Assembly: GCA_964016885.1 (NCBI GenBank)
Contig: OZ024741.1
Location: 309,566,001-309,630,000, forward strand
Direction of reading: 5' to 3'
DNA: 64,000 nucleotides
DNA from: Eledone cirrhosa
Taxonomy: Eukaryota
Shown: positions 1 to 64,000 of the stretch, one piece after another
How positions within the stretch are numbered: position 1 is the first letter of the stretch
Layout: every line of letters starts with the position of its first letter
Program-made: the position numbers and the translations under genes
Notes under the pieces: model-generated
Told to the model about the DNA's origin: nothing
Databases searched by the model: none
Seen by the model: the letters and a program-made list of their open reading frames with translations, nothing else

Positions 1-8
1 CAATTATT

Positions 9-360
9 GGCACTACAACGCTATTAGCTGTCAGTCCAGTGGAAAACAGGCGAATGTGACGTCACTCGTAAACATCGTTTATTTCCGTATTACTACCACG
101 CGTAAGTGGAGTTTTCACGCGTTTTTTTTTTAGAGAGAGAGGGAAGACTTAAAAGGGCCAAATTAGGAAACAAGTCATGGTTATAAAGCATATCGATGTA
201 AGGGGAGTTACTTAAATGAAAATATAGGTGGCCCTTAAAAGGGCTAAATTAGAAAACAAGTCATGGTTATCAATGTAGAAAACAAGTCATTCATAAATTT
301 AACTTTTATAATCAAAATTTTTTCAGTAACAAATATGACAGCTAATAGCGTTGTAGTGCC
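9..360 (+). mobile_element. Non-autonomous TIR element (MITE) forming the left end
   Basis: 25-bp inverted repeat at 9-33 and 336-360 (TGACAGCTAATAGCGTTGTAGTGCC), with internal short direct repeats (AAAAGGGCxAAATTAG.AAACAAGTCATGGTTA). Confidence 0.75.
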
Positions 361-395
361 CGCAATTCTGTATCTTTACGTATATTGCGCATAGA

Positions 396-640
396 TACGA
401 GGGTTGACAAAGATACTCTCATGGAATGTGACCAAATGAGGTTTATTTTTCAACATAGTCTCCCTTGCGTTCCACACACTTCTTCCATCGGTGTTGCAGA
501 ACTGAGATCAATGTTTTCCTCGGTAGTGGCAGTTGTAGGACGTCCAGACATTGGGTCATCTTCAAGAATCCCCTATCCTTTCCTAAATTCGGCTGCCTAC
601 TTTTGCACAAAGGAAAATTGTGGTACAATATTGCAAGGTC
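396..640 (-). pseudogene. Internally deleted mariner transposase remnant with one TIR
   Basis: Minus strand reads AAEFRKG*GILEDDPMSGRPTTATTEENID (mariner N-terminal region) joined to QHRWKKCVERKGDYVEK* (mariner C-terminus). TA-CGAGGG mariner-type end at 396. Confidence 0.8.
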
Positions 641-1349
641 TGCTTATAGCATTATCCATCTTTCAAAAATGAAGGTCCACATTTCGTCGACTTCAATACA
701 TTTTATTACATTTTATTGTATTGTAAACATTAACTTTTATGGAAATTTTATTACAAAATTTCAATTTAGTTCGATTTTTTGGAATTTATTTAACAAACAT
801 GGAAAAATAAGAAAAAGAATAAAATAAAAAATAATTTGATTGCCTTTAATAAAGAAGATAAATAGAGTGGAACTGATTTCCAGGTCATACTAATGAAATA
901 AGGTTTTTCCATTATTGATATTATCTGTCTGCCACAAGTCCTGGTAGAAGATGTTACACAAACTAATGTATTTTAATGAAAGACGCAACATGATGCAAGA
1001 TCGAAGAAACGAGCCCATGACTTTATAATGGTTAGTCCAGTACCGTAACCCCTAAGGCATGTGCCGTCACAGAGGAAAGGTAAATCATATTATAACAGAT
1101 TAGATGGGTACTATGTTAGATATTACTATGTGTCATATTATACCAAAGAGGAAGTGTGCTGTATAATAAACATTGATATCAGGTTGATTCAATAACTACC
1201 CGGTCCCGAATATGAACCCATGAACTTATGGTCGTCAGTCAAACACTTTAACCATTGTATGTATGTATACATGTATGGATGGATGGATGGATGTATGTAT
1301 GTATGTATGCATGTATGTATACATGTATATATGTAAGTATGTATGCGTG

Positions 1350-3802
1350 TATGAGAACAACTGGAAGGACTTCAGGAGCTCGGTCTATGAGGCTTCAGCA
1401 GAGGTCCTTGGCTTTGTCACAAGAAAACAAGGACTGGTTTGATGAGAATGACCAGGAGGTCAAGGCTCTGCTAGACAGAAAACAAAAGGCACTTGATGCA
1501 GTTCTTAACGGTGGTAGCTCTGTTGGTGACAATTATGAGCGTTACAGACAGGTAAAGAAAGAAGTGCAGGTGAAACTCGGGGCTATGCAAAATACCTGGT
1601 GGAGCAACAAAGCAGATGAAGTTCAAGTGGCATCTGACGGCAACAATGTGAAACTGCCGCACTTTCTACTCACAGAGGTGTATGGCCCTTTCAGCTCTCC
1701 AGTGGCCCCTTTGAGATCGAAAGATGGCAAGCAATTACTGCGCTACCCAAAAGACACTCGACAGATAGAGAGATCACTTTGATGAGCTCTTAAACCAGCC
1801 ATCCCAGGTTGATGATGATTTCATTTGTTCCATTCCTATTGAACCAGTGAAGCATATGAGATGGCTAATGTATCTTCTCTTGCAGAGGGGACTTCTGTTG
1901 TGCATAAGCTGGACTGTGGTAAGTCTCCTGGTATGGATGGTCTGAGTGGAGCGGTTTTGAAGTGTGGTGGTGAAAACTTCACGCAGCGCCTGACTGACCT
2001 CATAAAAATGGTGTGGGAAGATGAGAATGTCCCACAAGAAGGATGCGTTCATGGTGATTCTCCATAAAGGAAAGGACGGCAAGGACAAATGTGGCAATTA
2101 TCATGTCATATCCCTTCTTTCAGTAGTTGGTAAAGTCGTGTCGAATATTGATGGATAGATTGATCCGAAGTGTTGCCTGAGTCGCAGTGTGGGTTCAGAA
2201 ACGAAAGAGGAACAGTAGATATGATCGTTTCTGCTCGGCAGCTGCAAGAAAAGTGTATCGAACAATGTATGGACCTTTACCAGGTCTTTGTTGACTTGAC
2301 AAAGGCCTTTGACACTGTCAATCAAACTGCGTTGTGGGAAAAAAATCCAAGGTAGGGTAGAAGATTCTGCATCTTTTCCATGATGACATGAAGGCTTTGG
2401 TCAGTATTGGTGGTAGCATCTCTGAACCAATATCAGTTGAAAATCGAGTGAAGCAGGGGGACATTCCGGCTCCAACTCTGTTTTCCTTACATTTTACGAT
2501 AGTGTTTCTCATGGCATTCAAATATTGTTCTCATGGGGTTTACATCAGGTATCGCACTTCAGCAAGGTTGTTCAACACCAGGCGCTTTGGTACAAGCACA
2601 AAGGTATTAACATCTATAATCCAAGAGTTTTTGTATGCAGACGACTGATCTTTTTGCACACTCACAAAGGGACATGCAGCATATTATGAACTCTTTTTCT
2701 GCAGCTTGCAGCACTTTGGGCGTCACAATAAGCTTGGAAAAGACTGTTGTGATGTATCAGCCAGTACCTGGAAATGAGTACACTGCACCAAGTGTGTACG
2801 TGTACGGAAAGAGGCTAAAAGTTGCTGACAAGTTTGTTTACCTTGGTAGTACGTTGAACACTTCATGCAGACATGATAATGAAATATCCTTAAGAATCAA
2901 GAAAGCCAGTGATGCTTTTGGACGGCTGCATCAACGTTTATGGTCCAGACGAGGTATCACTATCGAAACCAAGGTGAAAGTGTATCTGACTTGTGTCGTC
3001 TCCTCTTTACTTTATGTTTGTGAAACGTGGGTCACATACAGAAAGCACCTCAAGGATCTGGAGAGATTTCACCAACAATCTCTTCATAAGTTACTTGGGG
3101 TGTGGTGGAAAATGTTCACCAGTGACTTGGAAGTTCTAGAACGGAGCAAGTGCGTGACTATAGAGAGCATAATCTTTCGGTATCGGTTGAGGTGGTGCAG
3201 TCACGTGGTCCGGATGTCTGATGATCGTATTCCAAAGCAACTTCTCTATGGAGAACTGTGTGAAGGAAGGCGACCACCACATAAACTAAAAAGGCAGTAC
3301 CGGTACTGTATCAGGAGCACCTTGGCTTGTGCTGGAATTTCATCTGACGAATGGGAGAAAATGGCTGGAGACGTTTGATCAAGTCAGGTGGGGAACACTT
3401 TGAAACTCGTCGGAGAGAACACCTAACACTGAAAAGGAAGGTGAGGATTGAGACTGTTCTGAACTGCCTGATGTTGAACATCATCTGGTTTGCCAGCACT
3501 GGTCGAGTCAGCCTGAGCAAAGCTGGTTTGATTAGACATGAACAAAGTCATATCAGTAGACCTCATGTAGATTATGATCTGAAAAAGTGTAAGAAATGTA
3601 CAAGCATGGGAGATCTTAAAAGATACATGTGAACATACAGCCAGAACAAAGCAATGGAAGGTTTCGAGGGAGCCTAAAGTTGCCATGTGTGTGCCAGAGG
3701 GTGCAAGTATTTGGCTGGTTTAAAGAGTCACATTTGTGCTTCACATTTTTGAACATTTTATCGGGCGATGGCAATACTTGAACACGAGTTTGCAGCCATC
3801 AT
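1350..3802 (+). mobile_element. Degraded RTE-clade LINE, 5'-truncated
   Basis: Fragmented frames: KDWFDENDQEV, GKSPGMDG, LPESQCGFR, FVDLTKAFDTV, VKQG..APTLFSL, FLYADD, FVYLGS, RLRWCSHVVRM...PKQLLYGEL, then C2H2-like remnants. The 3' tail CTTGAACACGAGTTTGCAGCCATCAT is followed by a microsatellite. Confidence 0.9.
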
Positions 3803-3825
3803 GTAGTATGTATGTATGTATGTAT

Positions 3826-4451
3826 GTCGGGTCACTCTTTAGTGCTATTGGTAACATGTAACCCAGTACAACCTGTCACATGGTCCGGTCGTCGGCGACT
3901 AAACCGGCAACCCCACCAAGTTTACTTGGTGAGGAGGGTGATTTTGGACACCCTGCAGGACAAAAAACAAAACCTGACAAAGGGCGGAAGAGCTCATAAG
4001 AGTCAACGGCCATCCAATAGTGTGTACATATGTATATACACATGTACATATGTATGTATATGTATATGTGTATGTACATAGGTGCATGTGTATGTACATG
4101 CACGGGGACATAGAAATAATCGGGCTGGACACCCGATTGCGCGGTTAAACCACTGGGAGTGAAGGACTCCTAGCCTTTGTCAGGGCATTCTTCTAGGAGA
4201 AGGCAACTCAGAAAACTGGGATAACTCCGATATAAAACCTGCGGCTCAGTAGTTACCGATGATGTTGATATTTTCTTCTTTTCGGGTTATAGTTACTGTC
4301 GCTCAGAGAGTGGGATTGGCTCAGTGCACAGTCTTTCCTCATTTAAAAAAATATCTTCATGCACAGGCATTGCACAATAGAATTAATTAATAATTATTAA
4401 TAATGGTATATCATGCAATGGCCATACTCGATAACGAGGGGGCAGCCATCA
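3826..4451 (+). mobile_element. Short non-autonomous (bipartite) RTE derivative: 5' part plus RTE 3' stem-loop tail
   Basis: Homologous in reverse orientation to 33142-33745. Ends in GGCCATACTCGATAACGAGGGGGCAGCCATCAT, the same tail type as the LINE ending at 3802. Confidence 0.6.
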
Positions 4452-4711
4452 TGTATGCATGCATGCGTGTATATATGTGTGTGTGTGTATATATACGTGT
4501 GTGTGCGTGTGTGTATATATATATATGTGTGTGTGCGTGCGTGTGTGTATATATATATATATGTGCATGTGGGTGTGTATATATATATATCTCCATATAC
4601 ATATTTATTCAGCTGATATAGGCTGGATTGGTTGGAATATTCTGACGCGAATTCTTTCTGCTCTGTTAAATCGAAACAAATCTTGACTTTTTATTTGAGG
4701 TTTTCTATATA

Positions 4712-5345
4712 AGAGACCGGGAGACCATGTTGATACTATGAAGGCCATTTGTCCTAAGCCGCCTGGACTATTGCTCCCAGCTGTGGTCACCCCATAGTAT
4801 CAAACTAACCACGGAACTTGAGACAATCCAACGAAGCTATGCCAAGAGGATTGCACGATGAAGGAGATGAGCTACTGGGAGAGGCTAAAAGAACTGAAAC
4901 TCTACTCCTTGGAACGAAGACGGGAGAGATACGCAGTGATATACATATGGAAAATCCTGGAGGGACTATCGCCAAACTTTGGTATTGAGAGCGGGACCCA
5001 CCCCCGAACAGGACGTCACTGTGTGGTGACAAAGGTCCTGTCTTCCACATCTAGAACAAGAAGCAGATATTGCAATAGACTGGGGTTCAAAGGCCCTCAA
5101 CTCTTCAACAAACTGCCGAGGGATTTGAGAGATCTACATGGTGTGGCCGTGGATATTTTCAAGAAACTTCTCGACACCCTGTTATCCAGGATCCCGGATG
5201 AGCCCACATCACGGTACGAAGGTAACCTAAGGGCAGCAGCAACGAACTCCCTCTTACATCAATGGCCAGCCAACACAGGCTGGAGATAGAATGTTTAGCA
5301 ACAAGGGCAGTGCCCAATCATGGTCTCAGCCGGATGGCTGGAACA
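4712..5345 (+). mobile_element. CR1-group LINE 3' fragment
   Basis: RLDYCSQLWSP then MSYWERLKELKLYSLERRRERYAVIYIWKIL...GPQLFNKLP...FKKLLDTLLSRIPDEP, a typical CR1 ORF2 C-terminus. Confidence 0.85.
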
Positions 5346-5725
5346 GCTAAAAGAGTATATATATATATTTGAAATAGAAATGGCTTCAACAGGACTAGAA
5401 CTGTTTAATTCGGAGGAAATCATCAGAAAAGCCGACTGTCAATGTAATATGGTGGTATTTATACATTTTCTGGTGGGGGGGGGGGGGGGGGGGGTTAGTA
5501 AATTGATGCTAAGTAGACAAACACATACACACTGACAGGCACTCCTAATTTTCAAGATTCATTTATTCCAAACAAACAAAAGGTTTTCATTGAGTGGCAA
5601 TATTAAAATGCTCTGTTAAAAGATATAAATATGTGTGTGTGTGTATGTATATATATGTGTGTGTGTGTTTGTGAATATATATATATATATATGTGTGTGT
5701 GTTTGTGTATATATATATATGTGTC

Positions 5726-8700
5726 CCATGAATGTAGGCACCTTAAAAGGCCGCTCTAACGAGGTTGTAGAAATGCTTGAACATAAGGAGGTTGATGTTT
5801 GCTGTATCCAAGAGACCAGGTGGAGGGGCGGGTCTGCTAGATTCATTGTGGGTAAAAAAACGTTGCTATAAGCTTTTCTGGGTGGGAAATGACAATGGGA
5901 TAGGTGGGGTAGGAATCATGTTAGCAGAAAAATGAGTGGATAAGATAATAGATGTAAATAGAGTAAATGACAGAATAATTAAAATAAGACTTGTTCTAAA
6001 TAGAACTACTGTGACAGTAATATCTGCATACGCGCCCCAATCCGGACTGCCTGGTGCTATAAAAGACAGATTCTATGAGACACTGATGCTCACTACCTCC
6101 CAAATAACCGACAGTGACTATATAATTATTGCTGGCGACCTAAATGGCCACGTTGGACAACATTGTGACGGCTATGACGGAATCCACGGAGGCTATGGGT
6201 TTGGTACTAGAAACGAGGAAGGCTCCAGAATCCTGGAATTCTGTGATGCAAATAACCTAACTATCTGTAACACTAACTTCAAAAAATGAGACAATCACTT
6301 GATCACCTACAGATCAGAGGAACATACCAGCCAGGTAGATTATATCCTTACCAGAAGACGTGACAGAGTGTCTGTTGTAAACACTAAATCCCTCCCCCAT
6401 GAAGAATGCACCTCCCAACATAGACTGATAATTAGCGACCTGATAGTCAGGACGAGACGTACTAGACAGCAGAAGAGGACTATCCTCAGGAGAAAAAATA
6501 TGGAAGCTAAAGGACCCTACAGCCAGAAATAAATTTAAAAGCATATTACTTGATGCTTTCGACAGTAAGGAAGAGCAATTAGAGTCGTACAATATTGAGG
6601 AACAGTGGGAATTCCTGAAAGCAAACCTGCTGATGGCGGCAGACGAAGTCTGTGGCTGGAGCAGGCCTGTAGGCAGGAGGAGAGTAACATGGTGGTGGAA
6701 CAGTAAGGTGGAGGAGTCAATTAAGGCCAAAAAGCAGGCTTGGAAAGTATGGCGGGATGGGGGAAGTAGAGAAGACTATCAAGTGGCCAGGAGGGAAGCT
6801 AGGAGACAAGTGTACTTCGCAAGAAGGGAAGCAGAGGAGAGAAAGTTCAAGCATGTTCTACAACGCGAGGACCAAAAACGTGAGGTGTTCAGGATTGTTA
6901 GGCAATGTGTCAAGGAAAACCGTGATATTGTCGGGGAGAAGTGTGTACTTAATGATGATGGCGTACTTGCCATCACTGACGCTGATAAGAAGGTAGCTTG
7001 GAAGTGTCACTACGAAAGGCGAATAAATGGGAGAAAGACAGTCTCCCTCACATCGACCCAATAGAGGGACCAGCAGTGTTAGTCGAAGGTAGTATAATAA
7101 GTAAGGCAATCAAAGATATGAAGACGGGTAAGGCGGCTGGGCCTTCGGAAATAGTTGCTGAGATGCTGAAAGCCTCTGGAACGGTAGGACACACCATGGT
7201 CACCCGGATAGTAAACCAAGTCATACAGAATGGGGTTGTTCCGAAGGACTGGCGTAGCAGCATCATCATTAACTGCTACAAGGGTAAAGGAGATGCCCTA
7301 GATAGGAGTAACTATAGAGGCATTAAATTAATCGACCAGGTCATGAAGGTCACAGAAAAAGTAATAGCGCAACTAATCAGAGAGAGAATTGATCTAGATG
7401 AAATGCAGTTCAGGTTTGTATCAGGCAAAAGTACCACAGACGCTCTTTTCATTGTACGACAACTACAGGAGAAGTACCTAGCTAAAAGTAAACCCCTATA
7501 CTTAGCTTTTGTCGACTTGGAGAAAGCCTTCGACAGAGTTCCCCGTTCCATTATCTGGTGGGCTCTTAGAAAACTAGGTGTTGATGAATGGCTTGTGAGA
7601 GCTATACAAGCCATGTATAAAGAAACAGTCAGCAAGGTTAGAATTAACAACGAATATAGTGAAGAGTTTAGCGTAAAAGTTGGTGTTCATCAGGGCTCTG
7701 TTCTTAGCCCCCTACTATTTATTATTGCCCTTCAGGCTATAACAGTGGAGTTCAAGACCGGCTGCCCATGGGAACTCCTATACGCAGATGATCTAACGCT
7801 CATAGCTGAATCAATGGCCGAGCTAGAGAAGAAATTCCAAACATGGAAGCACGGCCTAGAATCAAAAGGCCTTAAAATTAACCTGGCTAAGACTAAAGTT
7901 CTAGTTTGTAGGAAAGAAAATAAGGCGCCGGTCCCTTCCGGGAAATGGCCATGCTCAGTGTGTAGGAAAGGCGTAGGTAGAAACTCCATTTTATGTCCCA
8001 AATGCAAAATATGGGTGCATAAAAGATGTAGTGGGATCACAGGTAAGCTAACTAAGAACACAGATTTTTACATGTGGCCGGTGCTCTGGTGCAATAAGTA
8101 GCAGCAAGTGCCCACAAAATACTAGCTCTTTCAATTGCGTAGAGGGTTCTATAGAAATAGTGGACAGCTTCCGTTACCTGGGTGACAAAATCAGCAGTGG
8201 GGGAGGGTGCTCTGAAAGTACAGTAGCTAGAGTCAGAACTGGATGGAAAAAGTTCAGAGAGCTTATACCACTATTAGCCGCTAAAAATGAAAGGCAGGCT
8301 GTATGATGCCTGCATACGAACAGCAATGTTACATGGCAGTGAGACCTGGGCATTGTGTGCAGAGGATATACGCAGACTAGAGAGGAACGAAGCTTGCATG
8401 CTCCGCTGGATGTGTAATAGTAATATACGCGAACGGCAAAGCATAAATGAACTAAGGGAAAAATTAGAAATAAGAGGGATCAGATGTTGTTTACTCGAGA
8501 GAAGACTACGTTGGTATGGTCACGTGATGCGCATGAAAGACGACAGCTGTATAAAAAAGTGCAGGGCAATAAAGATAGACGGTAGCCACGGAGTAGGCAG
8601 ACCCAGAAAAACCTGGGACGACCTGATAAATTCTGACCTCACACACTTACACCTCTCCAAGACAATGTCACTTGACCGAGATCTTTGGCGGTACTCAGTA

Positions 8701-9090
8701 ATAGAGAAGACCCGCCTTACCTAAATACAAAGTAAAACCTACTACAGTCAGTAGGCATCTCTAACAAAATTCACCCCCGTCCCATCCACACCGCCCTTTC
8801 AATGTAAAGTTATGTTGGTGCCACAACATCCAGGCCGAAACAAATGAGATCGTGTAGGTGTCACGACAAAAAAACACACAGTCCACGCTGTAATGTGGCC
8901 GTGTAGGTAACACGGTAAAAACCTCCCAGTCCCACATTGTAAATGTGGTTGGTGTTCGGAAGGGCATCCTGCTGTAGAAAACCCGCCAGACAGTCCTATG
9001 CGAGCAAGACAACCACTCTTGCCTCAAGTGGGAAAACTCCCGTCCAAACCCATGCAAGCGTGGAACATGGACGTTAAATGATGATGATGT
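5726..9090 (+). mobile_element. Near full-length RTE LINE (APE endonuclease + RT), disrupted, copy 1
   Basis: NVGTLKG...[36 protein letters not shown] (APE); [44 protein letters not shown] (RT). Contains stops and frameshifts. 3' UTR ends in (GAT)n. Confidence 0.95.
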
Positions 9091-9109
9091 GTGATGTGTG
9101 TGTGTGTGC

Positions 9110-9712
9110 AAATTTCAATAATATTAAGACACCCTAATGGGGGTTAAACGCCATATAGTGAAAAGTTTGGCCAATAAATGGAACAAGATTTTACGAACTC
9201 CTCCTATGGTTTTGGAGATAGACCCCCATAACCATATATATTCTGAAACTACATTGCCCAGGGTACTTGTATAAGTATATTTCATTTTAATCAAAGGGTT
9301 CATCGGGCGCACAGAACCGCCGCTGAAACTTTACCTTCAATTTATATGAAATTTAAACCATAGGTAAATGACAAGATATGATGCCTATTCACAAAATTTC
9401 AGCAAATTTCAATAAAATTAAAATACCCTAATGGGGGTTAAACCCCCTATTAGGGTTCACCAGGGGGCACAAAATCCCCGCTGAAAATGTTTTTGGTTCG
9501 ATTTATATGCAATTTAAACCATAGATAAATGAAGAGATATGATGCCTATTCACAAAATTTCAATACTATAAGACACCTTAATGGTGGTTAAACCCCCTAT
9601 TAGGGTTCCCCAGGGGTACAAACCCCCGCTGAAAACTTTTCCCTTTCGATTTATATGAAACTTAAACCATAGGTAAATGACAAGATATGATGCCTATTCA
9701 CAAAAGTTTTCA
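9110..9712. repeat. Tandem repeat, ~150-160 bp period, 3-4 imperfect copies
   Basis: AAACCATAG(G/A)TAAATGA(C/A)(A/G)AGATATGATGCCTATTCACAAAA at ~9356, ~9516 and ~9665. CCCTAATGGGGGTTAAAC-like motifs recur. Confidence 0.75.
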
Positions 9713-9916
9713 ATTGATATTTTGAAAAAAATTATTTACAAGAAACAAAATAAGAATAAGATTTAATAATGCAATTTTGATTTGAGATATTACAAAAAAT
9801 GAGTAATGAGTTTTTCTCCATAAATTATATCACTGATTTAAAATCAATCATCATTTTCTTACAAAAAAAATGTGTAACGCAGCAAGGCGCTGGTAATTTG
9901 GCTAATATATATATAT

Positions 9917-10900
9917 GTGTGTGTGTGCTCATTATGTAGGAGAGGTGTAGGTAGAAACTCCATCCTCTTCCCCATATGCAAACTATGGGTACACAAGAGA
10001 TGTAGTGGGATCTCAGGAAGTTTAGTTAAGAATGTAGGCTTTACATGTAGCAGTTGCACCAGGACAGTAAGCAGCAAACAATCACTGAAAACAAGTGACA
10101 TCAAAGTCTGGAAGGACTTGGTAAAAATAATACCAAATTAGCAGCGGAGGGGGGTGTTCTGAAAGAACGGGATGGAAGAAGTTGAGGGAGCTACTGCCAC
10201 AGCTGGATACAAAAGGCTTTTCCCTCAGAATAAAAGGTAGACTGTATGATGTGTGCATATGAACGGCAATGTTGCATGGTAGTGAGAGCTGGGCGCTGTG
10301 TGTAGAAGACTTGCGTAGATTAGAAAGGAATGAAGCTTGTATGCTCCGATGGATGTGTAATAGTAATATACGCGAACAGCAAAGCATAAGCAAACTGAAA
10401 GAGAAACTAGGCATAAGAGGAATCAAATGTTGTGTGCAGGAGAGGAGATTATGTTGGTATGGACATATGATTCGTATGAAGGATGACAGCTACATAAAGT
10501 CCCAGAAAGACTTGAGATGAAGTGATAAAAGCCGACCTTGCCCAATTGCACCTCTGAAAGGCAATGACACAGGACCAAGAGCTCTGGCGTTATGAGGTAA
10601 TACAGAAACCCCAACTTCCCACAGGCCCAGGACAAGGCTGAAACATACATACAGTATGCACCACTTCATCCCACCCACCAATATATCTTTCATGAGAACA
10701 GGCCGAAACACTGTAAAGTGGTCGTGATGGTGACACGGTAAAAAACACCCAGTCCACACTGTAAAGTAGTCGTGGAGGAATCACAACAAAAAACACCCAG
10801 TACTCACTGTAAATGAGCTTGGCATTAGGAAGGGCATCCAGCTGTAGAAACCAACCCAAAATCACTTCTTTATGAGCAAGACATGGTCACCTGACCTAAC
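9917..10900 (+). mobile_element. Diverged 3' fragment of the same RTE family
   Basis: CSLCRRGVGRNSI...WVHKRCSG, MLHGSESWALC...[13 protein letters not shown], followed by an RTE-type 3' UTR. Confidence 0.85.
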
Positions 10901-10913
10901 ATTGCCAACAATA

Positions 10914-11292
10914 GAAGGCACATGGCCCAGTGGTTAGAGCATTGGGCTTGCAATTGAAAGGTTGTGAGTTTAATTCTCGGACCAGGTGATGTGTTGTTTC
11001 CTTGAGCAAGACACTATTTCACATTTCTCCAATTTACTCAGCTGTAGAAATGAGATGATAGGACTGGGGTCCCTATCATTCCACTGCAAAGTGGTCGTGG
11101 AGGTGCAACGGCAAAAAAAAAAATACACCCAGCACTCACTGTAAAAGTGGTTGGTGTTAGGAAAGGCATCCAGCTGTAGAAATCAAGACAGAATCAGTTC
11201 CCGTATGAGCAAGACAAGGTCAGCCAACCGGACACTGCCCACAACAGGACAACCCATGCTAGCGTAGAAGAACTGACATAAAATGATGATTA
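10914..11292 (+). mobile_element. tRNA-headed SINE with RTE-derived 3' end
   Basis: A-box-like TGGCCCAGTGG and degenerate B-box GAGTTTAATTC, core GTGTTGTTTCCTTGAGCAAGACACT, 3' GGTGTTAGGAAAGGCATCCAGCTGTAGAAA and (GAT)n tail shared with the RTE. Confidence 0.85.
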
Positions 11293-11364
11293 TGAAATAT
11301 AACAGAGTTTTATAGCTTGCTTGAAGCATTGATGAATAGGAAACACAAATTTAAATTTTGAAAA

Positions 11365-11695
11365 CCAAGTTGAGGGGCTTTGAACCCCAGGCTATTGCAA
11401 TAGCTGCTCCTGATTCTAGATGTGGAAGACGGGACCTTTGGTACCACACAGTGACGTCCTGTTCGGGAATTGGTCCAGCTCTCAATGCGAAAGTTTGGTC
11501 TTAGTCCCCCCAGGATTTTCCATATGTATATCATTGCATATCTCTTCCGTCTTCATTCTGAGGAGTAGAGTTTCAGTTCTTTTAGACTCTCCCAGTAGTT
11601 TACCTCCTTCATCGTGGCAACCTTCTTGGTGGAGCTTCATTGGATTGCTTCAAGCTCCATGGTTAGTTTGATACTATGGGGGTGACCACAGCTGC
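11365..11695 (-). mobile_element. CR1-group LINE fragment (same family as 4712-5345)
   Basis: MIYIWKILGGLRPNFRIESWTNSRTGRHCVVPKV on the minus strand. Confidence 0.85.
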
Positions 11696-11701
11696 AAGCA
11701 T

Positions 11702-12015
11702 TCATCACAATTCATTTTACGTCCACTTTTTCCCAGCTTGCAAGGGTGGGACGGGAACTGATTCTGGCTTGATTTCTACAGCTGGATGCCCTTCCTAACA
11801 CCAACCTCATTTACAGTGAGTGCTGGGTGCCTATTTCCCATGGCACCTCCACATTCACTTTACAGTGGAATTATAGGGACCCCAGTCCTATCATCTCATT
11901 TCTACAGCTGAGTAAACTGGAGCAATGTGAAATAAAGTGGCTTGCTCAAGGAAACAACACATCACCCGGTGTGAGAATTGAACTCAACCTTTCGATTGCA
12001 AAGCCAATGCTCTCA
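11702..12015 (-). mobile_element. tRNA-headed SINE (RTE-tailed family)
   Basis: Reverse complement of the 45197-45541 SINE. Confidence 0.85.
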
Positions 12016-12084
12016 ATATGTATGTATATATATATATAAACTAATATATACACACACACTATATATATAAGTAATAATACATAT

Positions 12085-12997
12085 GAAGACTAAAATCCAA
12101 AGAGGGATCGATAGGGATAAATATATATCAATTATATAAGAACCGTAGAGCAAATATTTATTAAAATAACAGATTAAAGTTTAAGCAAAGAATCGGCTGC
12201 TTTCACCGTTAATGGGATCTTCTGAAACTAAAAAATAAATCAATCTGTGAACGCAGAAGTAAATATTTCGAAAAATGTTGCAACCGAAGGAAGATAGGAA
12301 GGCGATACTTTGGTTCGTGGAGACGTAGTTTTAGGTATTTCTTCCTGCTTGGTACAAGTATGTTCTTTGTAGAAATATATTCATCATGCAAAAACAACAT
12401 CTGAATAAGTCAATAGAGTACTCAATCAAGGGAGCCAAATAGTAATAATAATAAATTTGAAGACTAACATCCAAAGAGGGCTCGATAAGTCTATATCAAA
12501 TATATAAGAACCGTAGAGCAAATATTTATTAAAATAACAGATTAAAGTTTAAGCAAAGAATCGGCTGCTTTCACCGTTAATGGGATCTTCTGAAACTAAA
12601 AAAAAAATCAATCTGTGAACGCAGAAGTAAATATTTTGAAAAATGTTGCAACCGAAGGAAGACGATACTTTGGTTCATGGAGACGTAGTTTTAGGTATTT
12701 CTTCCTGCTTGGTACGAGTATGTTCTTTGTAGAAATATTCAGATGTTTCTGCATGATGAATATAAGTCAATAGAGTACTCAGTCAAGGGAGCCAAATAGT
12801 AATAATAATAAATTTGAAGACTAACATCCAAAGAGGGCTCGATAAGTCTATATCAAATATATAAGAGCCGTAGAGCAAATATTTATTAAAATAACAGATT
12901 AAAGTTTAAGCAAAGAATCGGCTGCTTTCACCCCGAATGGGATCTTCTGAAACTAAAAAAAAAAAATCAATCTGTAAACGCAGAAGTAAATATTTCT
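12085..12997 (-). repeat. ~360-373 bp tandem repeat (2.5 copies) related to PLE terminal-repeat sequence
   Basis: GAAGACTAAxATCCAAAGAGGG at ~12085, ~12458 and ~12816. The minus strand shares CAGAAGATCC..GGTGAAAGCAG..ATTCTTTGCTTAAACTTTAATCTG..AATAAATATTTGCTCTA with 60870-60955. Confidence 0.8.
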
Positions 12998-13117
12998 AAG
13001 CCGACCTTTCCCAATTGCACCTCTCAAGGGCAATGACACACGACCATGACCTCTGGCGTCACACAGAAGACCCAACTTTCCACAGGAACATATAGACAAT
13101 ATTTGTTTTCCTTTGTT

Positions 13118-16100
13118 TTTTTATGTCCTATCAACTAATCTGACCTCCAAAATACTTGCAATTGACTATTTTTTTAGCATATTAACAAGAAATATGATTT
13201 CCACTGCAATTAAAAATGACTAGCTTTGTAAATAGTATTTCCACCCACATCCTCCCTCTTTTTTCTACAAAGCTAGTCATTTTCATCAGGTTTCCATGTC
13301 ATAACCATTGATAATATGTGCATAAAATAGTAATTTGCGAGCACCATTTATGTCAAAAAAAAAAAAAAAATGCCAGATGAAAATTTGTCACACCAAAATC
13401 AATAGCTTGGTGTGATGTAGTATGGTGTGGTTTGGTGAAGTTTCTACAAAGATAGTCATTTTCGACAGGTTTCCATGTCATGATTATTGATAAGTGGGAA
13501 AAAAATAGTCAATTGCGAGCACCTTTAATGTCAGATTGGTTGGTAAGCACACAGAAAAAAAAAAAGGAGGCGGGAAAAAAAATTTTCACACCAAGATCAA
13601 TAGCTTGGTACAATGTAGTATGGTGTGGTTTGGTTTGGTTTGGTGAAATTATGAAATGGAAACCAATTGTAAACGATAGATTCCCATGTCATATTCATTG
13701 ATAATGTGTGGGGAAAATAGTCATTTGAAAGCACCTTTGATGTTAGTTTTAGGTGGTAACCACAAAAAAAAAAAAAAAAGAAGGTAGCAAATTTGTCACA
13801 TTGATGTCCATACCATGGTGTGATGTAAATGGGAGGAGTAGGTGTTTTGTAATTAAAAATTTACCATATAGTGAAGTATATGGTGTGGATTGGGGTAGAT
13901 TAATGTGCTGTGGTGTGCTTTGTTATAAGTGAGGATATAAATTCCCACTTTGATTTATTAGAAGAAAAATGTTTCCTTCATTTTTGCATGTGCTATCAAC
14001 TTCCAAGATGCTCGCAGTGGACTGCTTTTAGCATATTAACAAAAAATATGACTTCCGCTGCAATAAAAAATGACTAGCTTTGTAAATGGTATTTCCACCC
14101 ACATCCTCACTCTTTTTTTCTACAAAGCTAGTCATTTTCATCAGGTTTCCATGTCATAACCATTGATAATATATGCATAAAATAGTAATTTGCGAGCACC
14201 TTTTATGTCAAATTGGGTGGTAAGCACAAAAAAATGCCAGATGAAAATTTGTCACACCAAAATCAATATCTTAGTGTGATGTAGTATGGTGTTGTTTGGT
14301 GAAGTTTCTACAAAGATAGTCATTTTCGACAGTTTTCCATGTCATAATTATTGATAAGTAGAAAAAAAATAGTCAATTGGGAGCACCTTTAATGTCAGAT
14401 TGGGTGGTAACCACACATACAAAAAAAAAAAAGGAGACGGGAAGTAAATGTTTCCCATCAAGATCAATAGCTTGGTGTGATGTAGTATGGTGTAACTTGG
14501 TATGGTGTGGTTTGGTTTGGTTAAGTTATGAAATGGAAACCAATTGTAAATGATAGATTCCCATGTCATATTCATTGATAATGTGTGGCAAAATAGTCAT
14601 TTGCAAGCACCTTTGATGTTAGTTTTAGGTGGTAACCGCAAAAAAAAAAATAAAGCAGGTAGCAAATTTGTCACATTCATGTCCACACCATGGTGTTCTG
14701 TAATAAATTTACCATATAGTGAAGTATGTTTATGGTGAATTTATAGTGTGGATTGGGGTAGATTAATGTGCTGTGGTGTGCTTTGTTATAAGTGAGGATT
14801 TAAATTCCCACTTTGATTTATGTTAGAAAAAAAATGTTTCCTTCATTTTTGCATGTGCTATCAACTTCCAAGATGCTCGCAGTGGACTATGCTTTTAGCA
14901 TATTAACAAAAAATATGACTTCCGCTGCAATAAAAAATGACTAGCTTTGTAAATGGTATTTCCACCCACATCCTCCCTCTTTTTTCTACAAAGCTAGTCA
15001 TTTTCATCAGGTTTCCATGTCATAAACATTGATAATATGTGCATAAAATAGTAATTTACGAGCACCTTTTATGTCAAATTGGGTGGTAAGCACAAAAAAA
15101 AAAAAAAGAATGTCAGATGAAAATTTGTCACACTAAAATCAATATCTTGGTGTGATGTAGTGTTTCTACAAAGATAGTCATTTTCGACAGGTTTCCATGT
15201 CATAATTATTGATAGGTGGAAAAAAAATAGTCAATTGGGAGCACCTTTAATGTCAGATTGGGTGGTAACCACACACACAAAAAAAAAAAAGGAAACGGGA
15301 AGAAAATGTTTCCCATCAAGATCAATAGCTTGGTGTGATGTAGTATGGTGTAATTTGGTATGGTGTGGTTTGGTTTGGTTAAGTTATGAAATGGAAACCA
15401 ATTGTAAATGATAGATTCCCATGTTATATTCATTGATAATGTGTGGCAAAATAGTCATTTGCAAGCACCTTTGATGTTAGTTTTAGGTGGTAACCACAAA
15501 AAAAAAAAATAAAGCAGGTAGCAAATTTGTCACATTCATGTCCACACCATGGTGTTCTGTAATAAATTTACCATATAGTGAAGTATGTTTATGGTGAATT
15601 TATAGTGTGGATTGGGGTAGATTAATGTGCTGTGGTGTGCTTTGTTATAAGTGAGGATTTAAATTCCCACTTTGATTTATGTTAGAAAAAAAATGTTTCC
15701 TTCATTTTTGCATGTGCTATCAACTTCCAAGATGCTCGCAGTGGACTGCTTTTAGCATATTAACAAAAAATATGACTTCCGCTGCAATAAAAAATGACTA
15801 GCTTTGTAAATGGTATTTCCACCCACATCCTCCCTCTTTTTTCTACAAAGCTAGTCATTTTCATCAGGTTTCCATGTCATAAACATTGGTAATATGTGCA
15901 TAAAATAGTAATTTGCGAGCACCTTTTATGTCAAATTGGGTGGTAAGCACAAAAAAAAAAAAAAGAATGTCAGATGAAAATATGTCACACTAAAATCAAT
16001 ATCTTGGTGTGATGTAGTGTTTCTACAAAGATAGTCATTTTCGACAGGTTTCCATGTCATAATTATTGATAGGTGGAAAAAAAATAGTCAATTGGGAGCA

Positions 16101-19100
16101 CCTTTACTGTCAGATTGGGTGGTCAGCACACACACACAAAAAAAAAAAGGATACTGGAAGAAAATGTTTCACACCAAGATCAATAGCTTGGTGTGATGTA
16201 GTCTGGTGTAACTTGGTATGGTGTGGTTTGGTTTGGTTTGGTGAAATTATGAAGTGGAAACCAATTGTAAACAATAGATTCCCATGTCATATTCATTGAT
16301 AATGTGTGGCAAAATAGTCATTTGCAAGCACCTTTGATGTTAGTTTTAGGTGGTAACCACAAAAAAAAAAATAAAGCAGGTAGCAAATTTGTCACATTCA
16401 TGTCAACACCATGGTGTTCTGTAATAAATTTACCATATAGTGAAGTATGTTTATGGTGAATTTATAGTGTGGATTGGGGTAGATTAATGTGCTGTGGTGT
16501 GCTTTGTTATAAGTGAGGATTTAAATTCCCACTTTGATTTATGTTAGAAAAAAAATGTTTCCTTCATTTTTGCATGTGCTATCAACTTCCAAGATGCTCG
16601 CAGTGGACTATGCTTTTAGCATATTAACAAAAAATATGACTTCCGCTGCAATAAAAAATGACTAGCTTTGTAAATGGTATTTCCACCCACATCCTCCCTC
16701 TTTTTTCTACAAAGCTAGTCATTTTCATCAGGTTTCCATGTCATAAACATTGGTAATATGTGCATAAAATAGTAATTTGCGAGCACCTTTTATGTCAAAT
16801 TGGGTGGTAAGCACAAAAAAAAAAAAAAGAATGTCAGATGAAAATATGTCACACTAAAATCAATATCTTGGTGTGATGTAGTGTTTCTACAAAGATAGTC
16901 ATTTTCGACAGGTTTCCATGTCATAATTATTGATAGGTGGAAAAAAAATAGTCAATTGGGAGCACCTTTACTGTCAGATTGGGTGGTCAGCACACACACA
17001 CAAAAAAAAAAAGGATACTGGAAGAAAATGTTTCACACCAAGATCAATAGCTTGGTGTGATGTAGTCTGGTGTAACTTGGTATGGTGTGGTTTGGTTTGG
17101 TTTGGTGAAATTATGAAGTGGAAACCAATTGTAAACAATAGATTCCCATGTCATATTCATTGATAATGTGTGGCAAAATAGTCATTTGCAAGCACCTTTG
17201 ATGTTAGTTTTAGGTGGTAACCACAAAAAAAAAAATAAAGCAGGTAGCAAATTTGTCACATTCATGTCAACACCATGGTGTTCTGTAATAAATTTACCAT
17301 ATAGTGAAGTATGTTTATGGTGAATTTATAGTGTGGATTGGGGTAGATTAATGTGCTGTGGTGTGCTTTGTTATAAGTGAGGATTTAAATTCCCACTTTG
17401 ATTTATGTTAGAAAAAAAATGTTTCCTTCATTTTTGCATGTGCTATCAACTTCCAAGATGCTCGCAGTGGACTATGCTTTTAGCATATTAACAAAAAATA
17501 TGACTTCCGCTGCAATAAAAAATGACTAGCTTTGTAAATGGTATTTCCACCCACATCCTCCCTCTTTTTTCTACAAAGCTAGTCATTTTCATCAGGTTTC
17601 CATGTCATAAACATTGGTAATATGTGCATAAAATAGTAATTTGCGAGCACCTTTTATGTCAAATTGGGTGGTAAGCACAAAAAAAAAAAAAAGAATGTCA
17701 GATGAAAATATGTCACACTAAAATCAATATCTTGGTGTGATGTAGTGTTTCTACAAAGATAGTCATTTTCGACAGGTTTCCATGTCATAATTATTGATAG
17801 GTGGAAAAAAAATAGTCAATTGGGAGCACCTTTACTGTCAGATTGGGTGGTCAGCACACACACACAAAAAAAAAAAGGATACTGGAAGAAAATGTTTCAC
17901 ACCAAGATCAATAGCTTGGTGTGATGTAGTCTGGTGTAACTTGGTATGGTGTGGTTTGGTTTGGTTTGGTGAAATTATGAAGTGGAAACCAATTGTAAAC
18001 AATAGATTCCCATGTCATATTCATTGATAATGTGTGGCAAAATAGTCATTTGCAAGCACCTTTGATGTTAGTTTTAGGTGGTAACCACAAAAAAAAAAAT
18101 AAAGCAGGTAGCAAATTTGTCACATTCATGTCAACACCATGGTGTTCTGTAATAAATTTACCATATAGTGAAGTATGTTTATGGTGAATTTATAGTGTGG
18201 ATTGGGGTAGATTAATGTGCTGTGGTGTGCTTTGTTATAAGTGAGGATTTAAATTCCCACTTTGATTTATGTTAGAAAAAAAATGTTTCCTTCATTTTTG
18301 CATGTGCTATCAACTTCCAAGATGCTCGCAGTGGACTATGCTTTTAGCATATTAACAAAAAATATGACTTCCGCTGCAATAAAAAATGACTAGCTTTGTA
18401 AATGGTATTTCCACCCACATCCTCCCTCTTTTTTCTACAAAGCTAGTCATTTTCATCAGGTTTCCATGTCATAAACATTGGTAATATGTGCATAAAATAG
18501 TAATTTGCGAGCACCTTTTATGTCAAATTGGGTGGTAAGCACAAAAAAAAAAAAAAGAATGCCAGATGAAAATTTGTCACACTAAAATCAATATCTTGGT
18601 GTGATGTAGTGTTTCTACAAAGATAGTCATTTTCGACAGGTTTCCATGTCATAATTATTGATAGGTGGAAAAAAAATAGTCAATTGGGAGCACCTTTAAT
18701 GTCAGATTGGGTGGTCAGCACACACACAAAAAAAAAAAAAGGATACGGGAAGAAAATGTTTCACACCAAGATCAATAGCTTGGTGTGATGTAGTATGGTG
18801 TAACTTGGTATGGTGTGGTTTGGTTTGGTTTGGTGAAATTATGAAATGGAAACCAATTGTAAACGATAGATTCCCATGTCATATTCATTGATAACGTGTG
18901 GGAAAATAGTCATTTGCAAGCACCTTTGATGTTAGTTTTAGGTGGTGACAAAAAAAAAACACAGGTTGTAAATTTGTCACATTGATGTCAACACCATGGT
19001 GTTCTGTAATAAATTTACCATATAGTGAAGTATGTTTATGGTGAATTTATAGTGTGGATTGGGGTAGATTAATGTGCTGTGGTGTGCTTTGTTATAAGTG

Positions 19101-22100
19101 AGGATTTAAATTCCCACTTTGATTTATTAGAAAAAAAATGTTTCCTTCATTTTTACATGTGCTATAAACTTCCAAGATGCTCACAGTGGACTATGCTTTT
19201 AGCATATTAACAAAAAATATGACTTCCGCTGCAATAAAAAATGACTAGCTTTGTAAATGGTATTTCCACCCACATCCTCCCTCTTTTTTCTACAAAGCTA
19301 GTCATTTTCATCAGGTTTCCATGTCATAACCATTGTTAATATATGCATAAAATAGTAATTTGCGAGCACCTTTTATGTCAAATTGGGTGGTAAGCACAAA
19401 AAAAAAAAAAAAAATGCCAGATGAAAATTTGTCACACTAAAATCAATATCTTGGTGTGATGTAGTATGGTGTTGTTTGGTGAAGTTTCTACAAAGATAGT
19501 CATTTTCGACAGGTTTCCATGTCATAATTATTGATAGGTGGAAAAAAAATAGTCAATTAATGTCAGATTGGGTGGTCAGCACATCACAAAAAAAAAAAAG
19601 GATACGGGAAGAAAATGTTTCACACCAAGATCAATAGCTTGGTGTGATGTAGTATGGTGTAACTTGGTATGGTGTGGTTTGGTTTGGTTTGGTTTGGTGA
19701 AATTATGAAGTGGAAACCAATTGTAAACAATAGATTCCCATGTCATATTCATTGATAATGTGTGGCAAAATAGTCATTTGCAAGCACCTTTGATGTTAGT
19801 TTTAGGTGGTAACCACAAAAAGAAAATAAAGCAAGTAGCAAATTTGTCACATTCATGTCCACACCATGGTGTTCTGTAATAAATTTACCATATAGTGAAG
19901 TATTTTTATGGTGAATTTATATTGTGGATTGGGGTAGATTAATGTGCTGTGGTGTGCTTTGTTATAAGTGAGGATTTAAATTCCCACTTTGATTTATGTT
20001 AGAAAAAAAATGTTTCCTTCATTTTTGCATGTGCTATCAACTTCCAAGATGCTCGCAGTGGACTATGCTTTTAGCATATTAACAAAAAATATGACTTCCG
20101 CTGCAATAAAAAATGACTAGCTTTATAAATGATATTTCCACCCACATCCTCCCTCTTTTTTCTACAAAGCTAGTCATTTTCATCAGGTTTCCATGTCATA
20201 AACATTGATAATATGTGCATAAAATAGTAATTTGCGAGCACCTTTTATGTCAAATTGGGTGGTAAGCACAAAAAAAAAAAAAAGAATGTCAGATGAAAAT
20301 ATGTCACACTAAAATCAATATCTTGGTGTGATGTAGTGTTTCTACAAAGATAGTCATTTTCGACAGGTTTCCATGTCATAATTATTGATAGGTGGAAAAA
20401 AAATAGTCAATTGGGAGCACCTTTACTGTCAGATTGGGTGGTCAGCACACACACACAAAAAAAAAAAGGATACTGGAAGAAAATGTTTCACACCAAGATC
20501 AATAGCTTGGTGTGATGTAGTCTGGTGTAACTTGGTATGGTGTGGTTTGGTTTGGTTTGGTGAAATTATGAAGTGGAAACCAATTGTAAACAATAGATTC
20601 CCATGTCATATTCATTGATAATGTGTGGCAAAATAGTCATTTGCAAGCACCTTTGATGTTAGTTTTAGGTGGTAACCACAAAAAAAAAAATAAAGCAGGT
20701 AGCAAATTTGTCACATTCATGTCAACACCATGGTGTTCTGTAATAAATTTACCATATAGTGAAGTATGTTTATGGTGAATTTATAGTGTGGATTGGGGTA
20801 GATTAATGTGCTGTGGTGTGCTTTGTTATAAGTGAGGATTTAAATTCCCACTTTGATTTATGTTAGAAAAAAAATGTTTCCTTCATTTTTGCATGTGCTA
20901 TCAACTTCCAAGATGCTCGCAGTGGACTATGCTTTTAGCATATTAACAAAAAATATGACTTCCGCTGCAATAAAAAATGACTAGCTTTGTAAATGGTATT
21001 TCCACCCACATCCTCCCTCTTTTTTCTACAAAGCTAGTCATTTTCATCAGGTTTCCATGTCATAAACATTGGTAATATGTGCATAAAATAGTAATTTGCG
21101 AGCACCTTTTATGTCAAATTGGGTGGTAAGCACAAAAAAAAAAAAAAGAATGTCAGATGAAAATATGTCACACTAAAATCAATATCTTGGTGTGATGTAG
21201 TGTTTCTACAAAGATAGTCATTTTCGACAGGTTTCCATGTCATAATTATTGATAGGTGGAAAAAAAATAGTCAATTGGGAGCACCTTTACTGTCAGATTG
21301 GGTGGTCAGCACACACACACAAAAAAAAAAAGGATACTGGAAGAAAATGTTTCACACCAAGATCAATAGCTTGGTGTGATGTAGTCTGGTGTAACTTGGT
21401 ATGGTGTGGTTTGGTTTGGTTTGGTGAAATTATGAAGTGGAAACCAATTGTAAACAATAGATTCCCATGTCATATTCATTGATAATGTGTGGCAAAATAG
21501 TCATTTGCAAGCACCTTTGATGTTAGTTTTAGGTGGTAACCACAAAAAAAAAAATAAAGCAGGTAGCAAATTTGTCACATTCATGTCAACACCATGGTGT
21601 TCTGTAATAAATTTACCATATAGTGAAGTATGTTTATGGTGAATTTATAGTGTGGATTGGGGTAGATTAATGTGCTGTGGTGTGCTTTGTTATAAGTGAG
21701 GATTTAAATTCCCACTTTGATTTATTAGAAAAAAAATGTTTCCTTCATTTTTACATGTGCTATAAACTTCCAAGATGCTCACAGTGGACTATGCTTTTAG
21801 CATATTAACAAAAAATATGACTTCCGCTGCAATAAAAAATGACTAGCTTTGTAAATGGTATTTCCACCCACATCCTCCCTCTTTTTTCTACAAAGCTAGT
21901 CATTTTCATCAGGTTTCCATGTCATAACCATTGTTAATATATGCATAAAATAGTAATTTGCGAGCACCTTTTATGTCAAATTGGGTGGTAAGCACAAAAA
22001 AAAAAAAAAAAATGCCAGATGAAAATTTGTCACACTAAAATCAATATCTTGGTGTGATGTAGTATGGTGTTGTTTGGTGAAGTTTCTACAAAGATAGTCA

Positions 22101-24300
22101 TTTTCGACAGGTTTCCATGTCATAATTATTGATAGGTGGAAAAAAAATAGTCAATTAATGTCAGATTGGGTGGTCAGCACATCACAAAAAAAAAAAAGGA
22201 TACGGGAAGAAAATGTTTCACACCAAGATCAATAGCTTGGTGTGATGTAGTATGGTGTAACTTGGTATGGTGTGGTTTGGTTTGGTTTGGTTTGGTGAAA
22301 TTATGAAGTGGAAACCAATTGTAAACAATAGATTCCCATGTCATATTCATTGATAATGTGTGGCAAAATAGTCATTTGCAAGCACCTTTGATGTTAGTTT
22401 TAGGTGGTAACCACAAAAAGAAAATAAAGCAAGTAGCAAATTTGTCACATTCATGTCCACACCATGGTGTTCTGTAATAAATTTACCATATAGTGAAGTA
22501 TTTTTATGGTGAATTTATATTGTGGATTGGGGTAGATTAATGTGCTGTGGTGTGCTTTGTTATAAGTGAGGATTTAAATTCCCACTTTGATTTATGTTAG
22601 AAAAAAAATGTTTCCTTCATTTTTGCATGTGCTATCAACTTCCAAGATGCTCGCAGTGGACTATGCTTTTAGCATATTAACAAAAAATATGACTTCCGCT
22701 GCAATAAAAAATGACTAGCTTTATAAATGATATTTCCACCCACATCCTCCCTCTTTTTTCTACAAAGCTAGTCATTTTCATCAGGTTTCCATGTCATAAA
22801 CATTGATAATATGTGCATAAAATAGTAATTTGCGAGCACCTTTTATGTCAAATTGGGTGGTAAGCACAAAAAAAAAAAAAAGCATGCCAGATGAAAATTT
22901 GTCACACTAAAATCAATATCTTGGTGTGATGTAGTGTTTCTACAAAGATAGTCATTTTCGACAGGTTTCCATGTCATAATTATTGATAGGTGGAAAAAAA
23001 ATAGTCAATTGGGAGCACCTTTAATGTCAGATTGGGTGGTCAGCACACACACAAAAAAAAAAAAAGGATACGGGAAGAAAATGTTTCACACCAAGATCAA
23101 TAGCTTGGTGTGATGTAGTATGGTGTAACTTGGTATGGTGTGGTTTGGTTTGGTTTGGTGAAATTATGAAATGGAAACCAATTGTAAACGATAGATTCCC
23201 ATGTCATATTCATTGATAACGTGTGGGAAAATAGTCATTTGCAAGCACCTTTGATGTTAGTTTTAGGTGGTGACAAAAAAAAACAAAAAAAAAACACAGG
23301 TTGTAAATTTGTCACATTCATGTCAACACCATGGTGTTCTGTAATAAATTTACCATATAGTGAAGTATGTTTATGGTGAATTTATAGTGTGGATTGGGGT
23401 AGATTAATGTGCTGTGGTGTGCTTTGTTATAAGTGAGGATTTAAATTCCCACTTTGATTTATTAGAAAAAAAATGTTTCCTTCATTTTTGCATGTGCTAT
23501 AAACTTCCAAGATGCTCGCAGTGGACTATGCTTTTAGCATATTAACAAAAAATATGACTTCCGCTGCAATAAAAAATGACTAGCTTTGTAAATGGTATTT
23601 CCACCCACATCCTCCCTCTTTTTTCTACAAAGCTAGTCATTTTCATCAGGTTTCCATGTCATAACCATTGATAATATATGCATAAAATAGTAATTTGCGA
23701 GCACCTTTTATGTCAAATTGGGTGGTAAGCACAAAAAAAAAAAAAAAAAAAAAAATGCCAGATGAAAATTTGTCACACCAAAATCAATAGCTTGGTGTGA
23801 TGTAGTATAGTGTTGTTTGGTGAAGTTTCTACAAAGATAGTCATTTTCAACAGTTTTGCATGTCATAATTATTGATAAGTGGAAAAATAGTCAATTGGGA
23901 GCACCTTTAATGTCAGATTGGGTAGTAAGCACACACAAAAAAAAAAAGATGAAACAGGAAGAAAATTTTTCACACTGAGATCAAAAGCATGGTGTGATGT
24001 AGAATGGTGTAGTTTGTTATGGTGTGGTTTGGATTGTTGTAGTTATGACATGGGAACCTATTGCAAATGATAGGTTTCCATGTTATATACATTGATAATG
24101 TGTAAAAAAATAGTCATTTGTGAGCACCTTTGATATGAGATTGGGTGGTAAGCACACACACACACAGAAAAAACAAAAAACAGGAAGGAAAATGTTCTCA
24201 CTGAGATTAATAGCATGGTGTGATGTAGTATGGTGTAGTTTGATGTAGTTTAATGTGGTATGGTTTTCCAACCTCCAACATGCTCACAGCCGACTATGCT
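13118..24300. repeat. Satellite array, ~864-bp monomer, ~13 copies
   Basis: Anchor TTCCAAGATGCTC at ~14001, 14866, 15725, 16587, 17451, 18315, 19170, 20042, 20906, 21768, 22640 and 23505. Identical 77-aa ORFs at 16066/16930/17794 are 864 bp apart. A degenerate extension lies at 24640-24990. Confidence 0.97.
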
Positions 24301-24308
24301 TTTACCAT

Positions 24309-24639
24309 CATCATCATTTTACGTCCACTTTTCCCTGCTTGCACGGGTGGGACGGGAACTGATTCTGGCTTGATTTCTACAGCTGGATGCCCTTCCTAAC
24401 ACCAACCTCATTTACAGTGAGTGCTGGGTGGTTTTTGCTGTGGCACCTACACGACCACTTTGCAGTGGAATGATAGGGACTCGGGTCCCTATCATCTCAT
24501 TTCTACAGCTGAGTAAACTGGAGCAATGTGAAATAAAGTGTCTTGCTCAAGGAAACAACACACCACCTGGTCTGAGAATTGAACTCACAACCTTTCGATT
24601 GCAAGGCTAATGCTCTAACCACTAAGCCATGTGCCTCCA
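24309..24639 (-). mobile_element. Full-length tRNA-headed SINE inserted in the last satellite monomer
   Basis: Reverse copy of the 45197 SINE. TTACCAT is duplicated at 24302-24308 and 24640-24646, and the satellite sequence resumes in register. Confidence 0.9.
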
Positions 24640-25179
24640 TTACCATATTAACAACAAATATGACTTTCACTGCAAATCAAAAATGACAAGCTTTGTGAAT
24701 GGTGTTTCCACCCACTTTCCGCCCTCTTTTTTCTACAAAGCTAGTCATTTTCAACAGGTTTCAACGTCTTCATTGATAATATGTGCAAAAAATAGTTAAT
24801 TGCGAACACTTTTAATGTCAGATTGGGTGGTAAGCACACACAAAAAAAAGACAAAAAAAGCCGGAAGAAAATTTTTCACACTGAGTTCAATAGCATGGTG
24901 TGATGTAGTATGGTGTAGTTTGTTATGGTGTGGTTTGGTTTGGTGTAGTTTGGTATGGTTTAGTTTGGTGTAGTTATAACATGGAAACCTATCATAAATT
25001 TACCAAGGTATGGTATAATCTGGTTTGGTGTAGTGTAGGTTAGTGTGGTGTGGTGTGTTATTGTGTTGCATCGTATAGCGTGATTCTCTTTAAATTAAAA
25101 TCATTAAAATGTAATGCCTATCTTCTATATCTTAAAGAGTGACCTTAAATGTGATTGCAAATGACTTTTTTCGCTGGGT

Positions 25180-28100
25180 TAATGTCAGATTTAGGGTTAG
25201 TGTTAGGGTAAGTTTTACTGTTAATGGTAAGTTTATTGTTAGTGACTGTGTTACTGTTAGCATTACTGTCGCTGTTAGTGTTACTGTAACTGTTACTCTT
25301 ACAGTTACTGTTTGCGTTACTGTCTGCATCAGCGTTAGCATTTGCATAAGCGTCTATGTAAGCTTTTGTGTTAGTGTCTATGAAGACTGGTGTTAGCATC
25401 TGCGTTAGTGTTTGCGTAAGTCTCGGCATCTATGTCAGTATTTGCGTCAGCGTCTGCATTGGTGATAGTGATTGTGTCAGCATTTCCCTTAGCGTCTGAG
25501 TCAACATTAATGTTAGCATTAGTGTTTGTTTCAGTGCCTGTGTCTACGTCAGCTTCTGAGTCAGCATTATCATTAGCGTCCGCGTCAGCACTTGTGTCAG
25601 TGTCAGCATTTCCCTCAGTGTCAGCGTTTGCATCAGCGTGCACGTCAGCATTTGCATTAGTGTTTGAGTCAGTGTTAGCATCAGCGTTTGCATTTGTGTA
25701 GGGGTTAGCATTTGCGTCAGCATCTGCATCAGCATTCACATTAGCGACAGCGTTTCCTTTAACGTCTTTGTCTGCATTTCCGTTAGCGTCTGTGTCAGCG
25801 TCAGCGTCTGCGTCAGCATTTTCATTAGTGTTTGCATCAGTGTTTCCTTTAGCTTCTACGTCAATGTTTACGTCTGCGTTAAGGTTCACATTAGCATCGC
25901 TGTCATCGTTTGCTTTAACACTGCATCAACATTTGCGTCTGCGTTTGCATTAGTGTCTGCATTTGCTTTAGTGTTTGCATCAGCGTGAGCATTTGTGTCA
26001 GTGTCCACGTCAGCGTTAGAGTCTGTGTAGCATTTACATCAGCGTGTGCGTCAGAGTCTTTGTCAGCATTCGCCTTTACACCTGCCTCAGTATTCACGTT
26101 AGTGTTTGTGTCAGCGTAAGCGATTGTGTCAACATTTGCGCTCGCGTTTGTGCCAGCATAGCCATTTTCGTCAGTGTCAGCGTTGGCGTTAGTGTTTCCA
26201 TTAGTGTTCGTGTTAGTGTTTGATTTTGTATTAGTATTAGTGTTCAGGTTAATGTTGACTTAGTTTTCTGGTTAGTGTTAGTTTTCAGGTTAGGGCTCGT
26301 GTTACTTTTAGTGTTAGTGCTCAGGTTAGTGGTTTATGGTAGTGTTAGTTTTAGTGGTAGTGTTAGTGTTCAGGTTAATGTTCGTGTTAATGTCAGTTTT
26401 AGTGTTAGTGTTCAGGTTAGTGTTAGTGTTTACGGTAGTGTTAGTTTTAGTGTTAGTGTTGTGTTAGTGTTAGTGCTAGTCTTTGTTTTTCTGTGAATGT
26501 TAGTGTTTGTTTTAGTGTTGAGGTTAATGTTAGCTTAGTTTTCTGGTTAGTATCAGTTTTCGTGTTAGTTTTAGTGTTAAGGTTAGTGTTAGTGTTTTTT
26601 TTTGTGTTAGTTTTTATGGTAGTATTAGTGTTACTGTTAGTGCTCAGATCAGTGTTAGTGTTTGTGTTACTGTTTATGGTAGTGTTAGTTTTAGTGTAAG
26701 TGTTAATGTTAGTTTTAGTGTTAAGGTTAGTGTTAGAGATTGTGTTAGTGTTTGTTTTTGTGTTAGTATCTCTGTTAGCATTAGTGATTGATGTTTCCAT
26801 TAGTGTTAGTGATTGTGTTAGCGTTAGTCTTTGTTTTTGTGTTAATGTTAGCATTAGTATTTCTGTTAGTGTTAGCATGAGTGTTTGTGTTAGTGTTCAG
26901 GTTAATGTTAGCTTAGTTTTCAGGTTAGTGTTAGTGTTCAAGTTAATGTTAGTTTTACTGTTAGAGATTGTGTTAGTGTTTGTTTTTGTGGTAATATTTG
27001 TGTTAGTATCTCTGTTCGTGTTAGTTTTAGTGTAAGTGTTCAGGTTAGTGTTAGTGTTCAAGTTAATGTTAGTTTTAGTGTTAAGGTTAGTGTTAGAGAT
27101 TGTGTTAGTGTTAGTATTTGTTTTTGTGTTAATATTTGTGTTAGTATCTGTTAGCATTAGTGTTTGATGTTTCCATTTGTGTTAGCGTGAGTCTTTGTTT
27201 TTGTGTTAAGGTTAGCGTTAATGTTAGCATTAATATTTCTGTTAGTGTTAGCATTAGTGTTTATGTTAGTGTTCAGGTTAATGTTAGCTTAGTTTTCAGG
27301 TTAGAGTTAGTGTTCAAGTTAATGTTAGTTTTAGTGTTAGTGTTGAGGTTAGTGTTAGAGATTGTGTTCGTGTTTGTTTTTGTGTTAATATTTGTGTTAG
27401 CATTAGTGATTGATGTTTCCATTAGTGTTAGTGATTGTGTTAGCCTTAGTCTTTGTTTTTGTGTTAATGTTAGCATTAGTATTTCTGTTAGTGTTAGCAT
27501 GAGTGTTTGTGTTAGTGTTCAGGTTAATGTTAGTGTTCAAGTTAATGTTAGTTTTACTGTTAGAGATTGTGTTAGTGTCAGTATTTGTTTTTGTGTTAAT
27601 ATTTGTGTTAGTATCTCTGTTAGCATTAGTGTTTGATGTTTCCATTAGTGTTAGTGATTGTGTTAGCGTTAGTATTTGTTTTTGTGTTAAGGTTAGCGTT
27701 AATGTTAGCATTAGTATTTCTGTTAGTGTTAGCATTAGTGTTTATGTTAGTGTTCAGGTTAATGTTAGCTTAGTTTTCAGGTTAGAGTTAGTGTTCAAGT
27801 TAATGTTAGTTTTAGTGTTAGTGTTAGAGATTGTGTTAGTGTTTGTTTTTGTGTTAATATTTCTGTTAGTATCTCTGTTAGCGTTAGTGTTTGTTTTAGT
27901 GTTGAAGTTAATGTTAGCTTAGTTTTCTGGTTAGTATCAGTTTTCAGATTAGTGTTAGTGTTAGTGCTCAGGTCAGTGTTAGTGTTTATGGTAGTGTTAG
28001 TTTTAGTATAAGTGTTCAGGTTAGTGTTAGTGTTTATGGTAGTGTTAGTTTTAGTGCTGGTGTTCAGGTTAGTGTTAGTGTCAGTTTTAGTGTTAGTGTT

Positions 28101-28225
28101 AGTTTTCTATTTAATGTTAGTTTTCAAATTTTGTGTTTGTGTTAGTTTTCATGTTAGCGCTAAGTTAGAGCAAGTTAGAGCATGTTAGAGCATGTTAGAG
28201 CATGTGTGAGTGCAAGTGTTAGGGT
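25180..28225. repeat. Degenerate hexamer array (GTTAGT / GTCAGC variants) with longer internal duplications
   Basis: 6-bp periodicity throughout. GCGTCA-rich at 25400-26200 and GTGTTA-rich at 26200-28150. Blocks such as TTAGAGATTGTGTTAGTG and TGATGTTTCCATTAGTG recur. Confidence 0.9.
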
Positions 28226-28564
28226 AAGTTATTTTTAAAGTTTGGTTTTAGCTTAAAGTTAGGTTTTCTACTTTCCAGGAAAAAAGTTGATCCTCTCTAA
28301 CTTGAGTGGTGTGATATAGTGTGGTAAAGTATAGTGTTTCATAGTCTTGTGTGGTGTTGTCTATTGTTGTATAGTGTAGTATGGTATATTGTTTCATAGC
28401 ATGGTCTGATGTGAGGTCGTACAGTGTTTCGTAGTGTGGTGTTGGATAATGTGGTATGGTATAATGTTTGTCAGTGTGGTGTGGTATGGTATAGGTTGAT
28501 GTAGTGTGGCTTAGTTTGATTATAATAATACAAATAATAATAACAATAATAATAGTAATAATAA

Positions 28565-28767
28565 TTGTTCTTCTTGTTCATTTTCTTTGTCTTCTTCTGT
28601 GCCTTTGTTTTCTTCTGTGCCTTTAACTGCTTCTGTGACTTTGACTGCTTCTGTGCCTTTCACTGCTTCTGTGACTTTGACTGCTTCTGTGCCTTTCACT
28701 GCTTCTGTGACTTTGACTTCTTCTGTGCCTTTGACTTCTTCTGTGCCTTTATCTTCTCCTCTGCCAT
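28565..28767 (-). repeat. 18-bp coding-like tandem repeat (KGTEEV/KVTEAV) in an exon-like module
   Basis: Minus strand TTTTTGGTATTTAG|ATGGCAGAGG... One frame reads DGRGEDKGTEEVKGTEEVKVTEAVKGTEAV...KENEQEEQ without a stop. Confidence 0.55.
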
Positions 28768-29644
28768 CTAAATACCAAAAACAAAGAATGTAAAATATAT
28801 GTTGCCTATCTCTCAGACTTTACAAAGTGCTGAGGAGATAAAGTTAATTTAAAGAGCAGTGTGCTCATGCACTGTGATCCTATAATGTAGGTTATAAGCT
28901 ATTTCATAACTAAAAAACAATGTCAAACATCAACAAAAGTATATACAAATATCTTTGAATGTTTAAGTTAAACCTAAATAGATCGTATCTACAGGTCATT
29001 AGGTTAAGACTGAACTAAGATCATATCTATAAATCATTAGGTTTAGACTGAACTGAGATCATACTTTCTTCTTCTTTTCGTCATCTTCGTTTCCCATGTC
29101 TTCTTTGTCTTTGTTGTCATTTTCATTTTAGTCGTCTGCTCCGTCGTCTTTTTCTTCTTTTCCATCTAAATATAAAAAAAAAATTGTAAACAAATATATA
29201 GCTGATCTCTCAGACTTTCATGAAACACCGAGGAGATACAGTTAATATAACGAGTGGGGAGCTCATATATATATATATGGTATAGCATGGTGTTATGTGG
29301 TCTGGTGTGGTACAACATGGTGTGATGTGGTGTGGTATGATATGGTGAGGCGGGGGGGGGGGGACACAACGTTAGATTAATGTTAACAATACACATGTAG
29401 CATCCACATGTGATGAGAAGGGGGAAACAGTGTTTAACTAATTTTAACATTACATGTAGCATCCATCTACAGGTGATTAAGTTAAGACTGAGGTGTAATC
29501 ATATGAAAAGGTCAATTTAAAACTACACTGAGATTCTGCTTAAAATGATGGTCAATGAAGTGTTTACTTACTCAGATTCTTTGAAAGAACTTTCTTTCTC
29601 TTACTGTAACTGGTCATACCGACGAAATAGAAAACAGTCGAATA

Positions 29645-29965
29645 GACAGTGGTGTGGTGTAGTGTGGTTTAGTGTAGTGGACAGTGGTGTAGTGTAGTGT
29701 AGTGGACAGTGGTGTGGTGTAGTGGAGTGTGGTTCAATGTAGTGTGGGGGATATGTTGTAGTGGAGTGTGGTAGCATGTGATGTGATGTGGCGTGGTGAA
29801 ATGTGATGTGATGAAATGTGGCGTGGCGTGGTGAAATGTGATGAAATGTGGCGTGGCATGGTGAAATGAGGCGAGACGAGACAAGACGTGATGTGGTGTG
29901 GTGTGATATGGTGAGATATGGTGTGATGTGGTGAGATATTGTGTGGTGTGGTGTGATGTGATGTG
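29645..29965. repeat. Pentamer microsatellite (GTGTG/GTGAT/GTAGT variants)
   Basis: 5-bp periodicity visible directly. Similar arrays at 24895-25075, 28305-28520 and 30985-31320. Confidence 0.85.
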
Positions 29966-29979
29966 AAATTTTTTCATCC

Positions 29980-30970
29980 TATTTTTCATGTGCTATCAAC
30001 TAATCCAATCTCCAAGATGCTTGAAACTGACTTTTTCCCCCCAGGAAAACGGCGGGGTGAGGTGGTTCCCCCTTCACCCGGATAACCCCTGCTTACTCGG
30101 AATTTTCTCTTTGATTCTATTTTCATGCGTTATCAGTGAATATGACTTCCAAACCAGTCAAAAACAACTAGCTTTGGAGAAAGAGGAGAGGGAGAGGGGA
30201 AGAGTTTTGCAGATCTACACCCCACTCACATGTTGTGGGACTTAATCATTTTCGGTATATTTCCTGTGCTATTTCCTATGCTATTTCCTATGCTATTTCC
30301 TATGCTATTTCCTATGCTATTTCCTGTGCTATTATTTAATCTGACCTAGATGCTTCCAATCAACTTATTTCCCTGGGTTAGGTTTAGGGTTTAGTTTTAG
30401 GGTTGGGGTAATGTTTAAGGTCTAGTTTTCGGGTTGGGGTAAAGTTTAGGGTTTAGTTTTAAGTTCGGGATAAAGTTTAGGGTTTAGTTTTAGGGTTGGG
30501 ATAATGTTTAGGGTTTAGTTTTATGGTTGGGGTATAGTTTAGGGTTTAGTTTAAGGGTTGGGGTAATGTTTATATTTAGATTTAGCTTGGTTTGGTTTAG
30601 ATTTAGAGTTTAGGGTTGGGGCTAGATTTAATTTTATGTTTAATTTAGTTTTAGTTTCCAAATCCCAGAGAAAAAAAATTGATTCAGAGCAACTAAAAGG
30701 TCAGATTAGTTGATAGCACTCAAAAGGAGACCGAAGAAAAATCATTAGGGTATATATCTACAAAACGACAATGGTTTTTCCACCTGCTTTACCCCTCCTT
30801 TTTCCTAGAACAACTAATCATTTCCAACTGGTTTGGAGGTCATATTCGTTGATAACATGAGAAAACTCTGGGGTTAAATGAGAGAAGTGCATCCACCTAA
30901 GTTTTCCATGAAGAGAGAGTCAATAACAAACATCTTGGAGTTCGGATTAGTTGATAACACATGAAAAAAA
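29980..30970. mobile_element. Nested foldback element with a telomere-like G-rich centre
   Basis: Outer arms TTTTTCATGTGCTATCAACTAATCC..CTCCAAGATG and CATCTTGGAG..GGATTAGTTGATAACACATGAAAAA. Inner arms 30325-30378 and 30663-30719. The centre is a 31-bp unit GTTTAGGGTTTAGTTTTAGGGTTGGGGTAAT (~6 copies). A 12-bp repeat ATTTCCTATGCT lies at 30259-30332. Confidence 0.65.
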
Positions 30971-31649
30971 GATGAGGAAAATTTTTTTGGTGTTATGTGG
31001 TGTGGAGTAGTGTGATGTGTTTTTATGTGGTGTGATGTAGTGAGGTGTGGTGTGTTGTATTGTGGTGTTATTCGGTGTGGAGTAGTGTGTTGTGTTGTGG
31101 TGTGGTGTAATGTGGAGTGGAGTAGTGTGGTGTGTTGTGGAGCAGTGTTATGTGTTCTTATGTGGTGTGATGTAGTGAGGAGTGGTGTGTTTTTATGTTG
31201 AGTGGAGTAGTGAGGAATGGTGTGTTGTGTTGTGGTGTAGTGTTGTATGTTTTTATGGGGTGTGGTGAAGTGTGGTGTGATGTGGTGCGGTGCACTGCGA
31301 TGTGATGTGGTGCAGTGAGGTTCTTCATCTTTATCTTCTTCATCTTTGTATTCATCTTCTTTGTTTTGTCTTCCATCTAAACAAAAAAATATATAAAATA
31401 TATATGTAGCCAATCTCTCAGACTTTTACAAAGCTCCAGGGAGATAAATTTAATATAAGTGGTGTGTTCCTAAACAGAGATACTACAAAATAGCTTAAAA
31501 GCTATATATATATATACATATATATAAATAAATATACACGGGTGTGTATGATTGTGTATAGAAGATTATATTAATAAAACGAATTCAAACTTTGTCTGAT
31601 TTACTCGTTTTATTTACAATCCTTTAAAATTATAATGGTATTAGAATGA

Positions 31650-32722
31650 AATAGTATGGTAGAATATTAAGTGTTAAGTGTTAATTGAACAAGTAATTTC
31701 ATGCTTTCGCAATCTTCAGGTTCATATTCTGTGGTGACAGTCAAGTTTACAATTTTCAACTGTAATGAGATGGGTAAATTTTGTGCCTTATATACAGTGA
31801 AAAGCGGCTACAGAATGCTATATTTTGCAAACTGTATTTCGACCAATTGGTGTGTAGTTTCACTGGATTACTGAAGCTGATTGGTTTAGGCATCACGGTT
31901 GGTTGAGCATGTCTAACGACTTCAATTTGGCCCTATTCAAAGCATCAATTGTTTTTCTATTTTTAGAAATGATGAAAATAGCATTTTCTAGGGTTTTTAT
32001 ACCCCTAAGAATTATTATTGTTCATTTAGCTTGGGTTGGAATTTTGAAAAATATTCCCAAATGCAAATATGAACTGCAAAAGCAGAAATCTAATTTACTG
32101 CATTAAATGCCCGAATTGTGAAGAACTATATGTCGGTCAAACTGGAAATGCACTATCGGAACGTGCACGGGTGCACCGACAGCAAATCAGACCCAAATGT
32201 CCGTCAGATACCCCTGAGTAACCATCTAGCAACATGTGGTCAGAAAATATTTATAATATTTCCATTCTACAAATTACACAGGCCAAGTGAAATCAAGAGA
32301 AAAATCAAAGAAAAGAATTTTATTGATAAATTCCAACCCAAGCTAAATGAACAATAATAATGCTTAGGGGTATAAAAAGCCTAGAAAATGCTATTTACAT
32401 CATTTCTAAAAATAGCAAAACAATTGATGCTTTGGATAGAGCCAAATAGAAGTCGTTAGACATGCTCAACCAACCGTGATGCCTAAACCAGTCAGCTTCA
32501 GTAATCCAGTGAAACTACACACCAATTGGTCGAAATACAGTTTGCAAAATATAGCATTCTGTGGCCGCTTTTCACTGTATATAAGGCACAAAATTTACCC
32601 ATCTCATTACAGTTGAAAATTGCAAACTTGACTGTCACCACAGAATATGAACCTGAAGATTGCGAAAGCATGAAAGTACTTGTTCAATTAACATTTAACA
32701 CTTAATATTCTACCATACTATT
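31650..32722 (+). mobile_element. 5'-truncated Penelope-like element: GIY-YIG end flanked by inverted pseudo-LTRs
   Basis: ~395-bp arms at 31650-32044 and 32328-32722 are near-perfect reverse complements. The spacer encodes NMNCKSRNLIYCIKCPNCEELYVGQTGNALSERARVHRQQI / RQIPLSNHL...EKNFIDKFQPKLN*. Confidence 0.9.
32648..32686 (+). ncRNA. Minimal hammerhead-like ribozyme motif in the PLE repeat
   Basis: TGAAC-CTGAAGA-T-TGC(GAAA)GCA-T-GAAA-GTAC-TT-GTTCA: helix I TGAAC/GTTCA, CUGANGA and GAAA cores, short palindromic helix III. Mirror copy at ~31686-31724 (-). Confidence 0.55.
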
Positions 32723-32981
32723 CAGATTACATCTATATATATACACATACATATATATATATATATATACATACATACATACACACATATACATATATAC
32801 AAATACACGTATACATGCATATATATACACATATACATATATATACATGCATAGATATATACATATACAATATGTATAGGATTCCTTTCGATTTGAGCAC
32901 ATAATTTACAGGGAATAACGCGACTCTATGGCTCCGTTAATTTATCTTCATATGTATATATACATACACACACATATGCAT

Positions 32982-33030
<49 letters not shown>

Positions 33031-33141
33031 CACACACACATGCATACACACACATATATGCATACACACATATATATACATACACATATATATATACATA
33101 CACACACACATATATATAGATATACATACATATACATATAT

Positions 33142-33745
33142 ATGGTGGCTGCCAACTCGTTTTCGAGTACGGCCACTACTTTATATCCATGTAGGAGAAC
33201 TCCTACCGATGCGCTGAACGAGTGTGACTTTTTAGTCCAGACAGCGACTTGAAAACTCTGGCACAAACACTACACTTGTGACAAATATTGACACATAGTG
33301 CTGGGCCCATGATACCATGTGATGACAAGTGCAGAGAGATCTCCAGATATAAAAAAATGCCTGTGCCGTGATGCTTTTATAGTGAGCAAAGGCACTGCAC
33401 AAAGCCAGTCCCACTCTCTTAACCAAGATGATATTTACCAAAAAGAAGAACAAGTCAACATCATTGGATACCATCAGAGTTGCAGGTGTTATATCAGAGT
33501 TTTCCTTCTCCTAGAATTCTGCCTTGACAAAGGCTAAGGGGTCATCTCTCCCGGTGATTTTGGATGGCCATTGACTCTTAAGAGCTCCTTTGCCCTTTGA
33601 CAGGTTTTGTTTTTAGTCCTGCAGGATGTCCAAAGTCACCCTCCTCACCAAGAAACCTTGGTGGGGTTCCCAGTTTAGTCGCCAACGACCCGACCATGAG
33701 TCAGGTTGTACTGGGATACATGTTACCAGTAGCACCAACTGACAT
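33142..33745 (-). mobile_element. Short non-autonomous RTE derivative (second copy)
   Basis: Reverse homology to 3826-4375. The minus strand ends GGCCGTACTCGAAAACGAGTTGGCAGCCACCA followed by a microsatellite. Confidence 0.65.
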
Positions 33746-33767
33746 ACATATATATAGATTCATACAT

Positions 33768-33817
<50 letters not shown>

Positions 33818-34317
33818 GTGTGTGTGTATAAAGTACTTGACGATGAGCATTCTAGTTGTCAATAAACTGATTGAATAATACAAACGATGTTTTAATATAC
33901 AGATTCATTATTTGTGTATATATAATATATACAAAGCATATAAATAAATTTACAGTAGAATAACATAGCAAATATGTTTTAAATATATACATAAATAACA
34001 TTACCAATGCTTAAATAACATTATAAATTGCTCGCGATTCTTTCAGAAGGATATATTCCTTTAATGTTGCAATATTAAAGAAAATATACGTATATATATA
34101 CATATATATATTTATTCAACTAAGGAAAGTTGGTTGATTGAAAATCTGCCGACTCTTTCATAAGAGATGACAAACACTCAACAGTTTATGTTTATCCGGA
34201 GTTTTATTATAATAATTGTTTCTACTTTGGCACAAGGCCAGCAATTACCCAGTGTATTACTGGTACTTTATTTTATCGACCCCATAAGGATGAAAGTTAA
34301 AGTTAACCTCGGCGGGT

Positions 34318-34585
34318 TATAATAATAAACAAGAAAGACGGTATCATTTGCCCATCCCTATTTATTTTATTATGCGTATTTCATTTGTATAACATCTGCC
34401 CTACGTGTTCTCATATCAACGGATATCAACGAATATCTCATATCAACGGATATTTACATCTTGCATGGATTTTTGTCGGAACAAAACACGTAGGGCAGAT
34501 ATTATACAAATGACATATGTCTTCGAAATAAGTATAATAAAATAAATAGGGGTGAACAAGTAAGACCGTCTTTCTTCTTTATTAT

Positions 34586-34590
<5 letters not shown>
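34318..34590. mobile_element. Palindromic MITE
   Basis: ATAATAATAAACAAGAAAGACGGT / ACCGTCTTTCTTCTTTATTATTAT and TCATTTGTATAACATCTGCCCTACGTGTT / AACACGTAGGGCAGATATTATACAAATGA are inverted. Confidence 0.7.
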
Positions 34591-34671
<81 letters not shown>

Positions 34672-35968
34672 CGATATATTAACAAATGGAAACTATATTT
34701 ATAAAACCATATTTATTTCATTATACATATTTCAAGGACACCAAGTTAAATTATGGTGTGCTTTCATCAGATAAAATATAATATAGGCAGTTTTATAAAT
34801 AAATATTGACATACCCTTAAAGACTGCGACCATTACTGTTGGAAGCTCCCGGATAGTGGGGTTATAAATTTATTTATACTATTATGTTAATTAGTTTTGG
34901 ATATTTATAAATCAGAGTAGATTTAAATAAGCCGTTGGGTTATGGAGAAAGTGAGAGAGAGAGAGAAAAAAAAAGAGTGAGATATAAAAAAGAGAAAAAA
35001 GAGCAAACTCTAAGAAGAAAATAAGAAAAGGAGAGAGAGAAAAAGAAAAAGAAAAGAGAAAGCGAAAGCTCTAAGTGATAGGTTGTTGAATTATCTTAAC
35101 TTTTGAGATGACGTGAAAGAATAAATATTTAATGGATGAATAGAGAAGTGTAAATAAGCGTGAATGGAAAATACATACATAATAGGAGAATTTTACCCAT
35201 TGTTTAAATATGATTAAATGTTTAGTTTATCATTTAAATTATTTAGATCTATACATTAAAAATTGAGAATTATATATTATTAAGAAATCTATATATTATT
35301 AAGACTATATATTATTAAAAGAATATATTCATATATATACATACGCACACACAGATATATATAAATATATATACATACACCTACATATATACACATATAC
35401 ATACAAAGTATAAAGGATTTTTTAATTTAAGATATAGGAATTTTCATAAACTTATAGATATTTCTGAGAAAATCTTAGAAAAAACAGAGAAAATCATTTC
35501 TATGTAATATCAAAACAGCGTGAAGGAAATTACGTTATTTAGTTATATAAATGTTACAAATGTTAAGATAGTAAAGGAAATTTTAGGTTATACACACTTT
35601 ATGTTATTATACAAATTTTTTTAAATATAAGTTTTATATCTAATAAATCCACCTGTTATGTAGTTGTGACTTAATATAGGTTTGTTTATCACGAACCTTA
35701 AGAAAATCCTTATAAACGAGTGCAATCAAATTGTATGCATATATATATATACACACAATCCCCACATAGATACACATAGACGTACTTACACATATAGGTA
35801 GATATGCATCACACACATATATATACATACATACACACACATATATATACATACACACACATATATATATACATACACACACATATATATATACATACAC
35901 ACACACATATATATATACATACACACACACATATATATATACATACACACACACATATATATATACAT

Positions 35969-36061
<93 letters not shown>

Positions 36062-36542
36062 GAGAGAGAGATATAAATACAGTACATAGTATGATTGAAG
36101 TACATAATATATATGAAATGAAATGAAATGAAATGAAATGAAATTTAAAAAAATAAAAAAAATAAAATTAAAATAAAAAAGAATTATATTACGATTTGGA
36201 AATATAATTATAAGCAATATAACTTTAAATCAATATAATTTTTAAAATATTATAGAATATTTCAAGTTATAATTTTAAAATAATATGTTTAATAGATTCA
36301 GTATAAAAATTTTCTTCGTATGTTTAACTTAATTTTATAGCCATAAGAGAAAGAAAGAAACTTTCAAATAAAATATTTTCCCCCTTTAAGAGCTTTCAGT
36401 ATGTTTCTCTAGAAGAGTTTTTTTATTTTTATTTATATTTAGGAAGAACATTTTTTTAACTTTAGAGTTTAAGCAGTCAAATGAAGGAATCTAATGATTT
36501 ATCGATAGGTTCAATATATTAATAGAATTAATTAATTATATA

Positions 36543-37713
36543 TTACATTTTAAATTTATATTTAAACGTTGAGTTCAATCTATGTCTGCAGCAACTGAAT
36601 AAATTATTCCTTAGGTTCAGGGAATTTTTGGTCTTTAATATAAAGAATATTTCCTCTATACAAAGATCACAATTTTCTGAAGAGGAGTTAAAAGGAGTAG
36701 CTTTTGAAATAATATTCCAAAGCAACGAATATTTAACGTTCTTTAATTTGAGGTCCCATAATAAGCTAGATAGAGAAGTTGAAGATTTTTTTGTTTGGAT
36801 GTGTAAAGGAGTTTTTATGATTATTGAAACGCGATTTAAAATCTGTGGAAGTCGATCCTACATAATTAAATGAATTTAAATTAGCTTTTACATTACAATT
36901 ATATACTATATTTTTAGCTAAGCAATTGTTATTTGACGGACAGTTAGATTTATTTCTACAGTTACATTTATCAAATTGGATATTGCTTGGGTTATTAGTG
37001 GTATTTTGGTTAGGTTTTAAATTTCTATTATTAATTCTATTAATATTTTGCGCTAAATTTTTGGTGGATGAATAAGTTAATTTTATAGTATGTCTATTAA
37101 AAATTGAGTAATATGTGTTCTAGGGAAGCATTTGTCAAGAGCTTTAAAGAATAGTTTAGCAATAGGGGTTTTAATATTTAATGAGAAAGGAGGAACGAAC
37201 CATAATATATTCCTAGTTTTATTTCTTTTTTTGTTTTCCGAATTATTGTAAGGTTTTCTATTATAGTTGTTAAAATTGTTAAGATTATGGTTAGTTGTTA
37301 TATTATTATTATTATCAATGTATTTAATTTTATTTCTATACCCAGCTCTACCTAACGCTTCGTTGTAATAATGTGCTTTGTCATCAAATATATTCTTATT
37401 AGCTGAAATTCTAGAAATGCGTTGCTGTACAGAATTCACTATAGTATTTTTAATATAGTATTTTTAACGTGATTAGAGTTAAAATTAACGTAGTTTAAGT
37501 TCTCGTTTAGTTTGTGAAATGGATAATGAAGACATGTGTTAAGGTTTAATGTTACAACTAGAAAGTTAACTATTTTATGGTTATTCTCTATTTCTACTTT
37601 TAGATTAAGGTAATTAAAAAATTGTATAATTTCTTTTCTTTTCCTATTTAATTCACAGTTATTATTTTCGATAAGTAAAAGCATGTCGTCGCGATATAAA
37701 CCTCCGGTCATCT
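36543..37713 (-). mobile_element. Degraded Penelope-like element (RT C-terminus + GIY-YIG)
   Basis: GLYRDD..VNFLVVTLNL..YVNFNSNH, RISRISANKNIF, RNILWFVPPFS, CNCRNKSNCP, IVY..YVGST, CDLCIEE..CRHR, in frameshifted pieces. Confidence 0.85.
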
Positions 37714-37769
<56 letters not shown>

Positions 37770-38028
37770 GTTGAAACGGTAACACACTAGAGAGAGATAT
37801 ACAGTGTGCTATCAATAAAACAGGGAAAAAACCACCAGTGTATGGAATCTATAACCTATGAAAGGCAGACTATAGACACGATAATTAAAAATATAAATTA
37901 AAGCGTAAATAAATACCTCTATAACTATATAACGCACGTACAAATCCAAAGAGATCTGTTTCGCCAGTAAGTTGTTGCCAGAAATGGAATAACCCCGGTT
38001 CCTGGGCGTGTAAAAGACAACATTAAGA

Positions 38029-38180
38029 AAATTTTGGCGTCAAACTTTTCCTTTTGAAAGAAAAATGGCACCAAACTTTTCCTTTTGAAAGAATAATGTG
38101 ATTTGTCACGTGATTGTGTTCACGTGATATTACCTCTAAATATGTGAATACGTAGATACGTATTTTTTCCTTGTAAGTTC
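38029..38180. promoter_or_regulatory. Possible housekeeping or bidirectional promoter
   Basis: Duplicated TGGCxxCAAACTTTTCCTTTTGAAAGAA (E2F-like TTTTGGCG), two TCACGTGA E-boxes (38106, 38120) and a donor-like GTAAGT near 38173. Lies about 5 kb upstream of the ERMARD ATG exon. Motif evidence only. Confidence 0.3.
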
Positions 38181-38254
38181 GGAAAAATGATAAACTGGAA
38201 TAATTCTAAAATCGGGAAAAATTGTTATATCACTCAAATGATGCTATTGCATTG

Positions 38255-38410
38255 AGCCTCCTTTTCACACTTCCAGTATCGATGGAAAATGGTGAGAGTA
38301 GTTTCTCAAAGCTGAAGCTTATAAAATTTTACATTCACTCTACAATGTTGCAAGAGAGTTTTGCTGACTTGCATTTTAAACGATAATAAAGCGATTATTA
38401 ATCATTGAAA
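38255..38410 (+). pseudogene. hAT transposase C-terminal dimerization-domain remnant
   Basis: LFTLPVSMENGESSFSKLKLIKFYIHSTMLQES matches the hATC pattern TxPVxxxxxERSFSKLKLIKxYLRSTMxQERL. Confidence 0.75.
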
Positions 38411-39200
38411 GACTCAAAATGGAATACTATGGAATATTTTTACTTAGTCCGGATAAGAGTATACTATTTTCCATTACCGAGGGTATACTCTTAAGCGGAC
38501 TCGACTGTACCTGCGGGCTAGACCGAGGGGGGGGGGGAAGTCGGATCCCATCACAATATTCCCGTTCCATGATAGTAAGGCCCCTTCACCTGAGGGGCAA
38601 AGGTTGTTGTTTAGCCCTAGGTCAACCTTGACTAAACAACAGAATTCCATTATGATCAACGGTATTCCAGCCACGACCATCCCGTCGTTTTAGGTGTATC
38701 TAATAACTACATTATCGGACATCGTGTTCTTGCTTAATATTTTTTTAAGGTGGGTGGAAAGAATTGGCTGTTATTTCTAGCAAACTGAGTGCCCACATAG
38801 TATGTGTATATGGGGGAGGGGTATTTTAAAGTAAGGGAGTACAAGTGTTTGTGAAACATTTAACCATTTACATTATAAATTCAAATGTGTGGGTAGTTCT
38901 TGGTGATCGAACGAAAGGAACCGATACGAGATCCATTAATTCTGTATATATATATATATAAATTCTGTATATATATATATATAAACTCAGAAACACACAT
39001 ACAATAACGACGAGTACTACGATTCTGGAGGAGCGAATGATGGAGAAGATGAAGCTCTCTGCCGCAGAATAAATGGTATTTAATTTTAATAATAATACTA
39101 ATAATAATATATATATTTCTTAATTGAATTGATTATCATTATCGTTTTTATGGCAAAAGATAGACAGAGAGGGAAAGAGATAGACAGAGGGAAAGATTTT

Positions 39201-39252
<52 letters not shown>

Positions 39253-39625
39253 AGAAAGAAGAGAAAAAAACGAGACCCTTAGAAACGAATAAGAGTCATC
39301 AAAGCGATCATATGTATTGCTTTAAACTTTAATGCGAAGGGATACACTAGTATTTGAGGTACCATCATTTGGGATTTTAACCCTCGGACTTTTCCCTCCC
39401 GGTTTTGAAATTTAGGGAAAATTTAGGGGTGACTGGGAATATTACATAATGTAGGGATTTTCTTTTCCTTTTCTATCATTTCTTATTTATGTATTTATAT
39501 ATTTATTTATCTACTCTCGTGATTGATATTCCGACAAATGTTAGGGGTGTATTTTGGTTTTTTATTATGTTAGGTATAGCATCCAAAAATTTCTCCCTTC
39601 CCCCAATATATATATATATATACAA

Positions 39626-39710
39626 ACACAGTGTCCCAAAAAATGTATACACACTTCAACAGCAAAGTAATCAAAGTGTGTATATATTTTGGAGGGGACA
39701 CCGTGTGTAT
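39626..39710. mobile_element. Tiny Tc1/mariner-type MITE
   Basis: ACACAGTGTCCCAAAAAATGTATACACACTT is imperfectly inverted against AAGTGTGTATATATTTTGGAGGGGACACCGTGT, within a TA run. Confidence 0.55.
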
Positions 39711-39774
39711 ATATATATATATGTGTGTGTGTGTATGTGTAACTAGTAAAACTGTAAAAACGCAGCGGTATATT

Positions 39775-39967
39775 CTAATTTGGCCCTTTTAAGGGCCACC
39801 TATATTTTCATTTAAGTAACTCCACTTACATCTATATGCTTTAATAAAAAAAAAAAATTAAAAAATTCATTTAAGTAACTCCACTTACGCGTGGTAGTAA
39901 TACGGAAATAAACGATGTTTTGCTTTCATCGGCTGCTTCGACTGACAGCTAATAGCGTTGTAGTGCC
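39775..39967 (-). mobile_element. Inverted copy of the left end of the 9-360 element
   Basis: Reverse complement matches 9-36, ~70-113 and ~184-253. Confidence 0.85.
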
Positions 39968-39981
39968 CAATTATTATGTAA

Positions 39982-40460
39982 GGGCAGTGGATTGGGAGTA
40001 TCGATAGAGCGTCGGAAAACATGCTTTGCAGCATAGAGCTACATCCCTTTACGTTCTAAGTTCAAATCCCACTGAGGTTAGCTTTGCCTTTCATCCTTTC
40101 TGGGGGGGTCAATAAAATAAAGTACCAGTAACGCACTAGGGTCAATATAATCGATTTGCCCCTTCCTCAAAATTGTTGGCCATGTACTTTGGCAGTATTG
40201 GTAGAGGGTTGGACACCATGCTTTGACGTATAGAGTTACGGCCCTTGCCATTCTGAGTTCAAATCCCGCCAAGATTAACTTTGCCTTTCATCCTTACGGG
40301 GTCGATAAAATAAAGTACCAGTAATGCACTGGGTAATTGCTGGCCTTGTGCCTAAAGTAGAAACAATTATTTCTTGTTTCTTTACGTTCAAAGTTTCGCT
40401 GAAGTCAACATTGCCTTATCTGAATGGTGTCGAAAAAAAGTACCCTTTAAGTACTGGGAG
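39982..40460 (+). mobile_element. Tandem copies of a second tRNA-like SINE family
   Basis: GTTCAAATCCC...CTTTGCCTTTCATCC...ATAAAATAAAGTACCAGTAA occurs twice, plus a remnant. Reverse copies at 34215-34316, 41368-41541 and ~52910. Confidence 0.8.
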
Positions 40461-40544
40461 AAACACTTATCTTTATTTTGTGAATAAAATTAACAAAGTA
40501 AATAGAACATAAATTCTTCATATATCCACTGATGTAAAGCCTTT

Positions 40545-41135
40545 GATACATTATCAGTGCTGTATCCTGAAGTCACTTGGGAGTTTCAGGTTTCATAATA
40601 CCTTCATCCAGGTGACCCAGCCGAAGTTGGTTAAGCCTTTTTGTGCCCGAATGCCATACACTACTGACACAACCGGTCACTGCAGTCATAGCCATCCAGA
40701 TACCCTTTCTGCTGTTTCTGTATTGTCCCTAGTGGCTCTCCTCCTTGCTGCAGTAATGCCCAGAGTTCTGTAGGCTTTGCTAAGGGAACGAGCTGCAAAC
40801 CTTCAGCTTTCAACCTTCACTGGCAGGCACCTGGCCCTCTACCCTTTCCTGCATCAGCCCTCCACCAAATCTTGACATTTTGCTCTCTTCCTCTCCCATA
40901 TCTTCTCTATCCTCTTCTCCCAGGCAACAGTTAGCTCCACTAGGATGAACTGTCTTGGCACCTAATTTGTAAAAAGAAATTTTTAGAATCTTTTGTTTTT
41001 CTCGTAGGGGTGACATTTCCCTTTTTCTGAGTTGGGGTTTGTGTGTGGGAGGGTGGGGTGGAATGAAAAAGGTTAATTGAAGTTTCGATGTGGCAAGCCC
41101 CTTGATTCAGGAGGTTTTAACAGAATGCTGGGTTG
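40545..41135 (-). mobile_element. HERO/R2-group non-LTR remnant (restriction-like endonuclease 3' end)
   Basis: Minus strand reads ILVELTVAWEKRIEKIWERKRAKCQDLV...RARCLPVKV..FAARSLSKAYRTLGI..RRRA...AERVSGWL, the ELTVPWE...KY RLE signature. Confidence 0.7.
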
Positions 41136-41367
41136 ATGTATATATATATATTGTGAAGGAGCATTTCATGCCTAAATACTCCTGCGTCGAAGGTCACCAG
41201 TTTTAACAGGATGGATTTAAGAGTAGATGTATCACCACGAAGAATTGAGGTTAGGCTGTAAGTCTCTGGTTCTGCTGCATTTAAAGGCATTGCTGTGGTA
41301 ACAGCATCACAAGACTCTACAATATTTTTATGTTAGTCATATCGACAACAAGTAACATGATAATAAT

Positions 41368-41541
41368 TGTTTCTACTTTTTGGCACAAGGCCAGCAATTA
41401 TCCCAGTGTATTACTGGTACTTTATTTTATCGATCCCGTAAGGCAAAGTTAACCTCGGCGGGATTTGAACTCAGTCCGTAAAGGGACGTAACTGTGCTGC
41501 AAAGCATGGCGTCCGACCCTCTACCGATACTGCCAATCCAC
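41368..41541 (-). mobile_element. SINE (second family) with long TSD
   Basis: CAAGTAACATGATAATAAT is duplicated at 41349-41367 and 41542-41560. Confidence 0.85.
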
Positions 41542-42974
41542 CAAGTAACATGATAATAATGTCAACAAGAAGAATGTTTGTGAGATGAAATGTATGTTTA
41601 TTTTATTGTAGCACAAAGTAATGTTTGTTAAATTGTATGGTTGAAGTTAAACATAAAATGGTTACAAAAGGAATGTGGCATTGTGCCAGGCCAGCAGGTC
41701 AAAGTGCAAATCTCACCGTTACATTGTTTGTGTTGGTCCTTCGGCATTCAAGCAGCAAGAGAATAAGTGATCTTTACATTAACATGGTTAGGATGCAAGA
41801 GAGAGATTTCTCAAATAGACGCGGGAATTTCTCCCACTGGGCGCATAGGGATACATTCTCTTCTTCTGGCGCTGATTGGCTGAGCTGAGCCAAATCACTC
41901 ACGGAGAATGTATGTGAGCCCGCGGAATGTAGGTCACTACAAGGTTTTCATGGATTGTCATGTCCATCGACTGCTGGTCACTAATTATAAAACCAGCCCT
42001 AGGTGATGCTTGTGATATTACTTGGTTATTCCAAGCCCCTCAGCATCACTATATATTGCAGTAATGCTAAGTGTTTTGGGTTGCCTTCAACAGTTTTAGA
42101 AGAGACCACCAGCATTAACAGTTATAGTGTGTAATTAGGTTCAATTCAGTGTGGCAAGTGAAGCGACGTTGTATTCGGTGGACATGATAACCCATGAAAA
42201 CCACCTGAACCAAGAGGCTTGCCACATGTAAAAAAATATCTCATTCTTTGAATAATAATCATTAGAATATCAATAATAATCATTAGACTGAGGCACAGTC
42301 ATCAAGGACTTTTAGTCAGTCATATCAACTCAGTACTTTACAATAATGTCTATTTGCAGCCAGTTATTAGAAGTGTGCTTTTTGAAGATATACAATCTAT
42401 TTTAGAAGAAAAATATCAAAATTTATATTAATTAGCTATTAAGGTAAAATATACTATGCATGCTTATTTGAATATATAGCTATACTTATATGTGACTTGT
42501 GTATAGTATACATATTATCAGTATTATTATTGTCATCATTAGTCATATATTTATTGTGTGCTGTTGCTGCATTACTGAGCACAGCTTTATGTCCCTTGGG
42601 TGTGTGCAGTTTTGTTTTTGGTGTTTTCTCTAATGTCACTTTGTAATATGTGTTCCATGCCTACTAGTGCTATTTTCGCTATACTGTTTGGGTTATGATC
42701 TGTCTGTGTTGTTATTATTATTTGGTATATAGAATGCAGACAGAATTTGATATAAAAGAAATATTGTATATTCTACATCATATCCAATGAATTGAGTTTC
42801 TTGTTATGAATTCAATAACATCCCTCTGTGAGACATATGGTGAATAGGGACCACTTATGTATCCTAATCCATGAGAGTAAGATGGAATTAACTTTGCTCC
42901 TAATATCTTTCTGAAATGTTTATATTATGTGCATATACTGAATAAATACTATTTTCTACATTAATTTAACAGAA

Positions 42975-43143
42975 ATGGCTTCTATAGAAGATCATGAAAT
43001 TATTTCCATGGAAAGTTTCCTGTCTCCAGGTGTGTTCAGTGTGATATGTCATTTAGGTATCAGTGATATCCCAGATGATAGGTGTCTGCTAGATAATGGA
43101 TTTATTGATTGGAGCTATGTTGCCAACATTATACCAACCTCCT
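42975..43143 (+). CDS. ERMARD: ERMARD coding exon 1 (ATG)
   Basis: TTTAACAG|AAATG; [28 protein letters not shown]...[12 protein letters not shown]; |GTGAGT. Confidence 0.85.
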
Positions 43144-43190
43144 GTGAGTAGAAGCTTTCTCTTATTTTCACATTATTACTTCAATATTTT

Positions 43191-43280
<90 letters not shown>

Positions 43281-46200
43281 CATGAAATAGCAATGGTATC
43301 TACCAATGAGTAGCTGGTGATAGGAAGTTCCTTGTTTCTCTGTTCCTTTCTCTGTTCCTGGTGATATCCTTCTTATGTTCTCATTGCCTTCATTTTCATT
43401 TACTGTCTTGGTTTTGTATATCATCATCATCATTATTTAATGTCTATCTCCCATGCTTGCATGGGTTAGATGAGTTGTCACCTTATGTAACAAGTCAGGT
43501 CCGGAGACCACATCATGCTCATGCAGATCTGTATTTTGGCTTGGTTTCTACAGCTGGATGCCCTTCCTGATGCCAATCATGTTACAATTTGGACTGGATG
43601 CTTTTTATTGTGACACTGAAACAACCACCTAAGAGGGTGGACTGGGAGTTTTTTGTCATGTCATCAACACAACCACATTACAGGGTGGAGTGGGTGCTTT
43701 TTATCATTCCACCAACATGACCACCTTACAGGATTGACTGGATACTTTTCAAAGAGACCTGGAAATACTAACTACTATGAGAGGTAAATGAATATGCAGA
43801 ATAAGTGGGTGGAAGCGAGACTACTCCTAACTGACCCAAAAGAGGTACTAGCATTCAAATTGATAGTTTTAGGGTCAAAGAAGCCATCAAGGAGATGAAA
43901 AATGGCAAGGCATCTGGAACACCAGAGATTGTCACTGAGATGCTGAAATTGTCTAGGAAAGTATGAGCCGAATTAGTCACCTGCATAGTCAATCAGGTAA
44001 TGCAAGAAGGTCATACCCAATGACTGGCACAGCAGTATACTCATTAATTACTTCAAGGAAAAAGATGATGCTAAATAAAGGAGCAGCTACAGAGGATGGA
44101 CTGAGCTATGAAAGAGTCAAATTAGATGTGATGCAATTTGGTTTTGTGTCAGAGAGGAGCACCTTAGATACCCTCTTCTTAATGATGCAACTACAAGAGA
44201 AGTTCTTTACTGAAAGTCATTGGAGAAAGTCATTAACTGAACTAGCAGAAAAACCACCCTTCGGTGGTTTTTCTGCTAGCATGTGTAGTGTGCATATTGA
44301 TATTATATGCAAGTATATATGCATGTAGATATGATACATCAAATGAAATTGTAATTGACAATATACACAGAAATTGAACAAAGACTGTGTTACACTGTCT
44401 TATGTAATCCATGATACATTAACGTAATCCATGATACATTAAAAAAAGACGATATTATATATAAACTGCATTAGGAGAAAATTAGTGACAGAAATATATG
44501 AATGTTTATTTAAGCGATCGCTAACCAGAAGTGTTGACATTTGAAAATTTTAAAGAAGTGAATCTTAAAATAAGCAACAATATTATTTATATTTAATCAA
44601 GAATAACGAAAATTAGTAGATAAATTATGTAATATTCATTCATTATTTATTCAAAGTTATCCAACTTATTTTACAAACGGGATAAAAAAATATATTCTGG
44701 ACGCAGTCCCACACTCCTTACTTTATTATAGTTTAGATACCACAATCTTTCATTCCGTGGTCCTCAAGTAAAGTAGGTGTAGAAGAATGGTTTGTGAGAG
44801 CTATGCAAGCCATCTACAGAGGAGCTGTCAGTAAAGTGGGAATAGGTAATGAGTTTAATGAAAAATTCAGTGTGGAGGAAGGCATTCATCAGAGCTTGGT
44901 CATCATCCCATGTCTGTTTATTATAGTTCTCCATGCCATAGCAGGCTGTTTATGGGAATTTCTGATTTGGTTCTTTTAGCAGAGTCTATAGAAATGCTAA
45001 AGAAGAAATCCCAGTTATAGAAACAGAAATTATAAGGAAAAGGGCTTAGAATAAACTTGTAGAAAAGAAGTTGGGAGAAACTCTATGCAATGTCTAAAGT
45101 CTGTCTCAAGCCAGGGGACTCCTCAGGCCAGTGCTTATCAGGTTTCGTGGCGTGAAACAACTGAGAAATATATTATTAGTTTTACACTTGATAGAGGGAG
45201 GCACATGGCTTAGTGGTTAGAGCATTGGCTTTGCAATTGAAAGGTTGTGAGTTCAATTCTCAGACCGGGTGATGTGTTGTTTCCTTGAGCAAGACACTTT
45301 ATTTCACATTGCTCCAGTTTACTCAGCTGTAGAAATGAGATGATAGGACTGGGGTCCCTATCATTCCACTGCAAAGTGGTCGTGGAGGTGCCACGGCAAA
45401 AAAGCACCCAGCACTCACTGTAAATGAGGTTGGTGTTAGGAAGGGCATCCAGCTGTAAAAATCAAGCCAGAATCAGTTCCCGTCCCACCCTTGCAAGCAG
45501 GGAAAAGTGGACATAAAATGAAATGATGATGATGATGATGAGAGGGAATTTCTGGAGTGTCTGAAGAATCTGGACACTCGGAGACAATGCCAAAGATAAG
45601 GACAAATTCACCTCATGCTGCCGGACGAAAGGGCAAGGACTCCTCCTCTTTGTTTCGGCAGCGGATGGCCAACATAACCCCAACTCCATCCCCCCTCACC
45701 CGTCCCTGCACCCACCCACCGAACGCAATCCAAAACTTCAGAGTTGGTACCATGAATGTAGGCACCTTAAAAGGCCGCTCTAACGAAGTTGTAGAAATGC
45801 TTGAACGTAAGGAGGTTGATGTTTGCTGTATCCAAGAGACCAGGTAGAGGGGCGGGTCTGCTAGATTCATTGTGGGTAAAAAACGATGCTATAAGCTTTT
45901 CTGGGTGGGAAATGACAATGGGCTGGGTGGGGTAGGAATCATGTTAGCAGAAAAATGGGTGGATAAGATAATAGACGTAAATAGAGTGAATGACAGAATA
46001 ATTAAAATAAGACTTGTTCTAAATAGAACTACTGTGGCAGTAATATCTGCGTACACACCCCAATCCGGACTGCCCGGCACTATAAAAGACAGATTCTATG
46101 AGACACTGATGCTCACTACCTCCCAAATAACCGACAGTGACTATATAATTATTGCTGGCGACCTAAATGGTCACGTTGGACAACATTGTGACGGCTATGA

Positions 46201-49200
46201 CGGAATCCATGGAGGCTATGGGTTTGGTACTAGAAATGAGGAAGGCTCCAGAATCTTGGAATTCTGTGACGCAAATAACCTAACTATCTGTAACACTAAC
46301 TTCAAAAAACGAGACAATCACTTGATCACCTACAGATCAGAGGAACATACCAGCCAGGTAGATTATATCCTTACCAGAAGACGTGACAGAGTGTCTGTTG
46401 TAAACACTAAATCCCTCCCCCATGAAGAATGCACCTCCCAACATAGACTGATAATTAGTGACCTCATAGTCAGGAGGAGACGTACTCGACAACAGAAGAG
46501 GACTATCCTCAGGAGAAAAATATGGAAGCTAAAGGACCCCACAGCCAGTAATAAATTTAAAAGCATATTACTTGATGCTTTTGACAGTAAGGAAGAGCAA
46601 TTAGAGTCGTACAATATAGAAGAACAGTGGGAATTCCTGAAAGCAAACCTGCTGATGGCGGTAGATGAAGTCTGTGGCTGGAGCAGGCCTGTAGGCAGGA
46701 GGAGAGTAACATGGTGGTGGAACAGTAAGGTGGAGGGGTCAATTAAGGCCAAAAAGCAGGCTTGGAAAGTATGGCGGGATGGGGGAAGTAGAGAAGACTA
46801 TCAAGTGGCCAGGAGAGAAGCTAGGAGACAAGTGTACTTCGCAAGAAGGGAAGCAGAGGAAAGAAAGTTCAAGCATGTTCTACAACACGAGGACCAAAAG
46901 CGTGAGGTGTTCAGGATTGCTAGGCAATGTGTCAAGGAAAACCATGATATTGTCGGGGAGAAGTGTGTCCTTAATGAGGATGGTGTACTTGCCATCACTG
47001 ACGCTGATAAGAAGGTAGCTTGGAAGTGTCACTATGAAAGGCTACTAAGTGAGGAGAATAAATGGTCACACGGATAGTAAACCAAGTCATACAGAATGGG
47101 GTTGTTCCGAAGGACTGGCATAGCAGCATCATCATTAACTGCTACAAGGTAAAGGAGATGCCCTAGATAGGGGTAACTATAGAGGCATTAAATTAATCGA
47201 CCAGGTCATGAAGGTCACAGAAAAAGTAATAGCGCAACTAATCAGAGAGCGAATTGATCTAGATGAAATGCAGTTCGGTTTGTGTCAGGTAAAAGTACCA
47301 CAGACGCTCTTTTCATTGTACGACAACTACAGGAGAAGTACCTAGCTAAAAGTAAACCCCTATACTTAGCTTTTGTCGACTTGGAGAAAGCCTTTGACAG
47401 AGTCCCCCGTTCCATTATCTGGTGGGCTCTTAGAAAACTAGGTGTTGATGAATGGCTTGTGAGAGCTATACAAGCCATGTATAAAGAAACAGTCAGCAAG
47501 GTTAGAATTAACAACGAATATAGTTAAGAGTTTAGTGTAAAAGTTGGTGTTCATCAGGGCTCCGTTCTTAGCCCCCTACTATTTATTATTGTCCTTCAGG
47601 CTATAACAGTGGAGTTCAAGACCGGCTGCCCATGGGAACTCCTATACGCAGATGATCTAACGCTCATAGCTGAATCAATGGCTGAACTAGAGAAGAAATT
47701 CCAAACATGGAAGCATGGCCTAGAATCAAAAGGCCTTAAAATTAACCTGTCTAAGACTAAAGTTCTAGTTTGTAGGAAGGAAAATAGGACACCGGCCATG
47801 CTCAGTGTGTAGGAAAGGAGTAGGTAGAAACTCCATTTTATGTCCCAAATATAAAGTATGGGTGCATAAAAGATGTAGTATATAGAATATAGATTTTATA
47901 TGTGGCCGGTGCTTTGGTGCAATAAGTAGCAGCAAGTGCCCACAGAATACTAGCTCATTCCATTGCACAGATGGTTCTATAGAAATAGTGGACAACTTCC
48001 GTTACTTGGGTGACAAAATCAGCAGTGGTGGAGGGTGCTCTGAAAGTACAGTAGCTAGAGTCAGAACTGGATGGAAAAAGTTCAGAGAGCTTATACCACT
48101 ATTAGCCGCTAAAGGGTTCTCTCTAAAAATGAAAGGCAGGCTGTATGATGCCTGCATACGAACAGCAATGTTACATGGCAGTGAGACCTGGGCATTGTGT
48201 GCAGAGGATATACGCAGACTGGAGAGGAACGAAGCTTGCATGCTCCGCTGGATGTGTAATATACGTGATATACGTGAACGGCAAAGCATAAACAAACTAA
48301 GGGAAAAATTAGAAATAAGAGGGATCAGATGTTGTTTACTCGAGAGAAGACTACGTTGGTATGGTCACGTGATGCGCATGAAAGACGACAGCTGTATAAA
48401 AAAGTGCAGGGCAATAAAAATAGACAGTAGCCACGGCGTAGGCAGACCCAGAAAAACCTGGGACAACTTGATAAATTCAGACCTCACACACTTACACCTC
48501 TCCAAGACAATGTCACTGGACTGAGACCTTTGGCGGTACTCAGTAATAGAGAAGACCCGCCTTACCTAAATACAAAGTAAAACCTACTACAGTCAGTAGG
48601 CACCTCTAACAAAAATACACTCCCGTCCCACTACCCCCACCCCATCCACACCACCCCTTTCAATGTAAAGTTATGTTGGTACCACAACATCCAGTCCGAA
48701 ACAAATGAGGTCGTGTAGGTGTCACGACAAAAAAACACACAGTCCACGCTGTAATGTGGCCGTGTAGGTAACACGGTAAAAACCTCCCAGTCCACACTGT
48801 AAACGTGGTTGGTGTTAGGAAGGCCATCCAGCCGTAGAAAACCCGTCAGACAGTCCTATGCGAGCAAGACAACCACTCTTGCCTCAAGTGGGAAAACTCC
48901 TGTCCAAACCCGTGCAAGCGTGGAAGATGGATGTTAAACGATGATGATGAGAGTAAGAAATGAGTCTTAACGTTTCAGATGTGAGTCCTTCATCAGAAAA
49001 TAGAATGAGAAATTAAAGAGCAGAAAGATAGAGGAAAGTGGGCAGTGGCAGAAATGAAAAAAAATTTCTTAGATAAAAAACAGGTCTATTCAAGTCTCTC
49101 TCTCTCTCTCTCTCTCTCTCATGCATATAAATATTTATAATCGTTATTTCTGTTGTGTGTTATCAGCAAAAGAAGATCCAGCAGAGCACTACAGAAATAT

Positions 49201-52200
49201 TATACAGTGTTTAGCTCCTTGTTTTAAACATCTTCAGAATGAACTAGGCTCTTTAACACAAATACAGTATAGTGAAAGATACTTGCCTTACTTGAAATGG
49301 ACTGGGAATGCTAAGGTAAATTCTGTTTTCTTTATTTGATATGTTCGAGCAAGCTCAGCCAGACGATGATGATGATGATGAAGCAATGAATGAGTTGAAG
49401 AAAAAAATGTTCAAATGGGGAATCAGATGTAGTGTGTAAGAGAGAAGACTGCACTGGTAGTCATCATCATCATCATCATCTTCGTTTAACGTCCATCTTC
49501 CACGCTAGCATGGGTTAGACGGGAGTTGTCCCACTTGAGGCAAAGTTGGTCGGGTGACCATGTCTCGCTCATATAGGACTATCTGGCAGGTTTTCTATGG
49601 TGGAACTGGGAACTTTTTATTGTGTTACCTACACGGCCACATTACAGCGTGGACTATGTGTTTTTTTTGTCGTGACACCTACACGATCTCGATCTCATTA
49701 TCTCATTTATTTGGACTGGATGTTGTGGTTCCAACTTTACAGAGAGAGGGTGGTGTTGGTGGGAGTGGGAGGATAGGGTATGGGTAGTGGATTGGGGTGT
49801 ATATTTGGTTAAGAGGTGCCTACTAACTGTAGGTTTCACTTTGTACATAGGCAAGGTGGGTCTTCTGTATTACTGTGTAGCGCCAAAGATCTCGGTCCAG
49901 TGACATTGTCTTAGAGAGGTGCAAATGTGTAAGGTTGGAATTTATCAGATCGTCCCAGGTTTTTCTGGGTCTACCTACTCCGTAATTACCATCAATTTTG
50001 ATTGCTCTGCACTTTTTTATACAGCTGTCGTCTTTCATAGTCTTCTCTCAAGTAAACAGCATCTGATCCCTCTTATTCCTAATTTCTCACTTAGTTCATT
50101 TATGCTTTGCCGTTCACGTATATTACTATTACACATCCAGCGGAGCATGCATACTTCGTTCCTTTCCAGTCTGCGCAGGTCCTCTGCACACTATGCCCAT
50201 GTCTCACTGCCATGTAGCATTGCTGTTCGTATACAGGCATCATACAATCTGCCTTTCATTTTTAGTGAGAAACCTTTTGTGGCCAACAGCGGTATAAGCT
50301 CTCTGGAGTATGTACAATAATAGGTGGTGGGGTGGAAAATCTTTAATTTTTCTAGGTTGTCCCTGTTGATTTTTTAAAAACCAGAATTATTCATTTAGTT
50401 TACATATTGAGACTCCAACCCATCCTATTTATTTTATAACGTATGAGATTTCTTGTAATGTACTTTTTTTGTCATGTACAATGTTTTTAATGTCTAAAGA
50501 AAATTAATTGTTGAAGGAATGCTACCATTTAAAATAAAATTTCGCCAGAGATAGATTAGTAAAATAAAGAACCCAAGGATTCCTTCTTTAACCCTTTAGC
50601 ATTTAAACCGGCTATATCCAGCCAGAATTCTCTCACCTCTTTCTGTTCAAACTGGCCATAACCGGTTGCTCATACTTATGTTCAGGCATTGTTCTCAAAA
50701 TAAATAATATCAAAATCTCATAGATTCGATATTATATGAGATAAAATGTTTACCGTGAAAATACAATAGTAAATATAGAGCAATATAAATGCTAAAGGGT
50801 TAAATATAATGTGTCTGGTTTTGTCTATTTACAGGTATTTCTGGAAAGTTTTGGACTACTTCAAGATACATGTTCAGTAAACACTCTGTTGTCTTTGTTG
50901 TTGGTAACAGCCCAATTGGAAAGATCCCTGGGAGATGTAAGTTCCATTCTTTATAGTTTCATTGTAAGCAAGAGACTTATGGTTCAGTTTTCACATTATG
51001 TTTGTAAAACTTGTGGCCTGATTTAAACATTTTTTGCTTGTAAAGAGATAGTGCTTGTGCCTTGATCAAATGCACTCTATTCATTCTTTAAAGTTGTAAT
51101 GTTGGTGCCACAATAAATTACTCCCACTTTACTCTGTAAAATGGTAATGTTGGTGCCACAATAAAAGAGCAACCAATCCACTCGGTAAGGTGGCAGTGCA
51201 GTGACGAAAAACACCTTGCCAGGTGTCACTGCCATGATAAGGTGGCAGCGCAGGTGCCACCTGTCCTACCTATCAGGTAGTGCTGCTGCCACAATAAAAA
51301 GCACCCAGTCCACCCAATAAGGTGGTAGGGCCAGATACATGATAAAATGCTCCCGGTACATGTAGAAACCAAATCAAAAATGGAGCATACAAGCACGACA
51401 TATTCACCTGACTAGTCTAGCCACAGTACATGAAGCCTGCCTAACTCATGCAAACATGGAAAATAGACATTAAACTGTAGAATCTTATATTAGAAATATG
51501 GTAATGAAAGGGTTATGGAAATTAACAAAATGCTTGGATGTTGATCGAGGAGTGAGGAAATGCCATTGAATGGAAGCCGCAGTAGAGGTAGGTTGAGGAA
51601 GACTTGGGCAAATGTGATGAGAGCTAACCTCAAATCACTGAGACTCACAGAGGAGATGACAAAGAAACATGGTGAGTGGAGAGATGCTATGCCAAGAACG
51701 ACTCGTCTAACCCATGCAAGCTTGGAAAAACGGATGTAAAAATGATGAAAATGATGACAATGACAACAAAAGAGAATAAAAACAGACACAGATTCCCTTT
51801 CTCAGATATCTGTCATTTCAGTACCTGATGATGTCCAGTCAGATTACTAATCAGTGGCCTTGATCTTTGTAAACTTTCTAAGATTGATGAGATTGACATG
51901 GTCAACTTTATTATTATCATCATTATTATTGTTTTTTGTCCACTTAGCCTTGGGTTGACTAATGCCATGTGAGTGAATTTGGTAGATGAAAACTGTAAAC
52001 AAGTCCATCATATATCATTTTCTATCCACTTTCCATGGAGGCACATATATATATGTGACAAAAAAAAAAAAAAGCATCTTCGACGTCGAGAAATACGATA
52101 GACGTGCTCCATTATCCAATGTATCTTGTCTTTTTAAATGGTAAGGTGAAATAGCAGTGAAATCTCAGCTGACAGAAATTGTACTGCTATTTCTAACAAG

Positions 52201-53272
52201 TAAGTGACTGAAGTTGTTTCCTCCTTGACTCACTGATTTATTCAATTCTATCATTATAGGTGTATTTACGGAAAGGAACCAAATGTCCAGCAAAGTTGAA
52301 AGATCTACTTGTAACCAATGAGCTGAGTGAAGTCTTTGGTTCAGTTATTGTAAGTAGTCTTTGCTGATAATCTTCTTACGTCACAAACATCATCATTTAA
52401 TGTCCATCTTCTATGCTAACAAGGCTTGGGTGGATTTTCACAGACTGAGTCAGTATTCAAGCAGGGCTACAGACCTCTCAGATGGGCCAGGGAACTGCAT
52501 CACGCTTATATACATTACTGCACTCTGCCGAGTGCATTTTATTGCAGCACCAGCTCTAAGGAGGTTGTCATGTCTTTAATACAGCTGATGAGTCCTCCTG
52601 ACTCTTTAATATAAAGCATCTCAACCAGTGCTAACATATATAAAACTATACACTAGTAAGGATTTCTCCTGTTTAAGCACAATTGAATGCTATGTGGTTG
52701 ACTGAATCTATGTAAAGGGGTAGGGGAGCCAATCATCAGATCAGGAAACTATGTTTTGATTGGACTTTCCTTTGCTGATGTTATCTGCTGGTTGCAACAC
52801 CTGACAGAAGCATTGCTGCTTTCTGCTGACACGAGTCGTGGTTTGAACTCCGAATATAAAGAACTTCAGCCTGACACTTTTAAGAATTCAACCAAACAAA
52901 CACCTCTGGACTGGTACTTTATTTATCAATCCCAAAAGGATGAAAGGCAAAGTTGATTGGATCTGTACTCAGAATACCAGAACTCAGAGAGCTGGGACAA
53001 GTACCATTAGCTTATTGGATCCCCTACGATCCAATAAGCTCAAGGAAGAGATTCCGAGCTCTTTATAAATCATAGTAATGAGAGAAAGACATATAATAAA
53101 ATATGTCAGACAATAGGGGATAAAATACCACCCTCGTAAAGAACATAAAATCTACAGATGGAACGGTATATACAAATTAAATAAAAGAATAAATCAAAGT
53201 GTACAAATCTTCCGTTAATGAAAGGTTTGTACACTTTCATTTATAATTTTAATTAATTTGTATATAAATATA

Positions 53273-53343
<71 letters not shown>

Positions 53344-54974
53344 CACAATAAGACAAAAGATATGAACCCAGCTGAAAACCTCCATCATCTTCACCACCAT
53401 TTAATGTCCATTTTTCTATGCTAGCATGGGTTAGATGAGTCCATTGTGAGACAAGCCAGATCAGATGACCATGTCTTGCTCATACAGAACTGATTTTGGT
53501 TTGGTTTCTACTGAGAGTACAAGACTACCGACTGGACAGGATGCCAGTCCATTGTAGGGTTAAACCACCAGCTACTGTTGGTACTCATTTTCAGCTGAGT
53601 ATACTGGGGCAACGTGAAATGAAGTGTTTTACTCAAGAACACAACATACAACCCAGCCCAGGAATCGAACCCACGACATTATGACATAAGTCCAACACCC
53701 TTATCACTAGGCCACATACCTCCAGCTATATTAAAATATCTACTAGAGAATAAGGTATTAAACAAACAGGACAATACTATACAACAATATTAAAAACAGT
53801 TCTGGTGTGTCTAAAAGATAAAATCAAATTATCATAAAAGATCATTCCCTCTGGCACAGAGCACCCCAATGGCAGCAGGGGCCACCTGGACTTGCAAGGG
53901 GTGCCTGGGGCAATAGCACCCTTCACCCCACTATAAATCCAGCCCTCTGTATGTGCATGGGTGGTCAGACAGAGGCAGTAAATGATTTGGAGTAGTTGAC
54001 TTATATTCTTTTCTTCTATGTCCAGATGTTGGTACTTCAGACCTGTATTGGCCCTCCTGTATCACTGAACCTGAGAAACATTGCATGGCATGGATTCTTC
54101 ACTCCTACAGATATGCCAAAACAGTAGGTATGACTTTAAGTGCACCACAATTTATTAAAAGAACGCTTCTATGGAAGACTAGAAATAGCAACCAAATTTC
54201 TCTCAAATCACACCTTGCCATTAAAAAAAAAAAGAATGAAACATTATAGATGTAGTCATAGGTATAGAAAAAGATGGATTGGTCATGGCTGGAACACCTT
54301 TCGGCAATGTTTTGCTCAATCATAGTTGAATTGAGGCTAAAGAACAAACAATTAAGAGTCTACAACAATAACAACAACAAATAGGAGTCCACTTTAAAAA
54401 TATATGATTAAATAAACTGGAATTTTGAGAAAAAAAATTATAAAAACAACCAGTATATTGTTCAATTCCCCACATGTATGTCAGTTCTTGTTTTTCTGTC
54501 TCCAGGAGTACTATACCCAATTTATCCACATAATTGTCATAGGTATCTGCATTGTGGCAAAGATATTTTCAAATTTCAAATTTACCATTGCTTCATAAGT
54601 GAATTATATATGTATCATCATCATCATCATCATTTTACGTCCGCTTTTCCCTGCTTGCAAGGGCGGGATGGGTCCAGATAAGCCAAGTCAGTACTGAAGC
54701 AGAACCACTGATCTCCCAGGCAGGCCAGGGACCTGTGCACTTATGTACAGTCTCACATTCCATCGAGTACTCAAGAGAAATTGTCATGCCATTGATACAT
54801 CTGAGGATCCTCCCAATCTTTTGTTTGACAAGATTTCTACAGCCGAATGCCATTCCTATCACCAACCACTTACAGCATGTACTAAAGGAGAAGATGGAAT
54901 CATTGGATTTGCACTCACCTCATGACTATTTTTTACTGTTCACTACCTCCACTTCACACAATATATAGATATAG

Positions 54975-55010
<36 letters not shown>

Positions 55011-58000
55011 ACATACATACATGCATCATCACCATCATCATCATTTTATGTCCGCTTTTCCCTGCTTGCAAGGGTTGGATGGGTCCTATTCAGCACAGTA
55101 TCTCTCCACTTGTCATGGTCCTTCGTCATCTCCTCGGAGAGTTTCAGCGATCTGAGGTCTGCTCTCACCACCTCCGCCCATGTTTTTCGTGGTCTACCTC
55201 TACTGTGTCTTCCCTCCACTTGGACTTCCTGGCACTTCTTCACCCAGCGATCATCCTCCATGCACATCACATGTCCATACCATCTCAGCCTTCTCTCCTG
55301 CACACCACAACTTATCCCTCTTATACCCAGTTTCTTTCTCAACTTGTCTATGCTTGGTTGTTCATGCACATTGACATTGCACTTCCAACAGAGCATACTT
55401 GCTTTATTTCTCTCCAGCCATCGCATATCTTCTGCAGTTGCTGCCCATGTCTCACTACCATGCAGCATCGCGCATCTCACACAGGCATCATATAACCGTC
55501 CTTTTGTACGCAGGGAGAAACCCTTCTTTGTCAACATTATAAGCAAGTGATTGAAATATATTCATACGCACATAAGTGTACATTAAGACATATCAAAACA
55601 TAGAACTAGAGACAATCTACACTGAAAGTAAGACTACATAATTCGCTGAGTATCTTATTAAATTTAATTAAAAATTTAAAACAAAATACCTGATAACAAT
55701 CAATATATTTCCCTCATATGTATTCTCCACAAAATCAGAATAGCCACTTTCAACCCTGCATTGAGTGAGATTAGATGATTTTGAAATTCCCTCACTGATG
55801 ATCCATTTCAAAATATCTAATTTCGCCGTTATTTGGTGAAATGTATTCTGATTTTGTGGAGAATACATTTTAAAAAAATTATTGCAAAAGCAAATGAAAA
55901 GACAAATATGTGAAAATTGTTACAAAATGAGGAGTATATATTTAATTTTTTTTAAAACTAATTTAATACACCTCTATATGGGCACCATTAGTTGCACAAA
56001 GCACATCAAGACGGTACTCGATTTCTTGTCATGTTTGCTGTAGCATAGCCTTATCAATGGTGGCAATGGCATCAGTGAGCTTTTGCTTTAGATCTGTGGT
56101 GTCCTGTATCTTTGTTCGATACACGATATATTTAACATAAAGAAGTCCAAGTGATATCTGGTGAAACTAGGTGGTCAGGGAAATGTTTGATTTAGGAACC
56201 CACGAACATGCAGTCCCCAATGTGGTGGTGCAGCATCTTGCTCCATTTTTTACAGGTTCATTTAACAGTACCTCTTTTATCAACAGAATACCAAAAATGC
56301 ACAAATGCCCTTTGATTAAAAACTTTGATAACAACTGAAAACATAGAACAAATCTGATTAAGATATCTCATCAATTGCCTTTGTAATATATTTTTCAAAT
56401 TATAAAGAGATTTTATGGACACCCTGTATATATATATCAAATGTAGAACTTTTCAATAAATTCTCAAAGGAGAGTAGAGACAGACTTATAGAGTGTATTT
56501 GCCAGCCTCAGAAAGAAGCAGTTGCTCAATGTTTATATCATGCAAAATAGGAGTTTTAAAAGTTGTTAAAGTGTGGAAAAAGTTAGTGATGCATTTATGA
56601 AATAATTCACATTATGATATAGGTTCTTTGATATCCAATGCTTGATGTAAATAACTGATTTATGTGACTAATAATTGAAATTAGTTTATAACACTCTGAA
56701 GAAGGTATGTTGTGTTTCTACGACTCGCTTTAAGTTTTTCAATAATGAAAACAAGTTGATTTTATTCAGTCCATTTCACAGCTTGCCCCAGATAATTGTA
56801 AATGATTTAAAAACTGTTTTTAATGTAAATAGATTGATTTTCATTTAATACTTTTTAATATATATCATCATCATCATTTTACATCTATTTTCCACACTAG
56901 CATGGGTTAGATGGGTTTGCCCCATTAGAGGCAAGTTGGGTCGGGTAACTATGCCTTGCTCATATAGGACTGTTTCTGGCTAGATTTCTACAGCTGGATG
57001 CCCTTCCTAATGCCAACCACATTTAAAGTGTGTGCTGGGTGCTTTTTGCCGTGTCTCTTACATGATTACTTTACAGTGTGGGATATATATTGATGATGAT
57101 GATGATATATCCTCTTTCTTTCTAGATATGTCTACTTCCTGATGCTCCTAGCTCCTAGCCTTGGCTATGTTATGTCATCCACGGAGGGTACTGTCACACA
57201 TCGACAACCAGTTGATTTCTTACATCAACTCAAATTACTGAGTCATATGTTACCAGGTTAGTGAATATCATGAACCATTGACTAGTAAGGACCAAACTGT
57301 TGAGGATTTAGTTTTCATATATTCTGTGAAGATATATTAGATGTATTCAGAGCTATATTTTATGTAAGATATACTGAATATGTTATGTTTGGTATATTGT
57401 ATATCACATATATATTCTATGTAAGGTATGTAAATCATCATCATCATCATCAATATCATCATCTTACATTGTTTTCCCATGCTAGTTTGGACTAAATGGG
57501 TAAATACAGGATAAATCCGTACTAAATTTGAGCCACTCTCCTTCTAAACCTGCCAGCAACTATGTCTTGTTAAAATGTGTTCTAGTTTTGGCATGGTTTG
57601 TACAACTGGATACTCATCATAATGGCATCTACTTTACAGTGTGTACTGGGTACAATTTATCATGGCAACTGCACTAGCAAGGTTGATATATACTCAGTAG
57701 GATAAAGAGTCCTCTCTATCCTGTATTATCTCTTTATCCGCATTATCATCGTCAGGACCGTGACAAGTGGAGAGATACTGTACTGAATAGAACCCGTCCC
57801 ACCCTTGCAAGCAGGGAAAAGCAGACATAAAATGATGATGATGATGAGGAGGAGGAGGAGGAGGTTCATCATCATCATCATTATCACTATTTAATGTCTA
57901 TTTTCCATGCTTGCATGGGTTGTCATATTCTGAGACCAGACAAATCAAATGATCATGTCTCACTCATACATTCCATTCTGGCATGGTTTCTACAGCTCGA

Positions 58001-59822
58001 TGCCCTTCCTACCACCACTCATTTCATGGCATGTACTGGGTGTATTTTATCACAGCACTGCCACTACTACCTAACTTGGTGGACTCGTTGCTTTTTATCG
58101 TGGCACCAGCACAACCACTTTACAGTATGGGCTGGGTGCATTTTATTGTGGCACCAGTACTACCACTTAGCAACACTAGGGTGCTTGTTGTGTCAACCTT
58201 GGCCAGGTTTGGAAGACAGTTATGGTAATGGGGAAGATGAGAGCATGGGCAGAGGACAAGATGCATGTTACTTTTCAAGGGAGGGGTGTGTGAGGAATGT
58301 GGCTTGCAAAGGGAAGGGGATGAGGGAAAGAGGTGGCCATAAAGAGAGTGACTGACATTGTGACATCCTCGACCAGGCCATAACTTTGATTTTATGATAT
58401 AACATGTCAAGTTTACTTGAACTAAACAGTCATATATTTTATTCATACTTATTTTTTCAAACCTCAGAGTGATAAAAGATTAAGTTGAATTTGACAAGGT
58501 TTGAACTTTGTAAAAATCGAAACCAAATGGAAGGAAGCTGTGTACTACATTGGAATGCTTTTGTTAACATATTTCTAATAAAAAATACTATTTATGTGTT
58601 TCAAATGATTTTGAAAATAACAAAGAATTTAAATGGATTTAGTAATGTAACTAACTTTCTCATTATTAAACTTGTGTTTGGAACATGACTTAACAAAAGA
58701 TTCTTACATAAAATTATAAAGGAAGCTTTTAATTAGAATATAAACAATGGAAAATATGAGGTTTTATATCAGAGAATTAATGGAAGTCTCGAGCTGATTG
58801 GTATTGAATCTGTTGCTTGTTTTGACATCATCATCTAACCATTTCAGTACCTTTAGTGGAATCCATGTTGTTATACACATTCAGGTTAGGTCTCCAGTTT
58901 AAGGTTGACCTATGTGTCTTGGTTTATTCTTTGTGCTGTCCCATCAGTTACAGAAGCCATGCAATTAAAAGACTTTATCACTTTCTTTCCTCTTCTGTCT
59001 AAATCATAAACAAATGGATATTTTTTATATACTTTGTTATTTAGGTGCTATTTATTTATTTATCAGCAGGTATTAACTCCAAAGACACTGAGGAACTCTA
59101 CTTTGATATATTTAAAAATTCTTCTGTGATCCCAGCATCACAGCAGGTTATATGGAGGAAGTGTCTCCAACTCTACCAACAAAAACGGTAAGCTGAAGGA
59201 GGAGATGAAATCATTGGATTTACAACCACCTTGTGACTATTTTTACTGCCCACTACCACCCCTTAATCCTTTTGATAGCATTCCATGATATACAATCTCT
59301 AACTTTAAACCTAAATTATCTCATTCTCATATGTAAGAACACATGTTAAGTTATATCCCCCAAACTATCTTATTTACGAAAAAGTCATCGCAACATTCAT
59401 CATTGGCTCTATTCCCATCATCCTCTGCAATTCATTGTTTATCTTCCTCTCTCTTAACAATATTCCATTCATCTACCAGATCATTCTCATTTTCGCTCTT
59501 TTCAGCCTTCTCTGTTGTTCCATGTTCATCATCTATGCCTCACTCCCATAAATCATGGCACTTCTCAGACATACAACATACTCCTTTCCCTTTTTATTTC
59601 AGTGACACTCCCCTCTTCGTTAACATGACACTCAGCTCCCAGAACTTTTACCATCCACTTCTCTCTCTAGCTGCTGTCACAGAGTTTGATGCACTTTCTG
59701 TATAACTTTTATATTATAGATATGGTTGGTTTGTTGTGCTACTTCTACCCCAGATTGAAAGTGCACTGAGATGCATATTCTGCTCTGCCAATAACTGCAG
59801 CCACAGGATGCTCACTGCTGAG
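42975..59822 (+). CDS. ERMARD: ER membrane-associated RNA degradation protein (C6orf70/DUF4209), 8 coding exons, 3' incomplete
   Basis: Exons 42975-43143, 49167-49315, 50835-50936, 52260-52349, 54026-54123, 57126-57256, 59070-59187 and 59720-59822 all have AG/GT ends and compatible phases (1,0,0,0,2,1,2,0). The spliced protein has [26 protein letters not shown]...[20 protein letters not shown] and [11 protein letters not shown]...RMLTAE, matching my recall of vertebrate ERMARD (CLSPSVYDIICNLG, LERALGDV, LNLRNVLWHGF, RLLTAE). Confidence 0.92.
43780..45060 (+). mobile_element. Old fragmented RTE RT remnant split by an unrelated insertion
   Basis: [37 protein letters not shown], then after ~44740 [14 protein letters not shown]...GIHQ. 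Confidence 0.7.
45197..45541 (+). mobile_element. Full-length tRNA-headed SINE with RTE tail
   Basis: GGAGGCACATGGCTTAGTGGTTAGAGC...GAGTTCAATTC...(GAT)n. Directly abuts RTE copy 2. Confidence 0.9.
45542..48950 (+). mobile_element. Near full-length RTE LINE, disrupted, copy 2 (in ERMARD intron, sense)
   Basis: Highly similar to 5726-9090, with an extra 5' region (MPKIRTNS...[14 protein letters not shown]). ORFs 45872-47077, 47282-47527 and 47988-48524; (GAT)n tail. Confidence 0.95.
48963..48999 (-). ncRNA. Minimal PLE-type hammerhead motif
   Basis: Minus strand TTT-CTGATGA-AGG(ACTCACA)TCT-GAAACGTTA-AGA: canonical CUGAUGA and GAAAC cores with palindromic AACGTT helix III. Helix I is weak. Confidence 0.5.
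49167..49315 (+). CDS. ERMARD: ERMARD coding exon 2
   Basis: TATCAG| [17 protein letters not shown]...YLKWTGNAK |GTAAAT; phase 1 to 0. Confidence 0.88.
49461..50305 (-). mobile_element. Antisense 3' fragment of the same RTE family
   Basis: [34 protein letters not shown] on the minus strand, plus the 3' UTR and (CAT)n. Confidence 0.92.
50592..50799. mobile_element. piggyBac-type MITE
   Basis: TTAA|CCCTTTAGCATTTA ... TAAATGCTAAAGGG|TTAA: 14-bp TIR with TTAA TSD. Confidence 0.8.
50835..50936 (+). CDS. ERMARD: ERMARD coding exon 3
   Basis: TTACAG| [10 protein letters not shown]...[10 protein letters not shown] |GTAAGT. Confidence 0.9.
51520..51765 (+). mobile_element. RTE 3' end fragment
   Basis: [31 protein letters not shown] and tail AACCCATGCAAGCTTGGAAAAACGGATGTAAAAATGATGA. 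Confidence 0.75.
52260..52349 (+). CDS. ERMARD: ERMARD coding exon 4
   Basis: TTATAG| [30 protein letters not shown] |GTAAGT. Confidence 0.9.
53500..53722 (-). mobile_element. tRNA-derived SINE
   Basis: Minus strand GTGGCCTAGTGATAAGGG..GGTTCGATTCC (A/B boxes), then the TGTGTTCTTGAGTAAAACACTTCATTTCAC core. Confidence 0.75.
54026..54123 (+). CDS. ERMARD: ERMARD coding exon 5
   Basis: GTCCAG| [32 protein letters not shown] |GTAGGT. Confidence 0.92.
55023..55535 (-). mobile_element. RTE 3' fragment (related subfamily)
   Basis: [27 protein letters not shown]...RRLRWYGHV...GRPRKTW and tail. Confidence 0.9.
55965..56428 (-). pseudogene. Tc1/mariner (maT/DD37D-like) internally deleted transposon
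   Basis: Minus strand TA-CAGGGTGTCCATAAAATC end; [21 protein letters not shown]...[29 protein letters not shown]...[16 protein letters not shown]. Confidence 0.8.
57126..57256 (+). CDS. ERMARD: ERMARD coding exon 6
   Basis: TTCTAG| [13 protein letters not shown]...THRQPVDF...MLP |GTTAGT; phase 2 to 1. Confidence 0.88.
59070..59187 (+). CDS. ERMARD: ERMARD coding exon 7 (may start at 59067; NAGNAG)
   Basis: CAGCAG| [38 protein letters not shown] |GTAAGC. Confidence 0.85.
59720..59822 (+). CDS. ERMARD: ERMARD coding exon 8
   Basis: TTATAG| [34 protein letters not shown] |GTACAG. Confidence 0.9.
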
Positions 59823-59969
59823 GTACAGTCATCATTTGTTATTGTTGTTCTTATTTGATATAAAGGTTTTTTTTCTCTTTCATTCATTTATAAGCAGGAG
59901 AGGGGTCTGGAAGAAAGGGCTACACTCAGGGCCTTCACAGCCCCTCTAAAATCAGTAGGTTCAATGGGA

Positions 59970-60600
59970 TTAATGTTTTTTTCGAACAGTTGCAAGATGG
60001 CAACTGCAGGAAAAAACATGCACAAGGAGGGAATTCCAAAGGCTTGACATTCTGGGGAAGAAGCACTGTGTGTAGAGATTATTGCAGCAGCCTATGGACA
60101 GTGTACACAATATGGGTGTTGAAAAAAGAAAGTCAAATGAGTTGGGATTTCTTGAGCAAAGGGGGTGTAAGCAGTGTTGGAAATGGGGGCAGTGTATACA
60201 GGGGTGGAGGCAACATGCTGGGAAGAAGGACTGTGTAATGGGTATTGCAGGACCTAGATATGATGTGCACAATATAGATGTTAAGAAGAGTGGAGGTGAT
60301 GGAAGCAGTGTTGAAAATGGGGGCAGTATATATGCAGAGGAAGACAACATTCTGGGTAGGAATGGCTGTATGTAGTTGTTATTGCAGGGATTAAGTATGG
60401 TGTACATAATATGGGTATTGGGAAGTGAAAAGGTGAGTGTGTCGGGAGTACCTGAATGGGAGTGGTGCAAGCAGTGTTGGAAATGCCGGTGGTGTATGCA
60501 GAAGAACGATACTCTCCTAGTTTTTATTTTTTCATTGAGGTAGGGACTCTTATAGCATCTTCCACATCTCAGCTTCATGGATCTTAACATACCCATAGTT
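59970..60600 (-). mobile_element. CR1/Jockey-like LINE 3' remnants, internally duplicated
   Basis: FFPRMSSLWNSL and HFQHCLH-type segments occur two to three times. Confidence 0.55.
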
Positions 60601-60985
60601 TCTAAAATCTATTTCCATCACTGAATGCAAGACAATTCAACCCTGAAGTGCCAAAGCCAGTGTATTTAACATTATTATAGATACAGAGAAGAGACAGCAT
60701 GATTATGGGTCAGGGTTTGGATTGTGATGCTGGCTATTGATTTCTAGGATATATAATCAGTTACATTGATCTCCAATACTTATTTATCAACATTAGAAGG
60801 ATGAAAGGCAAAAAGAACCTGGGCACCAAATACAGATTCTGCCATATACTTATAATACACACACACACATCAGAAGATCCTGTATAGGGTGAAAGCAGAA
60901 ATTCTTTGCTTAAACTTTAATCTGAACTAATAATAAATATTTGCTCTATGGGTTTATATATACTTATATGTATATATATATATAT

Positions 60986-63900
60986 AACGAATGCAATAGG
61001 CATTTCAATAAGAAATTAGAATGGATGAATAAGAAAAAACTACAAGAAAGGAAAGTAGAATATTCTCAAAAATACCCAGATAACATCAACAATATCCGTA
61101 TGACTGATGTAAAACTACCGGAAGAATTTACCAATGACCACACAGTAAATATTTATGGGAACACTTTAATCAGTGAACAAGAACAACAAATCCTGCAGCT
61201 ACCACCAAAATTTGCCATCTACAAAAAGATTAACCCTATGGAGTGCAAAACGGAGCTGGAAAAGTGTTTCACAAAAATACGTTGGAATGCAAAGGTAAAC
61301 AACAACAACAACAATAATAACGGTAGTAGTCATCTGAACAATAACTCTGAGTATAGAAATAACAGCCATAACCATAACAATGGCAGGAAAGTGAGAAATA
61401 GTAATAATGGTAATAATACTAACGATAGACAGAACAACAACAACCACAATAATAATAGTAATAGAAACATTAACCACAGACACAGCAACAGCGACCACAG
61501 TAGTAATAACGGTAACAATACGAACAACAACAACAACAACCACAGTGGTAATAATGGAAATAGTACATGTAGCAACATCAATGATAGACACAACAAAAAC
61601 AAGAAACATAGTAAAAGTAACAACCACAATGGTAGAAATAACAGTAACAACAACAATAACGGTGAAGTAAACAACAATACATCTAGCAATCATAACAATA
61701 ATAATAATGCTAATGATAGAAACAACAACAACCACCATAATAACAATAATAGTAACGCACACAACTATGACGATAGATATAATGACAACCCCTTAGAGAA
61801 ACTATTTTTCAACCCAGCCGACAAAACATATAAGATGGGTAATATCTATCCTACGAGGTTACCCTTTAATAAAAGAGTTTGCATACCACAACAAATAGAT
61901 GACGAGACAGAGGCACAGTTCACCATAGCTAGAAATAAGATTAGACAAATAGTAGACGGGTATACTAAGAGACAGAGCAGACCAGAAGCCCAACAACTTG
62001 GGAGGAAACCTGTAGAAGGCTTGGTTAGCCTCAAGCAGCGCACAAGGGATGGTGAGGTAGTATGTCTACCCACGGATAAGTCTGGTAGGATGTCAATAGA
62101 TAGCATGCTGAACTACATCAAGGCTATGCAACCCCACATCACCAACACGAGCGAAATTGCACAACAAACACACGATGGGAGAGAGAAAATCCTCAACGCT
62201 CACATGATGATGTGGACTGACATCCTAAAGCCAAGCAGACGCACTGCCAACAACTTCCAGGCGTCTAACAATGGCATACCACCCTTGTATGGGTTCCGCA
62301 AAGACCACAAGACAGTCGACGACCCGACAACAGGACCACCAACAAGACCCATATGCGGAGCTAATATAGCTAGTAACTACAGGATCTCCTACTTCCTCTC
62401 AATGGTTATACGCCCCATAATCAAGATGTCCCCAGATGTATGTGACAGTACAGAGGACCTCCTCAGCAGAATCAGTGAGTGCAACAAAAACAGGGACCTA
62501 TCCAACTGCATAATAGGCAGCATGGATGTGGTGTCACTGTACCCATCTATTAACATTGATTTTGCTGTGAAAAGATGTGTGGAGATGATCATTGAGAGTG
62601 AGGTGGAGTTCTGCGACGTCGACACAGACGAACTGGGCCTCCTACTTAGACTTACCTACGACACTGACTACCTAGACAGCCATGACCTTAGACGTTTCTG
62701 CCCTAGTAGACCTATAAGAGGTAGACCCCCCACCATAACCTCAATGGCAAAAAAGACTCCCATGGGAAGGTGGATTGGGTGGACCAAAGCTATACGGACC
62801 CCCCAAAACAATGATCAGGTAAGAAAAATGGTCGCACATGCAATAGGGGCTAGTATCAAAACTACCCTAAAGGGCCACATATTTAAGTTCAACGAGAAAA
62901 TCTACACCCAAAATGAGGGAGCAGCCATTGGCGTCAGCATAGCTGGTGATGTTGCCAACCTTTTCATGGTATGGTGGGAAAGGAGACTTAAAGATCTCTT
63001 TAATGAGAGCTCCATAGACCTCATCATGTACTCTCGTTATGTAGACGACATCAATATAGTTATAAGAACATCCCTACTAGAGAGCACTAACAAGTTTGAT
63101 TTAGAACGTAGCACGATGGAAAGCATCCAGCAGATAGCTAATTCCATACACCAGAGTATAACTGTAACTATCGACTTCCCTTCCAAACACCCTAACAATA
63201 GACTACCTGTATTAGACACAGAACTCTGGATTAACACTATAGACGAGAGAGCCCAAATTCTCCACTCACACTATGCTAAACCCATGGCCTCCAAATACCT
63301 GATACTCAAAAACTCAGCAATGTCCAGTAGTGCTAAGTTTAATATTCTGATCGCAGATTTGGTACGAGTGATGAATAATGTGTCCCGCATGTGCGACCCA
63401 ACAGAAATGGAAAGACACATCCAACACTTCATCAACCGCATGCAGTTCTCTGGCTACAACCAAAGAGACAGAGTCAGAGTATACGAAGGAGCCATGGAGA
63501 AGTATAAGACCCTCATAGAACTGGACATGAAAGGAATTTGCCCATTATACAGGAGCAAATCATGGAATAGCTTAGATAGGGCTAGACATAAGATAGGGAA
63601 AGCCACCTCATGGTACGACAACCAGAGATACCAGAGTGTCATGTTTGTGGACGCTACCCCTGGAGGGAAATTAGCTAACCAGTGTAGAAAGGCCCTGAGA
63701 AAGACCCACTTAAAAATTAAGGTGGTAGAAAAGCCAGGAACCACCATAAAATCCCTGATCAGTAAAACCTACCCTTTTAAGAAAACCCACTGTACCAATA
63801 GGAAATGTATCATATGTAAGGTAAACCCCCGGATAAACTGTAAAACTAGAAACGTAGTCTATAGCATAAGATGTACAGAGGGTACTTGCAGAAACATGAC

Positions 63901-64000
63901 AACAACATACATAGGTGAGACAGCTCGTAGCATAGGTGAAAGGATAGACCAACACTGGGAGGAACTAAAAGGACGAAAAAACAGGTCAGTACTATACGCA
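60986..64000 (+). CDS. Intact Penelope-like element ORF (RT + Zn linker + GIY-YIG), ~1005 codons, runs off the window
   Basis: One frame with no stop from 60986 (first element ATG 61025) to 64000: LPPKFA, PTDKSG, PPLYGFRKDHK, RPICGA, SMDVVSLYPSI, GAAIG, RYVDD (63035), LPVLDTELW, KPMAS, CTNRKCIICKVNPRINC, NVVY..C..TYIGETARS..ERIDQH. Probably absent from the ORF track because it has no stop. Confidence 0.93.

Follow-up and report, generated by a model that had tools for sequence, protein, structure and literature searches.

Merlin elements, relatives of IS1016 and IS1595, have 5'-GG termini, target-site duplications (TSDs) of 8 or 9 bp, a DDE_Tnp_IS1595 transposase of about 300 aa and internal tandem repeats, according to the part of PMC8101967 that treats them. 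The family that we describe here from Eledone cirrhosa resembles them in termini, TSD, transposase type and internal repeats. It differs in size, since the one element length given in that part is 2.57 kb, with terminal inverted repeats (TIRs) of 24–462 bp, whereas our copies measure 18–84 kb; also unlike the Merlins presented there, it has a 3-kb palindrome with two transposase genes as its autonomous partner and a histone-like 3' cassette in its ends. The giant KDZ, EnSpm and Sola-1 elements of Ectocarpus, as outlined in PMC12477816, are likewise TIR elements (10–30 kb); their nested insertions are fixed, and many of them are mobilised in trans. They belong, however, to other superfamilies, carry accessory genes and reside in algae with long haploid phases, while the present family belongs to an animal, has a very small transposase and gene-free cargo, and reaches 40–48 kb and above. 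In the maize Ac/Ds macrotransposons and the compound element Ds-l4-483, the ends of neighbouring elements also move the repeat-filled DNA between them, and there, too, one end is a complete small element and the opposite one truncated; these are hAT elements and, in the sections of PMC3260210 concerned, single events or a single 7.3-kb element instead of an amplified family. A literature search, mostly at title level and with Repbase and Dfam outside its scope, returned no giant or palindromic Merlins and no histone stem-loops in DNA transposons.

The window, which is the whole stretch of 64,000 nucleotides that was analysed, contains at positions 9–39967 what we consider, with a probability of about 0.93, to be an inserted member of a young, multi-copy Merlin family (IS1595-like DDE) of non-autonomous giants, likely moved whole by the 302-aa transposase of sister elements.

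Termini of the window copy

The features of the two ends are the following (strand in brackets where there is one):

1–8: left copy of the 8-bp TSD, CAATTATT, which is also the tail of the flanking SINE
9–36 (+): left TIR with 5'-GG terminus, exact 28-mer match
9–360 (+): left terminal unit, a complete MITE-like Merlin deletion form with its own inner TIR
333–360 (−): inner TIR, 25 bp perfect, 3 mismatches over 28
39773–39967 (−): right terminal family sequence, about 200 bp, without inner TIR
39940–39967 (−): right 28-bp TIR, exact 28-mer match
39968–39975: right copy of the TSD, CAATTATT

The original prediction, a segment of some 40 kb between perfect 28-bp TIRs and an exact 8-bp TSD, was confirmed at these positions, and shuffled sequence gave 0 matches to the 28-mer. 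Base 29 differs between the ends, so the perfect repeat is 28 bp long, and the duplication is exactly 8 bp once the DNA to the left of the window is added. The inverted subterminal blocks that had been described align at 70% over 255 columns (2–254 versus 39773–39975). The predicted inner TIR is followed by CGCAATTC; because the same junction sequence follows every inner TIR examined, the family has a fixed joint at this internal position. The left unit matches positions 1–273 of the palindromic partner at 92%.

Since the left CAATTATT is also a natural SINE tail, found again at 40360–40372, the single TSD of the window is weak evidence alone, and the case for insertion is carried by the family-wide pairing of TSDs. 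Reads and contigs at both junctions were mostly SINE copies, both flanks being SINEs; they yielded no empty site for this locus and no record that bridged it either way. Similar flanks beside most copies had been named as a sign against insertion; among the 240 listed ends, CAATTATT adjoins the window copy only.

The family and its transposase

Exact matches to the TIR 24-mer number 389 in the 3.0-Gb genome (control, 0), and 299 ends are of the outer type. Thirty-nine pairs of ends face inward at distances of 15–90 kb: 28 of them have an exact 8-bp TSD of their own, five match at 7 of 8 positions, one has a 9-bp TSD and five have unmatched flanks, while flanks that are not partners matched by chance in 4 of 2467 comparisons. 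The loci that are independent, each with its own TSD, amount to 26. Ten further TSD-flanked copies (18–40 kb) are colinear with the window interior, from which they differ by about 2–3% substitution (median 1.6–3.7% in 12 of 13 segments), and homology between copies ends at the TIRs. At C1:392.5 Mb the copy is inserted in an RTE LINE whose paralogues show the flanks overlapping by exactly 8 bp (five of the six adjacencies listed). The copies therefore have common ends, a different 8-bp TSD per locus, a colinear interior and, in some, a transposase between the same TIRs, and the proposed mobility of the whole segment is upheld. The family numbers roughly a hundred members, gene-free giants of Merlin type that move by cut and paste; the tree of its copies is star-like and does not resolve the order of the transposase-bearing and transposase-less subfamilies.

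The absence of a visible cognate transposase, remarked on originally, is true of the window copy (0 of 141 ORFs) and does not extend to its sisters. Several copies have PF12762 some 0.5 kb inward of the same TIR, and an intact ORF at C3:15.91 Mb encodes a 302-aa IS1595/Merlin DDE transposase (PF12762, 68.8 bits) in which D151, D212 and E249 are present. No other domain was detected in this protein at E ≤ 0.01, the N-terminal Zn_Tnp_IS1595 domain being absent, as in Merlins, and a comparison with solved structures gave no match. Merlin homologues in Octopus bimaculoides, O. sinensis and O. vulgaris are 73–85% identical. The autonomous partner that had been sought corresponds to these sister copies and to palindromic elements of 2.8–3.3 kb with the same TIR, each carrying two genes for the transposase and flanked by its own TSD (two exact, one at 7/8). 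Because the enzyme is encoded by these elements and by none of the window ORFs, the window copy is a non-autonomous giant Merlin. In the transposase-bearing giants, the junction with the core of the cargo falls 83 bp beyond the centre of the palindrome and has an AT overlap of 2 bp.

The suggested Merlin/IS1016 identity is thus upheld by the 5'-GG TIR termini, the family-wide TSDs of 8 bp (8 or 9 bp in Merlins) and the DDE_Tnp_IS1595 transposase between the same TIRs. The copies of the 28-mer, which were to settle the true terminus, give GGCAC with a TSD of 8 bp. A hAT element, the other candidate named, agrees in TSD length only; the GGCAC termini and the linked PF12762 transposase speak against it.

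Composition and origin of the cargo

The interior of the window copy comprises:

361–5722: cargo A, decayed LINE pieces and microsatellites, common to the transposase-less subfamily
5723–9087 (+): RTE-type LINE, inserted in the window copy only
9090–34700: core cargo, common to transposase-bearing and transposase-less copies, starting at an (AT)n(GT)n microsatellite
13174–24230 (+): 864-bp satellite, about 13 units, several of them 100% identical
24900–31320 (+): G/T-rich simple repeats (TTAGTG, TGGTG; degenerate TTAGGG at 30375–30654)
31650–32722: GIY-YIG fragment (Penelope-like remnant) enclosed by a 395-bp inverted repeat, shared with other copies
34701–39772: distal cargo, with a GIY-YIG fragment at 36769–37119 (−); 38059–39772 is common to other copies

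Overall, the cargo is LINE and Penelope debris, satellites and simple repeats. The search of 141 ORFs of at least 55 aa, a length below which short exons would escape, found no host gene; the matches (reverse transcriptase, endonuclease, PHD-like, GIY-YIG and weak C2H2) are typical of retroelements, and two further weak matches fall below the cut-off. A Pack-type gene-capturing element was rejected, as these ORFs contain no host coding fragments, and so was a viral, Teratorn-like cargo, since the window has no ORFs of that kind. For the G/T repeats, a subtelomeric origin found no support, as 20 contig-end stretches gave only low-complexity matches (65–73%). The region near 38 kb, whose synteny with ERMARD had been listed as a possible refutation, is cargo in other copies, and all ERMARD coding exons (residue 1 to about 453) lie to the right of the element.

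Growth by nested insertion and satellite expansion, one of the two routes originally envisaged, is supported by these features: the LINE is absent at the same joint in the copies at C1:5.55 Mb and C2:282.1 Mb, and the length of the satellite array, itself a real feature as predicted, differs from copy to copy. After insertion, the window copy would have passed in this way from about 25 to 40 kb.

The other route was a Tn10-like composite. In the bacterial composite transposon Tn10, a terminal unit has its own inner TIR. The part of that idea that stands is that the outer ends move the interior as a unit with one TSD; the right end, however, lacks an inner TIR, and with a complete unit on the left only, the giant is only half Tn10-like. 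KolobokP, in the portion of PMC9587614 that concerns it, also has a terminal unit with an inner TIR; unlike it and Tn10, the present family has the complete unit on one side only, no selectable cargo and no long direct repeats.

We propose that the left end of a 350-bp MITE and a second family end, some 25 kb distant, were brought together by the transposase, that the ordinary repeat DNA between them moved along as cargo, and that the giant so formed multiplied in a single burst. The transposase-bearing giants, whose core is the same, would go back to a later event: a palindromic autonomous element would have inserted into one giant or next to it, and a deletion reaching the microsatellite at 9090 would have removed most of the right arm of that element. 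A founder MITE with CGCAATTC on its left gave 0 matches at up to one mismatch, and none with the original TSD; in the fully listed regions, 23 of 26 core matches were next to an end or centre of the family and the remaining three belonged to truncated giants, and no TIR-free donor locus of the cargo appeared among the best 40 of 603 candidates scored. With neither founder nor donor found, we infer the capture step.

Three other accounts of the interior were weighed against this pairing of ends. The most serious, although we consider it improbable, accepts the family and its mobility and has the cargo arise from inside, a Merlin having broken (for example, at the palindrome) and gap repair having filled the space between its ends with some 25 kb copied from unrelated DNA. 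The missing founder is in its favour, as are a gap-repair product of 580 bp (L129), in which the final 540 bp of the giant are joined to a bare 28-bp TIR, and the right end itself, which resembles a shortened left-type end, as expected of a palindrome arm remnant. Against it, the left unit, with its inner TIR and fixed flank, is a complete MITE, cargo A passes into the core over a plain microsatellite, like host DNA, and the recruitment of ends by giants has recurred, in at least four loci, which lie on two chromosomes and have a common extra outer end and one fixed junction. It is very unlikely that segmental duplication or ectopic recombination multiplied the interior, the ends being independent small elements. 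Such duplicates exist, four at C5:12.4–13.0 Mb and those at C3:252.5 and 252.9 Mb sharing one TSD, and certain ends are unpaired or inverted (the partner end predicted for an inversion at C2:160.73–160.78 Mb was not found within 60 kb), yet homology stops at the TIRs and the locus-specific TSDs of the 26 independent loci largely refute this account. As for one Tn10-like event, or a chance 8-bp match of two unrelated MITEs at the window locus, the AT-rich target and the identity of CAATTATT with a SINE tail would make a coincidence conceivable; the other copies of the amplified family refute it, since at many further loci these ends enclose this interior.

The histone-like cassette and the meaning of the family

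Both ends of the window copy contain a sequence similar to the 3' end of histone H4 genes:

183–245 (−): H4-like cassette, left copy, with stem-loop at 230–245 and one stem change
39782–39845 (+): H4-like cassette, right copy, Rfam Histone3 34 bits, equal to the gathering score

The subterminal region of the family matches the 3' end of local H4 genes, stem-loop and downstream element, at 60–62 of 64 nt. Its 16-nt stem-loop, canonical in 108 of 132 copies, scores 34–37 bits (gathering, 34), and like the ends of replication-dependent histone mRNAs (Rfam RF00032; PMC2781718, in the section on these ends) it has ACC after it and a downstream AAGT at histone spacing. Unlike those ends, it is located about 137 nt behind the transposase ORF, in most of the 20 transposase copies that carry it in sense, and lacks the conserved upstream A. 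Merlin ends from three families cluster at histone loci, and the cassette was probably captured during insertion at a histone gene.

From its sequence, the cassette may tie transposase production to DNA replication via histone-type, S-phase mRNA processing. We find it likelier that the cassette, whether a passive relic or some subterminal motif at the level of DNA such as a protein-binding palindrome, has no role in RNA processing. Merlin copies have TTT where all 47 genuine histone stem-loops have an A at −2 or −3, AATAAA-like words stand between the transposase stop and the stem-loop, and the inverted repeat includes an antisense copy on the upstream side of the gene. Selection on the stem-loop was not detectable, stem positions decaying at 2.5–2.9% per site like the whole family; the cassette is absent from other Merlin families in Eledone cirrhosa, and the minimum-energy fold of the whole 3' UTR forms the hairpin region only in part, as a stem of 7 pairs set apart among longer AT pairings. 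What argues against passivity is the joint presence of stem-loop and downstream element at histone spacing (+17; among the 47 genuine signals, 36 carry this class of word at +16 or +17) and the sense orientation, behind the stop codon, in 20 of the 21 transposase copies. A broader and tentative proposal is that octopod Merlins home to histone clusters, that the captured H4 signal limits transposase mRNA to S phase, when cut-and-paste gains copies, and that this coupling could have let a 300-aa transposase spread units of 25–50 kb to about a hundred sites.

The efficiency of cut-and-paste transposition falls above about 6 kb of cargo, and natural elements are thought to be kept small (PMC6431247), while giant ones have been linked, in the relevant part of PMC12477816, to organisms whose haploid phase is long. 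In the present case, which concerns an animal, a minimal Merlin transposase has apparently moved units of 25–50 kb many times, with cargo of no visible benefit. The family is a route for spreading satellites and LINE debris in blocks, an estimated 3–4 Mb, its giants supply long dispersed homology for rearrangements, and it suggests a possible large-cargo vector. If the cassette is functional, a transposon would be making use of a 3'-end pathway that has been called unique to histone mRNAs (PMC2781718, in its account of the stem-loop), and would have a direct way to time its transposition to S phase.

Ends, duplications and copies of the family

The element under study is a real Merlin of ordinary chemistry in an unusual giant form. 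The window covers C2:309566001-309630000, and within it the element's boundaries are as follows:

1-8 and 39968-39975: target-site duplication (TSD)
9-39967: giant non-autonomous Merlin copy
9-360: left terminal unit (MITE)
9-36 (+) and 39940-39967 (-): exact 28-bp terminal inverted repeats (TIRs)
333-360: third match to the 28-mer, 3 mismatches

The original observation of perfect 28-bp TIRs with an exact 8-bp TSD was borne out: the shuffled control gave zero 28-mer matches, CAATTATT adjoins each outer end, and inclusion of the DNA to the left of the window fixes the duplication at exactly 8 bp. The TSD of the window alone proves little, because the copy on the left is also a SINE tail; both flanks are SINEs, and no empty allele of the locus was seen in reads matching the two junctions, most of which were SINE copies.

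The suggested genome-wide collection of TIR copies revealed a multi-copy family with exact 8-bp TSDs and one of 9 bp; the first 24 TIR bases have 389 matches in the 3.0-Gb genome and 0 in the control. Outer-type ends were counted with patterns that print 8 flanking bases (120+40+139 = 299); 240 of the 299 were listed, complete for contigs C1-C3 and C4 to 249.5 Mb, and inward-facing ends 15-90 kb apart were paired by hand. Among the ends listed, 28 of 39 inward-facing pairs have an exact 8-bp TSD, two of the 28 being segmental duplicates; the count was 27 before the true end at C2:398.6 Mb, with one mismatch, was fetched. The remaining pairs comprise five matching at 7/8, one with a 9-bp TSD and five unmatched. 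When the flanks of 71 ends were compared all against all, 22 of 2485 pairs matched, 18 of them true partners, and the matches between non-partners (4/2467) all involve AT microsatellite flanks. Giants among the listed pairs range in size from 18 kb up to 84 kb, most of them being 22-31 kb long. Roughly 90 of the 389 matches fall outside the outer type, and the junction downstream of the inner TIR is identical in all those examined; from this we infer approximately 90 window-type giants in the genome, plus some 30 loci with the palindrome-centre motif, which has 46 genome matches. C5:12.46-13.06 Mb holds one insertion with one TSD in four segmental duplicates, and the 84-kb copy at C3:42.01-42.09 Mb has a TSD and further family members nested within it.

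All ten TSD-flanked copies that were fetched whole are colinear with the window in long blocks, with chained alignments of about 12-22 kb per copy. Of 13 segments, 12 have a median substitution divergence from the window of 1.6-3.7%; the remaining one, a tandem repeat, has 5.8%. Trees built from 13-14 copies have a star-like shape, private variants numbering 259 and shared ones 55, a pattern that fits one burst. The giant at C1:392.5 Mb sits within an RTE LINE, and against LINE paralogues its flanks overlap by exactly 8 bp in five of the six adjacencies printed (13 total); this test was clean at that locus only, ten other copies, the window included, giving no clean result.

Transposase source and origin of the giants

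Merlin elements are defined by GG termini, 8-9-bp TSDs and a DDE_Tnp_IS1595 domain (PMC8101967), and the proposed Merlin identity agrees with what we found, namely GG termini, 8-9-bp TSDs and a PF12762 protein between the same TIRs. The statement that no cognate transposase is visible holds for the window, where none occurs among 141 ORFs (satellite and low-complexity frames excluded), and fails for the family, in which sister copies encode one of 302 aa. At several loci, PF12762 is matched some 0.5 kb inward of the same TIR; the open 302-aa frame at C3:15.91 Mb scores 68.8 bits to DDE_Tnp_IS1595, matches no other domain, has D151, D212 and E249 within conserved blocks, and shares 73-85% identity with its four best-matching Octopus proteins. 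A palindromic structure, with a divergent pair of transposase genes, is seen in three elements of 2.8-3.3 kb, each having its own TSD (exact in two, 7/8 in the third). In the transposase-bearing giants, half of a palindrome plus 83 bp from its second arm is followed by the core, the cargo that both giant types share from window position 9090; palindrome and core overlap by 2 bp where they meet, in an (AT)n(GT)n tract. Palindromes are found in this genome in another Merlin family too, one with GGCGATATCC ends, which makes TSD-flanked palindromes of 2.5-3.8 kb, at loci L160:1045-4872 and L050:716-3190.

The giants have inserted as whole units at many sites, each with its own TSD, and the cognate transposase is present in sister elements, which would mobilise the window copy in trans. 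Such a giant may have arisen when the left end of a MITE was paired with a family end some distance away. Ends have evidently been recruited more than once: an additional outer end, with one identical inner junction, is present at four loci (on C3 and C4), and in the C3:15.91 Mb copy an end of window type lies 148 bp outside one of autonomous type. The genome search yielded no founder MITE with the original left flank, and the best 40 of 603 candidates scored included no TIR-free donor of the cargo; absent founder, donor and empty allele, with the five unmatched pairs, lower the certainty of the mechanism.

Several rearranged loci were also observed. Locus L129 (C4:23.913-23.919 Mb) has three tandem 580-bp deletion forms in which a bare 28-bp TIR joins the giant's last 540 bp. 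Same-orientation ends at C2:160.78 and 160.95 Mb (L173/L174), 164 kb apart with reverse-complement flanks, are arranged as after inversion between two copies; the fourth end that this predicts was not found in the 60 kb searched. Left ends on different chromosomes, C4:11.59 Mb (L151) and C7:71.75 Mb (L152), have one long flank in common, and this junction is also present in another individual's reads (run X7).

Published accounts of related systems describe giant TIR elements of 10-30 kb in algae (PMC12477816), macrotransposition in maize (PMC3260210), composite-like ends in KolobokP (PMC9587614) and a natural cargo size penalty (PMC6431247). The present family differs from the algal giants in being Merlin and in reaching 40-48 kb and above. 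A recent Octopus vulgaris annotation describes 2 recent Merlin families with 11 insertions totalling 29 kb (PMC13282606). A literature search, whose reach ended short of repeat databases and subscription papers, brought up neither a Merlin of giant or palindromic form nor a DNA transposon containing a histone stem-loop.

Cargo and neighbouring gene

5723-9087: 3.4-kb RTE, missing from sister copies at the same joint
30375-30654: degenerate TTAGGG tract (true (TTAGGG)n arrays lie at the starts of C7, C9 and C10)
38270-38390: decayed piece of shared cargo, no Pfam match; by eye, presumably resembling a hAT dimerisation motif
42942-59822 (+): ERMARD-like gene, extending past the window; eight coding exons inside, the first at 42942-43148
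60926-64000 (+): open frame of >1025 aa, running off the window

Cargo Pfam matches are limited to reverse transcriptase, endonuclease, PHD-like, GIY-YIG and weak C2H2, each located within or next to debris of LINE and Penelope elements, and to two weak ones below cut-off. The RTE insertion and the 864-bp satellite (about 13 units in the window, several identical; arrays shorter in most other copies) account for most of the increase in length to 40 kb, in line with the nested insertion and satellite expansion originally envisaged. Linkage of the 38-kb region to ERMARD had been named as a check: the region is cargo common to other copies, and ERMARD begins 3 kb to the right of the element and is transcribed away from it. 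The nearest named relatives of this gene and of the linked transposase are Octopus proteins, which points to an octopod as host. A 54%-identical match to ERMARD residues 517-566 lies about 9 kb left of the window, on the minus strand and out of order. The frame at 60926-64000, with what we take by eye to be RT-like and GIY-YIG-like words, is likely a young Penelope-like element lying within an intron of ERMARD.

Histone H4-like cassette

The only Rfam match in the window is Histone3 at 39777-39821, at gathering score; 20 Merlin loci gave 15 matches of 34-37 bits, all in the window's family. Compared with genuine histone genes fetched from the same genome (47 genuine 3' signals), the cassette agrees at 60-62 of 64 nt with the 3' end of an H4 gene, the one at C7:67.46 Mb. 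Over its first 36 nt it differs from four H4 genes by a single change, in the loop; the remaining H4 genes are less similar, yet have parts of the extension in common. These matches and the shared extension parts suggest an H4 gene as donor.

Family ends lie within +/-1.5 kb of 4 of 30 histone-gene loci; among control loci the figure is 2 of 54, and those two had been chosen as Merlin transposase loci. Twenty-five ten-kb histone-gene stretches, picked partly after matches were seen, contain 16 family end matches (two pairs in adjacent bins) and, for two further Merlin families, 8, the matches coming from about 5 clusters; the controls, which are not other active genes, gave 2 family ends, belonging to neighbouring truncated giants, and 0 other-family ends in 384 kb, and 0 matches in 200 kb evenly spaced. 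Histone-locus insertion is at most a preference, because most family copies sit elsewhere; such a preference would give a simple route to cassette capture. The insertion points of the giants at C2:321.54-321.60 Mb and C7:79.69-79.76 Mb are 77 bp and 434 bp, respectively, downstream of histone stem-loops; in the C7 case, right and left ends face outward 20 kb apart with one TSD and adjoin an inverted H3/H4 duplicate.

The histone 3' end is described as unique to replication-dependent histone mRNAs, on which it confers S-phase regulation (PMC2781718). In 20 of 21 transposase copies the cassette lies in sense 3' of the stop codon, at a distance of 134-137 nt in 13 of these copies, and its downstream AAGT is at +17, genuine signals having theirs at +16 or +17 in 36 of 47. 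That it has no role in processing transposase mRNA is argued by the A at -2 or -3, found in 47/47 genuine signals and missing from the Merlin copy, by AATAAA-like words preceding the Merlin stem-loop, by an antisense cassette copy upstream of the transposase gene, and by stem decay at the family's general rate, the stem-loop being canonical in 108 of 132 family copies. Movement during replication lets cut-and-paste elements increase in number. The cassette is a testable lead on putative replication-coupled transposase expression.
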